Positions 1-64,000 of a stretch of DNA of 64,000 bases are shown one piece after another. The stretch comes from a virus (Duplodnaviria > Caudoviricetes). The stretch lies in the IMG/VR virus record IMGVR_UViG_3300020046_005360; one strand, given 5' to 3'. The translations under genes and the position numbers were made by a program. The first letter of the stretch is position 1; the number at the start of each line of letters is the position of its first letter. The notes below the pieces were generated by a model, which searched no databases, was not told where the DNA came from, and was given only the letters and a program-made list of their open reading frames with translations.

Positions 1-211
1 TCCAATGACACTTTAGTAAAGATTTTAATGTTGCAATTTGTTCTTCAATCTCTTGGTTTTGTTCTCTTTTAGATTCCATTTTATATTTGATTATTTATTA
101 ATTTCTTCCCACTCTTCAATCCAACAACGCACTGTTTCAGTTCCTACTTCAAAATCAGACATACATTCTAATTCTCTTAATTTTATTCTTATAAATTCTG
201 ATAATTCCATA

Positions 212-712
212 TTAAAATATTGATGTATTAAGGGTTAAAATAGGTAATTTTTTACCTCTTGATTCTAGTAAATATACAGATTCTTGAAATATTTTTTCTA
301 ACCCCTGATTAAAACCCATAACTGAATTTAAATTCTTCCCTGGTTCCTCTTTTTCATAGAAAAAAGATATAGTTTCTTTACTACATTCGGTTTTAATTAC
401 CATATCAGGTAAGTGATATCCATTTTTAGCCATTCTCCTTAGTAATCTGAATCCAAGAATACCTTCTACTATAATATGATAACCAGAGTAGTAATACTCA
501 TTCACATCTCGTTCTAATATATTTAATGCTTCATCTTGATCATACATTCTAATATAATCATCTGATATAAATAAAGTTCTATCGTCTAATTGTTTAGATA
601 ACTCTTTTGCTATAGTAACCTTTCCACTTTTTGTAGCTCCGATCACAAATATTAAAGTAAGTGGTCTGCAATAATCAACAATTTTTGATGTTATAAGTGA
701 TTTAGGATCCAT
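212..712 (-). CDS. P-loop NTPase, nucleotide/nucleoside kinase-like
   Basis: N-terminal IFVIGATKSGKVT Walker A-like motif, SDD, IIVEG; kinase-sized. Confidence 0.55.
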   Translation of the reverse strand: MDPKSLITSKIVDYCRPLTLIFVIGATKSGKVTIAKELSKQLDDRTLFISDDYIRMYDQDEALNILERDVNEYYYSGYHIIVEGILGFRLLRRMAKNGYHLPDMVIKTECSKETISFFYEKEEPGKNLNSVMGFNQGLEKIFQESVYLLESRGKKLPILTLNTSIF

Positions 713-1070
713 ATTTACTAATTATACCTAACTGGAAATATTCTTTAAAATCATTAAAATTAGGATTATGATTTGTTATAAAAATTCTGTCACCTATTTT
801 ATAATCATATGTAGTTCCTTGTCTAGTAAACACTAAATTGTTATTAATTATATACAAACCTTCCGTGAAATCAGCGATATTCTGCTCGACTAAAGGAGGT
901 TGTTGGGGTGTGGTGTTATAAGGAATTAATGCATTTAAAGCGTCTCTCCTGCGACCGCAGCCACAGTCTTCAATACCTAATATATCAGCAGTTTTTTCTA
1001 CCAGAGTCGAAACTCCGGTAGCTTTAAAAACTTTTTCTAATGTGTCTCCTAATCCAACAGATTCTGCCAT
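702..1070 (-). CDS. conserved phage hypothetical protein
   Basis: GLGDT...CGCGRRRDALN motif typical of small phage proteins. Confidence 0.5.
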   Translation of the reverse strand: MAESVGLGDTLEKVFKATGVSTLVEKTADILGIEDCGCGRRRDALNALIPYNTTPQQPPLVEQNIADFTEGLYIINNNLVFTRQGTTYDYKIGDRIFITNHNPNFNDFKEYFQLGIISKYGS

Positions 1071-1681
1071 TCTATTTTATTTTTCTTTATTTCACGATTT
1101 ATCTTACTACAAAGAGGTTGTGTGTTATTATATTTTAACAATTTTAATAACTCTTCCTCATTTTTCGCGCTACTCATAGGTATTATATGGTCAATATCCC
1201 AACCATAATTAAATTCTCCATTATATTTGCCATAATTTTCCCAATTCATCCATTCTAAAAATTGAGATTCTATATATTCTTTATAAAATGTAATAGAACA
1301 ATTTAAAACATCAATAGTTTTGGATTTTCTTTCAAAACCCAAATTATTAATACTATTTCTTATTTGTATTCCAGAAGTTGTTTTTAATCTAAAAAGAGGA
1401 TCAGTATCATATTTATTTTTACGATATATCTTTTCTTTTTGTTTTAAATCATCTTTATTATCTTTATACCATTGTTTATGATATTCAGTTCTATCATTTT
1501 CTTCTTTATATGTTTTAGAATAAGATAGAATCTTATCTCTATTTTTAATATAATATAAAGAAGTATTTTCTTTTACACAGGACTTACAATGAATACTCAA
1601 ACCATCTTCTCTAGCTCTATTTTTATTGAATTCATTTAAAGGTTGGATTTTCTTACATTTAGTACATATTTTAGTTTCCAT
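1049..1681 (-). CDS. HNH homing endonuclease with N-terminal zinc finger (likely start METKICTKC at 1681)
   Basis: CTKC..CKSC, WDIDHIIP...NTQPL; paralogous to 19079, 47613, 49180, 63699. Confidence 0.8.
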   Translation of the reverse strand: METKICTKCKKIQPLNEFNKNRAREDGLSIHCKSCVKENTSLYYIKNRDKILSYSKTYKEENDRTEYHKQWYKDNKDDLKQKEKIYRKNKYDTDPLFRLKTTSGIQIRNSINNLGFERKSKTIDVLNCSITFYKEYIESQFLEWMNWENYGKYNGEFNYGWDIDHIIPMSSAKNEEELLKLLKYNNTQPLCSKINREIKKNKIEWQNLLD

Positions 1682-1688
1682 AATACAA

Positions 1689-1773
1689 AAGGAGAAATTA
1701 AGAGTTGTATCTGGTCCATACAAATTCCTAAAATCTCCTTAAAAATATTTTTATTAAGCAGGACCAGTGCTTA
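1689..1773 (-). ncRNA. putative structured 5' leader: two hairpins with complementary 7-nt loops (kissing loop)
   Basis: Sense strand TAAGCA-CTGGTCC-TGCTTA and AAGGAGA..TTGTAT-GGACCAG-ATACAA..TCTCCTT. Confidence 0.55.
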
Positions 1774-1829
1774 TTTACGGATATAAATATTGAAGAGAAC
1801 AAGAAATATCAATAAACCTTTTGATTCCA

Positions 1830-2672
1830 TTATACTCCTCTTAAATCATCAAATGCTATAATGTGTGCTCTTCCAGTAAAATTATACCCACGCTCAGCAC
1901 ATTGTTCCATACAGTAAGTATAATTTGGAATAACAGCTTTTTTAGTATCACCTGCAGGCATAACCCATGTTTTATTTTTAGGAATGTCATGAATTAGTCT
2001 AAATTCCTCAATTTTCTCCCAAATACCTTCATCATTTTGATCAACAACAGGTTTAAAATGATAATCTTTATGATAAGACATCATAGAAGCCATGGCTTCA
2101 TGATTCATTCTGAATTTATTATGTTGTTTAATAAACTTTTCATCAACAATTTTATCAGAATTAATAATAGGGATACCTAATTTTGGGATTGAATTTTCAA
2201 ATTTAGGTGATAATGAAATTAAATCAATAGGATATTTAGTTTTAATGAAATGTGAACCTTCTGTTTCAATAGTAACAAATCCATCACACAACATATACTC
2301 CCCACTTTCATTCCATATAGTACCAGCTTGACCTGAATCAGGGAATCTAAGTTTTTTGGAATGCATTTCTTTAAACATAGTAACTAATTCGTCTACTAAT
2401 TCTGGATGCATTGTAGGTGAACCTCCGCTTACCATTAAATGATTTATATCAGGACGAGACTCAAACAATTCTTTAATTGCTTGTAATGACCATGATCCTT
2501 TTTCTGGTGTAATTGAACTATACCAGCTGTCGCACCATCCACCCTCACCAAACCAACATCTATGTGTACATCCTGTTGTTCTAACTAGGAAATGTGGATA
2601 TCCTGCTCTAGAACCCTCAGTTTGGATACAAGTGTATGCTTCTATAATTGGTTGTATTTTACTATAATCCAT
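1830..2672 (-). CDS. queE: 7-carboxy-7-deazaguanine synthase (radical SAM)
   Basis: IQTEG, RTTGCTHRC...CDSWY, SGGSP, TIETEG, LSPK. Confidence 0.9.
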   Translation of the reverse strand: MDYSKIQPIIEAYTCIQTEGSRAGYPHFLVRTTGCTHRCWFGEGGWCDSWYSSITPEKGSWSLQAIKELFESRPDINHLMVSGGSPTMHPELVDELVTMFKEMHSKKLRFPDSGQAGTIWNESGEYMLCDGFVTIETEGSHFIKTKYPIDLISLSPKFENSIPKLGIPIINSDKIVDEKFIKQHNKFRMNHEAMASMMSYHKDYHFKPVVDQNDEGIWEKIEEFRLIHDIPKNKTWVMPAGDTKKAVIPNYTYCMEQCAERGYNFTGRAHIIAFDDLRGV

Positions 2673-2673
2673 A

Positions 2674-3366
2674 TTACTTAATTAAATGTAAAACTTCTTG
2701 TTTAGCTGTTTTTTCATGATTTGCAAACACACCTGATACCATAGGTGTTACCATACCAGCTCCTTGATGTTTTACTCCTCTACAAGATACACACTGATGC
2801 GATGCTTCAATAACTACCATTACTCCAATATTATCAATAATTTTATCAATAGCATTGTGTATGGCAACTGTTAGTTGTTCTTGAATTGCTCCTCTTCTAC
2901 CAAAATGTTCAACTACTCTGTTAAGTTTTGATAATCCAACTACTTTTCCACCTTTTTTAGGAATATAAGCAATATGTACTACTCCTTTAATAGTTTCGTG
3001 GTGGTGAGAACATACTGAAGTTAATGGAATATTTTTCTCTAAAACTATACCTTCATATCCATCTGAAGGGAATGTAGTTATTTCTCCATCACCAAAAATT
3101 AATTCGTATCTTCCTTTCCATATATCATTAATATATTTTTTAGCAATCCTTTTTGGAGTGTCGGCAGAATTGGGGTCGTTTTTGTAATCTACACCTAAGG
3201 CAGTAAGAAAATTACCATAATGAATAGTTGCTTCGTCAATAATTTTTTGTTTTTCCTCTTGATTAAGAGAACGATGTTCTGTTTTTAATACTTCTGCTAA
3301 TTGGGTTGAAATACCGTTAGCACATCCCGATTTAGCCAATTCAAAACCCTCAATTTTTTGTTTCAT
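2674..3366 (-). CDS. folE: GTP cyclohydrolase I
   Basis: TPKR, CSHH, GLSKLNR, QEQLT, HQCVSCRGV. Confidence 0.95.
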   Translation of the reverse strand: MKQKIEGFELAKSGCANGISTQLAEVLKTEHRSLNQEEKQKIIDEATIHYGNFLTALGVDYKNDPNSADTPKRIAKKYINDIWKGRYELIFGDGEITTFPSDGYEGIVLEKNIPLTSVCSHHHETIKGVVHIAYIPKKGGKVVGLSKLNRVVEHFGRRGAIQEQLTVAIHNAIDKIIDNIGVMVVIEASHQCVSCRGVKHQGAGMVTPMVSGVFANHEKTAKQEVLHLIK

Positions 3367-3385
3367 TTCTTTTCGTTATTATATA

Positions 3386-3709
3386 TTATTTTTGTTTTTC
3401 TTTTAAAGTACAGTTTAACAAATCTGTATAATTTCTTAAATCGATTAATGTATCTGCTACACTTTCATTTTTAGCTACTTTTCCACTAAATAGTAAGTTA
3501 CATAAACGTTGGATTTTAAGTACTATATAAAACATATGAATTCCTTCTATTGTTTTAGTATCTATTTCCAATATTTTTATAAGGGCTTCCATCTGTTTGA
3601 AGTTTTTTAAAACATCTTCACCAGCATAATCATAACCTTTACTTTTGAGGAGTTCAATTCCTTTAGAATTAATTTCCTCAATAAATTTTAATTGTTCTTC
3701 TTGTTTCAT
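3386..3709 (-). CDS. all-alpha nucleotide-modification-associated protein (DUF1599/MazG-like dNTP pyrophosphatase)
   Basis: KGYDYA..NF, KIQRL, ESVADTLIDLRNY; located inside the base-modification cluster. Confidence 0.6.
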   Translation of the reverse strand: MKQEEQLKFIEEINSKGIELLKSKGYDYAGEDVLKNFKQMEALIKILEIDTKTIEGIHMFYIVLKIQRLCNLLFSGKVAKNESVADTLIDLRNYTDLLNCTLKEKQK

Positions 3710-3713
3710 AATA

Positions 3714-4781
3714 TTAATTTGATAAGGGGAAATCTATTCTTGGATGTGGGTTATAATCTTTGATAACTACATCTTGTGAATCTCCCGTTAATTGACAATA
3801 CATTCCATCTTGTAGTTGAATTGTTGGTAATGGTCTTGATTCTCTTGTAAGTTGTTCTTTAACACCTTCTATTTGGTTTAAATAAATATGAACATCTCCT
3901 AGATTACCAATTAATTCATCAGGAACCATATTTACTTCTTGTGCTAACATTTCAAGTAGAGTACCATATGAAGCTATATTAAAAGGTAGTCCAAGTGGAG
4001 TATCGACTGAACGTTGATTCCACATTAATGAGATAGCTCGTTTAGGAATATTATATTTATCCATTAATTCTTCATATTTTATCCAAAATGAAGAAACTTC
4101 TTCTGATTCAGGTAGAATTTCTTTATTCTTCCAAACCTTTTGAATTAATTTAATTCTTTCTTTCTGTTCTAATTCTTTAGTGTAAACTTGGAAAAAATTA
4201 TGACAAGGAGGTAAAGTCATTTGATCTATTTCTCCTACATTCCAAGCACTAACTATCATTCGTCTTGAATCAGGGTTATTTACTAGGTCGTCTAGGATAT
4301 TTTGAATTTGATCTATAACAATTTCACCAAATTCATTGTTTCTCCCATTATGTCCTACTACAACAGATTTACCAGTTCTCCAACTCTTCCATTGTTTTCC
4401 ATAAATAGGACCTAAATCCCAAATTGATTCATGGAAATGTGAACCTCCTTCTAAACCAAATTTAACCATTTCTTCCAAAGAATATGGAGTAGAACAAGAT
4501 TTGTAATATTTTTTATACCAATCTCCATCCCATATGTGGTTGTTGGATTTCCACAACACTCTTATATCAGAACTACCGGCTAAGAACCAAGCTAATTCAG
4601 ATTTAACTTGAGAAAATGCTACTCTTTTTGTAGTTAAAAGTGGAAAACCATCCGACATTTTATGTCGGATTTGTCTTCCAAATACACTGATAGTTCCAGT
4701 ACCTGTTCTATCTACTTTTTTAGTTCCATTATCTAGAATATCTTGAAGTAGGTCTAGGTATTGTTTATCTAAATTATTCAT
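3714..4781 (-). CDS. thyA: thymidylate synthase
   Basis: DRTGTGT, FPLLTTK, LGPIYGKQW, LPPCH, QRSVD..LGLPFN, HIYLN. Confidence 0.97.
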   Translation of the reverse strand: MNNLDKQYLDLLQDILDNGTKKVDRTGTGTISVFGRQIRHKMSDGFPLLTTKRVAFSQVKSELAWFLAGSSDIRVLWKSNNHIWDGDWYKKYYKSCSTPYSLEEMVKFGLEGGSHFHESIWDLGPIYGKQWKSWRTGKSVVVGHNGRNNEFGEIVIDQIQNILDDLVNNPDSRRMIVSAWNVGEIDQMTLPPCHNFFQVYTKELEQKERIKLIQKVWKNKEILPESEEVSSFWIKYEELMDKYNIPKRAISLMWNQRSVDTPLGLPFNIASYGTLLEMLAQEVNMVPDELIGNLGDVHIYLNQIEGVKEQLTRESRPLPTIQLQDGMYCQLTGDSQDVVIKDYNPHPRIDFPLSN

Positions 4782-5400
4782 AAAAATAATAGGGGTTTTC
4801 TTTTGTTTTAAATATTTTTAATGGGTTCAATTCCATTGTCTTAAAATTCATTAGAGATATTTGATTTGGTATTGTAGGATATGAGTTTTGAAATTTTGTA
4901 CTAGATATATTAAAATTATTATCTATAAACATTGGAGATATTTCATTTCGAAATAAAATTAATTCTTTATCATAATATCCAAGACAACTGAATGTTCCAT
5001 CTACATCACCTAAATCATTTCCATAATAAACAAATTCATTTAATAATGCAGTATCCCAATTATTTTTATTAAATAGTTTTTCTTGCATAGTATTTATATA
5101 ATCTTCTTTTATAATACCATTATGCCATAAATAACTCTCTAAATATTGGGATGGGTGAATACTATCTTTATTTTTTATACTTGTAGTAGGAGCTTGGGTA
5201 TGAGCTATGTAATAATTTTTAGGTGTTAATTTGTCTAATAAACCATAATTGAATTCTCCAAAATCTCTATCAATTATTTCTAATTTATTACTAGAAATAT
5301 CATATTCTGATAAGCTATATGAATGGTTTCCTCTATAAGAATTTAATTCAATTAATTCTTTGAGTTTCATTTTATCGAAACTTCCTACGATTGAACACAT
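4774..5400 (-). CDS. class II (Ntn) glutamine amidotransferase, Gat-like partner of QueC; true start MCSIVG at 5400
   Basis: N-terminal nucleophile Cys2, RG, AHTQAPT, HPS, WHNG, DT, GTFS; ATG overlaps the queC stop (TAATG). Confidence 0.8.
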   Translation of the reverse strand: MCSIVGSFDKMKLKELIELNSYRGNHSYSLSEYDISSNKLEIIDRDFGEFNYGLLDKLTPKNYYIAHTQAPTTSIKNKDSIHPSQYLESYLWHNGIIKEDYINTMQEKLFNKNNWDTALLNEFVYYGNDLGDVDGTFSCLGYYDKELILFRNEISPMFIDNNFNISSTKFQNSYPTIPNQISLMNFKTMELNPLKIFKTKENPYYFYE

Positions 5401-6140
5401 TATTTCCAAGGTATTTCTATGGAATAAGGAATTGGGTCTATAATTCCTACTTTCATAAAGTTCATAATTCGTTCTGAGCATGATGGGCATTTACCACAAC
5501 TTTCTCCTAATTCATTTGGATTATAACAAGTTATAGTACTTTTAAGTAATTCAATTAAACCCAATTCTTTACAAATTTCTATTTCTTGTGCTTTAGATAA
5601 ATGTGAGAATGGGGCAACTATTTCTACTTTGTGAGTTCTATTTTGAGAAGCAACATTATTAATACCATCAACAAATCTTTGTGATGTATCCCAATACCCA
5701 TATTCATCATGAACTTGAAGTCCAGTAAATACGTGAGATGCTTTTTCAACTTCTGCTGTTGATAATGTCAATGAAAGAAGTATCATATTTCTGAAAGGAA
5801 CATATGTTGGAGGTTGTGGATCACCTAATACATCTTTAATATCAGGCATTTTAACTTCTGTACCTCCTATATTAGCACATATAGGTTTCGCAATTTCTCC
5901 TAAAATAGACAAGTCTATAATTTTATGTTTAATACCTAGTATATGACATAAATTAGATGCTTTTTCTAATTCAATTTTTTGTTTTTGACCATAATCATAA
6001 CTAATAGCAGATACTTTATCTCTACCATATTTTGTTACTAACATCATAGTCATAACACTACTATCTAACCCCCCAGATAAAACTGCTATTACATTTTTTT
6101 CTGTTTGAGGTAGATTACTTAATGCTGTTGTTAAATCCAT
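5400..6140 (-). CDS. queC: 7-cyano-7-deazaguanine synthase
   Basis: SGGLDS, YGQK, TYVPFRN, CY..CGKCPSC. Confidence 0.95.
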   Translation of the reverse strand: MDLTTALSNLPQTEKNVIAVLSGGLDSSVMTMMLVTKYGRDKVSAISYDYGQKQKIELEKASNLCHILGIKHKIIDLSILGEIAKPICANIGGTEVKMPDIKDVLGDPQPPTYVPFRNMILLSLTLSTAEVEKASHVFTGLQVHDEYGYWDTSQRFVDGINNVASQNRTHKVEIVAPFSHLSKAQEIEICKELGLIELLKSTITCYNPNELGESCGKCPSCSERIMNFMKVGIIDPIPYSIEIPWK

Positions 6141-6187
6141 TTTATAAATTTATATTTGCCAGGTATTAATAGGATATAGGCTAATCC

Positions 6188-6358
6188 TTATTTATTAGGT
6201 ACTAATTTAGCTTTTTGAGTATCGTAAAATCCTTTCTTAGCTAAATGTTCTAAGATTTTTATATCATTAGAGTCAATACAATGAGCATTACTAATAATTT
6301 TTCTACAGAGACGCATTACTTCATCTCTTGGAGCGGTAATAATACTATCTTTAGGCAT
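6188..6358 (-). CDS. hypothetical protein (likely start MPKD)
   Basis: ORF packed between neighbours. Confidence 0.4.
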   Translation of the reverse strand: MPKDSIITAPRDEVMRLCRKIISNAHCIDSNDIKILEHLAKKGFYDTQKAKLVPNK

Positions 6359-6360
6359 AA

Positions 6361-6570
6361 TTAAAGTATTCCCGTTGCTGCAAAATATCCTTTTAGAAAG
6401 TAAATAGGATAACACATTACTTTTCCTTCGTAACCACCTTGTTTTATTTCTTGAGTTTTACATTTAACTCCCTGTTTTTTAGCTTCTTGAAATACTTGTT
6501 GACCAAGTTCCATACCTGCTCTTCTACCTAAATATTCATACAAGCTCGCGTAATCTACATTTTGTTCCAT
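6361..6570 (-). CDS. small conserved phage protein
   Basis: SLYEYLGRRAG..G.V..YP; operon packing. Confidence 0.55.
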   Translation of the reverse strand: MEQNVDYASLYEYLGRRAGMELGQQVFQEAKKQGVKCKTQEIKQGGYEGKVMCYPIYFLKGYFAATGIL

Positions 6571-6573
6571 AAT

Positions 6574-6663
6574 CTAATTTTTATTTACTATTTGTTTAAA
6601 TGTTTTTATATTATTTAATATACAATCTAAAGTTTTAGAATCAACTTCCTTTTCAAAAATACT
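6574..6663 (-). pseudogene. orphan 3' end of the TGT/DpdA-like gene
   Basis: Translates to IFEKEVDSKTLDCILNNIKTFKQIVNKN*, which aligns with FFDLDIDKECLENILSNINCFRNIVNKI of 7575..8387. Confidence 0.7.
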
Positions 6664-7526
6664 TTATTTTTTATATTTCCAAATATAACTATATGCACTT
6701 TTAGTTGAATTCATACAACACCCGTATATATTATTAAATTTATATTTAGTTTCTTTGGTTATATGAGGTATTCCATCCCAATTTTTTATAAAATTTCCTT
6801 CTAAATCATATTGAACAACTTCTTTTTCAATCTTATATTTTCTTTGAGGGATTCCATCTAATGGAAATTCATAACTCCAAATGAATCCATTAGAAGATTT
6901 AGTAGTTTTACTACAATTATTAGATATATTTCCTGCTAAATAACCTGTTTGTTTGGTAATTTCAATTAAACTTTTCCATTTTTTAATTATATTTCCGGAT
7001 AAGTCATATTGATATATATAAATTTATTCTTTATATATTCATCTATATTATTATTTGATTTATGGAATTTCCACAAATAATTATTTGAAGATTTTTGTAA
7101 ATTTCTACAACATTTAGATATATTAGTCCAATTAAATCCTAAGGTATTTTTTATTTGAATTAAACTATCCCATTTATTTATAAAGACCCCATCTAAAGTA
7201 TATTGAGATATTGGTTTAGACATTTTATCAATAAATGATTGAGGTTGAAAACTTACCCCACCTCCACCTTTATTCTTATTTTGGATATCAAATCCTAAAA
7301 ATCTAAAATATTCAATCCAGAAACATTCTAATGGTTTCCAATCTCTACTATGTAGAGAATTTATTTCATCTATATAATCATAGGTAATTTGTTTACCGTA
7401 AGTTCGTTGATGTTTGGATTTCCTACATGATTTAGTCTTACCTATATAGATTTTATTAGGGTCTCCATAGCAGTTAGTTACTAAATAGATCTTGGTAATT
7501 TGGGAAGTTTCTTGTATATTTATCAC
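6664..7526 (-). pseudogene. GIY-YIG homing endonuclease with NUMOD1 repeats, frameshifted in a (TA)n run near 7012-7021
   Basis: KIYLVTN...YIGKT; removing 2 nt continues the frame as IYQYDLSGNIIKKW...QYDLEGNFIKNW...YIWKYKK* to 6664. Confidence 0.8.
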
Positions 7527-7550
7527 GGTAATAATTTATTTATTGGCGTA

Positions 7551-7595
7551 TATAAATATTACTTCCTTAAGCCTCTATTCAGAGGCTTTTATTTT
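7551..7595 (-). repeat. shared ~45-bp left end of GIY-YIG element, copy 1 (hairpin plus ATATTTATA)
   Basis: AAGCCTCT-GAAT-AGAGGCTT-aaggaagt-AATATTTATA, also at 21401 and 62122. Confidence 0.9.
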
Positions 7596-8387
7596 ATTTA
7601 CTATATTTCTAAAACAATTTATATTAGATAATATATTTTCCAAACATTCTTTATCAATATCTAAATCAAAAAATTGTTCCATTTTAGATTTTGATTTAGT
7701 TTTAAAATTTTGTTCTGTATATAAACCTTCTTCAATAGCTTTAATAATTGGATTAGAAGTATCAATACTATTTACTATTCCAGGTAATGCCTGATTATAA
7801 TAATGGAATTCTGTCACATCTGTTGCTCCAAGAAGATGGATCCAATGATGTTCTTTTATTATATTTTTATTCCATAATCTTCGAATAAGTGTAATTCTAC
7901 CAATTTTTGCTTTTTCAATTTTATCTTCAACGGAACCAACTTCATTTTGATAAGCAATAGAAGAGTGATTAAAAGCAAAGTGCCTATATCCTAAATCGAT
8001 GCATTGTTGGTATAGTTGTTCTATTTCAGAAAATGTTTTACCTTGTAAAACTACCATTAAATTTAAATGGGGTTCTAATACTCCTGTTTTTTTAAGAGAC
8101 ATCCAATATTTAGCATCTTTAGCAGTAGCTGTAGCATCGTTCCAAGTATCTACAGGAATAAAAATTGTTGGTTTTGATTGTTTAATAAGTTGGATTAATT
8201 CTTGAATGGTAGGTACTTCACCTTCAAATAACCCACAATCCAAAATTTTCATCCCATTATATTCATCCATAAACTTTTTATACTTGTCATATCTAGTATA
8301 GAAGTAGGGGAGTATATATTGAAAGTCATTATACTCTTTACTTTTCTCCAATAAACATAGAGGAGACTCATGTGAAATTAATATCAT
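7575..8387 (-). CDS. TGT-fold transglycosylase, putative DpdA-like 7-deazaguanine insertion enzyme
   Basis: ILDCGLFE, VLQG, IHLLG, SIDTSNP resemble TGT/DpdA barrel motifs; lies in the que cluster. Confidence 0.6.
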   Translation of the reverse strand: MILISHESPLCLLEKSKEYNDFQYILPYFYTRYDKYKKFMDEYNGMKILDCGLFEGEVPTIQELIQLIKQSKPTIFIPVDTWNDATATAKDAKYWMSLKKTGVLEPHLNLMVVLQGKTFSEIEQLYQQCIDLGYRHFAFNHSSIAYQNEVGSVEDKIEKAKIGRITLIRRLWNKNIIKEHHWIHLLGATDVTEFHYYNQALPGIVNSIDTSNPIIKAIEEGLYTEQNFKTKSKSKMEQFFDLDIDKECLENILSNINCFRNIVNKIKASE

Positions 8388-8517
8388 AATTATTTATATT
8401 TAAATATGTAACCTTTTATTGCTTCTTTAGCCACAATCAATGCTTTATCTTCACAACTAACTTCAACATCGAAATCAACATTAAAACTTACTTTACCTTG
8501 TATATTAAATTCCATAA

Positions 8518-9072
8518 TTATATTTCTATTTCATCTTGGGTTCCATCTGGTTTACTATAAACTGCATAACTAGGTTGTAAATTAAATTGTGTTCCTTTAT
8601 ATGCGTCTACATATTTTTGTCCTTCTCCTTTTTTCAAATAAGCAATCGTCATATGAGGATGATATTCATATGGAGATTCTTTATGAGGAAATGACTTAAG
8701 TTGTGTATTTATTTTTCCTAATACATTTCCTCCTTTAATTTTATAACCAACATCAAATTTAAGTACATCATATTCGGGATTATCAAAAATTGACATATTT
8801 GATACCATAAAAGTTTTATCTAAATCATGACCATTTATTACTCTAGTTATATCATCTGTTGTTACTTCTGGATGTAAACCAAATAATAAAGTACAATGAG
8901 GTTCTGATTCTAAACCGAATGATGGGTCTTCTTCGTCAACGTAAATATCTTCTTCTTTTATAGCACTATGGATTTTAAATATTTGAGGGAAATTAAAATA
9001 TAACATAGCACACCCGAATTCATGATTGTGATCTTCTAGAAGTAGTTGATTAATTGCTTTTCTTATATCCAT
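8518..9072 (-). CDS. 2H phosphodiesterase, Acb1/T4 gp57B-like
   Basis: Two HxT motifs: PHCTLLFG and YHPHMTIAY. Confidence 0.75.
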   Translation of the reverse strand: MDIRKAINQLLLEDHNHEFGCAMLYFNFPQIFKIHSAIKEEDIYVDEEDPSFGLESEPHCTLLFGLHPEVTTDDITRVINGHDLDKTFMVSNMSIFDNPEYDVLKFDVGYKIKGGNVLGKINTQLKSFPHKESPYEYHPHMTIAYLKKGEGQKYVDAYKGTQFNLQPSYAVYSKPDGTQDEIEI

Positions 9073-9073
9073 A

Positions 9074-9262
9074 TTAAATAGTTATTGATGTTTTATTTTT
9101 ATTTTGGATACAAGCCATTGTATTATATGAATATAATATATCACTAACATTATATTTTTCTTCCAAAATATATTCCATATTTTCACGAGTTATATAACCT
9201 TCGTTTTGTAAAACATATAATACTCTCATAACATCTTCCAGTAGTGGTGTTGTATTTTTCAT
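9074..9262 (-). CDS. hypothetical protein
   Basis: ORF packing. Confidence 0.4.
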   Translation of the reverse strand: MKNTTPLLEDVMRVLYVLQNEGYITRENMEYILEEKYNVSDILYSYNTMACIQNKNKTSITI

Positions 9263-9663
9263 TCTCTAATTAATTTATGATTATCCCATTTGAAGTTACC
9301 AATAATTACCCCACTTTGTATTATACAAGTATTTATAATTTCAAATAAATTAGAAAGATATATTTCTATCATATATCCATCAGGATGAATTAATTCAGCC
9401 CAATCTTGACTTTTACCAGATCTATAACCATTTATTTTCCATCCACTTCTAAATGTTTCTTTTATAATATAAATGGGGAGATTTTGTTTTTCCCAATATG
9501 TATTTCCCCAATTTTCAAATGATTTAGGAATTTCCCCCCTTTGAGTAAATTTAGATAAAAATCCTGTTTTAGGGATATTTGGAGATGAAGGATATTTATC
9601 CCAAATTTTTAAAAGAAATTCATCTTCTTCTAATATATAACAAGGTTCATATAACTTTTTCAT
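9259..9663 (-). CDS. hypothetical protein
   Basis: 134-aa ORF packed in operon. Confidence 0.55.
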   Translation of the reverse strand: MKKLYEPCYILEEDEFLLKIWDKYPSSPNIPKTGFLSKFTQRGEIPKSFENWGNTYWEKQNLPIYIIKETFRSGWKINGYRSGKSQDWAELIHPDGYMIEIYLSNLFEIINTCIIQSGVIIGNFKWDNHKLIRE

Positions 9664-9665
9664 AA

Positions 9666-10130
9666 CTATTCTTGGTAAATTCCACTATTTTTTGTATTCT
9701 CATTACATTCAACTTTAACGACTTTAACTCTTCCACCTTCAGTTTTAGAAAATACATCATTAAATTTATTGAATACTAATTTAGCAGCACTTTCTGCTCC
9801 AATTCTATCCATAGTAACTAGTTTAAGTAATCCTAATTCTTCCATCATTTGAAATGATTCTAATTGTGGATCATCTTTTTCAATAATTGTAGTATGATCA
9901 AACATATCATTTAACCAATCTTTCAAACCATTTCTACTAAATAATCCAAAATCAACTATCCAATTCATTTCATCAAGTTGATCTTCTTCATAACCATCTT
10001 TGGAAGCAAACCATACTTTAAATGTAAATGCATAACCATGTAATAATTGACAATGACTATGTTGCGCTTTGTGTTGTCTAATAGCAACAGAAAAATTATC
10101 AAATATTTTTGTTGATAAATAAGTACCCAT
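9666..10130 (-). CDS. queD: 6-carboxy-tetrahydropterin synthase
   Basis: SHCQLLHGY, WIVDFG, FDHT, AESAA, E..KNS. Confidence 0.9.
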   Translation of the reverse strand: MGTYLSTKIFDNFSVAIRQHKAQHSHCQLLHGYAFTFKVWFASKDGYEEDQLDEMNWIVDFGLFSRNGLKDWLNDMFDHTTIIEKDDPQLESFQMMEELGLLKLVTMDRIGAESAAKLVFNKFNDVFSKTEGGRVKVVKVECNENTKNSGIYQE

Positions 10131-10214
10131 ATTTTGTATTTTTATAATTTTATTTATATGAATATATGAAGGCCTTTATAAAAGGCCTAATAATTTTTAA
10201 TATATTTTCTGAAT

Positions 10215-10865
10215 TTAGATATATTCTGCGTATTTTAACGTTAGTTGAATTCGTTCTTGTAAACCTTTATCTCCCCCATTTATTATTTTAGATATTCTTG
10301 TTATAGTAGGAATACTAAAACCTCTATCACATTCTTTCCATACTCCAAATCTTGAAAAGTAGAACATAGCTGACTCGAATGCATATTTAGTTGCTACTAA
10401 ATCTGGGTTTGTCATTATTTCTGGATCTTTTATAAATTGTGAGAATAATAAATAATTTGCTCTACCTGTTAATTGTAACGCCCCTCTTCCTCTAAATTTC
10501 CAACCATCTCCCGACGCTTCATTTCCATTACCATTTTGATTTGCATAAACAAAATTAGCAATAGCTTCAGGTTTACTAACATATTTTTTAGCAAATTCTA
10601 ATTCTTGTGGAGAAATTACTTTATCTTTATTTAAATCGAAATCATGTTTAAATACTCTAGCTAAATTTTCGGCACTTTTATAGTTTAAATTTTCAATAAA
10701 AGTATCAAAATGACCAGTCTCATGATTTACTTGTGCAAAAAAATGTGCTCCCCTTTGAAGAGTTGTTATTTTAAGATATTTACATGTTGCTTTAAAAGTA
10801 TTTTTACCAAATACCCCATCAGGTTCTACTCCACTATTTTTTTGTAATATCTGTAACGAATTCAT
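10215..10865 (-). CDS. endolysin, GH19 chitinase-like, with N-terminal peptidoglycan-binding motif
   Basis: DGVFGKNT; FFAQVNHET; FRGRGALQLTGRANY; INGG. Confidence 0.9.
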   Translation of the reverse strand: MNSLQILQKNSGVEPDGVFGKNTFKATCKYLKITTLQRGAHFFAQVNHETGHFDTFIENLNYKSAENLARVFKHDFDLNKDKVISPQELEFAKKYVSKPEAIANFVYANQNGNGNEASGDGWKFRGRGALQLTGRANYLLFSQFIKDPEIMTNPDLVATKYAFESAMFYFSRFGVWKECDRGFSIPTITRISKIINGGDKGLQERIQLTLKYAEYI

Positions 10866-10867
10866 AT

Positions 10868-11104
10868 TTATTCTTCTTTTGATTTATTAATATTAGACCA
10901 AGTAGTTAAACCAAATAAGGCTGCAATAAAAGTATAGTCAATTGTTAACACCATTTCTAATTGTGTTAAATTACCTATCATTAACCATTTAGTATGAACA
11001 ATAATTACTAATACAATTAACACGAATGCTGTTAATTTTTTAGAGCTAAATCCTTCCTCATTAGTTTTAAAACTATTTAATAAATCATCTAATATTTTTT
11101 TCAT
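10868..11104 (-). CDS. small 2-TM holin-like protein
   Basis: Two hydrophobic segments; adjacent to the endolysin. Confidence 0.55.
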   Translation of the reverse strand: MKKILDDLLNSFKTNEEGFSSKKLTAFVLIVLVIIVHTKWLMIGNLTQLEMVLTIDYTFIAALFGLTTWSNINKSKEE

Positions 11105-11116
11105 TTTTAAATATTA

Positions 11117-11728
11117 TTAAATAGATTTTTCTTCTTCATCTTCTTCAAATATATTATCGAATGAAGAATCTATTTTGTTAGTAATTTTTTTCTCAAATAA
11201 ATTTAGTATATTATCCCAAAATTTAAATATTCTTGGTTTATATCCATATATTTTTTCATGATTTTCTCCTATACTATGAATTTCAAATCCACAAGATAAT
11301 AACCAAACAGTTCCTTGTAAACTTATACTAATAATATAAACCCAAGTTAGACCCATTATTTCTATCATTATTGAGGTTACTGCTAATAAAAATGACAATA
11401 ACGATACTCCTAATAATTTCCATAATGTTCTATATAACTTATAAGATTTTACATAAGGTTTTTTTGGATCTTTAAATTTTATTAAACTCTTATGTTTAGC
11501 TGCTTTTAAACCTGTTATCAAATCCGCTAGGCACACAATACAGAACATTATAGTTCCTACTACCATTAACACTATTGGAATTAATAAATGTTTAAGATCA
11601 GTACCATTCGTTAAAGTTTCAAACCAAAAAGTTAAAGGCATAGATAATGAAAACGACAACAATGATAATGTTCCTTTTTTAAATGATATTATTTTCCATA
11701 TAAAATTTAACGCTACTTCAAATACCAT
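11117..11728 (-). CDS. holin-family membrane protein
   Basis: ADLITGL..A, S..L.RT..K, E..SI.EN holin-like pattern; several TM segments. Confidence 0.65.
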   Translation of the reverse strand: MVFEVALNFIWKIISFKKGTLSLLSFSLSMPLTFWFETLTNGTDLKHLLIPIVLMVVGTIMFCIVCLADLITGLKAAKHKSLIKFKDPKKPYVKSYKLYRTLWKLLGVSLLSFLLAVTSIMIEIMGLTWVYIISISLQGTVWLLSCGFEIHSIGENHEKIYGYKPRIFKFWDNILNLFEKKITNKIDSSFDNIFEEDEEEKSI

Positions 11729-12168
11729 TTAATAAAATTTATTGATATTAATAATATTATTGTGCTTAATAATATAGGTTGGATGAAAATAACATATGTT
11801 ATAGCAGGAAATGATATTAATAATGATATTAAAGATATAACTTGAACAAATGAAAACATACAACTTATTATTTTCGTACTCAAACAACTAGTATATCGAA
11901 AAGACTTAAATATAAAAAATAAACTAAATATAAATAATTCTAAAGTTGCAAATAATGGGAACCAAAACAATAAATAATTATCCCCTTTATTAGTAATTAT
12001 TGCTGGATTGTTGCTATCTGGTATAAAAAAAGAAATTATTTCTATAAATGATACTAAAAAAATTACCAAAGCCATAGAATAATCTAATGTTTTTTTATTA
12101 CTTATCTCTTTTACTTTAGTGATTAGAGAAGTTTTCTTTCCTAAACTTTCATCAGGTATTCTGGGCAT
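11713..12168 (-). CDS. 4-TM membrane protein of the lysis cassette
   Basis: Four hydrophobic helices. Confidence 0.55.
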   Translation of the reverse strand: MPRIPDESLGKKTSLITKVKEISNKKTLDYSMALVIFLVSFIEIISFFIPDSNNPAIITNKGDNYLLFWFPLFATLELFIFSLFFIFKSFRYTSCLSTKIISCMFSFVQVISLISLLISFPAITYVIFIQPILLSTIILLISINFIKWYLK

Positions 12169-12300
12169 AATATGTAGGTTAAAATATACTCATAAATATA
12201 TAAGGCCCCTATAAGGGGCCGAATAATTTAATTAATTTCTAATGAAAGAGTGTAGATCCAACATTCTACTCCCATATATTTATATATCATGTTTTATTTA

Positions 12301-14523
12301 TTAAAATGTTACTTCACACTGTCCTCCACTACAAGCAAGAGCTCCCATAGTGTCAATATCGACATAATTAGGTTCTTTCAAAATAGAAGGATAATCAATT
12401 AATTTAAAATTTCTAGAAACTGTATTCCATTTATGCCAAAGGTGGATATCTTTTAAACAATATATCGTTTTGTTCATATCTCCTTTGAAATAATTTTTAG
12501 CAAATTGTTTAGTTCTTCTAATCCAATCTTTTTTCAAAAGTACTTGTTCTCTTGTTCCAACAATAGGGGAAGTGGGGTCAGATACAGTTCCAGTGGCAGT
12601 CCATAAATCACCATTAAAATAATGTAACCCATCCACAATTAATCCAGATGCAAACAACACCCCATTTCCATATTTAGATATTAATTCTTCCGTATTTAAC
12701 ACTGATGTAAAAGGAGATTGTGGATAATCTTTATCCCCAAATAATGATAAGAAAGATACTGCTGAGAAGTTATCTTGATGTTCAAATATATAATCTACAA
12801 CTTCTTCTTTATTATCAATAATAACAGTATTACTTACATTATGGTTGGCTGTTTTTATATAGCATGCTTCTTCTCTTTTACCTTCAGTCACCCAGTATTT
12901 TTGAACTAATTCGATTAATTTAAGGTGTTTTACTCCTTGAACTTCATCTTTATACATTGTTACTTCGTTATTTTCACAAGGAGAATAAACAACATAATCC
13001 GTTTTAGTGCTACTCCATACTGATTCTTCCAATAATTCAGGGCATGTTTCTTCTAAATATTTAGCAGTATCACTATCTTTATTTAATTGCATTATTCTAA
13101 AATATCTTTTAGAATGTTCTGGATGGATTCCCGATGGTGTTTTTAGAATTACCGAAGCATTTCCAGAAGGTTTTACTGTTGTAGTACGTGCAGCTACATT
13201 TAATCCTAAAACTTTAGCAACCTCTTCATTAACTTGTTTTACAATATGAGCCCCTTTTGTTAGTATATCAGCATTAAATAATTCAGGTCTAGCCATCCAA
13301 CCTGTTATTGATACTCCTAATAAAGCTTCACCAGCTACTATTTCTTCAGTCTCTTTTCCTAAATATGGGAAAGTAGTATAACCAGCTTGCATTGTTCCTA
13401 CAATAGAAGCCTTTCTACATAATTCGTAGAATTTCTCTTCACTAAATCTTCCTTTTTTATCAGAACAAGCAGAAGCACTAATTTCATTTAAATTACAAAA
13501 TTGAAATACAGCATAATTTTTATCTTTAATTTGTTCATAAAAATTAAATTGAATTTCAAAACATGGATTAAACATATCATCATCGTGAGACATAAATACA
13601 AATCCAAGATCATTATCTCCTTCATTTAATGCTACTAAATCTTCAAATTGTTTCTTAGTAAATTTATTTCTTAGAAGACCTACAGAGTTATTACTTCTAG
13701 CTCTCCATGGATGTTTAGTTCTCCAATCACCCACCTTAGCATTAATCATCTCTTCATCATCTTCGTCTATAACAACGTTCATTGCTGATCTTCTGACACC
13801 TCCTGATAAAACCGCATCCGATAAATGCATGAATATATCATATACTATAATAGATCTAAATGGAGTTGAGTCTGAACTTCCTAGGTTTTTGTTTAATAAT
13901 TCTTCTATTCTTTCCAAAGATTGTTTTAGTCCATCAGGTCCTGGTGCTCTAAACCCCCCAGATATTAATGCCCCTTTAGGTCTAATTTGGGAATAATCTA
14001 ATTTAATTTCATATCCATAATATTCTTCGTATAAAGATTTATGTTTACAAAATGAACTCATTAATACCTTACAAGCTTCACCCCAACCTTCTGTTGAATC
14101 CGGGACTACAAATGTTTTAGTTCCTAATTTTCGTTTATCTATAGAAGGAAGTTGAGATATAAATTTCTTTTTTAATGAAACTCCTAATCCAGTACCTGCT
14201 AATAATATAAATAATCCCTTATTGAATACATCTGGAGAGTATGCATATGTAACGCAACAGTTGTATAACCTAGCATGATTCTTTAATATAAGATGCTCTC
14301 TAAATTGAAGATTTCTCTGTGATGATAAAAACTCTTTATTACAATATGAGTCTAATACTTCATTTATATAAGGAGTAACGATATCTCCATATTTTAAATA
14401 ATGTGTATTTAACACTTTAGCACAAGCCTCATTCCAAGTTTCATATCTTCCTAAATTTTCATCAAATTTGAGATAGTCCGTGTATAATTTTAATTGTGAA
14501 ACAAATTCTTTTCCCTTACTCAT
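12301..14523 (-). CDS. nrdJ: class II (B12-dependent) ribonucleotide reductase
   Basis: GGVRRSA, NPCFEI, FCNL, TTVKPSG, C-terminal ACSGGQCE; no small-subunit gene nearby. Confidence 0.85.
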   Translation of the reverse strand: MSKGKEFVSQLKLYTDYLKFDENLGRYETWNEACAKVLNTHYLKYGDIVTPYINEVLDSYCNKEFLSSQRNLQFREHLILKNHARLYNCCVTYAYSPDVFNKGLFILLAGTGLGVSLKKKFISQLPSIDKRKLGTKTFVVPDSTEGWGEACKVLMSSFCKHKSLYEEYYGYEIKLDYSQIRPKGALISGGFRAPGPDGLKQSLERIEELLNKNLGSSDSTPFRSIIVYDIFMHLSDAVLSGGVRRSAMNVVIDEDDEEMINAKVGDWRTKHPWRARSNNSVGLLRNKFTKKQFEDLVALNEGDNDLGFVFMSHDDDMFNPCFEIQFNFYEQIKDKNYAVFQFCNLNEISASACSDKKGRFSEEKFYELCRKASIVGTMQAGYTTFPYLGKETEEIVAGEALLGVSITGWMARPELFNADILTKGAHIVKQVNEEVAKVLGLNVAARTTTVKPSGNASVILKTPSGIHPEHSKRYFRIMQLNKDSDTAKYLEETCPELLEESVWSSTKTDYVVYSPCENNEVTMYKDEVQGVKHLKLIELVQKYWVTEGKREEACYIKTANHNVSNTVIIDNKEEVVDYIFEHQDNFSAVSFLSLFGDKDYPQSPFTSVLNTEELISKYGNGVLFASGLIVDGLHYFNGDLWTATGTVSDPTSPIVGTREQVLLKKDWIRRTKQFAKNYFKGDMNKTIYCLKDIHLWHKWNTVSRNFKLIDYPSILKEPNYVDIDTMGALACSGGQCEVTF

Positions 14524-14624
14524 TTTATTTGTTAATTGTTATTTTAATAATTTCTTCATCATAAACCTCTATTTCATTAATTTTACTTTGTTCCATATTT
14601 TTTCTTTAGTTGTAATAATAAATA

Positions 14625-15995
14625 TTATTCTATACTAAAAGCTTTGAATTTTGAAAGTAATAATTCTTTTTCTTCCTTTTGGACTTCGTTTGGATTTTTT
14701 GATTTAGGTTTTTGATCCTGATAAGACTCAGTATCATCATATTCATCTAAGAATTCAAACCCACCATAAGATGTGTCTATATTCATATTATATGTCATTC
14801 CATCAGGACCGTATCTATTTTTTTGAATATGTCCTCTTCCTTTACCTGATGTTTTATCTTTTTTGAGTCTAGATAAAGACATACCGAAATCAACGATTGC
14901 TTGTTTAGTGTAACTTCCAGAGGTTTTATCTCCTTCAACTACTTCATCTTTGGCCCCAGCTCTGTTTACTTGAGATACAGACCAAATTGGTTTGTTTAAT
15001 TCTTTAGCTAAACCTTTAATACCATAATGAATATCATCAGCTTCTTCTAATTTGTCTCTTCGTTTAATTGGAGGTTTTAATAATTCAGCATAATCTAAAA
15101 GAATTAAATCTGCTTCAAATCCCATATCACCACATTTTTGGATGTGGGCTTTTAATGTTGACAAAGATGCTCCTTTTGGTGGGTATTCTTTGATAATAAG
15201 ATTATTCTCAAAACCAGATATTTTCTCTTTAATTTTATCTTTAAAATCACCAACTTCACTTACAGATATTTTGGTAAAACAAGCATCATATCTTTTCCCG
15301 ACATAATCCTCACCTAATTCTAAAGTATAGTGAATAATTTTATACCCTAAAGCTAAGGCAAATGCACCAATGGCAACTAGTGCCCAAGATTTACCACCAC
15401 CGGGACCTCCATAAATTAATCCATAATCTCCACCACCAAGACCTCCTTGTAATAAAGAATTGATTATATGCCAAGGAGTTGGAACAGGACTTCTACTATT
15501 TTCTAGATATCGTTTTTCAATATCTTTAGTATACTCATGTCCAATTTCTTTATTTTGTCCTGCTTTTAATGCATTTTCTATTTTATGTCTGATCTCTTCA
15601 TATTGGCCTGTGTTTAATAAATCAACAGAATCTAGAAGGGCTTGTTTTAATTTTTGATTAATACAAAATTCACTAAATTCTTGTTCAACATACTCTCTAT
15701 CTTCATTAATAATAGTAAAAATTGATTTAAGTTGTTCAGTAATAGCAACTTGAAGAACTTCATTTTCTAATTTTTTAACCTCAATTTTAAAATATTCTAG
15801 GTTTGGAGCCATATGATATTGATCGAAATATTTTAATATTTCTTCAACAACCCAACGTAAACCTATATGTTCGAAATGTTCAACTTCTATAACATCTCGT
15901 ATATTCAATAAAAATTGTCTTTCCTTCAAAAGGGAATTAACAACTTTAAGTTGAAAATTATGTCCATAACTCTCTAGTGATTTTAATGCACTCAT
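14625..15995 (-). CDS. DnaB/gp41-like replicative helicase
   Basis: GGPGGGKS, TLE, LDYAEL, SQVNR, KNRYG. Confidence 0.9.
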   Translation of the reverse strand: MSALKSLESYGHNFQLKVVNSLLKERQFLLNIRDVIEVEHFEHIGLRWVVEEILKYFDQYHMAPNLEYFKIEVKKLENEVLQVAITEQLKSIFTIINEDREYVEQEFSEFCINQKLKQALLDSVDLLNTGQYEEIRHKIENALKAGQNKEIGHEYTKDIEKRYLENSRSPVPTPWHIINSLLQGGLGGGDYGLIYGGPGGGKSWALVAIGAFALALGYKIIHYTLELGEDYVGKRYDACFTKISVSEVGDFKDKIKEKISGFENNLIIKEYPPKGASLSTLKAHIQKCGDMGFEADLILLDYAELLKPPIKRRDKLEEADDIHYGIKGLAKELNKPIWSVSQVNRAGAKDEVVEGDKTSGSYTKQAIVDFGMSLSRLKKDKTSGKGRGHIQKNRYGPDGMTYNMNIDTSYGGFEFLDEYDDTESYQDQKPKSKNPNEVQKEEKELLLSKFKAFSIE

Positions 15996-16000
15996 TTATT

Positions 16001-16144
16001 TTATTTAATTAATAATATTCTTAATAAGGAAAAAATAAATAATGAAATTAAAATAATTCCAAATATTATACTTCTCCTTTCATCTCTTTTACATCTAGGA
16101 CAACCATTCATATTAATTTTAATTAAACAATGTTCACACTTCAT
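16001..16144 (-). CDS. 47-aa zinc-ribbon plus TM protein (not in ORF track)
   Basis: MKCEHC..GCPRC..IIFGIILISLFIFSLL; fills the intergenic gap. Confidence 0.5.
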   Translation of the reverse strand: MKCEHCLIKINMNGCPRCKRDERRSIIFGIILISLFIFSLLRILLIK

Positions 16145-17163
16145 TATTTATACTTATTTAATGGTTCAAAATTATTACTTAACCACATATTCAAATTCAT
16201 TATACTATTTTCCAATTTATCTTCATTATAATAATTTAGAAATTTAGTTTTATTGAAATTAAATGGTTTTGATTTAACCATCTCTTCTAATCTTACCTTT
16301 TCTTGTTCTGGAATATTAGGATTTTTTAAATCCATCAACTTTTCGTTAATATACAACTGATGTTTGAAATTATATATATCTCCATACCAGGGATTGTTTT
16401 TAGATTCGATTAAGCTTTTGTCTATAATTTCTTGTAATGTAATAGGAGTTGTACCCTCTAATTCTGGGAACATTTTCATCAATTTTCCAGGTCCTATTTT
16501 AGGTACTTTTGGAACATTATCGGAAGTATCGCCTAATATAATCTTTTTATTTAGGAAATTTTGAGGCCACAATCCGAATTCTTCAAATATTAGTTCTGGT
16601 GTATAATACTTCTTTTTTATAGGTGAATATACGGAAATTTTTTCACTTACCAACTGTAAGAAATCTTGATCGGCAGAAACTATAATAGATTTATTGAATT
16701 TTGGCGCTAAATAAGCGATTACATCGTCGGCCTCTAATTTATCAACGATGGATATGGAAACAGGGAGACATTTAAGATAATCAATTAATCTTAACATCTG
16801 ATCCTTCATAGATTCTGATTCCTGTTGTAAGTTATCGAACCCCGTCCAATTTGTTATACGTTTTATTTTACGAGTACCTTTATACTCTGCGTATAGGTTT
16901 TTCTTATTTGTTATATTTCCCTCTCCGTCAAAGATTAAGATAACCCTTGTTGGGTTAATAGTATTAATCATAGCTCCTAAAGAACGTAAATATCCTGTTA
17001 GGCCTCCGGTATGATGACCTTGAGCATTGAATTTATTTATAGTACTAAAACTACGAATAAACATATTCATAGAGTCAATGAGTATTACCCTATCATTTAA
17101 TGATAGGGTTTCCTCAGTTGAATTTTCTTGTACTAAATCTAATAAATGTTGATATTTAGACAT
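16144..17163 (-). CDS. 5'-3' exonuclease / T4 RNase H-like
   Basis: LIDSMN, FDG, YKGTR, EADD, SADQDF, GDTSDN. Confidence 0.92.
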   Translation of the reverse strand: MSKYQHLLDLVQENSTEETLSLNDRVILIDSMNMFIRSFSTINKFNAQGHHTGGLTGYLRSLGAMINTINPTRVILIFDGEGNITNKKNLYAEYKGTRKIKRITNWTGFDNLQQESESMKDQMLRLIDYLKCLPVSISIVDKLEADDVIAYLAPKFNKSIIVSADQDFLQLVSEKISVYSPIKKKYYTPELIFEEFGLWPQNFLNKKIILGDTSDNVPKVPKIGPGKLMKMFPELEGTTPITLQEIIDKSLIESKNNPWYGDIYNFKHQLYINEKLMDLKNPNIPEQEKVRLEEMVKSKPFNFNKTKFLNYYNEDKLENSIMNLNMWLSNNFEPLNKYK

Positions 17164-18217
17164 TTATAAAATCTATTTCGTTATCAGATACGGTTTCCTC
17201 AGTAAATTCAAAATCTTCCGAACCTAATACCAATCCCCACTCCTTCTTATGCTCTTTTTTATAACTATCTTGAGATGATGGGGTGTCTCTTATAAAACCA
17301 TGCGCTGTACTAATAATAGTTCCTTTACCTACATTTCCTGTAACGTGATTTTTATCTACTTGAACTTTAGTTTTTAAACCCCACTCAATTACACGTTTAT
17401 CCTTAGTTACATTCAATTTTTGTGTACCATCACTTGTTATATTACCAAAAGTAATAGCCATAGAACAATCATAATACATTGAATCACCATTTTTGTTTTT
17501 CATTTTAGGTTGAGCCATAGGCATTAAAGCTGGTTCAATCCAAATTTTATTTACATAAAGTGCACTGTTTGTATATGGTTGTGACTCTTTTCGTGATAAT
17601 ACTATTTGTTGATTAACAAAATTTGCGAATTGTTGTGAAAGTGCGGCAGCATTCCACATAGGACTATTAGAACTTTTTTCTATACTCATTCTACAAGGAA
17701 TAGATCCAATAGAATCCCATAAAAACAACAAATCGTGTGGTAAATTTCCTTTTTTCTGTTCATTCAACATATCCATGATGAACTCTGCAACATCTTCAAT
17801 ACATTTTAGTCTTTCTGAATCGACATATATGAAGAACCCATTATAAGATGTGTTTCCATCTTTGTCTACTTCTCTACCCAAATCGAATCCCATAGTTTCC
17901 CAATGTTCCCAAGAGTGTTTCATTTCTGTAATAATAATTACAGGAAGGATTCCATCTTTTTGGGCTTGAACTGCTTGTTCTATAAGAAGAGTTGTTTTTC
18001 CTGTATTACTTCGACCTCTAATTAAAGTTGTATGACCTTTTGGAATACCAGGAACTTGTAATACCTCTTGCATTGATTCAGAGAACTTAATCCATTCTTG
18101 TGGTTTGTAATTAGAATTGGAACTACCTAAGTTTTTTCCAGTTTTAAACTTATCTAAAGAAAATGAAGAGTTTACTTTTGTCCCCAACTCTGAGGACAGA
18201 CTTTTTGGTTTTGCCAT
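17156..18217 (-). CDS. RecA/UvsX-like recombinase
   Basis: GRSNTGKT, WDSIGS, KNH. Confidence 0.85.
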   Translation of the reverse strand: MAKPKSLSSELGTKVNSSFSLDKFKTGKNLGSSNSNYKPQEWIKFSESMQEVLQVPGIPKGHTTLIRGRSNTGKTTLLIEQAVQAQKDGILPVIIITEMKHSWEHWETMGFDLGREVDKDGNTSYNGFFIYVDSERLKCIEDVAEFIMDMLNEQKKGNLPHDLLFLWDSIGSIPCRMSIEKSSNSPMWNAAALSQQFANFVNQQIVLSRKESQPYTNSALYVNKIWIEPALMPMAQPKMKNKNGDSMYYDCSMAITFGNITSDGTQKLNVTKDKRVIEWGLKTKVQVDKNHVTGNVGKGTIISTAHGFIRDTPSSQDSYKKEHKKEWGLVLGSEDFEFTEETVSDNEIDFINV

Positions 18218-18260
18218 AATTTAAATAAAATAATCCCTCCCCTAAGGGAGGGAATTAAAA

Positions 18261-19061
18261 TTAGTCCTTGAATAACTCGTCGAACTCATTAGCAGTAACT
18301 ACTTCTTTCTTTTTAGTAGAGGCAGTAACTACATCACCAGGTTCAGAAGGAAATGCATTTGCTTTTTCAGTAGTAACAACTGTTTTTTCTTCTTCTTTAT
18401 CTGGGTTTAACCAATCTTCTAGAAAACCTTTCATTTCATCAAAAGTAAATCTTGAATAAAAACCAATAGGGTCTGGTTGATTACTTAACCAAGCTTCAAC
18501 CTGTTTTGGGTCTTTAGAAAGTGGAGACTGTTTCATTGCAGGTCTAATTGTTGACTCTTTATATGTAGCACCTTGCACTACATCTAATTTAAAATCAAGA
18601 CCGTTCATTACATCAGTAAAATCACCAATTTCTTCATCAGCCGCCAATCCCATCAAAGTAGTATAGATTTGAGTACCAAATTCGTAGAATCTAACACCTT
18701 TGTCTTCTTCACCTCTTACAATAACAGGGGCAAATACTCTCATTTTAGGTTTAATTTTTTTAGCTAATTTCCAATCTTCGGGATCAGATGATTTACCTAA
18801 ATTTTTGGCAAATTCTACCATCGGATCTTTTTCACCAAAGTTAATTGGGGAGATGATGGTTTTTTTCCCGAACTGGTAATGCATGAAAAGCTCAATGAAG
18901 GGATTTTCTGGGTTTGTTTTTAGTGGTACGAATCTCAATAGGGATTTTCCTAATGGGGCTTTCCAGAATATCTTTGCTCTTTCTTCAGCATTCTTGGAAC
19001 TGTTACCTTTGCGTGGATTCTGGATTTGCTCCAGTTTCGATTGAATTGACTTTAAGTCCAT
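18261..19061 (-). CDS. single-stranded DNA-binding protein (gp32-like)
   Basis: FWK..G..RFVP, acidic C-terminus FDELFKD; located next to the recombinase. Confidence 0.8.
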   Translation of the reverse strand: MDLKSIQSKLEQIQNPRKGNSSKNAEERAKIFWKAPLGKSLLRFVPLKTNPENPFIELFMHYQFGKKTIISPINFGEKDPMVEFAKNLGKSSDPEDWKLAKKIKPKMRVFAPVIVRGEEDKGVRFYEFGTQIYTTLMGLAADEEIGDFTDVMNGLDFKLDVVQGATYKESTIRPAMKQSPLSKDPKQVEAWLSNQPDPIGFYSRFTFDEMKGFLEDWLNPDKEEEKTVVTTEKANAFPSEPGDVVTASTKKKEVVTANEFDELFKD

Positions 19062-19078
19062 ATTTAAAAATTAATTGA

Positions 19079-19720
19079 TTACTTAATTATTGTTAACAAA
19101 TTTCTTTTAATTTCTCTATTATATTTAGAACATAGAGGTTGATAATTTGAAAAATGACTCAACTTTAAAATTTCTTCCTCAGTAGAACCACTTGATATTG
19201 GGATTATATGGTCTATATCCCAATTTTTATTAAATTCAAGAATTCCATCCTTAGGGTTACCTTGATTATCCCAATTCATCCAAGGTTCGAATAATGATTC
19301 GATATATAATTTAAATTCTTCGAAGGTACAACCTAAAATTTGATATGTTTTAGATTTTTTAGAATAACCTCCCCATTTTAATGAACAGTAAGTTAAAGAT
19401 CTTACGATTTTTGAAATTCTAAATATAGGATCTGTTTGATATTTATTATTTTGTTGAGATTTTATTTCATCCTTATTAGATAGTCTCCAATTTTTTTGAG
19501 TTTCTTGTACTTTTTCTATATTATCGAAATAATATGATTTATTATATTCTCTTAAATATTCTTTCTTACCTTGATTTTTTTCTTGTATATTATCTTTATT
19601 TAACAAGTACCAATCCCCTCTACATTGTTTACAATTATAACTTAAACCATCTTTAGAATTTTTACTCTTACTAAATTCCACTAGTTCTTTATCTACTTTA
19701 CATTTAGTACACGTCTTCAT
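19079..19720 (-). CDS. HNH homing endonuclease
   Basis: CTKC..CKQC; WDIDHIIPIS..HFSNYQPL. Confidence 0.85.
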   Translation of the reverse strand: MKTCTKCKVDKELVEFSKSKNSKDGLSYNCKQCRGDWYLLNKDNIQEKNQGKKEYLREYNKSYYFDNIEKVQETQKNWRLSNKDEIKSQQNNKYQTDPIFRISKIVRSLTYCSLKWGGYSKKSKTYQILGCTFEEFKLYIESLFEPWMNWDNQGNPKDGILEFNKNWDIDHIIPISSGSTEEEILKLSHFSNYQPLCSKYNREIKRNLLTIIK

Positions 19721-19836
19721 ATTACTTATTTATTATGCTATAATATACAAAGGAAATTATGTATATCCAAGTATTAGGGTAAAAAAGAGGATAAAATTTA
19801 TCCTCATTGTTTATCATATTTTATTTTTATTTATAT

Positions 19837-20193
19837 TTATATTTTTCTTAGATATTTCGGGTCAATTCTAGTATTACTTCCTTCATCACTTTCAAAAGCT
19901 CCATCATAATATATTCCTTCTTCCCCTTTATCTATATATAAAGAAGCAGCATCTGGTTCCAATTCTAATATATTATCGTACCCGAGTTCATCTAACTCAT
20001 ATTTAGGAACCGCACTACTACTAAATTCATTGTATATATCTCTATCTTGATAATCACCTTTATCTCCACTAAAATGATATACGTCTGTTAATATAACACA
20101 ACGATCCCCATCTTTTACAGGTGATGGATTGTGAACTTTTATTTCAGTAAGTATTCCAGCTAATTCTTGTAATCTTTGTATTTCGTTACGCAT
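19837..20193 (-). CDS. putative capsid-targeted internal protein (RLQELAGI-TE-IKVHNP leader)
   Basis: Leader shared with 26865, 44671, 46137; acidic cargo. Confidence 0.6.
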   Translation of the reverse strand: MRNEIQRLQELAGILTEIKVHNPSPVKDGDRCVILTDVYHFSGDKGDYQDRDIYNEFSSSAVPKYELDELGYDNILELEPDAASLYIDKGEEGIYYDGAFESDEGSNTRIDPKYLRKI

Positions 20194-20202
20194 CTCCTCC
20201 CA

Positions 20203-20649
20203 TTATATTGTGATTATTTTATGAATCTTTGTTGACATTTTTTTCAATACACCATCTTGTACTAATAAAATAGAGTTTTTGTAATCACCCCAATTGATTT
20301 CATACTGAGTATCAATTTTTCCACCATTTAATTCCTGAATTAATGTATTTAAAGAATTAATGCTATATAATACGTTATGTTCTTTCTTACGGTGAAGTAA
20401 AATAGTGTTAGGAATTACTTTATCATTAATATTGAATTGATCAATATTATAAGTAGCTATTAAATTTTCTTTACCTTCAACCTGAAGTATGAATATCTTA
20501 CTATGTAATATAGTATATCTTTTAGTAATTTCTTGAATTGTATTTTCTAAGTCTTCTTCGTTGAAGAACGTAACAAATAATTTACCCATATCGTGTTTAC
20601 GATTAAAATCTAGTTCATCTATAAATACGTCGTTTTTTTGCTCTTTCAT
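20203..20649 (-). CDS. conserved phage protein
   Basis: KLFVTF, TILLHRKKE..LYSIN. Confidence 0.6.
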   Translation of the reverse strand: MKEQKNDVFIDELDFNRKHDMGKLFVTFFNEEDLENTIQEITKRYTILHSKIFILQVEGKENLIATYNIDQFNINDKVIPNTILLHRKKEHNVLYSINSLNTLIQELNGGKIDTQYEINWGDYKNSILLVQDGVLKKMSTKIHKIITI

Positions 20650-20661
20650 AATCTTAATTTA

Positions 20662-21376
20662 TTATATTAATTTGTTTTTAAATTTCCATTTATATCCACC
20701 AGATGTTTTAAGTTTACCTTTACAGCATTTCAATATTGTAATTATATTAAAATTAGGATTCTCTTTATAAGCATGAGTAGCACTGTTCCACTCTTTAATA
20801 AACTTATTTTCTAAACTATATTGAATTATAGGTTTTGAATGACCATTAGGAGTGTGTTTATAATTAGATTCTAATGGATATTCTTTATATCTCCAAATAT
20901 AACCATAAGCAGTTTTTAATTTTCCTTTACAACATCCTGTTATATCACTACCTTTAGAATTATTTATTTTAAAAGAAGCAGATCTAATACTTTTCCATTC
21001 TTTTATAAAATTACCTTCTAAATCATATTGAAATATTGATTTTATTCCCTTACCTAATTTATTATTACTTATTTTATCTTTTGTTTCTTTAGAAGCAAAA
21101 TCCATCCCATTTCCACCATTATTTTTATTTTGTATATTGAATCCTAATTGTCTAAAATATTCAATCCAAAAACATTCTAAAGGTTTCCAATCCTTACTAT
21201 CAAGAGAGTTAACTTCATCTATATAATCGTAAATAATTTGTTTACCAAATTTACATTTATGTCTATTTTTACGACAATTTTTTGTTTTTCCTATATAGAC
21301 TTTGTTGGGGTCTCCATAGCAATTAGTAACTAGGTAAATTTTTGTAATTTGGGAAGGTTTTGATATATTTATCATC
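20662..21376 (-). CDS. GIY-YIG homing endonuclease with NUMOD1 repeats
   Basis: KIYLVTN..YIGKT; QYDLEGNFIKEW repeats; start aligned with its paralogues (MINI). Confidence 0.85.
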
Positions 21377-21400
21377 GTAGTATGTTTTAATGTTTGCACG

Positions 21401-21445
21401 TATAAATATTACTTCCCTAAGCCTCTATTCAGAGGCTTTTATTTT
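21401..21445 (-). repeat. shared left end of GIY-YIG element, copy 2
   Basis: Near-identical to 7551-7595; supplies KIKASE* to the polymerase. Confidence 0.9.
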
Positions 21446-22771
21446 CCTCAAACTATTATAATTAATCCCATAACTTACAGAACACCTAAACTCACTTTTT
21501 TCTATTATCTTTTTAATATCTTTCAATAAATGTTTTCCATCTTCCTTTTTATAATCTAATAGAATTGCATCATAACTATAAAGTATTATTTTGCTTTTTT
21601 TATCCCTTAAATATACGAATAAATCTTTTAAAATCAAAATATTATAATAAGTTTCTGAACTCTGAATTATGTAATTCCAACATTTTTGTGGTGTTGGGTT
21701 TGGAATTTCAGACAATTTTATTTGTCTTCCCCCAACTAGTTCTACAAACCCTTGTTCTTGTATCCGTTTCCATAATTCTTTGATATGGTTTTCTAACTTA
21801 TTCCAAAATGGAACATGTTTGTATTGGGAAAATACACCCCCATTCATTTGTTTGAATGAAAGTTGTTTACTTTCTTTATATTCTTCTTCAGATAATTCTT
21901 CTTTTCCAAAATATGATTTTCCAAATTCTGTATGTATATCACCTTGAGGTAAATCAAAACCAATTATTTTAGCAGAGAGGAAAAGATGATATGAATTCAT
22001 ATCAAACTCAAATAAATAATCTTCACTAGGTATTATAAATTCTCGAGTTCCATCGTTCTTTTTTAATGCACCGAAATTAACTCCATTAAATGAATTAGAC
22101 GGACGAGAGGTAAAATTATATAAATTATATTGGGTAAAAATTTTATTATCTTTTATAGACAATTGTGGGTGTTTTATTGAATAATGTTGCTCAAAACAAT
22201 TATTATCAAGCGACATCCCTTCATTTTCAACACGGTACATGACTTCTATATAATCCGTGTTATAATACGTTGATTTGAATTGATTACCAATATATTTCTT
22301 AATAAAATTGTATATTAAATCTTGCTCCTCATAATGTTTAGTTACAGGAATATAAGAATTTAAATTTGGATTAGTTTTAAAAGACCCTTCAATATAATTC
22401 GCAACTATTGATTTATAATCAGGTATTTCTAAATTGTTTATATTACTTTCAAGGTGAAGTAAATTTATATCTATAATTTTAGAATCTAAAAATTCTTCTC
22501 CCAAAAAATATATTGATTTCTTTTTATCTAATATATAAATATTTGGATGTTTTAATATGAATTCTTTAACTAAACCTAATTCAATTCCTATTCCATCGTT
22601 ATGATTGATTGGGAAAATATAACCCTTATGACCTTCAACTTTATAATAAATTAATGAAATTTCAGTTAATTTAGGATGATAGTTATGATTTAGTGGAATT
22701 ATAGATATAAAACATTGTTTATTATAAGATAATTTTTCTAATTGTTCTTTTTCTTCTATTAACCAATACAT
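21425..22771 (-). CDS. short family A DNA polymerase
   Basis: TSRPSN, motif A FDMNSYH, motif B K..SF...NGG, NYIIQS, motif C YDAIL. Confidence 0.8.
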   Translation of the reverse strand: MYWLIEEKEQLEKLSYNKQCFISIIPLNHNYHPKLTEISLIYYKVEGHKGYIFPINHNDGIGIELGLVKEFILKHPNIYILDKKKSIYFLGEEFLDSKIIDINLLHLESNINNLEIPDYKSIVANYIEGSFKTNPNLNSYIPVTKHYEEQDLIYNFIKKYIGNQFKSTYYNTDYIEVMYRVENEGMSLDNNCFEQHYSIKHPQLSIKDNKIFTQYNLYNFTSRPSNSFNGVNFGALKKNDGTREFIIPSEDYLFEFDMNSYHLFLSAKIIGFDLPQGDIHTEFGKSYFGKEELSEEEYKESKQLSFKQMNGGVFSQYKHVPFWNKLENHIKELWKRIQEQGFVELVGGRQIKLSEIPNPTPQKCWNYIIQSSETYYNILILKDLFVYLRDKKSKIILYSYDAILLDYKKEDGKHLLKDIKKIIEKSEFRCSVSYGINYNSLRKIKASE

Positions 22772-22810
22772 AACTTTTTATTTACTTAAATATACGAATA
22801 TATTTTGATT

Positions 22811-22835
22811 AAAAAAGACCTTCATTGAAGGTCTT
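22811..22835 (-). terminator. intrinsic terminator
   Basis: AAGACCTTC-AAT-GAAGGTCTT followed by a U tract. Confidence 0.75.
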
Positions 22836-22839
22836 AATA

Positions 22840-22971
22840 TTATCCTATATAATATTCGTAATGATATCTATATTTTTCTTTATTTTCAGTTTTAACTAAA
22901 AATGGGATATTATTCCAAGATGCATATAATAACACATACAATAAATAAGTTTTAAGAATTTGATTTTCCAT
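22840..22971 (-). CDS. 43-aa orphan protein in a promoter-ORF-terminator cassette
   Basis: MENQILKTYLLYVLLYASWNNIPF...; own promoter and terminator. Confidence 0.45.
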   Translation of the reverse strand: MENQILKTYLLYVLLYASWNNIPFLVKTENKEKYRYHYEYYIG

Positions 22972-22987
22972 ACTTTTAAATTTTAAG

Positions 22988-23018
22988 TAAATATACGAAT
23001 ATATTTTGAAACTCCAAA
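22988..23018 (-). promoter_or_regulatory. Bacteroidetes sigma70-type promoter
   Basis: TTTG-N19-TATATTTA; 22-bp core repeated at 22787-22808 upstream of the polymerase. Confidence 0.65.
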
Positions 23019-23633
23019 TTAAGGTTTAGAAAATTGTTCTAGATTAGTTAGATATTGTTTTATTCCCGAAAATGATTTTTCTTTAATATCTAATATTCGT
23101 TGGTTGGTTCCTTTTACTGTTTCTTGAAATTTATGAGTTGTTTTATCTTTACTTAATGATTCTGATATCCTCCACAACAATGATATCGGCTTCCACAATG
23201 GGTAATTGTAAATTCCTCCTAATGATGATAAATCTTCGTATGTTAACTTATCTATTTCTATTATTTGGAATTGTCTTATTGTTCTTTGTTTTGCAAAGTA
23301 TCTTGTAATTTTGTTGTTACTATAATCAGCTTTTGTTGGTGAGGGATAAAATTGTGTTGGTTCTTTAAATTCTAATATATTAACACCTCCTTTATTTAAC
23401 GAATTAAATATTAACGAATCTCTACTTACTATTAATTTTGATGGAATGGAATTATTTTCTGTTATTCTAATTAAAGGAGATACTAAAACGTCTTGAGGAT
23501 TTTTTCCTGTGAATTGTTTTCCATCATAAGTTATAAAGTAATCTCCTACATAATCTTTTCCATCTTTAGTAGTGAATTCTCCTAAATTTGCTTTCAGATT
23601 AGTAATAACTCTAGATTTTGGAAAATACGGCAT
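23019..23633 (-). CDS. conserved virion/baseplate-region protein
   Basis: End of the baseplate operon; YPSPT..DY..RYF. Confidence 0.5.
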   Translation of the reverse strand: MPYFPKSRVITNLKANLGEFTTKDGKDYVGDYFITYDGKQFTGKNPQDVLVSPLIRITENNSIPSKLIVSRDSLIFNSLNKGGVNILEFKEPTQFYPSPTKADYSNNKITRYFAKQRTIRQFQIIEIDKLTYEDLSSLGGIYNYPLWKPISLLWRISESLSKDKTTHKFQETVKGTNQRILDIKEKSFSGIKQYLTNLEQFSKP

Positions 23634-23638
23634 AAAAG

Positions 23639-26600
23639 TTAATTAAAGGGATTATAATATGTAGGCATAAATATAGGAGTTTTACCACTATATTCTATTC
23701 TAGTTTTAATTAGGGCGTTTGCTATAGTTTTAATATCAACTTTAGCAAAATTTGGATTACCTCCAGTACCACCATAGTTTGCTATTTGTCCTACTCCTGT
23801 AATTACATTACCTACTAATTCTCCACCAGATTTAGTTACTACAGGCATTGAAGCCCATTCATATCCTATATTATTTATTGCATTTGCTAAGTCTATAGAT
23901 GATCCTTTATTGATTCCTTTAATATAATTTCCTACAATATATCTGAATTCAAGTAGCATATGATCTCCCATTTTCTCTTGATTTTGTGGAGTGTATCTGT
24001 CGTTATCTTTAAATTTTAGTGCTACTTTTAAAATATTCATAGTACTAGGAATAATTTGAAATCTTCCAGAAGCAAATACCCTTCTTCTATCACTTTCACT
24101 TGATATATTTTGTAAGGATTTAATGTTTTGAAATGACATACCACTAACATTGGTTGAAGATCTCATACCTTTTCCTCCAGTATTTGCAACTCCATAATTA
24201 TTTCCACTCTCATAATTTCCTATTATATTCTTTAATTTAGTTAATGATTTATCAGTTTGTACTACATTAGAAGGTACGGTTAATATATTAATAAATGGGT
24301 TTGATAAATTTGGTATATTTGAATTAAATGAAATATTCTGAGATTGGTTATAGCTAGTATATGTCTTGATATCTTCTTTATCAAATCTTATACTAAGAGT
24401 TTGTCCTGTTATTTTTGTAGTCCATTTATTATTATCAAAAGTTTGATCTATTCCGTGTATTATGAAGGCTATTTTAGGTAATTTATCTTTAGTTTTATAT
24501 GATGATGGTAGTAAGTTTGTTGGTATAGTAAAAGCTGAATTTGGTATTATTCCAGAAATACCATCCATTGTTATATTAAAATCTAAAGGAATTATAACAG
24601 ACGCTTTATTAATTGAATCTTTGGCTATTCTATATTCTGATAGTAATCCCCTATATGTGTTTATGGAGGGGTCTATAGATGATATGTTTATATCAAAGTT
24701 ACTTCCTCCTGAACCCATTATACTTTCTAAATGTTGAATTAATGTTTTTAAATTATCTTCTGATATAGCAGGGTCTGGGGTTGTTGGAGTAGAGGGAGAG
24801 AAATTTGATGTTGTTTTCTCTGCTGATATTCTGTCTATTAAACCTCTAGATAAATTAGATATAGCGAATGCATCATCTCCTAAAGCACTTGGATTTGCTT
24901 GAGCGGCTATTGTTACCATACTAGCCATATTAGGACCTATTTTACTTTTAAAATTATAATTATATACTATACTTTTATTACCTAATATAGGGATTTCGGT
25001 ATATTGTGTTGAGTCTTCTAATTCTTTTTGAAGAGATAATTTATTATCATCTACTAACCTAACACATTTATTAGAATCATCTACAACCACTCTAAATTCA
25101 TTAAATCCCCCCAAAGCTTTACTAATACCATCTAGTAAAGAATTTAAAAATTCAGAAAAATTAACATCTCCCTTACCATCTTTATCTCTTTGATTTCTTA
25201 ATATATCTGTGATATAATTAATATTAACTAATATACACATCATACGAGCTCTAACTTCCTTTTCTTCTGGGGTTACATTAAGATAATTATTTACAAAACT
25301 ATCAGATTTTATTTCTTTTTTATATTTTATTTCTCCTTCTTCATATGTGCTAGAATACATAGAACCTCCAGAAATATTAGAAGGAGTGTATTCTTTTTCA
25401 ACAACGACACCATTAATATCATTAAATACTCTGTCTATCATTATCCCTAAACCAAAGGGATCATCCATATTGCTTTGATTTCGTGGTATAATACAAACTC
25501 TAGGATCTAGGGACATTTGTCCTTTAAAAGTGGCACAGTAATTTAATTGATCATTAAAATCTATGTAAATATATGGTTTTATATTATCTCCACTTTTATT
25601 ATATATCATTCCAGTAGCAGTTATTAATGCTAAAAGATGACCTAATGTTATATATATTTGTTTTTCATCATTTCCATTACCTTCATTATCTGTTATGTTA
25701 TATGAAACTCCTACTGATGTAAATAGAGTGTTGGATATGTTTTGTATTTGAACTTTTTCTCCACCATTATTTTTATTTAATTCGGATATTAAAGAGTAGT
25801 GATTTCCTTTTATAGCATTTTCGTCTCCAACGATATTTCCTTTATCATTAAAACTTAAAAATTTATATGGAGTATTATTATATATCTTATTTAATACTTT
25901 TCTATAATACGGACTATTAACTCCTAAAACAGTAACTCCAGAATCTCTAGATGGTGTATTATTTACTTGTTGATATATAGAAAATAGTGCTTTATTTAAT
26001 ACAGATAAATTTTTATCTGCAATTTGAGATGTTATATTTTTTTTATCTTCTTCATCTCCCGTATTTTGAGGTTTAGATAGAAAATTGGTATTTTTATTTA
26101 CAGCCTGATTTATTTTTAATGAATCTAATATATCTCCAGCCCCAACTAATTTTATATCACACAGATATGAACCATCATCTTGTATCTCCCAACCAAAATT
26201 GGAAGTAGTTCCGACCATTGCATCATAATTTCCAGAATGGTCTATTCTTTTCTTTTGAATTGCTTTTACTAGTTGTTCTTTATTCGAGTAACTAAATACA
26301 TCTAGGGGTTTTGGATTGGATAGGTTTGAATTTTCATCCAAATAGACAGTATGACCCCATTCTAAAACTAATGAAAACCCTAATTTCATATATAAGGCAT
26401 CCATTAATTCTAATTGCTTTATATCATAACAAATAAATTTTATAGTAGCATATTGTAAAGTACCTAACTTTCCCGCAGAACTCAAATCAATAGATGTTAT
26501 ACCAGGCATAGGTTTAAAACCTAATGGTTTAGAAGGAAGCATACTATAAGAACCGTTTGGTTCTACTCCAAACCTATTAGTAATTTTACCATTATCATTT

Positions 26601-26860
26601 TGGACAGTACCTCCTTGTAAAATATATTTTTTGGATAATGCAGCTCCAGATAGTCCATATTCTGCAAATAAAGGGTGGGATTCTGTTACATCAACACAAG
26701 ATGTTAATCTAATCCAAGCATTTTTGTTATTGAAGTATATAAGATGCTTATTTTCTCTTTTTCCATTATATTCTTCAACAAATTTCTTTCTATTTTCAAT
26801 CTGTTTAACTACATATGGTTGAAAAGGTCCACCAGCAATATTTGTAAATTTATCTGCCAT
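23639..26860 (-). CDS. baseplate hub protein with C-terminal lysozyme-like domain
   Basis: PMPGI, LEWG, DGISGI hub-like motifs; C-terminal YES..Y...ASGRFQI...EWAS muramidase-like. Confidence 0.7.
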   Translation of the reverse strand: MADKFTNIAGGPFQPYVVKQIENRKKFVEEYNGKRENKHLIYFNNKNAWIRLTSCVDVTESHPLFAEYGLSGAALSKKYILQGGTVQNDNGKITNRFGVEPNGSYSMLPSKPLGFKPMPGITSIDLSSAGKLGTLQYATIKFICYDIKQLELMDALYMKLGFSLVLEWGHTVYLDENSNLSNPKPLDVFSYSNKEQLVKAIQKKRIDHSGNYDAMVGTTSNFGWEIQDDGSYLCDIKLVGAGDILDSLKINQAVNKNTNFLSKPQNTGDEEDKKNITSQIADKNLSVLNKALFSIYQQVNNTPSRDSGVTVLGVNSPYYRKVLNKIYNNTPYKFLSFNDKGNIVGDENAIKGNHYSLISELNKNNGGEKVQIQNISNTLFTSVGVSYNITDNEGNGNDEKQIYITLGHLLALITATGMIYNKSGDNIKPYIYIDFNDQLNYCATFKGQMSLDPRVCIIPRNQSNMDDPFGLGIMIDRVFNDINGVVVEKEYTPSNISGGSMYSSTYEEGEIKYKKEIKSDSFVNNYLNVTPEEKEVRARMMCILVNINYITDILRNQRDKDGKGDVNFSEFLNSLLDGISKALGGFNEFRVVVDDSNKCVRLVDDNKLSLQKELEDSTQYTEIPILGNKSIVYNYNFKSKIGPNMASMVTIAAQANPSALGDDAFAISNLSRGLIDRISAEKTTSNFSPSTPTTPDPAISEDNLKTLIQHLESIMGSGGSNFDINISSIDPSINTYRGLLSEYRIAKDSINKASVIIPLDFNITMDGISGIIPNSAFTIPTNLLPSSYKTKDKLPKIAFIIHGIDQTFDNNKWTTKITGQTLSIRFDKEDIKTYTSYNQSQNISFNSNIPNLSNPFINILTVPSNVVQTDKSLTKLKNIIGNYESGNNYGVANTGGKGMRSSTNVSGMSFQNIKSLQNISSESDRRRVFASGRFQIIPSTMNILKVALKFKDNDRYTPQNQEKMGDHMLLEFRYIVGNYIKGINKGSSIDLANAINNIGYEWASMPVVTKSGGELVGNVITGVGQIANYGGTGGNPNFAKVDIKTIANALIKTRIEYSGKTPIFMPTYYNPFN

Positions 26861-26864
26861 AACA

Positions 26865-27140
26865 TTATTTTATATTAAACCATTTCATATCTATTCCAGA
26901 TATGTTATTATGGGGAGTTTCTAAGTATTTTTCATAGTTTTTATACTTATTACTAACCACATAAATGCGATCATCTTGGATAGCGACATCTCTATCTAAT
27001 AATTTACCACTTTTATCATAAATTCTACCTTTTCCTGTTGGGGTTTTTTTAAGAATAAAAGGAAGGGTTGGATTATTCACTTTTATTTCAGTAATAATAC
27101 CAGCTAATTGTTGAAGACGTTCTATTTCGTTATATTTCAT
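26865..27140 (-). CDS. putative capsid-targeted internal protein (RLQQLAGI-TE-IKVNNP leader)
   Basis: Shared leader; inserted between baseplate genes. Confidence 0.6.
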   Translation of the reverse strand: MKYNEIERLQQLAGIITEIKVNNPTLPFILKKTPTGKGRIYDKSGKLLDRDVAIQDDRIYVVSNKYKNYEKYLETPHNNISGIDMKWFNIK

Positions 27141-27432
27141 TTGTTTTTTGGAAAGTATTTATTATAGAAGTTGAATCTCTTGGTATTCTAAGTTGCATTC
27201 CTACTGGAGGGTAAAATGAATCACATTCTAAATCGTTTACCATTGCCACAGCCCACCATAAAGATTCATCTCCCCAGAAATCATACGCAATAAGATCTAA
27301 TCTATCATTATATGAAGTTATAATATACGTATCATCTTCGTTAATGCCAATTTCTGGATAATAAGTTTGTGAATAAAGTTGTTTTCCTTCATCATTTGTA
27401 TAGGTAGGTATTGTTGTATAACGTGATGACAT
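27130..27432 (-). CDS. LysM-like baseplate wedge protein (gp53-like)
   Basis: DRLDLIAYDFWGD..LWWAVA..N..G.QLRIP. Confidence 0.8.
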   Translation of the reverse strand: MSSRYTTIPTYTNDEGKQLYSQTYYPEIGINEDDTYIITSYNDRLDLIAYDFWGDESLWWAVAMVNDLECDSFYPPVGMQLRIPRDSTSIINTFQKTNEI

Positions 27433-27470
27433 GTTTTATAGTTTTGTATTTGAATATATTAAAAGCAATT

Positions 27471-29303
27471 TTAATTACCTAATAAATTTTTCTTATCAAT
27501 ATTTAAATTATAGAATGGATTTTTGTTAGTGATAAAATTCTCAGTGTCTCCTACATTTTCAGATATTAATGAAGGTACTTCATAATCAAATAATGTAATA
27601 GTTCTTGGTAATGTATGTAGTATTGGAACAAATGAAACTGATACGTTTATTGCTTGTGGTAATTCCATCATATCATTGTCTTTGCCTTCTTCAGGTTCAT
27701 CCATTTTTATCTCCCAAGAAAAGTTATCATCAATAGAATAGTTTAAAGATTTTAATATTCCAGGAGTTCTATATAAATACTCTCCAATAGTTAATCTAGT
27801 TATATTTCCTCTCATAAATCCATCAACAGAATAATCTGGTTGCAAAGTTGAATTAAGGTAGTTTAATTTTTGCCATAGAGGTTTCATCTCTTGTTTAGAT
27901 TGTGCTACTATAGTAAAATTAAATGAAATAGTTCTATCAAATCCTTGATATGTATACATATTTTCCCCCCTACCTGTATATCTTTTACCTTCCCAATCTG
28001 CTGTGTTACTATCTGTGAATCCTTTTAAAAATGCTCTGAAATGGGTTCTATATGTGTTGTTATTACTATTATTGTCTATAGTCTCAAATGCAAATTTTAT
28101 TAAATCTCTTGAATTTGGATCTTTTTCTACAGTGTGTTTATCAAAATTACCATAATATATAGGGGTCATGTTAACTTTATCTTGACCATCTTTAAATACA
28201 TTATTTGTACTTTCTCTTCCATTTTTCAATGTCCCAACACTAGTTCTAGGTCTTGCACCTGGAGATCCGATTCCTATACGAGTAGCCATTGGGATTTGGG
28301 AATTTGTGTAATCTCTTGAAAATACACTACCAGATATTCCTACATCTTTTCTAAAATCTGTAACTTTGTCTCCAAAAACTTTTTTAGAAATTTGATCATA
28401 TGTTAAAGTGTTGGAAAAAGGTGAAGTTTGGAAAGTATAATTTATTGGTTGTGGAATATTTCCACTTCCATCAATTCCAATTAAATCATTTACATTACTA
28501 CCAGAATTATATAATTTTAAATGACTACTTATATCACTATTAATAAAATATAAATTATTTCCCAAAGATCCTGTAGTAGGTTGTATTATATATCGAGAAA
28601 AAGGATCAGCCCCTTTAGCTCTTTTTGTATCTATTATAGAACCTTTATTATCTGTAGATCTAAATATTATAGTTTCTCCATCTCCATATAAAGAATTTGG
28701 TCCACCTCCATATTTTTGAATTTGGAATTCATCTGTTGATATTCCTAAATTATCTAATATAATTGAACCTGTATCAACTTTAATTATTTTATTATTATAT
28801 AGATTTACTAATCTATTTTCTTCAAGAGATTTTTTTCCAACAATAGATAAATATTTTTGATCATCATCTAATAAAGTTAATGGAGTGGCACCAGACCTAG
28901 AATAATGAACCCCAGTTCCTGTTGTAAGAGTTGAAAATAATAAATTAGAATTTAAATTATAAGTTCTAGTATTAATTCTTCCTCCATTTTTACCAGTTTC
29001 TATTAGAGGATTTGATTTTTGTAAACCAACCTGTTTAGAAGTAAAGTTACTTCCTTTAGGAAAATCAGTTAAAAATTTGCGGATTCTAATAGTATCTTCT
29101 GCAGCAGCACGGATAGCATAAAAACCACCTCTTTGTGGATAATCTGAGCTGAATCTCGCTGATTCTAATATAGTTTTAGTTGGGTCCGAATCAATGTTGT
29201 TTAGAGAATATTTTATATATGGTAGTCCAGAACTTCCCCCATCAGGGCGATCTTTTCCATATTTTAAATTTCGTAAATCTGATTTTAATTCCTTTAAACC
29301 CAT
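27471..29303 (-). CDS. baseplate/tail-tube initiator-like protein
   Basis: FRAFL..D, YTGRGE..Y.GFDR.ISF, RLTIG; follows the tape measure gene. Confidence 0.65.
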   Translation of the reverse strand: MGLKELKSDLRNLKYGKDRPDGGSSGLPYIKYSLNNIDSDPTKTILESARFSSDYPQRGGFYAIRAAAEDTIRIRKFLTDFPKGSNFTSKQVGLQKSNPLIETGKNGGRINTRTYNLNSNLLFSTLTTGTGVHYSRSGATPLTLLDDDQKYLSIVGKKSLEENRLVNLYNNKIIKVDTGSIILDNLGISTDEFQIQKYGGGPNSLYGDGETIIFRSTDNKGSIIDTKRAKGADPFSRYIIQPTTGSLGNNLYFINSDISSHLKLYNSGSNVNDLIGIDGSGNIPQPINYTFQTSPFSNTLTYDQISKKVFGDKVTDFRKDVGISGSVFSRDYTNSQIPMATRIGIGSPGARPRTSVGTLKNGRESTNNVFKDGQDKVNMTPIYYGNFDKHTVEKDPNSRDLIKFAFETIDNNSNNNTYRTHFRAFLKGFTDSNTADWEGKRYTGRGENMYTYQGFDRTISFNFTIVAQSKQEMKPLWQKLNYLNSTLQPDYSVDGFMRGNITRLTIGEYLYRTPGILKSLNYSIDDNFSWEIKMDEPEEGKDNDMMELPQAINVSVSFVPILHTLPRTITLFDYEVPSLISENVGDTENFITNKNPFYNLNIDKKNLLGN

Positions 29304-29307
29304 TTAA

Positions 29308-29508
29308 TTATATAGGTAAATTGTTAATATATTTTTTAGCAGGTTGTTTTGGATCTAATTCTGATGGGGATGGTTTATTCGGTATATTTGGTAATCCATT
29401 TATAGAATATTCATTATGTTGCTTAGAGCCTTGTAATTTATTTAAATTATTTTGTGTTAATCCTTTTGTGGATAAATTCGAATTTTTTTCTTGACCTAGT
29501 ATTGACAT
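29308..29508 (-). CDS. small hypothetical virion-region protein
   Basis: ORF packing. Confidence 0.45.
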   Translation of the reverse strand: MSILGQEKNSNLSTKGLTQNNLNKLQGSKQHNEYSINGLPNIPNKPSPSELDPKQPAKKYINNLPI

Positions 29509-29540
29509 GATATTTTATTTATTTTATTTGGGTTTATTTA

Positions 29541-29825
29541 TTAATCTTCAATCATACTCCAATCCAGAATATCATCATTAATTTTCCATATATAAAATGG
29601 AATAAATGGATTTTTTGTTTGATTAAAGGGAGTTTTATTAAAATCAATTAGGTTATAATGTCCAGGATATCCCGATTTCCAATCTTTCCCTATTGTTTGT
29701 ATGAGTCTAAGGACCTCATTTTTATTATTAATTACAGTAGGTGTATTATAGCTACCTATATTTAAAGGGCCTGCATTTACTCTTATTTCACTTAATAAGA
29801 AATTTCTATGTTTTGATATATCCAT
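29541..29825 (-). CDS. putative internal protein (MDISKHRNFLLSE-IRVNAGP leader)
   Basis: Leader resembles that of 62946..63623; IKVNNP variant; own late-type promoter at 29836. Confidence 0.5.
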   Translation of the reverse strand: MDISKHRNFLLSEIRVNAGPLNIGSYNTPTVINNKNEVLRLIQTIGKDWKSGYPGHYNLIDFNKTPFNQTKNPFIPFYIWKINDDILDWSMIED

Positions 29826-29850
29826 TTTATTTTATTATAAATATTAATTA

Positions 29851-32334
29851 TTATATTCTTCTATTTGATATAGCTAGTGGTGTTAATAATTCTTGAGAAA
29901 CTTTATTTCCATCTAAATTAACAGTCATCCCTTTTTTTAATTCCCCAGACATCACCCTAATTTCTGAAATTAATTGGTCTAATTTATTATTAAGTGATGA
30001 TGCTAAAGAAGAAACATTACCACCTTCTGATTTCTGTCCTCCCATTAAATCAGTTCCTGCTATAACACTATCATCTTTATTATTAAGTGATGATGCTAAA
30101 GAAGAAACATTACCACCTTCTGATTTCTGTCCTCCCATTAAATCAGTTCCTGCTATAACACTATCATCTTTATTTAATTGGATTGATCCTTTAGGACCTG
30201 ATAATATCATCCCCCCATCAGGACCTACCATACCATCATCCATTGATTTTAAATAACCATATGCCGCTGCCCCACCAGCTAAACCGATAGCAGTTGCTAT
30301 ACCTAATGTAGCAGCACTCATACCAGTCATTTGTGATACCGCTGTTGCTATTGCAACTCCTAAATTTTTAACCATTAATACACCCTGGGCAGCTAATGAT
30401 TTAATTGAACTCGCTTCAGCTGCTGCTCTTATGGTAGAATACATCGCAGATGCTTGTTGTAGTGTTTTAGCTATTCCTAAACTTATTACAACACTTCCTA
30501 TTAATGATTCCCAAATGGTTAACTGTTCTGTTGAACCGGTAAATAAACCAAATATTTTAGATACTGATTCTAATATGTATCGGAATGTTCCACTTATTGT
30601 TGTTAAAACTGGAAATAAGGTGTCAACTATTGGAGAAACTATACTCATTATAGGCCCAGCCATTGATACAAAAACTTCTTGTAGTTTTTCTGTTAAAGCT
30701 AAAAATCTTTCTTGGGTAGTAGTAGATTTTAATTGTCTTGCATATTCTTCTTTTCCTAATTTAACAATAGATGATAAACTACCTCCATGGTCAGTAAGAT
30801 ATTTAAGTTTTTTTCTATTTTCTTCATTATCTGTCATACCTAATTTAGAAAGAGCTTCTTGTTCCATCAACATATTACCCATCTCATCTCTAGACATACC
30901 CATTGCTTTAGCAATTGATTCTTGTTGCAAAACATTCATATCACCAAATGATGCCGATGTTATACCTTGTTTAGCTATTTCTTGGGATAAACCAGATATA
31001 TCATTTGTTAACGCATAATATCTTGCTCTTTCTAGGTTAAGAGATTTACCTGTCATTACTTCAGCTTCAAATTCAGAAGCAATAGAACTTTCTATATCAA
31101 GAAGTGAATTTTGTATTCCCTCTATTTCTTTTAATCCAAGTCCTATTTTTTTAACTTCGAAAGCAGCTTTCGCCAACTCAGCAGGATTCTTAGAAAATGT
31201 AATTAATGTTGCTTTAGAAATGTTTGAAATATCGTTTAATAACGCTTTTTCATTGATAGCTAAACCTTTTTTTAAATTTAAAGCTTTTACTTGACCTAAA
31301 TAAGTAGCAGCAATTTCCTTTTCAGGTTTACCAGTAATTAATCTTAGTTTGTATAATTGTTCAGCAGCTTCATTAGAATATCCTGCTTGTTTTGTTAATT
31401 CAGTATAGGTAGTTAACATTTCTCCATTCAATTGAGCACTAGTACCTAAGGAAGTATTTAAAGCGTTTTGAGCTTCTACTAATGATTTAGTAGTAATAAA
31501 AGTATTAGATGAAGTAGCAGCAACTTGAGTTAATTCTTGATTTATTTTAGAAGCTTGTTCATAAGAAATACCCATGGATTTGGCGGTTTCTCCTGTCATA
31601 GTATCAAAATTGGACATAGCTTTAACTATCATAGTTAATGCAGCCCCAAGTAATGCTATTGGTCCTAATGTTTTTGTAATATTTCCAAATAATTCCCCAG
31701 AAAATTTACTTATAATCTGAAATTTATTTTTATTACCTTCATTAGCTACTAACCATTCTTTAGTCTTAAATACAGCGCCATCAATATCTAATCTTTTAGA
31801 TAAACTCCCAAATCCTAATTTATCTAAGGACTTACTTATACCCTCAGCAATACTTGGTATCATACCCATTTTATCACCAATCATATTTGTAAGTCTTAAT
31901 TCTTCTTGTAGAGAATGTTCAATTTCTCTTCTAGAATCTATTTGAGATTCAAGACCACTAATCAAATCATCTATATGCTGTTTTTCAGGTCCATTTAATG
32001 CATTTGATTTTTTTCTTAATTCTAATAACTCAGTTATTAAACTTCTTTGAATATTTTTAGATTTTACTAAATCTTTTTCAATAGTTACTAATGGTCTTTC
32101 TAAATTATTTCTTTCTTTTAATTGATCTATTAATGATTTATTTAGATTAGATAAATCCCTATTTGCTTGATTAATTTTTAATAATTGTTCTCTACCTAAA
32201 GTATTTAACCCAAACGTTTTTTTAATTAAAGACATTTGTTCCCTTAATTCATCAGAATTCAATCTAGTTATCTCTAATTGAGATAATAAAACATCATTTT
32301 GGTCCTGTAAATCCTGTAATGTAAAATCGGCCAT
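29851..32334 (-). CDS. tape measure protein
   Basis: Long helical Ala/Leu-rich protein downstream of the tail chaperone. Confidence 0.8.
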   Translation of the reverse strand: MADFTLQDLQDQNDVLLSQLEITRLNSDELREQMSLIKKTFGLNTLGREQLLKINQANRDLSNLNKSLIDQLKERNNLERPLVTIEKDLVKSKNIQRSLITELLELRKKSNALNGPEKQHIDDLISGLESQIDSRREIEHSLQEELRLTNMIGDKMGMIPSIAEGISKSLDKLGFGSLSKRLDIDGAVFKTKEWLVANEGNKNKFQIISKFSGELFGNITKTLGPIALLGAALTMIVKAMSNFDTMTGETAKSMGISYEQASKINQELTQVAATSSNTFITTKSLVEAQNALNTSLGTSAQLNGEMLTTYTELTKQAGYSNEAAEQLYKLRLITGKPEKEIAATYLGQVKALNLKKGLAINEKALLNDISNISKATLITFSKNPAELAKAAFEVKKIGLGLKEIEGIQNSLLDIESSIASEFEAEVMTGKSLNLERARYYALTNDISGLSQEIAKQGITSASFGDMNVLQQESIAKAMGMSRDEMGNMLMEQEALSKLGMTDNEENRKKLKYLTDHGGSLSSIVKLGKEEYARQLKSTTTQERFLALTEKLQEVFVSMAGPIMSIVSPIVDTLFPVLTTISGTFRYILESVSKIFGLFTGSTEQLTIWESLIGSVVISLGIAKTLQQASAMYSTIRAAAEASSIKSLAAQGVLMVKNLGVAIATAVSQMTGMSAATLGIATAIGLAGGAAAYGYLKSMDDGMVGPDGGMILSGPKGSIQLNKDDSVIAGTDLMGGQKSEGGNVSSLASSLNNKDDSVIAGTDLMGGQKSEGGNVSSLASSLNNKLDQLISEIRVMSGELKKGMTVNLDGNKVSQELLTPLAISNRRI
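29983..30174. repeat. perfect 93-bp tandem duplication in the tape measure gene
   Basis: NKDDSVIAGTDLMGGQKSEGGNVSSLASSLN twice, identical DNA. Confidence 0.95.
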
Positions 32335-32368
32335 TTATTTATATTTTATATAAATATAAAAAAGACCT

Positions 32369-32648
32369 CTATTTTTTAGAGGTCTTTGAATTATATTGAT
32401 TCTGTGGTGGAACTGATGGTCTAGCTATTTTGTCGGTTTTAGTTGTATTTGAAATAACATTGTTTTGTTCTTCAACTTGTTCATTTTTCTTTCTATAAAA
32501 TTCTTCAATTTTTTTATAAGTAAAATTTCTTAACCAAACAGGCATATTATAAACTGTTTCCCAATCATATCCTCCATTTCCATGGAATATTATTTCGTGA
32601 ATTTGGGAAAATAGTTCTATTCTATATTGTTGATTCAGGCCAAAAAAA
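32369..32648 (-). CDS. frameshift extension of tail assembly chaperone (gpGT-like)
   Basis: Open +1 frame from the T7 run: FGLNQQYRIELFSQIHEIIFHGNGGYDWETVYNMPVWLRNF...KK*. Confidence 0.7.
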
Positions 32649-33386
32649 GTTTAGATTAATTGGAATAGGTGTGCCCTCCACTTCACCCTCTTCTCTATAA
32701 ATCAATTCAATGTCTGGAGATATTCTTTTAATTTCATTTCTTAATTCTTTACTATCTCTAGCTAATAAATTTTGATCTACAAATTCTCTAATGGTTTTTG
32801 TTTCTCTATCTCCATCAACTGAAGTAATAATAAATTTGAATCTTGTTGTTAATTCTGGTGCGGGTTTATTTGGGAATAGTTTTTTCAAACTTTCTATTTC
32901 TTTATCTATCTTTTTCTCATCGCCATGAGTTAATAATTTAAAAGTAATAGGAATTTTCATATAAGGTAAAACAAATGAAAATTCATTTTTACCCTTTTTA
33001 GATAAATAATCATCATTTAATACTTTATCTTCTAAAGTGGTTAAATCAATCGTTTTATCTGAATAGTTTCCATCAGAATCAAATGTTTTAAATGTATAAT
33101 TTTTACCATATCCCAAAATACGAGAAGCTATTAATATAGCATTTTTATCCCCTACTATTAAATCATTTATATCTATTTTTGATATAATAAGGGCTTCCAT
33201 TAGTTTATCTAAAACTGTTCCTTGTTTAATATAATTCTGGTTGGTAAGAATATCTTCTTCTGCAGCCGTCATATATTTCATCTCTATCTTTCCACTTGAT
33301 AGTGGATTATCTTCGGGATATATTAATCCACGAGATGGAAGATCAATCGTTTCTGTGGGTAATTTGAATTTTGGTTCTTGACTCAT
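32622..33386 (-). CDS. tail assembly chaperone / T4 gp26-like hub assembly protein
   Basis: LPSRG..Y, MTA.EEDIL, ends NFFWP; lies between tube and tape measure. Confidence 0.75.
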   Translation of the reverse strand: MSQEPKFKLPTETIDLPSRGLIYPEDNPLSSGKIEMKYMTAAEEDILTNQNYIKQGTVLDKLMEALIISKIDINDLIVGDKNAILIASRILGYGKNYTFKTFDSDGNYSDKTIDLTTLEDKVLNDDYLSKKGKNEFSFVLPYMKIPITFKLLTHGDEKKIDKEIESLKKLFPNKPAPELTTRFKFIITSVDGDRETKTIREFVDQNLLARDSKELRNEIKRISPDIELIYREEGEVEGTPIPINLNFFWPESTI

Positions 33387-33450
33387 AATTTAATTTTATT
33401 TTGTGTATATAAATATATAATAAGATAGAGAAACCTAACATTTCTGTTAA

Positions 33451-34293
33451 TTACTTACAGTTTTCTAATAATATTCTTTTTACTTCGAGTATGTTATTAT
33501 TTATATCTGATTCCCAGAATCTAAGTAGTTTATAATTATTATCCTTTAACCATTGTTCTTTTTCTTTATCTCGTATTAGATTTTTCTTTTGAGAATCATA
33601 TTTAGCTTCTGAATGTTTTGAGTTTGGATTACAGTGCCAAAAATCCCCATCTATTTCTATTACTATATTAAGTTCTGGTAAATAGAAATCATAAAATGCC
33701 TTAATTTCTTTAGCATATAATTTCATTGAGTATTTTATATCAAGTAAATCTAATATGTTTTGGAAGGTGGTTTCTAATTTTGAAGTGTAATATTTCTTTT
33801 TCCCAATATTACCAGTCTTCCATTTTTCTAATTGGATTTCTCTCATTTTATCTTTAGTTTCTTGAGAGTGAATTCTACCTTCACCAAATCCCTTAGGTTT
33901 GGGTTTAGCTACTCCTAACATTTTTTTAGAGATTTTTTTACCCATAGAAATATTATCTCGAGTATAAATCATATCTATTATGTGATTATATTCTCCAGAT
34001 GCAAACTTTTCTTTTCTAGTTTTGGAAGTTTTTGCAGCCTTCTTAGGATCTTTAAGATCACCCCAATGACCTTCGAGCCTTGATTGATGACCATGTTTAC
34101 ATTTACAGAAATCAGCAATAGATGCTTCATATCTTGTTTCTTCTCCACATCCACAAGCACAAGAAGGTTTAATTCCATTATATTTAACTTGAATTAAATA
34201 ATCAGGAAATTTGAGTTTATGGATAAATCCTGTATGTTTTGATAACTTTACTTGTTTATCAGTCTTAAAATTACATAGTTTACATTCTAACAT
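33451..34293 (-). CDS. homing endonuclease, Vsr/DUF559-like PD-(D/E)xK with NUMOD3
   Basis: CACGCG, HSQETKDKMR, YDFYLP, IEIDGDFWH, LLRFWE. Confidence 0.75.
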   Translation of the reverse strand: MLECKLCNFKTDKQVKLSKHTGFIHKLKFPDYLIQVKYNGIKPSCACGCGEETRYEASIADFCKCKHGHQSRLEGHWGDLKDPKKAAKTSKTRKEKFASGEYNHIIDMIYTRDNISMGKKISKKMLGVAKPKPKGFGEGRIHSQETKDKMREIQLEKWKTGNIGKKKYYTSKLETTFQNILDLLDIKYSMKLYAKEIKAFYDFYLPELNIVIEIDGDFWHCNPNSKHSEAKYDSQKKNLIRDKEKEQWLKDNNYKLLRFWESDINNNILEVKRILLENCK

Positions 34294-34296
34294 AAA

Positions 34297-34341
34297 AATT
34301 CCTTTCACTTATTATACATGTATAAATATATGAAAGGAATT
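34297..34341 (-). promoter_or_regulatory. translation-start-sequestering hairpin with late promoter in its loop
   Basis: AATTCCTTTCA...ATATTTATA...TGAAAGGAATT directly before the ATG. Confidence 0.65.
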
Positions 34342-34381
34342 CAAGATTGCGATTGATTATATAGTTTTTAACTATACTGCG

Positions 34382-34870
34382 CTAAAAATTAAGTATACAA
34401 TAATCCATTGCTAAAGTTAATTGAATTTCATTTGCTGCATCTCCTGTAGCCCAATCGAAATCACCGAATGTGGCTGTTTTAACGAAGGCACCTTTTATAA
34501 TCCATTCACTTACCACATCACCTACTGGTCCTAAGAAATTTAATGTGATATCTTTTTTATAGAAATCACTATATCCATCTCTACCTGTTACAGATTCGTG
34601 AGCTAAACGAGCCCATTCCATTACTGATTGTGCTCCTGATGGTGCAATTGGGTTGTAAAGTGAAATATTCATATCATTCCAGTTTACCTTACCTTTTATT
34701 TTGCGATAAACGTTGATATGATCTAATTTTATTTCTCCTGCATCAAAAGAAGGTGCTGTTACTTTTTTAATTAGGTATGATGGAATACCATCTATGTACA
34801 TGATATGTCTATTAGCTACGATTGGCTCGAAAGCTGTGAACATCATTTCACTATTATCTAATACTGCCAT
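34382..34870 (-). CDS. tail tube protein (gp19-like)
   Basis: GKVNW, EWARL, GRDGY..FYKK, EWIIKGAF; follows the sheath gene. Confidence 0.9.
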   Translation of the reverse strand: MAVLDNSEMMFTAFEPIVANRHIMYIDGIPSYLIKKVTAPSFDAGEIKLDHINVYRKIKGKVNWNDMNISLYNPIAPSGAQSVMEWARLAHESVTGRDGYSDFYKKDITLNFLGPVGDVVSEWIIKGAFVKTATFGDFDWATGDAANEIQLTLAMDYCILNF

Positions 34871-34988
34871 TTTATTATTTGATTTATTATTATAATTATA
34901 AATATAACTATTATTAAAGGAATTGGTTTATTTAAATTTTTTTATTATATTTATCAACGTAAAACGTTTGAACCTAAAATATATAACT

Positions 34989-36479
34989 ATGGCTAGACCA
35001 TCAAATCCTAAAGAAAACAGAACATGCCCCAATTGTTTAAATATATTTGAAGTGCAATCTTGGAAAGTAAAAATATATTGTGGGAGACAGTGTGCTCAAG
35101 AATATACCAAATCAAAAAATAGGGATTGGTTGGATAAAAGAGATATAACTAATATGGAAGTATATGGAGTTAAATCCCCATTAGAAAATAAACAAGTTCT
35201 CCAAAATTATAAAGATAGTATAATAAAGAAATATGGAGTTGAAAATCCTTTTTTGGTTAAAGAATTTAGAGATAAAGCAGATAATACTATTTTAGAAAAA
35301 TATGGATTTAGATATGCAAATCAAAATAAACATATAGCTCAAAAAATTTCAAATTCTATAAAGGGGAAAGAAAAGGATAGAACTAATTTTGTAGAGTTAA
35401 AGTGGGACAAGTTGGAGTTATTTTGTAAAGAAACAGATATAACTCCCCAGTTTGATAAACAATTTTTATTAGATAATAAAGTTGAAGAACAAATTAAATT
35501 TATATTTAAATGTAATAAATGTTCCAACATAATGAGTGTATCTTTAGATAATGGGTATTTACCTAGTTGTGTTTGTTCTAATTATAGAGGATATTCATTA
35601 ATTGAAGAAGAAATATCTAAATTCATAATAAATAATTATAAAAATGAGGTTAGACTTAAAGTCAGAGGAGTATTACCTAAAAATTTTGAAATTGATATAT
35701 TAATTGAAGATTTAAACTTAGGAATTGAAGTTAATGGAATATATTGGCATTCAGAAAGTATGGGTAAATATAGAGATTATCATTTATATAAAACAGAAAA
35801 ATGTTTGGATAAAGGAATACAATTATTACATATTTTTGATAATGAATGGTTATATAAAAAACCAATAATACAATCTATTATATTAAATAAATTAGGATTA
35901 ACCCCTAATAAAGTTTATGCAAGGAAATGTGAGATTAAAGAAGTATCTAATTCACATACTAAAGAATTTCTTTTGGAAAATCATAGACAAGGGTATTGTC
36001 CTTCTAAACACAATATAGGACTATATAATAATGATGAATTAGTTTCCATCATGACATTTGGAAAAAATAGATTTAAACAGGATGGAAAATTTGAGTTACT
36101 TAGATTTTGTAATAAATTAAATACTAATGTAATAGGGGGAGCTTCCAAATTATTAAAATATTTTAATATTATCATAAACACAAAAGGGACGGATATTATA
36201 TCATTCGCAGATAGAAGGTATTCGATTGGGGGTTTATATGAAAATATTGGATTTGAATTTGAATCATTTTCTAAACCATCATATTTTTATTGGAAAAACA
36301 CACATATATTAAATAGAATGTCTTGCCAAAAACATAAATTAGAAAAATTATTACCGTTATTTGATCCTAATTTATCAGAATATGAAAATATGAAACTAAA
36401 TAAATGGAATAGGGTGTGGGATTGTGGTAATTATAAATTTATATATAAGAATAAAAAAGACCTCAATAAGAGGTCTTAA
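34989..36479 (+). CDS. homing endonuclease-like protein (PD-(D/E)xK), inverted between sheath and tube
   Basis: KYGVENP repeats, EIDI, IEVNGIYWHS, ADRR, VWDCG; only long plus-strand gene. Confidence 0.75.
   Translation: MARPSNPKENRTCPNCLNIFEVQSWKVKIYCGRQCAQEYTKSKNRDWLDKRDITNMEVYGVKSPLENKQVLQNYKDSIIKKYGVENPFLVKEFRDKADNTILEKYGFRYANQNKHIAQKISNSIKGKEKDRTNFVELKWDKLELFCKETDITPQFDKQFLLDNKVEEQIKFIFKCNKCSNIMSVSLDNGYLPSCVCSNYRGYSLIEEEISKFIINNYKNEVRLKVRGVLPKNFEIDILIEDLNLGIEVNGIYWHSESMGKYRDYHLYKTEKCLDKGIQLLHIFDNEWLYKKPIIQSIILNKLGLTPNKVYARKCEIKEVSNSHTKEFLLENHRQGYCPSKHNIGLYNNDELVSIMTFGKNRFKQDGKFELLRFCNKLNTNVIGGASKLLKYFNIIINTKGTDIISFADRRYSIGGLYENIGFEFESFSKPSYFYWKNTHILNRMSCQKHKLEKLLPLFDPNLSEYENMKLNKWNRVWDCGNYKFIYKNKKDLNKRS
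36457..36477. terminator. terminator between convergent genes
   Basis: AAGACCTC-AATAA-GAGGTCTT with flanking A/T tract. Confidence 0.7.
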
Positions 36480-36496
36480 ATATATTTATTATTTTA

Positions 36497-38143
36497 TTAA
36501 AAACTTGCACCTGTAGGTGAAACATTAAAGTCTAATATAACAAACTCAACAGTTTTTGCAGGTTGAACCCAAATTTGACCTATTAATTGATTTCTATCAA
36601 TTGTATCACTAGTATTATTAGTATCATCCATTACTACTTTATAAGCATATAATCCCCCTTTTGATTGGATTGAATCTAGATAAGGTCTTACTTGAGATAA
36701 GAAACTATTTCTAGTTGCTATAGTATTATTTTCAAACACCAATGTGTTACCTATTTGACCAATATGACGTTTAAGTTCAATTAATAACCTTCTAACGTTA
36801 ATTCTATCTAGAGCTGATGGTTTGGATATTAATGTTTTTTGTCCATAAACTACATTACCTTGTCCTGGGAAAGTTGCTATTGGATTTACTTTACCTTGAT
36901 ATAAAGTGTCTCTATCAGAAGGTTTTAATTTTTTTTCAGTTTGTACTATAGAAATACCTCCTCTTTTAAAACCTGCTGGTGCGAACCATTCAGCTCCTAC
37001 AGCATCATTATATGCATATACAGAAGGAATTATTGTTGAAGGTGGGACCCATGTTAATTTTCCTGTATTTGGAGCATTTACTTGTACCCAAGGGTGATAA
37101 GCGGCAGAATAAGAATTATCTACTTCAGCTGCTTCAGCTACTGCTGATGATACACTTGCTCCTTTATCTGTAAGATCTATAATTGCTATTGCGTCTCCTC
37201 TATCTTGAACAACAGATGTTAATAATGTAACAGCGGCACTATGACTAGAATGAGTTAAACCTGGTGTTGTAATTACATCAAATTGGTATTCATCTTTATT
37301 TGATAGGATATTTATAGATGCAGTATAATCATTTGAACCTAAACCATATACAGAAGATAAATTTCCCGCTGCATTTCCAAAAGTTCCACTTGATACTGTT
37401 GGAATAGAACTTGTATATATTGATTTAGCTACTCCATTATTGTCAAAATAATTTAATGTAGGGTTATTTACTTGTTTTACTCTAATATATCTACTTTTAT
37501 TAGTATAATCCCCTGTTATATCTACATAACCTCCTATTATTGTGGATACTTGATCACCAATAACAGCTGAAATGTAATTTGGGGAATTTGGATCTAAAGA
37601 TAAGTTAGGCCAAGTTTCTAATATAGTTTTTGTAGTACTATTATCACTTCCTTGTCTAATTAATAAATTAAAAGTACCGTTTGCTGTATTTATTGAAGGA
37701 ATTTCCCATCTATAATTATCTTGTGTACCACTTACTAAGGCCCCATTAGTAGTTTCAGAACCTGAGCTATTCATTATTGCACCTGCTGATATAGTTTCTA
37801 ATACAAATGATGAACTTACAAGAGCATTCAATATAGGTGTTGATGTTGCTGGAGCAAAAGTTCCTGATACTACTCTAGTTACTAATAATGTATCACCTCC
37901 TTGTTGAAAATAATTATATGCTGATATAGATGTTAAATATTCATTTGTTGTTGAACCACTATCAAATGCTCCTCCAAATTTTGATATATAATCACTATAA
38001 GATGTTACTAATGTTGGAATATTTACTGGTCCTTTTACAGATGGACCAATTATAGCAGCACCTGCTGTTTGAGGTCCCTGTACTATTTGGGATGTATTGT
38101 TTTCTCTGGTTAACACACCAGGAGATAAAAGAGTTTCACTCAT
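36497..38143 (-). CDS. tail sheath protein (gp18-like)
   Basis: SPGV..RE, WFAPAG..RG, NPIATF, GQKTL, RINVRRL. Confidence 0.95.
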   Translation of the reverse strand: MSETLLSPGVLTRENNTSQIVQGPQTAGAAIIGPSVKGPVNIPTLVTSYSDYISKFGGAFDSGSTTNEYLTSISAYNYFQQGGDTLLVTRVVSGTFAPATSTPILNALVSSSFVLETISAGAIMNSSGSETTNGALVSGTQDNYRWEIPSINTANGTFNLLIRQGSDNSTTKTILETWPNLSLDPNSPNYISAVIGDQVSTIIGGYVDITGDYTNKSRYIRVKQVNNPTLNYFDNNGVAKSIYTSSIPTVSSGTFGNAAGNLSSVYGLGSNDYTASINILSNKDEYQFDVITTPGLTHSSHSAAVTLLTSVVQDRGDAIAIIDLTDKGASVSSAVAEAAEVDNSYSAAYHPWVQVNAPNTGKLTWVPPSTIIPSVYAYNDAVGAEWFAPAGFKRGGISIVQTEKKLKPSDRDTLYQGKVNPIATFPGQGNVVYGQKTLISKPSALDRINVRRLLIELKRHIGQIGNTLVFENNTIATRNSFLSQVRPYLDSIQSKGGLYAYKVVMDDTNNTSDTIDRNQLIGQIWVQPAKTVEFVILDFNVSPTGASF

Positions 38144-38196
38144 GTCGTTATATTATTTTAATTAGAATTTATTTATATATAAATATTAAAATATTT

Positions 38197-38334
38197 TTAT
38201 AAAATTAATATACTACCATCTATAACTACCTCAGTGTTGGATAAATTACCACTAAATGCTTTTAATATACGTAGGATTATAGGATCTTTAGTCCTCTTAT
38301 TTGGGGTGTCTATATAATCTAGTAAATTTTTCAT
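38197..38334 (-). CDS. 45-aa degenerate copy of the fibre N-terminal anchor domain
   Basis: IILRILKAFSGNLSNTEVVIDGSI vs HLLRIINALDGTAPNSEILVNGSV. Confidence 0.5.
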   Translation of the reverse strand: MKNLLDYIDTPNKRTKDPIILRILKAFSGNLSNTEVVIDGSILIL

Positions 38335-38350
38335 AATAAATGCTTATTAG

Positions 38351-39292
38351 TTATATTACTATCCTAACTTCTCCAGTAGCTGTTCTATATAAATCTTTTA
38401 CCACTAATCCTCCTGTTATTGCAGCAGCATTATTTGCATAAACTCTACTATCTAAATTAATATTTAGTATATCATCTAAGGTAGCTAAAATGTAGGTCGC
38501 CTCTCCAGCGGCTGGTTTATCTATAGGAAATTTAAAGAAAAGAGATTTAGCTGTAGTTAATTCTAAATTATCATTCATATTAGTTTGTACTGCCATGGTT
38601 ACTCCTGTAGCAGGCATGAATCCTGCTTTCATATACCTGCCATCATCTAAATCAATAGAAGCTCCTATAAAAGGAACTGGTATATTAATTAATGGTAGTA
38701 CTCCTGCCTTAAGTGTAGTTAATCCAGGATCCCATTCTTTATAAAAATCAAGAGTAGTTGAATTACCTTGTGTTAAAACACTTTGTAAATCCTGTGTTCC
38801 CCCTGTTGGTATATCATCTAATGTTGCTATAATGTGATCTCCTGATGGTTTATTTGGGGGAAATCTAAAAGTATTTCTATCTCCAATAGCTCTATCAGAT
38901 AAAATTAAAAGGTTTTGCCCCGTAGTATTGTTGTTTGTGCCCATTAAGTCTTCATCTATAGACCCTAAAGTTACAATACCAATAGAATTAACACAATTAA
39001 TACCTCCTGCGTATATTTCAGTACTTGCACCCTCTTCAATTACTCTTAATATAGTAGTTGATTCATTCCCACTATCTAATACACTTTGTAAATCTTGTGA
39101 ACCTCCTCCACTTCCTGTAGGTATATTAGTTAATTGAGAACCATCACCAATAAAATATGATGCAGTTACACTACCAGACACTTCTATATTAGTGTTGGGA
39201 TTAGTTCCATCTAAGGCATTTATTATACGTAATAAATGTTCAGATTTAATTTGTTGATGAGGAGCAATCCCCGATTTTGAAATTTTTGTCAT
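38351..39292 (-). CDS. fibre/decoration-like virion protein
   Basis: N-terminus shared with 41441..43771; QDLQSVL and ATLDDI repeats. Confidence 0.6.
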   Translation of the reverse strand: MTKISKSGIAPHQQIKSEHLLRIINALDGTNPNTNIEVSGSVTASYFIGDGSQLTNIPTGSGGGSQDLQSVLDSGNESTTILRVIEEGASTEIYAGGINCVNSIGIVTLGSIDEDLMGTNNNTTGQNLLILSDRAIGDRNTFRFPPNKPSGDHIIATLDDIPTGGTQDLQSVLTQGNSTTLDFYKEWDPGLTTLKAGVLPLINIPVPFIGASIDLDDGRYMKAGFMPATGVTMAVQTNMNDNLELTTAKSLFFKFPIDKPAAGEATYILATLDDILNINLDSRVYANNAAAITGGLVVKDLYRTATGEVRIVI

Positions 39293-39294
39293 TT

Positions 39295-39513
39295 TTATTC
39301 TTCGTATTTATAATTATTATCATATGTTCCACAACTATCATAACTAATTATTTTTGGTATTAATGTATTACAACTATCTATATTAATACTAATATTAATA
39401 TTTTGTCTACTACATGAATAAATAACATATTCGTTAACTTGTTCTTCTAAAGGTAATACACTTATATAATTCAGATTTCGGAATTCATCCCAAGATAATT
39501 TAGATACACACAT
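39295..39513 (-). CDS. hypothetical protein
   Basis: ORF following a late-type promoter. Confidence 0.4.
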   Translation of the reverse strand: MCVSKLSWDEFRNLNYISVLPLEEQVNEYVIYSCSRQNINISINIDSCNTLIPKIISYDSCGTYDNNYKYEE

Positions 39514-39535
39514 ATTTTAAAATTTATTATAAATA

Positions 39536-39772
39536 TTAATAACTACCGTCTTCTATATTAATATTTAGGTTATCTCCATATTTCTTTATTAAGAATTCCT
39601 TTAAAGTTTTTTCCTCATCTTGTAATTCTATTAATTTAGATTCAACTTTGATTTTTTGTTTTTTTAACATTATTTCCCCATAAGATATATCTCCCAATTC
39701 TACTATTATATCTTGAGATTTATTTTGAATATCTTTTAATTGTTCTAATTCTTGTTGTTCTATTTTTTTCAT
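39536..39772 (-). CDS. small coiled-coil protein
   Basis: ELG...KYG..NINIEDG. Confidence 0.55.
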   Translation of the reverse strand: MKKIEQQELEQLKDIQNKSQDIIVELGDISYGEIMLKKQKIKVESKLIELQDEEKTLKEFLIKKYGDNLNINIEDGSY

Positions 39773-39774
39773 AA

Positions 39775-40155
39775 TTATATGTTATTATTTATTGAATTAA
39801 GACAATGTCCTCCTCTAAACCAATATGGAATATCTATAATATACAAAACTATTATTAATATCCACCCTACTATTGATAGAGTTTTATCTCTTTGATTTTT
39901 TCCTAAAGCAGAACTTATTGTTTCTTCTCTATTCCCGAAATGATATCCCCCTTTAATCTTGAATATTACATTCCATAATGTTTTAAATTTCCAATTAGCA
40001 TACTTATCTATATCTTCTGCTCCTTCAAAAAAGTAATCATTTGTGGTTTGGAGAAAGTCTTTAGTTCTTATATTTTTATATATTACAACTAAAAGATCTA
40101 ATATAGTTATAGGTAAAAATAAAATTGTACCTATTATATATAAAATAAATCCCAT
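39775..40155 (-). CDS. membrane protein
   Basis: TM helices; FGN.EETISSALGKN...HC motif. Confidence 0.6.
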   Translation of the reverse strand: MGFILYIIGTILFLPITILDLLVVIYKNIRTKDFLQTTNDYFFEGAEDIDKYANWKFKTLWNVIFKIKGGYHFGNREETISSALGKNQRDKTLSIVGWILIIVLYIIDIPYWFRGGHCLNSINNNI

Positions 40156-40506
40156 CTATTCCCAATCATTATAAGTTGTACCATAATTTTCACCATTTTC
40201 CAACATTAATTGAATATCTGTAAATTCTTCTAATCTTTGATTTAGAGCATTTTTTAGACTTGTTGTATCTAAAGGTTGTAAAGATAACTCAACATTGTCT
40301 ATTTGTTCCCATGATAAATTTATATTAAATCTATCTAATAATACAACGCTTTCATTATCATTTATATAATAGTAATACCCATTTACGTTTACATTACTTT
40401 CATTAAAATATATATCTTCTACTTTTAGATATATGATATAATTTCCTATTAATTTATTTCTTTTATCTAATATAGGAAATGTATTTTTGGTTTGTTTTTG
40501 AATCAT
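40156..40506 (-). CDS. hypothetical protein (possible fibre chaperone)
   Basis: Position after fibre-like genes. Confidence 0.4.
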   Translation of the reverse strand: MIQKQTKNTFPILDKRNKLIGNYIIYLKVEDIYFNESNVNVNGYYYYINDNESVVLLDRFNINLSWEQIDNVELSLQPLDTTSLKNALNQRLEEFTDIQLMLENGENYGTTYNDWE

Positions 40507-40522
40507 TTTTATTTTAATTAGA

Positions 40523-41437
40523 TTATACTGTATATATATTTATTGAGTTACTCACCAATGATTTATTATAATAAATATCTACTGCTAATATTTCAATTTT
40601 ATACAACGTAGCTGTTGTAAGCGCTGTTATTGTTTGACCACTTGCAGTAATTCTTCCTTTATATATATTATTTACATACACTTCATAAAAATCAAGAGTG
40701 TTTGTACTACTTGGAGGTGTAAAATTCAATTGAATAGTAGTGCTTGTGATTGTTCCAGCTGTTAAATTAACTATAGCATTTGGTTTAGTATAATTTGGGA
40801 CAAAAACTATAGAAGATAAGGTGCCTCCTGAAACATAAGATACATCACCCTCAATACCTCCCGAATTAGAAGTTTGTTCCGATATTGGAACGTATAATTT
40901 CATTCTTTGTGCCCCATTAGGCGTAAATACACTATTGTTCACTTTACTTGTTCCAAAATTTATACACTTTGGTAAGACAACCGTTTTAGTCCCCGATGAA
41001 GTTTGCCAATTACCTAGCCAGTTAGCAGGAACGGTTGTGCAATTCGGCATATCTAGTATAAAAGGAGTAAAAATATCTTGAAATATAGTTGTTCCTGTTT
41101 GTGTTATTATGCCAGGAAAATACAACCTTATAATTCCAGCCGACATATTTGCAAAAGTTGAATTTTGAATATTAGCAACTAATCCATCATTATCATAATA
41201 ATATTTAAGTAATGTTCTTAATGAAGTTGGATTTGTAAAACCTAATGAGTAAGAACCAACCATTCTAAATTGTATGTCTGAACCAATAATAGAAAATTTT
41301 TGTATTCTACTTACTAATACGCCGAACATTGAAGCTACTGCACTAGCAGAATTCAAAACAGAAGATACTCCACCTATATAAGTATTTACAGTACCCCTTG
41401 ATTTTCCGAATTCGTAAAACTGTATTGGATTAAACAT
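40523..41437 (-). CDS. virion-associated protein with C-terminal fibronectin type III domain
   Basis: PNAIVNL..ITSTTIQLNFTPP..YEVY..LTTATLYKIEILAVD. Confidence 0.65.
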   Translation of the reverse strand: MFNPIQFYEFGKSRGTVNTYIGGVSSVLNSASAVASMFGVLVSRIQKFSIIGSDIQFRMVGSYSLGFTNPTSLRTLLKYYYDNDGLVANIQNSTFANMSAGIIRLYFPGIITQTGTTIFQDIFTPFILDMPNCTTVPANWLGNWQTSSGTKTVVLPKCINFGTSKVNNSVFTPNGAQRMKLYVPISEQTSNSGGIEGDVSYVSGGTLSSIVFVPNYTKPNAIVNLTAGTITSTTIQLNFTPPSSTNTLDFYEVYVNNIYKGRITASGQTITALTTATLYKIEILAVDIYYNKSLVSNSINIYTV

Positions 41438-41440
41438 AAA

Positions 41441-43771
41441 TTATGCGTTAGATATTCTTAAATAAAAAGCATTACTCACTCTACTTAAAGTAGCAGTACT
41501 ACCTACTGCACCATTTAACACCGCAGTTCCATCAACTTGTATTAATGTTGATCCACTTCCTGCTAAAAATGTAATAGCGCTTGATCCACGTTTTAAATAT
41601 GAAGAAACAAAATCAAATTCTGAATTTATATCTGCAGTTAAATTTATTGCAGACGCCCCATTATCTAATATTACATTTCTTCCATGTTGTCCTATACTTT
41701 GTGAAGTGGTAAGTGTGGTTATACTTGAAGAAGTAGTTAATCTTATTTGACTTACATTTCTTCTTGATATACTTTCTAATCTATTTCTCGTGTATGAATA
41801 TCTATATTTAATTATTTCGTTAGGTAAATAAGATTCAGGTAATCCACTTCCATTATAGAAGGAAATTGAACCAGATAATGATTGACTGTGAGGGAATGTT
41901 AGTGACCCTGTACCTTGATATATGAAAGTAAATTCTTTTCCATCATATAAAGAACCAGAATTAATTGTTTTTTTAAGATAAGGTACTGTTACACTAGCTC
42001 CTGTAAATCTGATAGTGGATTTTTCATCTACTTCTATAGTATTAATAACTCCTGTTGTTGGAACTAATAATTCGGATTTTGAAGATTTTAATATATAATC
42101 ATATGAACCTGTTATTATCGGTGTTGGAGGTTCTATACTACTACCAAAAACATTTATTGATGTTACTAATAAAGTACCACTAGGAATAGTAGGAAAAACA
42201 GCTGATGATGAATTTTCTGTTCCTTCTATTTTTTGAAAATAACTAGAAGTATTTGCAACTATTATATCTATTCTATTATAATCAGCAGAAGCTGTTACTA
42301 TTGTAGTAGAATATGATGAAGTATTAGTATAATTATTTTGGTTTATTCTCCAAGAAAAATCCGAAGTTCCTATATTTATTAAACTTCCAGTTGGAATTAT
42401 AGGAGATGTTTTTGTAAAACCATCCGGAAATACAGAACTACTTAATGATGTTCTAAGACTATTAATTATATCTATAGTAGCATATTTTTGTCCGGTTCCA
42501 TCAGGATTGAAATTATTTTGTTTATTAGAAACATTTTCAGGTGTATAACCTAATCCTGATATAATAGTGGAATATGTTAAAGATACCCCAGCTCCCCCAA
42601 CAACATTACCGAATTTATCTACAGGGATAAATTCACAATCTGATGAATTTGTTAAGCTTGTAGTTCCTGATTTAACAATCAAATATGTTCTAAGAATTCC
42701 ATTTTCGGCTATATTAGCTTCAGCTATATAATCTTGGGTTTGGATGAATACTTTAGCATCTGCTAAATTACTATATAATGTTTGACCATATTGTATTATA
42801 CAATCTCCAGATTGGAATAATGTTATATGTTGAGTAGTATAACTTCCACTAGGGACTGCAGTTTTAACTCCATTTAAATCATAGAAATTAGGATCTATAT
42901 CGGTAACGTTTGAACTTTCTCCATCAGGGAGAGATGTATCTCTTAATCTATATCTAAATGTTTGAGTTGTTTGTTCTTCTATAAATAATCTATGGGGGTC
43001 ACCAAAATCATTAGCATTTATCCCTAATCCCCATATTTGACCGGAGGTTTTATGTATATTTAAGTTAGAACCAGTAGGAAAATATATATTTCCATTTAGA
43101 TTTAAACTCCCCACAGCTCTCATAAAATCATGTAATTGGTTTGTATCGGCCAATATAGGAGCTTTAATTTCATTTACTGCATTAATAGTAGAATTATCAG
43201 AATGTATTACCGCTCCTATTAATGCTAAAGTTCTTCTTGAAACATTTTCAAATGGGATTGCAGATTGAACTACATCTCCTTCAAGATCTAATGCTATATA
43301 TGAAGCTACACTAGAACTCATATATTGAGGGGTAAATTCTATAGGGGTTTCTACATATCTTATATGAGCTATTATATTATTTATGTCTGTATAATCTGTT
43401 ACTATATAAGAACCGGTCCCTATTAGTCCTTTAGTATTATCTCCAGGTTTAATAGATAAAGGAAGACCTTCAATGAATCCTGTAGGGGAACTTTGTTTTG
43501 CTGATAATCCTTCCCTAACTGCATTTGAAGTTATAGGATTATTACTACCAGATATTATAGTGTAATCTACTTTGGTAGAATCCGAATATGAAGAAGTAAG
43601 TATTCCTGTTATTTGAGAACCTTCTCCAATAAAATGAGATGCTGTAACACTTCCATTTACTAATATTTCAGAATTTGGGGCAGTTCCATCTAATGCATTT
43701 ATTATACGTAATAAATGTTCAGATTTTATTACCTGATGGGGAGCGATCCCCGATTTTGAAATTTTTGTCAT
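41441..43771 (-). CDS. tail fibre-like protein
   Basis: Ser/Thr/Gly-rich beta protein, LGYTPEN..NK; shared N-terminal anchor. Confidence 0.65.
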   Translation of the reverse strand: MTKISKSGIAPHQVIKSEHLLRIINALDGTAPNSEILVNGSVTASHFIGEGSQITGILTSSYSDSTKVDYTIISGSNNPITSNAVREGLSAKQSSPTGFIEGLPLSIKPGDNTKGLIGTGSYIVTDYTDINNIIAHIRYVETPIEFTPQYMSSSVASYIALDLEGDVVQSAIPFENVSRRTLALIGAVIHSDNSTINAVNEIKAPILADTNQLHDFMRAVGSLNLNGNIYFPTGSNLNIHKTSGQIWGLGINANDFGDPHRLFIEEQTTQTFRYRLRDTSLPDGESSNVTDIDPNFYDLNGVKTAVPSGSYTTQHITLFQSGDCIIQYGQTLYSNLADAKVFIQTQDYIAEANIAENGILRTYLIVKSGTTSLTNSSDCEFIPVDKFGNVVGGAGVSLTYSTIISGLGYTPENVSNKQNNFNPDGTGQKYATIDIINSLRTSLSSSVFPDGFTKTSPIIPTGSLINIGTSDFSWRINQNNYTNTSSYSTTIVTASADYNRIDIIVANTSSYFQKIEGTENSSSAVFPTIPSGTLLVTSINVFGSSIEPPTPIITGSYDYILKSSKSELLVPTTGVINTIEVDEKSTIRFTGASVTVPYLKKTINSGSLYDGKEFTFIYQGTGSLTFPHSQSLSGSISFYNGSGLPESYLPNEIIKYRYSYTRNRLESISRRNVSQIRLTTSSSITTLTTSQSIGQHGRNVILDNGASAINLTADINSEFDFVSSYLKRGSSAITFLAGSGSTLIQVDGTAVLNGAVGSTATLSRVSNAFYLRISNA

Positions 43772-43796
43772 TATATTATTTTTATATAAATATTAT

Positions 43797-44678
43797 TTAT
43801 TTTATAGACTCTTTAATTACTATTTTAGTGAAATTAAAAGATTTTCCTACAGGGGAAGCATTATTTACATTTATTGTATTAGGAATTATATAACCTTTAA
43901 CTGTAAGAGTCATTTCTGATTTAGAAGCTCTATCTCCCCCACTTTCTACTGATATAGGTGTTGGGTATGAATCTATACTTGCTCTAAATTGGAATCTTTC
44001 TTTATCTCCCCAATATGAATCAGAAGCAAATTCTATAGCTTCTATAAGTTTATTCATATGTTCAACATAATCTGTGTATATAATAAGTTTATATCTTATT
44101 GTGATATAATCTGGTATAATTCCTACTTTATATTCAACACTTTTCTTTTGGTTTTGCAGAACAGAAAAGTTATCATATGAGTTTCTTTGACTATAACCCT
44201 GTTTAAAATATTGAACGTTGTTTACTTTATTACCATCTAATTTATTTCCCAACGTTCTATCTTTATCAAAACTTTCACGTTTAAGTATTATTAGGGGTAT
44301 TTGAGCTTTGCCGTTTTTATCGCGATAAAAGCCGTCTTTTTGTATTGACTTCCATCTTTCAGGGGAACCATATATAACAGGTACTCCGCGCGTACTCCCG
44401 TTGATTTCAACAGTGGGTCTTATATAATTTTCTATATAATATATTATAGCAGAATCATGATCTTCAAGAGATATTTGAATATTATTTGTAGTATCTCCTT
44501 TCAAAGATATTTCATTCGCCCTAACAAAATCAGGTTGACCAGGATTAGTATACTTTAATTCAGGATTTGAATTATCGTAAGGCTGTAGTTCTTGTTCAGG
44601 AATTTGATACGGTTCAGGAAGAGCTTTCAAGAACTTATCTCTATTTATGGGAGTTGGTTTATCTCTATTTTTAGCCAT
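43797..44678 (-). CDS. tail terminator/sheath stabiliser (gp15-like)
   Basis: VPVIYGSPERW, PLI..R, PDY; follows the neck genes. Confidence 0.7.
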   Translation of the reverse strand: MAKNRDKPTPINRDKFLKALPEPYQIPEQELQPYDNSNPELKYTNPGQPDFVRANEISLKGDTTNNIQISLEDHDSAIIYYIENYIRPTVEINGSTRGVPVIYGSPERWKSIQKDGFYRDKNGKAQIPLIILKRESFDKDRTLGNKLDGNKVNNVQYFKQGYSQRNSYDNFSVLQNQKKSVEYKVGIIPDYITIRYKLIIYTDYVEHMNKLIEAIEFASDSYWGDKERFQFRASIDSYPTPISVESGGDRASKSEMTLTVKGYIIPNTINVNNASPVGKSFNFTKIVIKESIK

Positions 44679-45636
44679 TATTAATTATTTTAATAATATC
44701 ATCGGAATATAATTCTTCATATTCGTATTTATCTCCGGGACTATATATCTCTATTCTTAATTCCCCTTCTTGTGGATTTTTATCTATTTCTATTACTTCT
44801 CCCGTTTTTTCTCTTAATCCAGTTCCCTCATCAAAAATAAATTTATATTTTTTACCTATTTCTAAATCATTTATATTAACTAAATTTGGATTATTTACTT
44901 TAATTTCGCTAAAAGTAGAGTTTTGGTCTGCTACAGTATATTCTTGTAGTGTTAAATCATATCCTGCACGTAAAGCTTCAGATTGAGCTTGTTTAAAATT
45001 TTGTGGCAGCTCTCCTCCAAAGAAATCTAAGATATGCATATAATCATTAAATTTTTTTAATTGAGGTTGGTTGACTTTGATTTCATTAAGTATACCAACT
45101 AAATTTTCTTTTAATATTCTTAAATCTTCTTTTACTACAGTACGTGAAAATTTATTTCTTATTGATTTTAAATCTTTTACTAATTGGATTAGTTTAGGAC
45201 GTGAATGGAAATCTTTAAGTTGGACTTTTTCAAATTTACTTATTAAGTCAGTTAAATCTTTATGGATAGTAGAATCGTCTACTTCTTTTTTAACACTCCA
45301 TGTTACTGATTGTGTTTCAGGGTCTATATCTGTTACAGTTGTTCTTCTACCACCTGTTTCAGATGATTGACCAATGTTAAAATCGGAAACGTCTTCATTC
45401 AAATCATCATATTCTTTCCCTGTTCTTTGTTTAAATAATTCACGGGCGTATTCACTTACTTCAGATTCATTTTCTACCTCTTCATCCTCAAAATCGTTAC
45501 CTCCTGAAAATTCACCAACTTCATCTAAAGCTTGTCCCCAGCATTCATCAAATATTTTTTCATAATTTAATGGGTTGTTTACTTTTATTTCTGTAATTAT
45601 ACCAGCTAGTTGCTGCAGTCTTTTTATTTCGTTCAT
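44671..45636 (-). CDS. putative capsid-targeted polyprotein with three EIKVNxP modules
   Basis: RLQQLAGI leader; ITEIKVNNP, LNEIKVNQP, FSEIKVNNP. Confidence 0.6.
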   Translation of the reverse strand: MNEIKRLQQLAGIITEIKVNNPLNYEKIFDECWGQALDEVGEFSGGNDFEDEEVENESEVSEYARELFKQRTGKEYDDLNEDVSDFNIGQSSETGGRRTTVTDIDPETQSVTWSVKKEVDDSTIHKDLTDLISKFEKVQLKDFHSRPKLIQLVKDLKSIRNKFSRTVVKEDLRILKENLVGILNEIKVNQPQLKKFNDYMHILDFFGGELPQNFKQAQSEALRAGYDLTLQEYTVADQNSTFSEIKVNNPNLVNINDLEIGKKYKFIFDEGTGLREKTGEVIEIDKNPQEGELRIEIYSPGDKYEYEELYSDDIIKIINNG

Positions 45637-46133
45637 TATATTCTTGTTTCTGTAATTCCTAATTTCTCTGAGCGTGAATAATGCGCAGAAACGATTATAC
45701 TAAGCGATACTCCTGAGTCTTCGACACCGTCACCGACCTTATAAGAATAATCGGGATCTCGACCTGATACTAATTGATTTTCGTCCACATTATCTATTTC
45801 ATAATACTCCTCATTCCACAACATTACATCTCCTATCATAGGAACGACATTAGCTTGTTTTAAATGGTATTTTAAAAAACGTACTGTAAGGGGTCTTGTT
45901 CTATCTTGTCCTTCTTCTCCATCTGTCGTAGCGTAATTACCTCTTTCAATAAGACAGTTTATTAAAACAGGACCAGTAAAAGATTTTTTAAGACTTTCAC
46001 CATATATATTTGTTTCTGATTCTTCTATATTACATAAATAATATCCTACTTTTTGTTCAATAATTTGTCCTAAAAGTTCTTTATTTATGTTATTTATGAA
46101 ATCAGAGTCTCGACTGCGTTCCCAATATGCCAT
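45636..46133 (-). CDS. head closure/neck protein (gp14-like)
   Basis: NIYGES, P.IGD...YYEID; synteny. Confidence 0.7.
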
Positions 46134-46136
46134 AAT

Positions 46137-46427
46137 CTATGTATTTTTAGAATATTCTTCTAATTCGTTATATATAGTTTTTAAAATTTGAGGGTCTAAA
46201 TCAAATATTACCCCCTTATAGCCATCCTCATAGTCTTCCCAATTAAATCCTAGTGGGATATTATCATCAAGTATATCTCTTGCTGCTACATCATAATGAT
46301 CTTCCCCTTCATTAACATATAATTTATTATATAAATCCCATACTTTTTGAGGAGTAATATTTGGATTATTTACTTTAATTTCAGTAATGATACCAGCTAG
46401 TTGTTGTAATCGTTTTATTTCGTTCAT
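46137..46427 (-). CDS. putative capsid-targeted internal protein (RLQQLAGI-TE-IKVNNP leader)
   Basis: First 22 aa identical to 44671..45636; acidic cargo. Confidence 0.6.
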   Translation of the reverse strand: MNEIKRLQQLAGIITEIKVNNPNITPQKVWDLYNKLYVNEGEDHYDVAARDILDDNIPLGFNWEDYEDGYKGVIFDLDPQILKTIYNELEEYSKNT

Positions 46428-46429
46428 AT

Positions 46430-47611
46430 CTATCCTAGGAAAATCATCATTGGGTAACCTATCATTATTCCGGCCATAGAATCTGCTTCCTCTTTTTTAC
46501 GTGCAAGTTGATTTTTGCGGGAAGTTTCATCTAAGTCTCCTCTTAATTTTTCAATTAGTGCTGTTCTTTCACCTAGTGCAGAACTTAATAAATCTTGTTG
46601 ATTAAGAGATACTTCTGCTCCAGGAATTGGGGTAGTTTGGTATTTTCCTCTTATAAGTCCTAACATTTCTTTGGCTAGGGCTAATGTATATTCAAATATC
46701 CAATAACGACCAGGTCCATTTATTTGTGAGTATACTGGATTATTATAAGGGACGTTAGACATATCTGTAACCAAACTATCTCCACTTCCGTAACTTCCTG
46801 ATGGTGCTGTTATTTGTGCTTTTTCACTATTTTTTACATACCTAAAAAATAAATTCATATCATAAGGTGGGATAGGAAATATTTTAAGTTGATTGTTTAT
46901 TAATTCGAAAGAATTTGCTGAACGACGAATATCTTCTCTAAGTTCTATATTTTGTATTACAGCAAGATCTACATTTAAAGGCATTAACATTGAGTATGCG
47001 TCTAATGAACCTCCTGCTAGTGCTCCACCAGCTAAAAGACCATCTCCGAATGCACCTCCCACAATTCCAACACCTTGATATCCAGCAAACTGTTTTGTTG
47101 ATGCAGGTCTACCTTCATAAAATATTTGTTTTATCTCAATACTATCTCCTGGTACTAGTGATGCAGAAGATGAAGCCCACAATTTCATATCATATGATTG
47201 GGATCCTGCAGTCATACTTAAAGTACCACTATAATAAGTTACATTACCTCCAACTCCAACTTCAGAACCGTAATCCTGTGCCATTCGGATTATACTAGCA
47301 TTATTAGGTTGGATTACAACATTATTTACAGAAGAACCCGTTGAAGATGCTTCTAAATTTAGATAATTGTTTCTTATTTGGTATAGGTATACTTCATTAC
47401 CGTAAGTTGTAACAGCTTCTTCGAAACATAAAAAGAACTGATCTGCCCCCATTTCTACATCTAGTGTAGGATATCCGAGTCTTGATGCACAAAAATTAGC
47501 AACTTTTACCGCATCCGAGACGAATTGAGGATCATTATCATAGAAACCAAATGGTGTAGAGGACCCAGAGGTAAATATAGGATTACCAGTCCAAATCAAT
47601 GAATTTGCCAT
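46430..47611 (-). CDS. neck protein (gp13-like)
   Basis: RLGYP..DVE, YTLALAKEMLG.IRGKY..PG..LN. Confidence 0.85.
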   Translation of the reverse strand: MANSLIWTGNPIFTSGSSTPFGFYDNDPQFVSDAVKVANFCASRLGYPTLDVEMGADQFFLCFEEAVTTYGNEVYLYQIRNNYLNLEASSTGSSVNNVVIQPNNASIIRMAQDYGSEVGVGGNVTYYSGTLSMTAGSQSYDMKLWASSSASLVPGDSIEIKQIFYEGRPASTKQFAGYQGVGIVGGAFGDGLLAGGALAGGSLDAYSMLMPLNVDLAVIQNIELREDIRRSANSFELINNQLKIFPIPPYDMNLFFRYVKNSEKAQITAPSGSYGSGDSLVTDMSNVPYNNPVYSQINGPGRYWIFEYTLALAKEMLGLIRGKYQTTPIPGAEVSLNQQDLLSSALGERTALIEKLRGDLDETSRKNQLARKKEEADSMAGIMIGYPMMIFLG

Positions 47612-47612
47612 A

Positions 47613-48269
47613 TTATATTATATTTCTTTTTATTTCTCTGTTATACTTACTACATAAAGGTTGAAGGTTAGTATAATGACTTAATTTAATTAATTCTTCC
47701 TCTGTTTTAGCACTACTTATTGGGATTATATGATCTAGATCCCAAGTTTTATTGAATTCTAAAATTCCATCTTTTGGATTACCATAATTTTCTAATTTCA
47801 TCCAAGGTTCGAATTTAGATTCTATATAATCTTTAAAAATAACCCATTCACAACCTAATATTTGATAGGTTCTAGTTTTTTTCGAATATCCCATATTACG
47901 AAAAGACTCATTAATTCTACAAGCAATTCTATTTTTTAATTTAAATAGGGGATCATTATTAGCTCTATTTCTAAAATATTCTCTATCATACTCTTTCTTT
48001 TGGGGTTTTTGGAAAATCCTAATCTCTTTAAGTTCTTCAGAATGTTCTTTATTATATTGATTAGAATATTCTTTTATAGGAACCTCATTAATTTTATTAT
48101 ATTCTTTTCTATTTTCCCATATTTTTTCTTTATTATCTTCTTTATATTGTTTAGCACAAACTTTACATCTACCCGATAATCTATCTTTTTTAGATTTATC
48201 AGAATAAAAATTACTTAATTCTTTATCCTGTTTACAAATAACACATTGTTTCATATAAATAAATATCAT
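47613..48269 (-). CDS. HNH homing endonuclease
   Basis: CVIC..CKVC; WDLDHIIPIS..HYTNLQPL. Confidence 0.85.
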   Translation of the reverse strand: MIFIYMKQCVICKQDKELSNFYSDKSKKDRLSGRCKVCAKQYKEDNKEKIWENRKEYNKINEVPIKEYSNQYNKEHSEELKEIRIFQKPQKKEYDREYFRNRANNDPLFKLKNRIACRINESFRNMGYSKKTRTYQILGCEWVIFKDYIESKFEPWMKLENYGNPKDGILEFNKTWDLDHIIPISSAKTEEELIKLSHYTNLQPLCSKYNREIKRNII

Positions 48270-48409
48270 TAATCGAATCTTGATGCACAGAATTTAGTTA
48301 CTTTTACAGAATCTGCTATAAATTGTGGATCGTTGTCGTAAAATCCGAAAGGGGTTGAGGAACCGGAAGTAAAAACCGGATTACCCATATATATTACACT
48401 ATTGGCCAT
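48269..48409 (-). pseudogene. orphan 5' end (46 codons) of the neck protein gene
   Basis: MANSVIYMGNPVFTSGSSTPFGFYDNDPQFIADSVKVTKFCASRFD* vs MANSLIWTGNPIFTSGSSTPFGFYDNDPQFVSDAVKVANFCASRLG. Confidence 0.9.
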
Positions 48410-48468
48410 GTTTTATTTTCGTATAAATATTGAAAAGTAAAGGCACCTAGCGGTGCCTTATTTAATCT

Positions 48469-49119
48469 TTATTTTCCATATATATAATCTAATATATCTC
48501 CTACTATACCACTTCTATGGTTTTCTTTAAGTTTAATATGTTCTATACCTTTAATATGTTTAGATAATTCTATTGCGAAGTCTAAACCTGTAACTCCTTC
48601 ATTCGTATCTCTTTGAGATGAATCTCCATTTATTATTATTTTCCCTGATACCCCCAGGCGAGTTAAAATAGCTTCCATTTCAGCTTTAGTCAAGTTTTGA
48701 GCTTCTTCCACAATTAAAATATCATCAACTGTTTTACCTCGAATGAATTGTATTGGGAGGGCTTGTATCTTTCCTGCTTTAACAAATTCATCTATTTTAA
48801 GTCTGTCAGTACATTTATATAAATTTTCAATTAAAGCTTCCATATATGGATTGAATTTATCTTTTAAATCTCCAGGAAGAAAACCTAAACTTTTTCCAAC
48901 TTCAATTGCACTTCTAGATACAAGTATTTTGTCGATCTGTTTTGTGTTTAGAAAATCTAGTGCTGTAATAGATCCAACTAAAGATTTTCCAGATCCTGCT
49001 CTACCTGTAATTATAACTATTTGATTTTCTAAAATTAATCTTTTTGCTTCTTTCTGTTCTTCATTTAATTGAATGTTGTACTTAATTTCACTTTTACGAG
49101 GGCGATTAGGTTCTTTCAT
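48469..49119 (-). CDS. phoH: PhoH-family ATPase
   Basis: GRAGSGKS, LGFLPG, FIRG, EEAQN, TRLG, GDSSQ, HRS. Confidence 0.92.
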   Translation of the reverse strand: MKEPNRPRKSEIKYNIQLNEEQKEAKRLILENQIVIITGRAGSGKSLVGSITALDFLNTKQIDKILVSRSAIEVGKSLGFLPGDLKDKFNPYMEALIENLYKCTDRLKIDEFVKAGKIQALPIQFIRGKTVDDILIVEEAQNLTKAEMEAILTRLGVSGKIIINGDSSQRDTNEGVTGLDFAIELSKHIKGIEHIKLKENHRSGIVGDILDYIYGK

Positions 49120-49179
49120 GTAATTATTTTTAGTTAGACATTTGTCTTATATAAATATTAACGTACAAAAAGAATATTG

Positions 49180-49731
49180 TTAATCCAAATAAGTACCTGA
49201 TTTTTCTCTATTATCTTGCTTAGTAAGTGGTTGGGTGTTTTCGAAATGGAAACATAGATACATTTCTTGTTCATCAAGTAAGTTGAATTTGCATATAGGT
49301 TTGATGTGGTCTATTTCCCAGTAGGTACCATAGTTGTCCCAGGACATTTCCGAAGTGAATTTGGATTCGAGGTAGAGAGTGTAGTCACTGATGTTACATC
49401 CCAAATATTGTTCTGTACTTCTGTCCTTACCGTCTTTTAATCCGTTGTATATTCTTACTCTAATAGATTCTTTAAGTCTTACTAGTGGATCTTTACGACG
49501 TTCTCTAGCTCTTTCTGTTAATTTTTGAGTGCGAATTGCTTTCTTTTCAGGTGATAAATTAGCTAGTCTGTCTTTATGATAATTCCCATTATATTTGTTT
49601 TTATTTTGAGTCTTTTGACAAATTTTACAGGGAAAAGTATGACCATTTTTATGTGATGGATGTTTGGATTTATAATACCCATCTAATGAATAGTCGTTCT
49701 TACATTTAGTGCATGTTATTAATTCCATTTT
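49180..49731 (-). CDS. HNH homing endonuclease (likely start MELITC)
   Basis: CTKC..CKIC; WEIDHIKP..FHFENTQPL..N.EK. Confidence 0.8.
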   Translation of the reverse strand, partial: KMELITCTKCKNDYSLDGYYKSKHPSHKNGHTFPCKICQKTQNKNKYNGNYHKDRLANLSPEKKAIRTQKLTERARERRKDPLVRLKESIRVRIYNGLKDGKDRSTEQYLGCNISDYTLYLESKFTSEMSWDNYGTYWEIDHIKPICKFNLLDEQEMYLCFHFENTQPLTKQDNREKSGTYLD

Positions 49732-49745
49732 TATTGGTAATATAC

Positions 49746-49773
49746 AAAAAGAGGCTTGGATATCCAAGCCTCT
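49746..49773 (-). terminator. terminator after the major capsid gene, overlapping a sigma70-like promoter
   Basis: AGAGGCTTGGA-TA-TCCAAGCCTCT plus U tract; CTTG-N20-TATATT, same spacing as upstream of 19720. Confidence 0.7.
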
Positions 49774-49795
49774 AATTTTTATTCTATTTTATCTC

Positions 49796-51436
49796 TTAGA
49801 TTGAGTTCAAGTCTGCGACCAGAATTTTACCATAGAACTCAGGACGAACCATTTTCTTAGCGTATCTTGTCATAATACCTTTCCTAGGTGTAAATGTTTC
49901 AGGATCGTATACTAATGGAGTAGTCATTACTGGAATATATGGTGCATATACAGCTCCAGTTTCCAAGAATTGATTACCTTTGAATCCCATTAATATCGTA
50001 TTCTCAGTCATATATGGGTTTTTGTAAACTTTATAACGAGAATTAATAGCTCCTACTTTTTGTACACCGAATGCGTAAGATGATTTTTCAACACTACCAT
50101 CTGTATCTGCTGCAAATCCGGGGATTGATTCAAGTACAGTAGCAACTGTTGGAGATACTACCATGAAGTTAGCACCACCTCTTAAAGTTTTCTGATGGAT
50201 TGCATTAGAAACTTTTTGCATTTTAATACCTAGTGTTTGGAACCAAGACATTTTAGTGTAATATAAACCTGCGTTATTTACATTTGTAAATCCACTTCCA
50301 GTATAATCTTGACCTACTTTAGCTGACCAATATTCTGTTGTTGGAGCGTTTTGGATTAACATATCCAAGATTTCCATATCAATCTCTAGTGAGATGTATT
50401 CTGACATTAAACCAGTAACCTCAGCCTCAGCATCGATTGATTGGAATGCATTTAAATCTTGAGAGAACTCTGGAGTCCAGCTTGCTTTTAATTTTTTAGT
50501 TTTAGCAGCAATTGTATCAGATTTCATTTGGATATTGAATTCTGGGATAACGATATCTGTTGCAGAAGCAGCATTAGGAATTGAGAATGTACCTGCTGTA
50601 CTATCTTCATAATCACCTCTGTTATTATCTTTAGTTTGTTTATTATATAAAACTGAAGCTGCTGTTAAAGTAACTGAACCAGTATAGTAGAAATCTACTG
50701 TACCTGCAGCTGTTAATCTTGTATAATTTTGTAATAAGTTTACTGGATTAACACCTGAACCTGATACTACAAACGCTCTTACTCCGTTTACATCAAATGA
50801 TGTTAATGAAGAAGTTGCTACTGAAACTTTATAGATTTGACCTGCAGCAATAGAAGCTGATACAGCTGAATCATAATTTACATCTGCTAATGTAAGTGAA
50901 GATGATGCTACAGTTCCTGAAAATACTCCAGAAGCTGATGCTATTGCGAATTGGTTAGTTGAGTAACCAAACTTACCTGCACCATATAAACCACCATCTG
51001 CGTCATTTGAGAAGATATTATTTTGGCTGTTTTTACCATATAATGAATCTCCTGCGTTAAATGGGGATTTTGTGTTACCATATTGGAAATCTAAGAAGAA
51101 GATTAAACCTGCTGGTAAAGACATTGGTTGAACAGAAACGAATTCTTTAGCGGCGATTTGACCAAATACTTTACGTACTAATGGTAATGCAACGGCTGCG
51201 TATTGTTCTCCATTACCTGCTGTGAATGTAGCTCCACCTTGGTTTGTTGTATTGCTCTCTCTTACTAATTGCTTAGCTTGATTTTCTAGCAACTGAGCCA
51301 TGTGTGCTTTTTCTGTGGTATTTTCGATACCTTCTAATAGACCTGATTTGGCCCATTTACCTGCTAATTTCATAGCTCCAGTTAATTGAGCTTGATATGG
51401 ATCTGCAGATTCTAATAATTGTTGTACTACTGACAT
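49796..51436 (-). CDS. major capsid protein (gp23-like)
   Basis: LLENQ, LVRK, VQPM..P.GLIF, KLKASWTPE..QDL, YAPYIP, F.P..GIMTRYA. Confidence 0.97.
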   Translation of the reverse strand: MSVVQQLLESADPYQAQLTGAMKLAGKWAKSGLLEGIENTTEKAHMAQLLENQAKQLVRESNTTNQGGATFTAGNGEQYAAVALPLVRKVFGQIAAKEFVSVQPMSLPAGLIFFLDFQYGNTKSPFNAGDSLYGKNSQNNIFSNDADGGLYGAGKFGYSTNQFAIASASGVFSGTVASSSLTLADVNYDSAVSASIAAGQIYKVSVATSSLTSFDVNGVRAFVVSGSGVNPVNLLQNYTRLTAAGTVDFYYTGSVTLTAASVLYNKQTKDNNRGDYEDSTAGTFSIPNAASATDIVIPEFNIQMKSDTIAAKTKKLKASWTPEFSQDLNAFQSIDAEAEVTGLMSEYISLEIDMEILDMLIQNAPTTEYWSAKVGQDYTGSGFTNVNNAGLYYTKMSWFQTLGIKMQKVSNAIHQKTLRGGANFMVVSPTVATVLESIPGFAADTDGSVEKSSYAFGVQKVGAINSRYKVYKNPYMTENTILMGFKGNQFLETGAVYAPYIPVMTTPLVYDPETFTPRKGIMTRYAKKMVRPEFYGKILVADLNSI

Positions 51437-51462
51437 AGGTTTTGTTTAATTATATTTTATTT

Positions 51463-52566
51463 TTATTTTACGATACCAGCTAATTGTTGCATTCTAAGTA
51501 CAAAATCACTTTCTTGTGTTGTTACTTGTTCGTTTAATGCTCTTGGAGAAGAACCCGCTGGTCTTGAAGCGCTTCCTCTGTTTTCTCTTAATTGAGTAGT
51601 TGGCGTTGTGATTAGAGATTCTTTTAATGTTAAGAAAATATTCTTAGTTTCATTAATATTTCTTCCTCTGTCTAATGCATTAACTACTTTTACTTTTTGA
51701 GATTCTGTTAAATTTTTAGCTTTAAATATTTTATTTACATATAAAAGTTTAGAATTTAACAAATTCATTTCATTAAGTGATTTTCTTTGTTCTGCTATCA
51801 CTTTTTTAGCCTCTTGGAGTTCAGTTGATTCTGCTCTTAATGCGGATCCGGCTGCTGATCCTCCTGCGGCTAATTCTGCTTTAATTTTAGCTAATACTTT
51901 AGGTCCGGCTTTTTTGATCATTGCAATGATATTATCTAATCCAGCGGCTGCTGTATTTGCAGGATCAATTGATCCACCACCCATTTCAGATAAAACTTCA
52001 TCTAAATTAATATCTTCTTCTTCACTTTCTTCTGACTCAGGTTCAAATTCTACTTCACCTTCATCTTCAAATTCTCCTTCAGGCTCTTCTTCACTTAATT
52101 CTAGTTGAACTTGACGAATAATATCTTTAAGTTCATCCACTGTAATTTCACCTACAACATCATCACCTTCAGCGTCTTCTTCTAATTCTAAACCTTCTGC
52201 TCTTAGTGCCGTACCTGCTGCTGCTCCTCCTGCTTCTAATTCTTTTTTAATTTTAGCTAAGATACCTGGAGTTTTTGCTGCTGCTCCTTTAATCATTGAG
52301 ATTAAATTATCCAATCCAGCTGCTGCTGCACCAGAAGGTTCTTGCATCGCTTCATCAACGGCTCCTTCTTGTCCTTCTAATTCGTTAAGTAATTCATCTA
52401 AAGATACTTCTGATTCTTCTTCCATTTCATTTAATTGGCTTGAAAGCATACTTTTAATTTGTGGGGCGAACGATTCAGCCATAGCTAATTTAGCATTACT
52501 AAATGCGGTTTCTCTAATTTCTTTTGCTTCTGCTACTGCGTCTGCAAAAAGTTTTGGTTTTGACAT
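51463..52566 (-). CDS. prohead core/scaffold protein (gp22-like)
   Basis: Acidic, many L-x-E sites, between protease and MCP; ends RMQQLAGIVK. Confidence 0.8.
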   Translation of the reverse strand: MSKPKLFADAVAEAKEIRETAFSNAKLAMAESFAPQIKSMLSSQLNEMEEESEVSLDELLNELEGQEGAVDEAMQEPSGAAAAGLDNLISMIKGAAAKTPGILAKIKKELEAGGAAAGTALRAEGLELEEDAEGDDVVGEITVDELKDIIRQVQLELSEEEPEGEFEDEGEVEFEPESEESEEEDINLDEVLSEMGGGSIDPANTAAAGLDNIIAMIKKAGPKVLAKIKAELAAGGSAAGSALRAESTELQEAKKVIAEQRKSLNEMNLLNSKLLYVNKIFKAKNLTESQKVKVVNALDRGRNINETKNIFLTLKESLITTPTTQLRENRGSASRPAGSSPRALNEQVTTQESDFVLRMQQLAGIVK

Positions 52567-52761
52567 TAAAATTTATTTTGATTTTTGATTACTTATTGAG
52601 AAAGTAATATAGGAAGTGTTTATTGAGGGAGATCATAATAAGGAATGATCTATCTTATAGTCATAAATATATAAAAAGAGTTCAAAAACAAAAGAAAGGA
52701 AAAAGAAACGCATCCCTTTTGAGGATGCGTCAATCTATAAATACTATTTATAGGGTGGTTA

Positions 52762-53382
52762 TTATCTTAAGCAGCACATTCCTGTCTGAGAGCAAACAAT
52801 TTCTGATATTATTTCGTTTAATTTATCGTATTTAGAATTAGTTTTTGGTATATAATTTTCATTAAGACCTAAAGGTTTAACGAATGCTCCTTGTGTTGAT
52901 GGTTCTGATACTATATCCCAACAAACTAAAGAAAGGTCGTCTTGAACTTCTACAGTACCTTCACCTAAACTTTGCACTGAACCCATAGCTCTAGATGATA
53001 TACCTATTTGCACTCCACCTTTTACTAATGCTTTTACTATATTACCTGAAGGGGTGTCTAATATTAAAAGCTTAGCTTTTACATCATCTCCATCCCACCA
53101 AACCTCTGTTATTCTGTGGCAAACGTTTTTTAAATTGACAACTTGACTATCAGGGTGATCTAATTCTCCTGTTGCTCTATTTTCAACAACGGGACCATTT
53201 TTATAGTTTTCAATTTCTCTTTCAAGTATATTTTTGGGGTAAATCCTTCCATTTTGATTTTTAGCATCAGCACGTTGAATAATACCTTCAAGAATTAAAT
53301 CACCACTATTATGTTTAATACTCTCATTAATAGATTTAGGGTCGAGTTTAAGTGGAAAGTGTTCTATTAATAATTGCTTCAT
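52762..53382 (-). CDS. prohead protease (gp21-like)
   Basis: NQNGRIYP, GELDHP, GISSRAMGS, DIVSEPS. Confidence 0.93.
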   Translation of the reverse strand: MKQLLIEHFPLKLDPKSINESIKHNSGDLILEGIIQRADAKNQNGRIYPKNILEREIENYKNGPVVENRATGELDHPDSQVVNLKNVCHRITEVWWDGDDVKAKLLILDTPSGNIVKALVKGGVQIGISSRAMGSVQSLGEGTVEVQDDLSLVCWDIVSEPSTQGAFVKPLGLNENYIPKTNSKYDKLNEIISEIVCSQTGMCCLR

Positions 53383-54620
53383 TATACTCTACTTTTAGTT
53401 AATTGAACGCCTTTAGTTCTAGCATTATTTATTATACCAGCAGCTTCATTATCATCTTTAGCATATTGAACATTACCCGCTTTATCTTTTACCACAACAG
53501 CTTCTTCCATACCATATTTACCACTTGTAATTTTATTTAATTCAGTAGCAATTTCATCTAAGACATCATCATCTTCTAAATCATGTTCAGTTAATCCCCA
53601 ATCTTCAACTATTTGTCCTACAATTTTTCTTTGTTGAGGAGTTAATTCATCTAAATCTAATTCAGGAGCTCTTTCACAATCAGAACATTCTTCTCCTTCT
53701 AAATCCTCTTTTAAACTATTCATTAGTTTATACATTTCAGGAACATCATCTTCCTCCCAAATTTCCATATCTATCATATAATCTACCAAATCATCCCAAC
53801 TATTTATAGATAAGACATCTTCATCTTCATTTTCTTGCGAAATTAAATTTTTAAAATTTTGAAACTTTAAAGGATTATTTACTTTTATTTCTTTTAATTT
53901 TTTATTTTGACTTATAAGTTGTTTTCCCCCTGCTTGTTGATTATTATTAAATGTAAATAATATATCTCCTTCATAACCATCTTCTATATTTTCTATTTTT
54001 ACATCATAAGGTTTTCCTAATCGTACTCCAAGTATTCTATCCCCAATTTGAACTTTAGAAGGATCAAAATCTGGTATATATTTATTTAATTTCCATATCT
54101 TGTTGGGGGTATTTACTTTTATTTCTTTTAATTTTTTTAATTGATTTGGAGCAGTAAAGTCTTTTTTTAATTCTTCTGGTCTAAGATTTTCTTTCTCTGT
54201 TTTTTTCTCAGCATCAGAATAACATTTTTTAGTGTAGTAGTAAGGGTCAGAAGTAAGATTTTTTAATACTTTACGTTGTGTTGAAACCATTTCTTCTTCT
54301 GTAGGCATGTTTTGACCAACAGCAAGTTGAGTTAATTCCAATTCATAGTTGATTCCTTTTCCATATTCGTATGGTGAAACTTGGTCAATCGTAAAAGATT
54401 CAATTTCTGGTAGTTTAGGATTTTTATCTGCTTTATATTTTGGGACTAAATCCTTATTTTCGGTAATAATAGATTTTGATTTTAGAATTTGAATGGTGTC
54501 TTTCAACGAGTTAAATTTAGTAATCATAGGAAGTCTAGGATCACGACGTACTTCGTAAAGGAATTTTTCTTCGCTTATAATACCCTGTACTAATTGATTA
54601 TATAGTGTTTGTGCTGTCAT
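53382..54620 (-). CDS. head-region protein containing two EIKVNxP modules
   Basis: KNL..DPYYY; LKEIKVNTP, LKEIKVNNP. Confidence 0.6.
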   Translation of the reverse strand: MTAQTLYNQLVQGIISEEKFLYEVRRDPRLPMITKFNSLKDTIQILKSKSIITENKDLVPKYKADKNPKLPEIESFTIDQVSPYEYGKGINYELELTQLAVGQNMPTEEEMVSTQRKVLKNLTSDPYYYTKKCYSDAEKKTEKENLRPEELKKDFTAPNQLKKLKEIKVNTPNKIWKLNKYIPDFDPSKVQIGDRILGVRLGKPYDVKIENIEDGYEGDILFTFNNNQQAGGKQLISQNKKLKEIKVNNPLKFQNFKNLISQENEDEDVLSINSWDDLVDYMIDMEIWEEDDVPEMYKLMNSLKEDLEGEECSDCERAPELDLDELTPQQRKIVGQIVEDWGLTEHDLEDDDVLDEIATELNKITSGKYGMEEAVVVKDKAGNVQYAKDDNEAAGIINNARTKGVQLTKSRV

Positions 54621-55615
54621 TTATTTTTGGTTTATTATTTTATTCAAATCTGAAATTAAATCTTTTTTATCTTGATTATCTAATTCTTCCCACCATTGTC
54701 CTTGGTCTGCAAAAGTAGGGTACCCATACATTTCGAGAGTATTATCAGTTTCTTTTTCACTTACTTTATCCCCATCATCATTAATTTACGTAAATCCTCA
54801 AGTTCTAAAGTGACTATATTAGGGTTATTTATTTTTATCTCGTTTATTTTAGAAATATTTGAAAATGCTTCTTTTAGTTTATTCTGAATTTTATATAATG
54901 AATCTTTAGTACGTTTTAGATATTCTATTTCCTGATCATTTTCCTGTAATTCACCTTTAATACGAGTAGTAAATTCAATAAGACGATTTACTTCATCTAA
55001 TTTTAATTGTATCTCTTTTATCGCGCGATGAAGGATTTCTCTTGGTTTAGGTTTAGAAGTAGATTTTTTAAATTGGGTGTAACGAGATTCTGATAGTGTA
55101 TTTTTTATTTGTAATGATTTGTTATTTTGTTGTAACCAATTTAATATCTTATTAACATCATTGGATTCGAATTCTGGTTCTGTTGTATAATCGTCTCCCG
55201 GTTTATTGAAATCGTAAATCTCAAATTCTCCATCAAATTGGTTTAAATCTTTATATCTTCTTATGACAATATTATCTTCTAAAAATATTTCACCTTGATC
55301 TTTTAGATTTAAAATAGCGTCTTTTAATTCTTGATTATTTGGATTATTAATTTTGATTTCTTCCAAATGTTCTCCTTTCCACAAATCTTTACTATTTAAT
55401 CTATCTTTAGGGTCAACTATTTTAAACTTCATAGTTTTAGTATACATGTTTGGTTTAGGAGATGATTCGAATCCTGTTGGTGAGTTTTTATCTTTTTTGG
55501 TTGGTTTACGGAATGCTTTTTTAGTTAAATACCCTCCTGCGTCACCTGATGTAGATGTCTCTAGTAATTCACGGCAGTAGGCCTTGATTGAGGATTTTAA
55601 AATTTTATTATCCAC
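54621..55615 (-). CDS. head-region protein with two EIKINNP modules; apparent 1-nt frameshift near 54786
   Basis: ORF stops at 54761, but the -1 frame continues INDDGDKVSEKE...NQK* to abut the next ATG. Confidence 0.6.
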
Positions 55616-56457
55616 TATAGTCTAGATATTTCTTTATTTAACTCAGTGTATTGAAGTAATGATACAACATAGTCGTCTTTCATTTTTTTAGATTCAAGAA
55701 TAGGGTCAATTAAACTAATTATCTCATTTACTTTTATAGTAACAACTTGATCATCAATTTTTGATCTGTTTTCTATTAAGTCTGATTTTAGTTTATTGAA
55801 TTCTTTATTTATAAATTCTTTTAAAAATGAAGAGTTTGATATATTGTTGATATATGTTTTAAGTATATTCTTTTGATTTTTATCTAACCCATCATATTTC
55901 TCGTTGAATTTTTCTAACATCACAGTATAGACTAGATGTCTTTCACCTTTCTCAAGATGAGATAATTCTTGATAAATTTGAGTTTCATTCTCTAATTTTT
56001 GTTCAACCAAATAATCAATTATATTATCTTTAGAAGATATTAATATATTAGGGTTTGGATTATCAACAAAATTGGATTCTATTAAAGTATATATTGAAGC
56101 CAATACTTTATAATTATCTAAAGATGCTTTAAAGAAATCTTCGATATCATATGAATTTTTTATCTCTTTAATTAAATTATATTTTTCACTATTTAATTTC
56201 TTTCTATCTAAACGTGAAGACAATTCTGATATCGTATTAATTACATTATTAGCTTTACTTTCTGTTAGATTTTGGGAGCTTATTAAAGTTTGGTATAATC
56301 TATTTTCTTTAGATATTTCTGTATTGGTAAAATATTTTTTTAAAATACCGATAGCCTTAGACTCGTTTGTAGTAATAGTTTCGTTTGTGATTTTTCTTAC
56401 TAGGAGTTCAAATAATATTCCAGAATTTTTGTACTTACTATGGGATATTTTATTCAT
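55615..56457 (-). CDS. conserved head-cluster protein
   Basis: HSKYKNSGILFELLVR, EKYNLIKEIK, FNEKY; follows the portal. Confidence 0.65.
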   Translation of the reverse strand: MNKISHSKYKNSGILFELLVRKITNETITTNESKAIGILKKYFTNTEISKENRLYQTLISSQNLTESKANNVINTISELSSRLDRKKLNSEKYNLIKEIKNSYDIEDFFKASLDNYKVLASIYTLIESNFVDNPNPNILISSKDNIIDYLVEQKLENETQIYQELSHLEKGERHLVYTVMLEKFNEKYDGLDKNQKNILKTYINNISNSSFLKEFINKEFNKLKSDLIENRSKIDDQVVTIKVNEIISLIDPILESKKMKDDYVVSLLQYTELNKEISRL

Positions 56458-56482
56458 TAATATATCAATTTACTTATAAATA

Positions 56483-58396
56483 TTAGATTATTTGGTCTTC
56501 ATTTAAGATATTATCCTCATTTAACATATTACTTTCTTCAAATAATTTAGTTTTACGGGGAGGAAATATATCTTTATTTTTGGCATACACAGAATATGTA
56601 TTTTCTAATCTTAATTCACCTTTTTTAGTTGGAGGATTTAAACTATCTCCATCACTATTATCTTTTTTCATACCATACGAACCTGTACGATCTTTTCCTA
56701 ACCCACTTTCTTGAGTGTTATAAGTTGAAGCGTGTTCTTTAGGTCTACCTAAAATAGCATCAGGTACTACGTCAGATTCAGGATCATATCCTTTAGGTAC
56801 ACCACCACTTCCAGGATATCTATTTTTTGGTTGTAAAGAGGCTAAATGTGCTGGAGTTCCATATACTTCATTACTTTCATTCGGATCGTTCCCTTCACTT
56901 TCAATTTGAGATATTCTAAACTTACGTTTTTTATCTTCAATAATAAGATCTCTATATTCCTCATATTGATTTTGAGAAAAGTGGAAAATATTATCGTAAA
57001 CCCAATCTGATGGTACTAAATTATTCTCAAGCAATGTAACAGCTAAATCTGCTTTTTCTTTAAGTAGTGCTGTTCTTTCTTGGTCATAAATTATAGAAGG
57101 AGTAGTTAAGGATAAGGTAAAATTAGTTAATGCTTCACCATCATATCCTTGGGCATATAAATGCACTAAAGCTATTTTAGTTAATTCAGATACTAATATT
57201 TTTTGTATACGTTCTACTGTACGAGCAAATCTAATATCTTCTGCAGCAAGTGTACTTTTACCACTTAAATCTTTTTCATATCCAAAATAAGCTTTTGGAA
57301 CTTTTAATGCAGCAAACAATTTATCTCTAAGGTAATTGATATCATCAATAGCCATATATTCAAGGCCTTTTGTAGTATCAATTTTAGTTGCAGTATCATT
57401 ACCCCTTACCGGAATATAGAAATCTTCTAATATATTTTGTATATTATATTTTAAATTATATTCTCCCGTTTTAGGATCAACATATGGAGTTTTTTTCATC
57501 TTATTGATGGTTTTCTGCATATATTGTTCTACCTCATTAGGTGGGATATTACCAACATTTATAAAGAATGTTCTTTTTTCAGGAGCTCTAACTATTCTAT
57601 GAATAAGCATAGCATCCTCCATCAATGTAAGTTGTTTAAATATTTTACGAGCAGGTTCAAGATAACTACGTCCATAAGGAAGATAATTATAATCCGCTAA
57701 TAGGCGGAAATGAGCCATCTCATAATTTTTGAACTCTTGTTTATCACCATTTAAATTATTATAAGCTTGATGACCATATGGAGATTGTTGTGTGGCGTAA
57801 GTAGGATCATATACAAATTTTACTTCCATAGGATTTTCAGGGTTTTCACCTTCTAATCTTACTATAGTATATGATGAATATGGTATAACATTATATACAC
57901 CATACTTTTCTGATATTTCTAATTTAAGATAAAAATCACCATATTTACACATATTTCTAGTCCACGACCATAAATTGAATTCTATATTTAAAATATCATA
58001 AAATAGATTGTATAATATTTTTTGCATAGTTTCATCTGAACTACGTATTTGTAAAGTTTCTCCAAAATCATTTCGTAAAGATACTTCATCTGATATTATA
58101 TCCAGAGTAGAAGCTATAATAGAATCAGTATCCATAGCTTCATAATCAGTATATAACTGTACTCTTGTTGTTGGGACTTGATTTATACTATTATATTGGT
58201 TTCTTCCAGATGTAGTGTAAATTTTGTTATATCTATCGTGTTGGGAATTTGTAACTAATTCTCCTTGTTTTTGGACATCATTAATATCCACAACTTTAAG
58301 TTGGTTACCTCCTGTATTGTGAAGTACTACATCTGTAGAGAATAATTTCTCTATTTTTTGAAAAAACGTCTTATTTTGTTTTGGAGTTTCTTCCAT
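56483..58396 (-). CDS. portal protein (gp20-like)
   Basis: LMEDAMLIHRIVRAPEKR, VGNIP, EDFYIPVR, ALKVP, EDIRFAR. Confidence 0.96.
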   Translation of the reverse strand: MEETPKQNKTFFQKIEKLFSTDVVLHNTGGNQLKVVDINDVQKQGELVTNSQHDRYNKIYTTSGRNQYNSINQVPTTRVQLYTDYEAMDTDSIIASTLDIISDEVSLRNDFGETLQIRSSDETMQKILYNLFYDILNIEFNLWSWTRNMCKYGDFYLKLEISEKYGVYNVIPYSSYTIVRLEGENPENPMEVKFVYDPTYATQQSPYGHQAYNNLNGDKQEFKNYEMAHFRLLADYNYLPYGRSYLEPARKIFKQLTLMEDAMLIHRIVRAPEKRTFFINVGNIPPNEVEQYMQKTINKMKKTPYVDPKTGEYNLKYNIQNILEDFYIPVRGNDTATKIDTTKGLEYMAIDDINYLRDKLFAALKVPKAYFGYEKDLSGKSTLAAEDIRFARTVERIQKILVSELTKIALVHLYAQGYDGEALTNFTLSLTTPSIIYDQERTALLKEKADLAVTLLENNLVPSDWVYDNIFHFSQNQYEEYRDLIIEDKKRKFRISQIESEGNDPNESNEVYGTPAHLASLQPKNRYPGSGGVPKGYDPESDVVPDAILGRPKEHASTYNTQESGLGKDRTGSYGMKKDNSDGDSLNPPTKKGELRLENTYSVYAKNKDIFPPRKTKLFEESNMLNEDNILNEDQII

Positions 58397-58420
58397 ATTT
58401 ATTTTATAATTTATTTAATT

Positions 58421-61201
58421 TTAGCCTAATAACCAGGTTAAGTCTTCTACACCCCCATGTCCATCTTGCATGCGATATGGATTTTGTTCATATGGATTAT
58501 TATATACAGCAGGAGTAGCATAATTTACACTTGTGAAACCATTTAATACTGCTCTCGATAATTCTTCACTTTGTTTTTGATACATTAGTGTTGTTTCTCT
58601 CAAGAATAAAAATATTCCAATAGGTAAAACTAAGTCATCATTATGACCTTGTTGTGCTTGTGGTCTACCATTTTTATATATAAATGTTCTAATCTCTTCT
58701 AATGCACGTTTTGAAAATATATCAACTGAATATTCGTTCATATACGAAATTAGTTTTGAGATGACAAGTGGTCTTGTCTTTTGGGTCATAGAAAATCCAG
58801 GAACCATACCTACATTACTATTATACTTAGATAAATATTGCTCCGAATCAATAGGGTTGTCTATTTTTGGAGAATAATATAAGTTTTTATATTCTTTGTC
58901 TATCATTCTACCTACAACGTCCCATCCTATACTTGCATTTTCGATAACACACAAAGCGTTATTCCATTCAACACAAGCTGCATGTATAACATTAGCAAAA
59001 TCTTTAGTAGGTAATTGAGATTTAAATTCAGCTACTTGACGACATAATTCTATATCAAAAACATGGAATGTAGAACTGTCTGCTCCATCTCCACGAGCAA
59101 CATCGGCAATAAGTGCGTAAGATCGAGAATAATCAGGTATTTCAAATATCCAATATTCTCCATTTAACCCTCTACGTTCAAGAGGTTCTCGTGCTATATT
59201 TTTAGTATAATAATTTAATACATCAGTATCGATGACCGATTCACCACTCGTGATGAAATCTGCGTCACAATTATGTACTATACCATACTCTGTTACATAA
59301 GTGTGTGTATTTTCAACTTCAAAATTATATACTTGTATTTTTTCTGATGAAGGATTTAATTGTAATATAGTTAATGGAATCCCATTATCAATCATAAATT
59401 TAGTAGTCTTTCTATTATTAACTACTGTATTATAATTTTTTATTCTCTTACTAAATATTTTTTCATTCGAATCAATCTTAGTATTACTATAAGTTAATAT
59501 AGTACTATTTTTACATTGATATTCTTTTCCTAATATAATATTAGTACCTTCTTTTTTATTTATTGATATTGTTGTATTATATAACCCCAACAAATTACTT
59601 ATATATAAAGAATCATACACTAGTCTTTCAGATGTTAAACCTAATTTACAATTGTAATCAGATTTTAACATTCCATCTCCAACCATTATACCATCAAGTA
59701 TACCTTTTAGAGTTTCTTTATTACTATTTTCCCATACAAAAGAACTTATATGTTTATCTTGACAATATTTTCCTCCATCAATACATAACTCTATGAATTT
59801 AAGAAATATTTGGTTTTTAACATATAAATTAGCTCCTTTATCTCGTTTACTAAGGTAATGAGAAAATATACTTATATTAAACTTTTTATTAATATAATTT
59901 TGTAATATTAAAGGCCATGAATGTTCTTCACTCTCTGTTTCTCCATTATACGAAAATGAAACTACATTATTCCAATAACTACCTTCAGATAAAAAACAAC
60001 CTATAATAAAACCTAATTCATAATCAAATTCTATATGTCGATGTACGTAAGATTTTTTATTAATCCAAATTGATTCATCATTAGATTTTAGAGGAAAATA
60101 TTGTGGATTATTAACTTTGATATAATCTAATAAATCTATTTTGGAAGGATTATCATACTGATTTATGTTAGTTGGAAATAACTGTATATATTGATTATGA
60201 TCATATATACTTTCAACTGTAGTCCATTTATTAACAATGTTTAAGAAAGGATGATTACCTGTTGTATATTTTTGAATATTATTAATCCCATTTTTGATTT
60301 CATATAAATTGTTTTCCTCTATATGATTAAATGTTTTTAATACCTTATTAAAAGTTCCATCATGACTTAATACTATATCTCCTTCTTGGATGTCTTTAAT
60401 ATATTTAGGTCCTAATTTTGTATACACAATTGTATCTCCTGAGAAACATTCTTGTGCTGCATGTTTTACACCTAAATCTCTATCTTGTTGGTCTCTCCAA
60501 GTTTGGTCTCGTTCTGGATGGACAGTCCAAGGAAGTAAAAGTGGAACAAAACTGTTTAATTTCTCTTGTGCTTTGGTAAATTCTTTATAAAACCAATTAC
60601 CCGTTCCATTTGGTGATGATAATGCGATACAAGAACCCCCAGTAGCTAGGGTTTGTTGAGCACCAGTAAAGATTCTTTCAATATTATCAATAAATGCGGC
60701 CTCATCTATTACAAGTAAAGTAACGGCTTCAGATCTTGATGCATTATCAGTTGCGGGTTTAGCTTGTATTTGAGAACCGTTTACTAACTTAAGTAATAAT
60801 TTATTATTCTCTGTATCTTTTAATCTTAACCAAGATGGAAGTTGATCGTATGAAAATCGTACTTTAGTAATTAAGTTTTTCGCTGTATCTTGCGTAGTAG
60901 CTAATACAAGAATATTCTTATCCTTATGGAATAACATTAACCAAAGTGAGAAAGCAGAAACTAGGGTTGATATACCTAGCTGCCTCGATTTATTAATTAT
61001 ACTCCACTCCCCCTTTTGAAAACGCCTTAATAGTGTTTCTTGGAATGGATATAGATTAAATAACATCCTACCTCGTTGTGGATGTTGTATATAATAATAT
61101 TTTTTACAGAAGTATACAGGGTCACTGGCACATTTATAAAATTCGTCTTTAACTAATTCCTTAAATGATTTTTGTGGTATTATATTTTCTTCTTGTGCCA
61201 T
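58421..61201 (-). CDS. large terminase (gp17-like) with intein
   Basis: LYPFQ, KSRQLGIST, IDEAAF, SSPNG, ADVARG, HNDDL. Confidence 0.96.
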   Translation of the reverse strand: MAQEENIIPQKSFKELVKDEFYKCASDPVYFCKKYYYIQHPQRGRMLFNLYPFQETLLRRFQKGEWSIINKSRQLGISTLVSAFSLWLMLFHKDKNILVLATTQDTAKNLITKVRFSYDQLPSWLRLKDTENNKLLLKLVNGSQIQAKPATDNASRSEAVTLLVIDEAAFIDNIERIFTGAQQTLATGGSCIALSSPNGTGNWFYKEFTKAQEKLNSFVPLLLPWTVHPERDQTWRDQQDRDLGVKHAAQECFSGDTIVYTKLGPKYIKDIQEGDIVLSHDGTFNKVLKTFNHIEENNLYEIKNGINNIQKYTTGNHPFLNIVNKWTTVESIYDHNQYIQLFPTNINQYDNPSKIDLLDYIKVNNPQYFPLKSNDESIWINKKSYVHRHIEFDYELGFIIGCFLSEGSYWNNVVSFSYNGETESEEHSWPLILQNYINKKFNISIFSHYLSKRDKGANLYVKNQIFLKFIELCIDGGKYCQDKHISSFVWENSNKETLKGILDGIMVGDGMLKSDYNCKLGLTSERLVYDSLYISNLLGLYNTTISINKKEGTNIILGKEYQCKNSTILTYSNTKIDSNEKIFSKRIKNYNTVVNNRKTTKFMIDNGIPLTILQLNPSSEKIQVYNFEVENTHTYVTEYGIVHNCDADFITSGESVIDTDVLNYYTKNIAREPLERRGLNGEYWIFEIPDYSRSYALIADVARGDGADSSTFHVFDIELCRQVAEFKSQLPTKDFANVIHAACVEWNNALCVIENASIGWDVVGRMIDKEYKNLYYSPKIDNPIDSEQYLSKYNSNVGMVPGFSMTQKTRPLVISKLISYMNEYSVDIFSKRALEEIRTFIYKNGRPQAQQGHNDDLVLPIGIFLFLRETTLMYQKQSEELSRAVLNGFTSVNYATPAVYNNPYEQNPYRMQDGHGGVEDLTWLLG
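59270..60448 (-). mobile_element. intein (393 aa) with LAGLIDADG endonuclease
   Basis: AQE|CFSGDT ... VYNFEVE..HTY..VHN|CDADF; GCFLSEG and GIMVGDG blocks. Confidence 0.93.
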
Positions 61202-62097
61202 TACTCTTTATATTTTTCTATTCTATAATTATTATATTTACCATCTATGGAATTAATACAACGTTTAATATTCCATTCACTAATACCTAAACTTCTAATA
61301 TCTTTTAAATTTTTGAATATATGTATATTATTTTCTATATAAACTTTATAACCACATTTTCTTTTTATCTTTGGTATATTATTGTTTTTATCATAAATAT
61401 CATTAGCGTATGCAAATCTAAAATTTTTTATTTTTTGATATTTTCCAGTACAACAATCTCCAATTCCACTAGATCCTATACCTAACTCATTACTAGCTTC
61501 TGTAGTTGAGTTAAATTTTTTAATAAAATTCCAATCTAAATCAAATTGAATTACTTCATTACTAGATTTACCTGTTAATATATAATCACATTCCAAAGGA
61601 TCATTTGAATGTCTCCAAATAAAATCTCCACTAGTCTTATAAATTTTATTACAACAATTAGCTATATTACCTCTATCTATTTTTAATTTAATAGAAGCAT
61701 CTAATATACTCTCCCATTCTTTAATAAAATTACCTTCTAAATCATATTGTAATACAGGTTTATTTCTTTTTCCAATATTATTTTCCTTTATAATATTTTT
61801 AGTTAATTCAGAATGAAATTCAGGACCGCTTCCACCTTTCTTTCTAACATTCATTATTTCAAATCCTAAAAATCTAAAATAATTAATCCAAAATGTTTCT
61901 AGAGGTTCCCAGTCTTCACGACTTAGAGAGTTAACTTCATCTATGTAATCATAATTTATATTTTGACCATAAGTTTTCTTATGATCATTTTTTCTTGAAC
62001 CTTTTGTTTTACCTATATAAATTTTATTTGGATTACCAAAACAATTTGTAACTAGGTAAATTTTTGTAATTTGAGAGGAAGATGTTATATTTATCAT
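61201..62097 (-). CDS. GIY-YIG homing endonuclease with NUMOD1 repeats
   Basis: KIYLVTN..YIGKT; QYDLEGNFIKEW. Confidence 0.85.
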   Translation of the reverse strand: MINITSSSQITKIYLVTNCFGNPNKIYIGKTKGSRKNDHKKTYGQNINYDYIDEVNSLSREDWEPLETFWINYFRFLGFEIMNVRKKGGSGPEFHSELTKNIIKENNIGKRNKPVLQYDLEGNFIKEWESILDASIKLKIDRGNIANCCNKIYKTSGDFIWRHSNDPLECDYILTGKSSNEVIQFDLDWNFIKKFNSTTEASNELGIGSSGIGDCCTGKYQKIKNFRFAYANDIYDKNNNIPKIKRKCGYKVYIENNIHIFKNLKDIRSLGISEWNIKRCINSIDGKYNNYRIEKYKE

Positions 62098-62121
62098 CGT
62101 GATATTATTATTGTTAGCACG

Positions 62122-62164
62122 TATAAATATTACTTCCTTAAGCCTCTATTCAGAGGCTTTATTT
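62122..62164 (-). repeat. shared left end of GIY-YIG element, copy 3
   Basis: Same hairpin plus promoter as 7551 and 21401. Confidence 0.9.
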
Positions 62165-62216
62165 GTTTTACTAACTCTTTAAACGATAAGGTGGGTTGAT
62201 TTTGATTTTCTTCCAT
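62130..62216 (-). pseudogene. orphan 5' end of the terminase gene
   Basis: MEENQNQPTLSFKELVK.. vs terminase MAQEENIIPQKSFKELVK. Confidence 0.7.
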
Positions 62217-62217
62217 A

Positions 62218-62622
62218 TTATAATTTTGTAATTAAAAATATAGAAATAGCTGTAGTAACTAAAGTGGTTGTAAACCAGAAAGTTTTTTTAATATTGGCTT
62301 GTTTAATTTGTTTTTTAAATAAAGACTCGTTACTTTTATATGCTTCTTTCTGAATAGAATCGTTTTTAATTATAAATTGATTATTTTCATCTAATTTTTT
62401 ATAACCAAATATTAAACTATCTTTTTCAGATAATTTATTTTCATATAAATCTATTTGAGAATAGAGGTATGTTTTTTCAGCCTCGCATTTATCTCCTTTT
62501 AATAAATCTTTATATATAAGTCTAACAGTATTAGTTGGGAACGACATTTTTGTCGTATCTACTTGTGACAGACTTGAAAAGCTTATCATAAGAATAGGTA
62601 TCAACATCATTAATTTCTTCAT
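62218..62622 (-). CDS. secreted/membrane coiled-coil protein (spanin-like partner)
   Basis: Signal peptide, coiled coil, C-terminal TM; overlaps the upstream gene. Confidence 0.45.
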   Translation of the reverse strand: MKKLMMLIPILMISFSSLSQVDTTKMSFPTNTVRLIYKDLLKGDKCEAEKTYLYSQIDLYENKLSEKDSLIFGYKKLDENNQFIIKNDSIQKEAYKSNESLFKKQIKQANIKKTFWFTTTLVTTAISIFLITKL

Positions 62623-62953
62623 TGAATTTTTTATTTAAGTTATACCATTTTTGAGTATTATCGTATAATTTATTATCTATAACATTAATATTACTTTCGA
62701 ATGTACTAAACTTATTTCGTATATCCAAATTTGCTTTAGATATAGAATCGTTTTGTTTTTGTACGTATTCTATTTTGTTTTTATTTTCTTCGAGTTGAGA
62801 TTTAAAATCATTTTGTTTAATTAAACCATATATAATTACGAAAAATAAAAATATAATTATAGAACCGAATATTGCTCGTTCTTTTGAGAACCAAGAAACT
62901 CCCCCGTTAGGAGGAGTTATCTGTTTTTGTATGTCGTAAGGCATATTATCCAA
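62531..62953 (-). CDS. N-terminal TM coiled-coil protein (i-spanin-like)
   Basis: Single TM followed by coiled coil. Confidence 0.45.
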   Translation of the reverse strand: MDNMPYDIQKQITPPNGGVSWFSKERAIFGSIIIFLFFVIIYGLIKQNDFKSQLEENKNKIEYVQKQNDSISKANLDIRNKFSTFESNINVIDNKLYDNTQKWYNLNKKFNEEINDVDTYSYDKLFKSVTSRYDKNVVPN

Positions 62954-63623
62954 TTATAGATGAAACTAGACTACGGATAGTAGGAACAGTTAATGCTTTT
63001 ACTACTTTTGGTTTAGAAATGAATTGTTTTAAAGCACTCATATCAACAGATTTTGCTCTATCTCTTGGATCAAGGGCTTCAATTTTATCTACTTTTTTAG
63101 TGATAATATTTTTAAAAGCATTTGCTTGTTCAATATTAGTATCTTGAGCACCTAATCCAGCACTAGCATTTTTAATATCACGTGCAGAAGGTTCTATTTC
63201 TAGTTCATCATCTTCTTCTGGAGTATTCCAAGCATCAATAATATCTTCTTCACCTTCATCCTCACCTTCTGGTTCAATAATTGAAGATAATTTTGCTGCA
63301 GCTCCTGTAGAAACTTCAGAATCTATATCTTGTTTAGCATCTGTACTACCACCAGGTTTTCTACCTCTAGATCCTACTTCTCTTTCACCTTTTTGTGCAG
63401 CGATAAATTTATTTAATTGATTATCATATAAATCTTCACCGTCTAAAGCATCTAATACTGAGGTATCTGCTCTGATTAGTTTTTTAAGTGGTAATCCATT
63501 AACTTCTGGATTGTCTGTTATTACTTTTTCAATAGCTGTTTTTAGGTCACCCTGAATTTTAGCCATTTCATCTAATTCTGTATTTTCTTTTAATAGGAAG
63601 TTTCTTGAGCTTGCAATATCCAT
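62946..63623 (-). CDS. acidic putative internal head protein (MDIASSRNFLLKE leader)
   Basis: Leader like 29541..29825; LxE sites; RGRKP. Confidence 0.5.
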   Translation of the reverse strand: MDIASSRNFLLKENTELDEMAKIQGDLKTAIEKVITDNPEVNGLPLKKLIRADTSVLDALDGEDLYDNQLNKFIAAQKGEREVGSRGRKPGGSTDAKQDIDSEVSTGAAAKLSSIIEPEGEDEGEEDIIDAWNTPEEDDELEIEPSARDIKNASAGLGAQDTNIEQANAFKNIITKKVDKIEALDPRDRAKSVDMSALKQFISKPKVVKALTVPTIRSLVSSIIG

Positions 63624-63698
63624 TTATTTGTTGTTTTTATTTGTTGTTTTAAGTATATAAATACTAAATTGTTAATTTAGTCTTGTTCGATATAAATA

Positions 63699-64000
63699 TT
63701 AAAGGTTGATTATTTCTAGCAATTGTTTAACTCTTCTTGGTTTGATATAATTAATTATAAGATCATAGTATTCTTTTTCCACAGGATGGCAATAACTAGC
63801 TGCTTTATTTCTATTATCTTCAGTAAATAAAGGTTGTAAGTTTCTTAAATCATTAATTAATATTAGAGGAGTATCTAATTTAAACCATGTTATAGGGATT
63901 TTATGATCTATTTCAATAGTATTCCAATTCATATTTTCTATAAATAAGTTTTCTATATAATCCTTTATGATTTTATATTCTTCTTTACCATGACCATTTT
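63699..64000 (-). CDS. HNH endonuclease, 3' part (truncated by the window edge)
   Basis: EIDHKIPI...NLQPL..DN.NK. Confidence 0.75.
   Translation of the reverse strand, partial: NGHGKEEYKIIKDYIENLFIENMNWNTIEIDHKIPITWFKLDTPLILINDLRNLQPLFTEDNRNKAASYCHPVEKEYYDLIINYIKPRRVKQLLEIINL

Follow-up and report, generated by a model that had tools for sequence, protein, structure and literature searches.

In phage T4, the capsid targeting sequence and the internal proteins IPI, IPII, IPIII and Alt are processed by the protease gp21 (PMC9026906; PMC3012670). This protease cuts after L/I-X-E, and recognition of the known sites of the gp21 type depends hardly at all on residues following the Glu (PMC9026906). 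In phiKZ, 201phi2-1 and SPN3US, the head, inner-body and ejection proteins are cut at S/A-x-E (PMC9026906, PMC10052503). The polyvalent proteins of phages and conjugative elements, which combine two to fifteen unrelated domains of the conflict type, are predicted to be packaged and delivered with the DNA and are sometimes processed (Iyer et al. 2017, PMC5512222).

The stretch of DNA analyzed here (64,000 nucleotides; hereafter, the window) comes from an uncultured ‘Far-T4’, i.e. T4-like, myovirus. A six-frame scan of the whole window with the pattern E[IV][KR][VI]..P yields exactly 10 matches, all on the minus strand, in addition to a variant, S-E-I-R-V-N-A-G-P, at 29766-29789. The initial annotation had listed these same 10 sites along with a variant near 29789, and had suggested a comparison with shuffled proteomes; in 2000 residue shuffles of the long ORFs of the window, the mean number of matches is 0.11 and the maximum is 3, compared with the 10 observed. 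The residue two before the Glu, previously described as nearly always I or L, is one of these two at 10 of the 11 sites and F at the remaining one. One more exact copy of I-K-V-N-N-P, the eleventh, is found within the terminase intein (60104-60121), with no Glu before it. No description of the tag was found in the literature searched. We interpret the tagged genes, with a probability of about 0.6, as a modular capsid-cargo system of the T4 internal-protein type that is extended to polyproteins and cut by the S77 protease in the head.

The head genes of the window are the following:

49796..51436, minus strand: major capsid protein, gp23 type (phrog_138, 7e-68)
51463..52566, minus strand: acidic scaffold-like protein of 367 aa in the gp22 position, between the protease and major capsid protein genes, with many hydrophobic-x-E sites
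51466..51531, minus strand: C-terminal anchor of the scaffold, L-N-E and then 21 aa ending R-M-Q-Q-L-A-G-I-V-K-stop, a motif kept in relatives
52762..53382, minus strand: prohead protease of the T4 gp21 type, MEROPS family S77, 206 aa (phrog_207, 2e-57; Pfam Peptidase_S77, 3e-33; PDB 5jbl, 1.3e-19)
56483..58396, minus strand: portal protein, gp20 type (phrog_213, 1e-61)

The assignment of 52762..53382 as the prohead protease, made initially from the sequence of the window, is confirmed by the phrog, Pfam and PDB matches and by the catalytic His76 and Ser130, which are invariant in 20 relatives. Comparison with T4 gp23 reveals T4-like sites, L-L-E/G and L-E/N-Q (here and below, the slash marks the putative cut), in the N-terminal propeptide of the capsid protein. 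The scaffold-like protein shows weak similarity to T4 gp22 (E 0.036). Its C-terminus conforms to R-(M/L/F/W)-x-x-L-A-(G/N)-(I/L), with hydrophobic-x-E located 8-25 aa upstream, in ~30 relatives spanning the GC range of 29-53%, and the same C-terminal motif is present in Flavobacterium phage immuto.

The full unit at the junctions consists of nine residues, hydrophobic-x-Glu followed by I-K-V-N-x-P. A search for junctions, seeded with the downstream half alone, returned 262 distinct instances, with Glu at P1 in 260 (background 6%) and, among these Glu-bearing instances, L, I, V, M or F at P3 in 248 (95%; background 32%). The match to the gp21 rule that had been pointed out for the window therefore holds almost without exception. 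Because the junctions obey the rule of the head-maturation protease, the capsid is probably where the modules are taken up and then released by cutting.

The tagged genes belong to the late structural cluster and lie on the same strand, with two of them abutting structural genes. The features that carry a leader, a tag or both are as follows:

19837..20193, minus strand: 118-aa gene with a class-1 leader, tag I-K-V-H-N-P at 20125-20145 and an acidic module (motif scan)
26865..27140, minus strand: 91-aa gene with a class-1 leader, tag at 27069-27089 and a basic module, between a baseplate wedge gene and a lysozyme-domain hub gene
29541..29825, minus strand: 94-aa gene with a class-2 leader ending F-L-L-S-E and the variant tag I-R-V-N-A-G-P (29766-29789; motif scan)
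44671..45636, minus strand: 321-aa three-junction polyprotein, consisting of leader, tag at 45571-45591, module and conserved core, tag at 45064-45084, module, tag at 44887-44907 and module (motif scan)
46137..46427, minus strand: 96-aa gene with a class-1 leader (16 aa), tag at 46362-46382 and an acidic module, directly after a 393-aa neck-type gene
53382..54620, minus strand: 412-aa protein in the gp68 position, with an in-frame insertion of ~150 aa that equals two tagged modules (orthologue comparison)
53871..53891, minus strand: junction K-L-K-E/I-K-V-N-N-P of the 412-aa protein (motif scan)
54105..54125, minus strand: junction K-L-K-E/I-K-V-N-T-P of the 412-aa protein, opening a 78-aa module with a beta-barrel fold in a structural model (motif scan)
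54761..55615, minus strand: 284-aa protein in the gp67 position, consisting of a conserved core of ~80 aa, tag, module, coiled-coil, tag and a 25-aa tail (orthologue comparison)
54821..54841, minus strand: junction K-I-N-E/I-K-I-N-N-P of the 284-aa protein (motif scan)
55340..55360, minus strand: junction H-L-E-E/I-K-I-N-N-P of the 284-aa protein (motif scan)
62946..63623, minus strand: 225-aa gene with a class-2 leader ending F-L-L-K-E and no tag, outside the 19837-55615 range

The three settings distinguished in the initial annotation, i.e. stand-alone genes, a polyprotein and two head-cluster proteins, are all borne out, with leaders on the stand-alone genes. Three classes of leaders, each ending in hydrophobic-x-E, are found on 31 of the 40 ORFs in which the first tag is near the start; some proteins open with M-N-E and then the tag, without a leader. 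The class-1 leader (16-18 aa) is common to four genes of the window and three genes in the adjoining 15 kb, in front of unrelated cargos, and the class-2 leader of the 94-aa gene precedes the canonical tag in relatives. The commonest leader, R-L-Q-Q-L-A-G-I, copies the conserved C-terminal anchor of the scaffold, and untagged relatives still have leaders of the form L-A-G-I-I-T-E. A profile search detected 318 protein-cluster representatives with a leader and a tag, and the polyproteins among the relatives reach 9-10 tags.

The proteins in the gp67 and gp68 positions are analogues of the T4 proteins by position only, given that BLASTP detects no similarity to T4 gp67 or gp68. In the gp67 position, the orthologue from immuto has 74 aa and no tag, and that from relative L048 has 640 aa and ~7 tags, compared with the 284 aa in the window. 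Of the proteins in the gp68 position, those of the window and relative L016 contain the ~150-aa insertion, and those of L048 and immuto lack it. Exactly these two sets of orthologues had been predicted to vary in the presence or absence of modules, and they do.

The segments that follow the tag in the window, 11 in all, are not significantly similar to each other and match no Pfam family, and the cargo modules among them have no recognizable function. Their original description, mostly acidic and roughly 50-100 aa long, needs correction: seven of the 11 are net acidic, and the lengths span 25-173 aa. The description of these segments as 11 unrelated cargo domains holds with respect to the lack of mutual similarity but is an overcount because free cargo does not include at least three of them. 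The 412-aa protein ends in a stretch that is a conserved part of this protein, the same is true of the coiled-coil in the 284-aa protein, and the last 25 aa of the latter resemble the C-terminal anchor of the scaffold. The mobility of the modules is illustrated by the 78-aa family, which is found as an insertion within the protein of the gp68 position, as an appendage to that of the gp67 position and, with a leader, as a stand-alone gene. In the confident AF2 model of this module (pLDDT 84.7), the tag forms an N-terminal extension without structure, and the next junction is preceded by a helix. More generally, of the 41 module families with multiple members, 21 are found in both contexts, after leaders and at internal junctions. 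The 321-aa polyprotein of the window consists of three modules without a known Pfam domain; its relatives have modules permuted, dropped or split off, exactly at the tags. The 1378- and 1810-aa polyproteins of relatives comprise 9-10 modules, among them Imm5-like, nucleotidyltransferase and DUF5661 domains, and the Imm5-like modules are the only hints of an anti-defence role.

The exact coincidence of module borders with tags, seen in every comparison, along with a 28-bp identical stretch that the two junctions of the 412-aa protein have in common, would also be expected if the tag were a recombination joint, i.e. shared DNA used for cassette exchange, the encoded amino acids being functionless in themselves. 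In the T-even phages, exchange of this kind has been proposed for the conserved leader at the internal-protein locus. The codons speak against this possibility, which we consider improbable for the tag. Its copies differ in synonymous codons, as already reported for the window, while the amino acids stay fixed, and codon choice at the motif positions is the same as the genome-wide usage (82 tag instances in related DNA). Given the freedom of the synonymous positions and the background codon usage, selection acts on the peptide, so the conservation of the tag is at the protein level. The leader copies are likewise identical as protein but only 73-87% identical as DNA. Modules probably do recombine at the tag, but this would be a secondary effect.

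The protease-cargo model does not explain the most strongly conserved part of the junction, I-K-V-N-x-P. The scaffold and the capsid protein contain candidate cut sites without this tag, and, together with the lack of downstream determinants in the gp21 family, this implies that the protease should not need it. The conserved residues point either to a protease of extended specificity, for which the downstream hexapeptide may be a recognition strand on the primed side, or to a new signal that may act once the cut has been made. Alternatively, the tag could remain uncut and act as a short linear motif for docking or linking, i.e. an exposed beta-strand in which hydrophobic residues alternate and which a Pro terminates. 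A common phage or host partner would read it, and the modules would be tethered rather than released. Conservation beyond what known gp21-type sites require (PMC9026906) fits such a role, as do the near-identity of the tag between lineages whose structural proteins share only 31-56% identity and the existence of the leaderless proteins. We nevertheless regard docking as unlikely: the near-invariant Glu at P1 and the hydrophobic P3 are the rule of the very protease family that the phage encodes, the modules change order, become separate genes and pass from one carrier to another, which is what independence from their neighbors would predict, and no candidate reader protein was identified.

Separation of the modules by a different chemistry, namely Asn-driven self-cleavage at N-P, a peptidase specific for Asn, a metallopeptidase borne by a module as in polyvalent proteins or 2A-like ribosomal skipping, appears very improbable. 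Asn is indeed strongly conserved at P4' (71 of 92 instances), as is Pro at P6' (76 of 92), and a module with H-E-x-x-H was spotted by eye in the polyprotein P0029 of one relative. The residue directly before the Pro varies, though (N in 46, K in 14, Q in 9 and S in 6 of the 92 instances), so self-cleavage at N-P is unlikely, and most of the tag-bearing proteins have no peptidase module. The leader and the tag together loosely recall the sequence L-A-G-D-V-E-S-N-P-G-P of 2A peptides, whose core is D-(V/I)-E-x-N-P-G-P with the skip between G and P, but the tag is not followed by Gly-Pro, what comes after its Pro varies, and L-A-G lies at a different distance; 2A skipping is not known from bacterial ribosomes.

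Under the capsid-cargo interpretation, the modules would reach the assembling prohead by means of the short amphipathic N-terminal leader, as passengers fused to the proteins in the gp67 and gp68 positions of the head core, or inside multi-module polyproteins. During head maturation, the S77 prohead protease would cut after the junction Glu, removing leaders and carriers, so that the freed modules would all begin with I-K-V-N-x-P; the DNA coding for the tag would double as a joint for module swapping by recombination. The steps that we infer are targeting, cleavage and release, as well as ejection into the host if it takes place. The overall interpretation offered in the initial annotation is, at the level of sequence, partly supported. 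A tentative and rather doubtful extension is a two-step address, in which the leader or carrier loads the module and the exposed I-K-V-N-x-P N-terminus serves as a universal signal, perhaps to keep the module on the DNA or the capsid wall, to order its exit via the tail, or to have it protected or recognized in the host. If so, any module behind the tag would be deliverable cargo, and the clade as a whole would share a plug-and-play set of injected effectors that number in the hundreds and include proteins of the immunity type.

If the capsid-cargo interpretation is correct, the set of packaged or injected proteins of an abundant, uncultured clade of aquatic Far-T4 phages could be read from sequence: each segment after hydrophobic-x-E/IKVNxP would be cargo, providing hundreds of candidates for host takeover or anti-defence. 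This would also be a mode of capsid loading not described for T4, with passengers on head-core proteins and polyproteins released at a standard joint. The tag could then also provide a rule, taken from nature, for designing foreign proteins that are to be packed into phage heads.

Among the known systems that bear some likeness to this one, viral polyproteins such as those of the potyviruses contain a repeated protease heptapeptide (the NIa sites), mainly upstream of the cut. As in that case, one motif marks every border between unrelated domains, but the most conserved residues here are downstream of the cut, and the virus type and the protease family are different. Scaffold C-terminal peptides that bind the coat near a maturation cut are known from the herpesvirus assemblin M-site and P22, and cargo-loading peptides from encapsulins. 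The Far-T4 locus similarly combines a conserved terminal peptide of the scaffold, with a protease-type site upstream, and the proposed reuse of this peptide for loading other proteins into an HK97-fold shell, with L-A-G-I as a putative ligand of the capsid protein or portal. With phiKZ, 201phi2-1 and SPN3US, it has in common a large set of proteins, here putatively head-internal, a gp21-related protease and cutting after Glu, which is here predicted; the phiKZ-type sites have ‘extremely few other cleavage determinants’, and neither a shared downstream tag nor shuffling of tag-bounded modules has been described for them. The 1378- and 1810-aa polyproteins are compatible with the picture of polyvalent proteins, from which the present system differs in the uniform nine-residue unit at every border and the small size of the modules (median 92 aa); Pfam matches to the hallmark domains, such as MuF, Zn-metallopeptidase and ADP-ribosyltransferase, are found neither in the tagged proteins of the window nor in 64 larger relatives.

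The T4 internal-protein system shares with this locus a short leader that ends in hydrophobic-x-Glu on unrelated small proteins, an S77 protease encoded beside the scaffold and capsid genes, and diverse, fast-changing cargo. The class-3 leader, M-K-L-T-D-I-L-x-x-E, is alike in length and end, by eye, to the T4 leader, M-K-T-Y-Q-E-F-I-A-E, to which the class-1 and class-2 leaders have no sequence relation. The system proposed here is distinct from that of T4 in that its main leader copies the C-terminus of the scaffold, a conserved six-residue tag follows the predicted cut site, and the modules are also chained in polyproteins and inserted in proteins that occupy head-core positions.

A six-frame scan of the window for the pattern E[IV][KR][VI]..P returned exactly the ten sites of the initial annotation, all on the minus strand, and the variant S-E-I-R-V-N-A-G-P that it had also reported was found at 29766-29789. 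For comparison, 2000 residue shuffles of the long open frames of the window gave a mean of 0.11 matches and a maximum of 3. The residue two positions before the Glu (P3; P and P' denote positions upstream and downstream of the presumed cut, '|') had been described as nearly always Ile or Leu, and is indeed one of these at ten sites and Phe at one. With the seed E[IV][KR][VI] in 41 low-G+C related loci, Pro occupies P6' in 76 and Asn occupies P4' in 71 of the 92 distinct instances. When the seed is placed on the downstream half, [IV][KR][VI]N.P, in these loci and in database proteins, Glu lies directly upstream in 260 of the 262 distinct instances and P3 is L, I, V, M or F in 248 of these 260 (backgrounds of 6% for Glu and 32% for the P3 set). 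Thus, the real unit consists of nine residues, hydrophobic-x-E followed by I-K-V-N-x-P. An exact I-K-V-N-N-P is also present at 60104-60121 (minus strand), in the intein of the large terminase (ORF 58421-61201), where it follows D-Y rather than hydrophobic-x-E; this occurrence is odd and lies outside the junction grammar, the chance expectation being ~0.003 per window by our own composition estimate. The initial annotation knew of no description of the tag, and a full-text search of a literature library likewise turned up neither the tag nor the leader strings in any paper; nothing relevant was found in the paper on the 'Far-T4' phages.

The window has a G+C content of 28.7%, carries nearly all of its genes on the minus strand and contains a T4-type late gene cluster. 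In addition to the genes listed here, the cluster includes an acidic scaffold-like protein of 367 amino acids and the neck, sheath and baseplate genes; three of its genes, with products of 280, 284 and 412 amino acids, have no known family. Homing-endonuclease-type genes (HNH/endonuclease VII-like and one NUMOD-domain endonuclease) are numerous and dispersed in the structural cluster, besides the terminase intein.

Late-cluster, tag-bearing and homing-endonuclease-type genes of the window
61201-62097, homing-endonuclease-type gene
58421-61201, minus strand, terminase with intein
56483-58396, minus strand, portal
54761-55615, minus strand, tag-bearing gene (284-aa product) between portal and protease, at the place of T4 genes 67 and 68
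53382-54620, minus strand, tag-bearing gene (412-aa product) in the same interval
52762-53382, minus strand, S77 prohead protease
49796-51436, minus strand, major capsid protein
49180-49767, homing-endonuclease-type gene
47613-48269, homing-endonuclease-type gene
46137-46427, minus strand, leader-tag-module gene amid structural genes
44671-45636, minus strand, three-junction gene (321-aa product)
29541-29825, minus strand, leader-tag-module gene amid structural genes
26865-27140, minus strand, leader-tag-module gene amid structural genes
20662-21399, homing-endonuclease-type gene
19837-20193, minus strand, leader-tag-module gene amid structural genes
19079-19720, homing-endonuclease-type gene

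By the capsid protein, the closest cultured relatives are Flavobacterium phage vB_FspM_immuto (53.5% identity), Microcystis phage Mel-JY01 and Rhodothermus phage RM378, which places this phage among the 'Far-T4' phages; a megablast search of cultured phages with the head region gave no match. A JGI contig (L124) is 100% identical to the window across a 4,807-bp overlap and reaches 15.4 kb beyond its end; a protein of the family is encoded in a 175,283-bp contig. Since BLASTP of the 284- and 412-aa proteins against T4 gp67 and gp68 detected no similarity, their correspondence to gp67 and gp68 is one of position alone.

The conservation of the tag had been placed at the protein level, and the codon data bear this out. 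Among 82 distinct instances, drawn from the window and from related contigs, the codons of each tag position have the genome-wide frequencies for their amino acid (GAA, 78% versus 88%; ATA and ATT, 46% each versus 47% and 44%; AAT, 79% versus 82%), and selection therefore acts on the peptide. A DNA-level signal, such as a promoter or a homing site, was rejected on account of the same background-like usage, which also contradicts the notion of the tag as a pure recombination joint and makes it very improbable. The two junctions of the 412-aa protein share 28 identical bases, within A-rich coding sequence.

T4 gp21 cleaves after L/I-X-E, and the upstream half of the nine-residue unit is this same rule; reports on gp21 and related proteases of giant phages give few or no further cleavage determinants (PMC9026906). 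The protease encoded in the window matches Peptidase_S77 (3e-33) and the T4 gp21 structure 5jbl (1.3e-19), and retains His and Ser where the crystallised protein has Ala at both sites; the two residues are invariant in 20 relatives. The capsid protein propeptide keeps the T4-like motifs L-L-E|G and L-E|N-Q. Complex prediction for the protease (20-row alignment) with a 38-aa leader-plus-tag peptide, run without controls, scored 0.01 against a mark of 0.32, which argues neither for nor against binding. Separation of the modules, the segments behind each tag, by some other chemistry (Asn-Pro self-cleavage, an Asn-specific or module-borne peptidase, or a 2A-like skip) is scarcely credible: the residue before the Pro is variable, which makes Asn-Pro self-cleavage unlikely, no Gly-Pro follows the tag, and most tagged proteins contain no peptidase module. 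A Lys-Asn isopeptide 'catcher' tag was rejected in view of the presence of Arg in place of Lys in 11 of the 92 instances.

In 40 of the 60 distinct tag-bearing ORFs of the related loci, the first tag lies within 30 residues of the start, and 31 of these 40 carry one of three classes of short N-terminal leaders, all ending in hydrophobic-x-E (L-A-G-I type, 15; F-L-L-x-E type, 4; K-L-x-D-I-L type, 12; classes 1, 2 and 3, respectively). The class-1 leader, [16 protein letters not shown]|, has at its core the C-terminus of the scaffold-like protein, R-M-Q-Q-L-A-G-I-V-K. The four class-1 copies are identical or nearly so as protein and 73-87% identical as DNA, with no common DNA upstream of their start codons. 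The C-terminal motif recurs in the scaffold-position protein of ~30 relatives (29-53% G+C) and of immuto, preceded in most cases, at a distance of 8-25 residues, by a hydrophobic-x-E site. The 160-kb immuto genome contains no tag anywhere, and two of its small proteins begin with ..R-M-Q-x-L-A-G-I-I-T-E|S..; given that this tag-less L-A-G-I-I-T-E leader is found in several metagenomic relatives as well, the leader is older and more widespread than the tag. A secretion signal was rejected because, by inspection, the leaders have no hydrophobic core.

Several further observations concern leaders and anchors. The immuto gene (L001) at 10725-11966, annotated 'DNA polymerase phi-like protein', almost certainly encodes a mis-named scaffold protein, considering its position between the protease and capsid genes, extreme acidity and C-terminal anchor motif. 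An anchor-like end is seen in the 284-aa protein (54764-54790, minus strand), and a 792-aa protein just past the window (L124:10277-12655) ends in R-L-M-H-R-A-G-L-L, so that the anchor may serve at the C-termini of several proteins. The class-1 leader starts with M-N-E-I-K and the tag reads (T)-E-I-K, so the leader is bracketed by an x-E-I-K repeat (45589-45636, 46380-46427); in some proteins of relatives (P0023; L007, L027, L044), 647-966-aa polyproteins among them, the tag comes immediately after M-N-E, as would result from loss of the leader between the two repeats. One 516-aa protein contains, at residue 420, an entire class-1 leader including its own Met (L124:7516-7629 in ORF 6274-7824); here a leader-tag-module gene seems to have been fused in frame to the gene preceding it. 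Tag-less leaders resembling class 2 occur in the window at 62946-63623 and 8518-9072. The product of the latter gene (minus strand, 184 aa) belongs to the 2H phosphoesterase superfamily (Pfam 2_5_RNA_ligase2, 28.8 bits; cut-off 27), begins with a 13-aa leader ending in L-L-L-E| and is a candidate packaged enzyme; T4 Acb1 is a 2H enzyme.

The eleven segments downstream of the tags are, as proposed, unrelated, with no significant mutual similarity, and Pfam and PHROGs provide no family for any tagged protein or module in the window. Their description as mostly acidic domains of roughly 50-100 aa holds for charge (7 of 11 are net acidic) but not for length (25-173 aa), and the count of 11 cargo domains does not hold for the last 25 aa of the 284-aa protein, which end in R-K-L-M-M-M-G-I-K and, resembling the scaffold anchor, are probably an anchor rather than cargo. 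The expected presence-absence variation of modules was found in orthologues of both genes. In the 53382 gene, an in-frame insertion of ~150 aa with two tagged modules is present in the window and in the related locus L016, and missing in L048 (345 aa) and immuto (361 aa); the product of the 54761 gene has a conserved ~80-aa core and varies in length, with 74 aa and no tag in immuto, 284 aa and two tags in the window, and 640 aa and about seven tags in L048.

Modules also change places. In the family of the 321-aa protein, one conserved core domain is joined to varying leaders and modules; one module stands at the N-terminus in the window, at the C-terminus in P0018 and in the interior of a 1378-aa polyprotein, and the C-terminal module is a separate gene with its own leader in L016. 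The 412-aa protein contains an inserted 78-aa module whose family is also represented by an appendage of the gp67-position protein in L048 and by stand-alone genes with a class-1 leader. Altogether, 291 tag-delimited modules from 189 proteins form 189 families, and 21 of the 41 multi-member families have modules in both settings, immediately after an N-terminal leader and at junctions inside a protein. An uncut docking or linker motif would agree with the downstream conservation but is at odds with this free permutation and with the near-invariant protease grammar, and hence appears unlikely.

A confident AlphaFold2 model of the 78-aa module (pLDDT 84.7, pTM 0.68; six sequences) shows a small beta-barrel and, after it, a helix continuing into the next junction. 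Its N-terminal extension, made up of the tag residues, is unstructured and of low confidence and, as modelled, fits an exposed joint. Foldseek yielded only weak Tudor/SH3-like beta-barrel matches (best E 0.12), from which no function can be inferred. The model of the 321-aa polyprotein (mean pLDDT 47.7) was not used, and an ESM Atlas look-up with the conserved core of this protein gave no usable match.

The exact coding pattern of the heptapeptide matched 46 IMG/VR stretches, ~27 of which are low-G+C contigs with structural proteins 31-90% identical to those of the window, the remainder being single matches in unrelated contigs. A profile built from 16 leader-plus-tag N-termini and searched in 1.84 billion cluster representatives retrieved 318 proteins at E ≤ 0.001, of which 55 reach E ≤ 1e-10. 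They are mostly leader-tag-module proteins of 80-130 aa, along with some polyproteins, such as one of 1378 aa with 10 tags and one of 1810 aa with 9; the modules have a median length of 92 aa. Among the 64 larger matches, Pfam detected an immunity domain, Imm5 or Imm5-like, in four (best 3.9e-14), DUF5661 in two and, in one each, leucine-rich repeats and a weak nucleotidyltransferase match. Tag-delimited modules in the relatives' proteins P0033, P0080, P0095 and P0029 include Imm5 and Imm5-like, DUF5661, nucleotidyltransferase-like and H-E-x-x-H modules, and give the first hints of function for the cargo.

The motif statistics, junction grammar, genomic context and module shuffling are direct observations. 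The most likely mechanism, to which we assign a probability of about 60%, is that a removable leader imitating the scaffold anchor would take modules into the prohead core or, alternatively, that modules would ride as passengers on core-position proteins or polyproteins; that during maturation the S77 protease would cut after the junction Glu, freeing modules that begin with I-K-V-N-x-P; and that recombination at tag-coding DNA would shuffle the modules. Targeting, cutting, release and host delivery are suggested by the precedent of T4, where gp21 processes the core proteins gp67 and gp68 as well as the internal proteins, the latter being a diverse defence-countering set with the targeting sequence as their sole common part (PMC9026906; PMC3012670). 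This mechanism leaves the six conserved residues after the cut unaccounted for because the candidate sites in the scaffold and capsid proteins, as well as known gp21-type sites, do without them; I-K-V-N-x-P may be an extended primed-side recognition strand or a signal acting after cleavage.

Functionally, the closest known counterpart is the T4 system of capsid targeting sequence and internal proteins, and the long tagged chains most resemble the 'polyvalent proteins' described by Iyer et al. (2017; PMC5512222). What sets the tag system apart from the descriptions in these sources is a standard nine-residue joint with its conserved half downstream of the presumed cut, a leader that uses the scaffold C-terminus again, and passengers inserted in proteins at head-core positions.

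Follow-up and report, generated by a model that had tools for sequence, protein, structure and literature searches.

The scaffolds P22 gp8, phi29 gp7 and herpesvirus pre-VP22a have C-terminal coat-binding domains (summarised in PMC9546572 and PMC5644958). We know of no natural reuse of this element as a cargo tag. Encapsulin cargo-loading peptides are said to be short and terminal on diverse cargo and to attach to the inside of a shell with the HK97 fold. In T4, the capsid-targeting sequence (CTS) is reportedly carried by internal proteins.

The T4 CTS, MKTYQEFIAE, is present on the internal proteins IPII and IPIII, with a related propeptide on IPI, and is removed by gp21 (PMC9026906, PMC9958956). 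Proteases of the gp21 family cleave after Glu and demand very little else of their substrates apart from the Glu motif (PMC9026906). According to a 2023 review, the selection of head proteins in T4-type phages is 'mysterious', and the core structure is unresolved (PMC9958956). In 80alpha, the scaffold ends in a helix-and-hook (RIIK) of 11 plus 5 residues that contacts the N-arm of the coat protein, and the SaPI1 protein CpmB carries a copy of this element (PMC5644958).

The 64-kb stretch of DNA analyzed here (the window) contains four genes whose products begin with a leader of 16-18 aa that resembles the end of the phage's own scaffold. A likely explanation is that this leader is a removable capsid-targeting propeptide that uses the helix-and-hook anchor of the scaffold. 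The copy of the helix-and-hook, the adjoining Glu site and the S77 protease together point to this reading of a cleavable targeting leader.

CpmB offers a parallel, being a second protein that has copied the terminal amphipathic helix and short hook of the scaffold and thereby gains entry to the procapsid where the scaffold binds the coat. The 80alpha/CpmB layout resembles the one predicted here, an 11-12-residue helix and a 5-residue hook. However, the copy in CpmB is C-terminal and satellite-encoded and belongs to an alternative scaffold that alters capsid size; it does not serve as a tag for cargo, does not recur on a range of unrelated proteins, and is not cut off at a neighbouring Glu site. 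Encapsulin peptides, as reported, are likewise short terminal peptides on diverse cargo of an HK97-fold shell, shell binding being a proposal in our case. They differ in that they are usually C-terminal and uncleaved, act without a scaffold protein, and bear no relation in motif. With P22 gp8, phi29 gp7 and pre-VP22a, the scaffold described below shares a conserved terminal helical element, a flexible tether, and a variable, helical, acidic character.

Leader genes in the window

The pattern M..NEIxRLQ(Q/E)LAGI(I/L)TE opens four minus-strand genes (starts 46427, 45636, 27140, and 20193), which we treat as putative cargo genes:

46137..46427, minus strand: leader-bearing cargo gene 1, 96 aa, pI 4.3; leader at 46380-46427 (16 residues)
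44671..45636, minus strand: leader-bearing cargo gene 2, 321 aa, pI 4.6; leader at 45589-45636
26865..27140, minus strand: leader-bearing cargo gene 3, 91 aa, pI 9.5; leader MKYNEIERLQQLAGIITE at 27087-27140
19837..20193, minus strand: leader-bearing cargo gene 4, 118 aa, pI 4.4; leader MRNEIQRLQELAGILTE at 20143-20193

The leaders of genes 1 and 2 are identical over 16 residues, and all four leaders end in ITE or LTE. Searches of Pfam and PHROGs assigned none of the four proteins to a family, so that in these collections no family links the four bodies. At the DNA level, the four leaders have many synonymous-site differences. Thus, it is the peptide that is conserved and on which selection acts, and the same differences among the four copies led us to reject a DNA repeat or regulatory element. 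Gene 4 neighbours endonuclease VII and UvsX-like (replication/repair) genes rather than structural genes, and its late expression is therefore an assumption.

Scaffold terminus and head module

The second component of the comparison belongs to the head module of the phage, with the following features:

52762..53382, minus strand: prohead protease of the T4 gp21 family (Pfam Peptidase_S77, E 3.3e-33)
51463..52566, minus strand: gp22-like scaffolding protein, 367 aa, flanked by the genes for the S77 protease and the major capsid protein
51466..51516, minus strand: C-terminal anchor of the scaffold, QESDFVLRMQQLAGIVK, comprising a helix (residues 351-362) and then an AGIVK 'hook'
49796..51436, minus strand: major capsid protein (MCP) of the Gp23 family, 546 aa (Pfam E 1.5e-72)

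The MCP is 53% identical to that of Flavobacterium phage immuto. For the scaffold ORF, no match was found in Pfam and PHROG, and its alignment with T4 gp22 by hhalign is weak (E 6e-4, probability 28%, 56 columns including LTESQKxKV). The order protease-scaffold-MCP agrees with the T4 order 21-22-23. Given its place between the protease and MCP genes and the LTESQKxKV stretch in common with T4 gp22, identification of the ORF as the scaffold is reasonable.

The scaffold ends in FVLRMQQLAGIVK. In its AF2 model, the protein consists entirely of helices and low-pLDDT, disordered acidic linkers; one such linker, ~30 residues long (around residues 320-350), precedes the helix at 351-362. The model and the conservation of this region together describe the scaffold C-terminus as an amphipathic terminal helix on a flexible tether. 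The leader is modeled as a helix at residues 2-10, stopping at the same Ala-Gly as the helix of the scaffold tail. The N-terminal helix of the scaffold is likewise strongly conserved.

Similarity of the leader and the scaffold tail

The first-pass annotation had claimed that NEIxRLQ leaders at the start of four genes copy the C-terminus of the scaffold, and a six-frame motif scan bears out this sharing of the motif. The motif R[LM]Q[QE]LAG has exactly 5 matches in 64 kb, of which four are the N-termini of minus-strand ORFs, whereas the fifth lies in the last 13 residues of the scaffold ORF; leader copies were counted within the 64-kb window. When the scaffold 10-mer is placed on the four leaders, it scores 31-36 (BLOSUM62), whereas no other position in the six frames exceeds 22.

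The same relation is observed with profiles. HMMs for the leader and for the scaffold tail were trained solely on IMG/VR relatives. The leader HMM finds the four leaders of the window at E 2e-13 to 4e-10 and the last 12 residues of the scaffold at E 3.4e-4, the best noise match having E 0.28. In the reciprocal search, the scaffold-tail HMM ranks the scaffold first, followed by the four leaders (E 0.0035 to 0.33, the first two alone being below E 0.01) and noise at E 1.0. The match between leader and scaffold tail is far above chance, and chance is excluded. The leader-only HMM also matches scaffold C-termini in three related genomes.

Comparison of the leaders (n=206) with the scaffold tails (n=59) gives the common positions R, M/L(W), Q, Q/K, L/I, A, G, and I/L, among which R, Q, A and G are conserved at 91-100% in both sets. 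The core of the leader is thus a 10-residue element, Phi-x-R-(M/L)-Q-x-(L/I)-A-G-(I/L), the same as the terminal helix-and-hook of the scaffold.

Conservation and spread among relatives

A scaffold ending in R(M/W)Q(K/Q)LAGI is encoded in 77 of 80 related IMG/VR loci, the remaining three being cut or unresolved; much of the scaffold varies, but this tail ranks with its best conserved regions. Immuto (host Flavobacterium sp. LMO8) and Mel-JY01 keep the motif, and the scaffolds of LR756508, LR756511, and RM378 have related but looser tails. Every other relative examined has the motif or a related tail, including genomes without leader genes. Leaders on unrelated proteins are observed in 31 of these IMG/VR loci and in immuto, which has two leader genes (immuto35A_42 and immuto35A_187); a direct scan of the whole Mel-JY01 and RM378 genomes yielded no leader copies. 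Since the scaffold motif is near-universal, even in genomes that lack leader genes, a scaffold origin of the leader motif is plausible. Within genomes, no covariation of the leader and scaffold motifs is visible, the core being nearly invariant. In LR756508, the Gly of the scaffold tail is replaced by Asp (RMQKLADIS), yet the Gly is kept in the leader-like copies.

A homology search with the leader alone returned 19 unnamed matches, and the profile search was far more informative: the leader HMM, applied to 1.84 billion (1.84e9) proteins, retrieved 1483 clusters. Among the best 162 clusters, the motif is N-terminal in 157, and 146 bodies form 103 unrelated BLAST groups with a median length of 99 aa; 120 of these 146 bodies are acidic. 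All 49 leader genes located near the MCPs of relatives are on the MCP strand, many of them within the head module. These comparisons support the view of the leader as a portable module that is attached to unrelated proteins and conserved throughout a large clade. The motif is not always N-terminal: some metagenomic proteins have it at an internal position.

Candidate protease sites

Glu is found four residues past the Gly (G+4) in 152 of the best 162 leader clusters, and I/L/V is found at G+2 in ~95% of them. The scaffold has a mirror-image site, [LIV]xE exactly 6 residues ahead of the motif, in 47 of 60 unique tails. The terminal Glu site of the leader fits the phage's own gp21-type (S77) protease, and the enzyme encoded at 52762-53382 is presumed to perform the cleavage after (I/L)-x-E. 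Further sites of a related kind can be observed elsewhere in the window (a slash marks the candidate cut): cargo gene 2 has two more xxE/IKVNxP sites, both internal, and a 412-aa protein (53382-54620) has two LKE/IKVN sites without the leader motif.

Comparison with T4

The leader resembles the T4 CTS in four respects: (i) both are short N-terminal propeptides common to otherwise unrelated small proteins, (ii) both terminate in an (I/L)-x-E protease site, (iii) both are accompanied by a gp21-type protease, a gp22-type scaffold and a gp23-type coat, and (iv) the cargo set differs between relatives. In contrast, the leader is longer (16-20 aa) than the CTS and copies the C-terminal anchor of the scaffold, whereas the T4 CTS is unlike the gp22 tail (..VSVYAKVASRF). 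On the T4 genome, the leader HMM has no match at E<=10, and the leader and the CTS are not alignable by eye. A comparison of the gp22 tail with all Met-start N-termini of T4 did not place the CTS of the internal proteins among the best matches; the best one, Trna.2 (MILYAKVSS), is probably due to chance. The idea that the T4 CTS is the same kind of scaffold mimic was dropped, as the gp22-tail scan misses it, with the exception of a weak Phi-x-x-Phi resemblance. Because the T4 CTS is unlike the gp22 tail, scaffold mimicry is, as judged from sequence, not general in the T4 superfamily.

The first-pass annotation had proposed a scaffold-mimicking capsid-targeting leader analogous to the T4 CTS. 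The proposal stands with respect to portability, the shared 10-residue core, the Glu site and clade-wide conservation, and the T4 analogy is retained for the putative function. At the level of sequence the analogy is lost, given the dissimilarity of the CTS and the gp22 tail.

Proposed mechanism and alternatives

During prohead assembly, we infer, the cargo leaders and the scaffold tail would dock on one common receptor inside the shell. Most likely, this receptor would be the inner face or the N-arm of the MCP, by analogy with the scaffolds of 80alpha, P22 and herpesvirus, which makes the MCP of the window (49796-51436) a candidate receptor of the motif. Docking would bring unrelated small, mostly acidic proteins into the prohead by co-assembly. 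Cleavage by the gp21-type protease behind the Glu at G+4 (ITE/) would release the cargo; in the scaffold, the same protease would act at the mirror-image (I/L)xE/ site just before the anchor and release the scaffold body. The cargo would remain in the head and would probably be ejected with DNA, like the T4 internal proteins.

Another scenario, which we consider rather unlikely, is that scaffold subunits associate with one another through this helix, the C-terminus of one gp22-like subunit binding elsewhere in the core. Leaders would then insert the cargo into the scaffold lattice and would still be a cleavable CTS. Such a role agrees with the T4 literature, which puts the affinity of the CTS in the scaffolding core and not in the shell (PMC9026906). 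The strongly conserved N-terminal helix of the scaffold could be the receptor, and the occurrence of the motif at internal positions is consistent with a helix-helix packing element. However, in all HK97-fold systems cited with structures (80alpha, P22, T7, and SPP1), the terminal helix of the scaffold touches the coat N-arm, and the arrangement in the AF2 model, a long flexible tether that carries the terminal helix, is the classic layout of a coat-binding element.

It is very improbable that the helix is a docking element through which substrates recruit or control the gp21-type protease, as an exosite or an inhibitory propeptide, without any capsid targeting. Although the motif adjoins the (I/L)xE site in scaffold and cargo alike, both being expected substrates, it is absent from other expected substrates, namely the MCP propeptide and the 53382-54620 protein. 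The modest requirements of gp21-family proteases beyond the Glu motif (PMC9026906) also argue against docking, which would moreover leave the motif on ~100 unrelated small proteins unexplained.

Just as improbable is a leader with no capsid role, serving localisation, stability or translation or arising as a recombination by-product of the 3' end of the scaffold gene, which would suit the position of gene 4 beside endonuclease VII and UvsX-like genes but is opposed by the strict peptide conservation despite synonymous divergence, by the retention of both motif and downstream Glu (1483 clusters; Glu in 152 of the best 162), by the co-orientation of the genes with head modules, often inside them, and, for a signal peptide, by insufficient hydrophobicity.

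Returning to the capsid-targeting propeptide, a more general form of it can be put forward tentatively, as a possibility that falls short of likely: an 'anchor-and-cut' code in a large uncultured T4-like clade. Here, the helix-and-hook (Phi-x-R-M-Q-x-L-A-G-I) together with (I/L)xE would dock any polypeptide on the scaffold site of the coat, and the protease would release it, so that loading would be competitive scaffold mimicry. If true, the working of a T4-type CTS would for the first time have an explanation that can be read from sequence.

In the literature, we found no paper that describes a leader copying a scaffold tail. In the T4-like clade considered here, the targeting leader and the scaffold anchor are visibly one element with mirror-image protease sites. 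This identity suggests how T4-like phages load extra capsid proteins, and makes the question of T4-type loading concrete: whether the receptor is the same or not, and whether it belongs to the shell or to the core. The leader also offers a natural tag that could be used to load foreign proteins into T4-like capsids. The 1483 clusters form a very large reservoir of diverse proteins that are probably injected. Among the leader-bearing clusters, mostly of no known function, a few resemble Imm5 immunity proteins.

Head module and scaffold

The window has a G+C content of about 29%, carries nearly all of its genes on the minus strand and contains a T4-type head module that extends from the portal to the major capsid protein (MCP).

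Head-module genes of the window
56483-58396, portal (PHROG portal)
53382-54620, 412-aa protein, head module member
52762-53382, prohead protease (Peptidase_S77, T4 gp21 family)
51463-52566, minus strand, acidic helical protein of 367 aa, scaffold
49796-51436, MCP (Gp23 family)

DNA nearly identical to the window was not found in the phage collection. Among the closest named phages, by MCP identity, are Flavobacterium phage vB_FspM_immuto (53%), Microcystis phage Mel-JY01 (50%), the uncultured huge phage LR756508 (47%) and Rhodothermus phage RM378 (38%).

The 367-aa protein, which we accept as the scaffold, occupies the position of gene 22 in the T4 order 21-22-23. Its match to T4 gp22 is weak (hhalign E 6e-4, probability 28%, common LTESQKxKV), and its AlphaFold2 model consists of long helices separated by disordered acidic linkers. 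The protein ends in FVLRMQQLAGIVK. A corresponding scaffold end, ..(F/A)(V/I)xR(M/W)Q(K/Q/T)(L/I)AGI(K/I)(K), closes the upstream scaffold in 77 of 80 IMG/VR loci whose MCPs have 60-91% identity; outside the tail these scaffolds are variable (mean column identity 26%). The scaffolds of immuto and Mel-JY01 end in ..SRWQKLAGIIK and ..ERMKKLAGIVK, and the tail is less strict in more distant relatives (LR756508 ..SRMQKLADIS, LR756511 ..LKTLAGRKAK, RM378 ..LERIKRLAGL). The model shows, with moderate confidence, a helix at residues 351-362 (QESDFVLRMQQL), preceded by a low-pLDDT segment (~320-350) and followed by the five terminal residues AGIVK. The 80alpha scaffold has the same layout, its 11-residue helix and 5-residue hook binding the coat N-arm (PMC5644958).

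Motif shared by leaders and scaffold

A six-frame scan of the window found R[LM]Q[QE]LAG five times, once at the scaffold end and four times at the starts of ORFs on the minus strand.

Leader-bearing ORFs
46137-46427, minus strand
44671-45636, minus strand
26865-27140, minus strand
19837-20193, minus strand

The first-pass annotation had proposed a leader common to these four genes and matching the scaffold C-terminus; the scan bears this out, as do 10-mer scoring and profile searches. The 10-mer from the scaffold scores 31-36 on the four leaders vs 22 for the highest-scoring chance position across the six frames. HMMs were built from relatives only, with the window's own rows excluded. With the leader HMM, all four leaders score best (E 2e-13 to 4e-10), the last 12 residues of the scaffold come next (E 3.4e-4), and noise begins at E 0.28. 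For the scaffold-tail HMM the top match is the scaffold, and the four leaders are the only others (E 0.0035 to 0.33; below 0.01 in just the first two) to come ahead of noise at E 1.0.

Aligned on Gly, positions -8 to +1 read (I/V)(K/R)R(M/L)Q(Q/K)(L/I)AG(I/L) in leaders and (V/I)(A/S)R(M/W)Q(K/Q)(L/I)AGI in scaffold tails, with R, Q, A and G conserved at 91-100% in both. The flanks differ: upstream, leaders have QINE whereas scaffolds have DxF; downstream, leaders continue with I-T-E whereas scaffolds stop. The modeled leader is helical at residues 2-10 (NEIKRLQQL) and breaks at Ala-Gly, as does the scaffold tail. Synonymous sites vary widely among the four leaders (Arg CGA/AGA/CGT, Leu TTA/CTG/CTT, Ile ATC/ATA/ATT); the peptide is therefore under selection. 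The same differences rule out a DNA repeat.

Distribution of leaders and putative cargo bodies

Of the 80 IMG/VR loci, 31 contain leader ORFs, 49 in total (38 distinct, 82-560 aa). Every one is encoded on the same strand as the MCP, and many are located between the portal and MCP genes. The copy number is 0-4 in whole related genomes. Immuto has two leader genes (MKKQILSEQF(K/R)RMQ(F/K)LAGIITES..), and the Mel-JY01 and RM378 genomes have none. An exhaustive search of 1.84 billion representatives with the leader HMM yielded 1483 clusters at E<=1e-3. The consensus is MK(Q/P)(I/L)NEIKR(M/L)QQLAGI(I/L)(T/N/K)E. In a set of 162 proteins, made up of the 150 best from this search and earlier hits, the motif lies within the first 20 residues in 157, Glu stands four residues past Gly in 152, and I/L/V two residues past Gly in ~95%.

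The 146 bodies are diverse and form 103 groups unrelated by BLAST. The median body is 99 aa long, and pI is < 5.5 in 120 of the 146. Few have Pfam domains (Imm5 x2, NT5C x1, DUF5661 x1), and no hit carries a name in the source databases. The two Imm5 or Imm5-like polymorphic-toxin immunity domains and the one NT5C 5'-nucleotidase domain, in members of our alignment of leader-bearing proteins (A5), hint that some cargo is injected counter-defence or nucleotide-metabolism protein.

Five metagenomic proteins (P0020, P0022, P0026, P0076, P0129) contain two motif copies, or internal copies only, each followed by (I/L)xE, as in ..EILRMQKLAGIIPE↓VKVNNP.. (arrow, predicted cleavage). They resemble polyproteins in which several cargo modules are strung together, each bearing an anchor of its own. 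Four others (P0024, P0034, P0066, P0106) have Met exactly at the internal leader and may be fused gene calls.

Predicted cleavage sites

Proteases of the gp21 family cleave after the Glu of a short motif, (L/I)-x-E in T4 (PMC9026906). In leaders the predicted site lies just after the motif. In 47 of 60 distinct scaffold tails [LIV]xE lies exactly six residues before the motif Arg (..PIVE↓xxDxFVxRMQKLAGI..); in the window's scaffold, LNE precedes the motif by eleven residues. Given this mirror-image placement (NH2-anchor-IxE↓-cargo, scaffold-IxE↓-anchor-COOH), cleavage by the protease would, in either class, separate the body from a peptide of ~16-20 residues.

Most scaffolds of the related loci L029-L108 have a further conserved block, (I/L)KE↓S(V/I)GFASK(P/A)AG, ~25 residues before the anchor, so that the C-terminal tether has two conserved Glu sites.

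In each of the four cargo genes another peptide, E↓IK(V)N(x)P, directly follows the leader Glu. Two further copies lie inside 44671-45636 (45070-45084, 44893-44907) and two inside the 412-aa protein (53877-53891, 54111-54125), and one without Glu is at ~60121 (60104-60121). Of the relatives, only the closest with leader genes, L031 and L033 (MCP 82-86% identical), have it after the leader; ENETNNP replaces it in L029 (MCP 91%), and other residues do so in more distant relatives. It seems to form a second layer specific to the clade, either the protease P' side or a module boundary.

Probable capsid targeting and alternative explanations

The leader is probably a propeptide that targets proteins to the capsid by means of the scaffold's own anchor and is removed by cleavage. 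Both cargo and scaffold would dock on the same receptor within the assembling prohead, and the same protease would then release both. By analogy with 80alpha, P22, T7 and SPP1, this receptor would most likely be the inner surface or the N-arm of the MCP. The main rival, in which the scaffold core itself is the receptor, agrees with what the T4 literature assumes for the T4 capsid targeting sequence (CTS) (PMC9026906), but we consider it unlikely. A protease-docking role for the shared motif is very improbable, fitting poorly with its absence from other expected substrates; equally little weight falls on a role unrelated to the capsid, at odds with the conserved Glu, the synonymous divergence of leaders and the placement of their genes in head modules.

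By analogy, the leader would function like the T4 CTS (MKTYQEFIAE) on internal proteins, without sequence kinship: the leader HMM has no match in T4. The T4 CTS does not resemble the gp22 tail (..VSVYAKVASRF) and is not among its best N-terminal matches in the T4 scan. The best of these, to SVYAKVAS, is the hypothetical Trna.2 (T4 genome L120, 72628-72915, gene trna.2), which starts MILYAKVSS, probably by chance. Encapsulin cargo-loading peptides, which involve neither cleavage nor a scaffold, are a functional analogue of the leader. The nearest precedent for scaffold-tail copying is SaPI1 CpmB, a size-redirecting alternative scaffold with a C-terminal copy of the scaffold tail; unlike the leader, it is no cargo tag (PMC5644958). 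The literature searched contained no description of a CTS sharing sequence with a scaffold tail.

Other features of the head region

Between the MCP and adaptor genes lie a second HNH endonuclease gene (49180-49767) and a PhoH-like gene (48469-49119), the latter in the same position in immuto and Mel-JY01. The N-terminus of the head-tail adaptor-like gene (46430-47611, PHROG 211) recurs in diverged form as a 46-aa ORF (48269-48409, MANSVIYMGNPVFTSGSSTPFGFYDNDPQF..), and an HNH endonuclease ORF (47613-48269) sits exactly between the two. The arrangement resembles what a homing-endonuclease insertion would leave behind, with the target gene partially duplicated. In Mel-JY01 (L002) a gene for ribosomal protein bS21 (6179-6406) lies between prohead protease and scaffold; phage-encoded bS21 is the subject of a preprint (10.1101/2021.10.11.463225).
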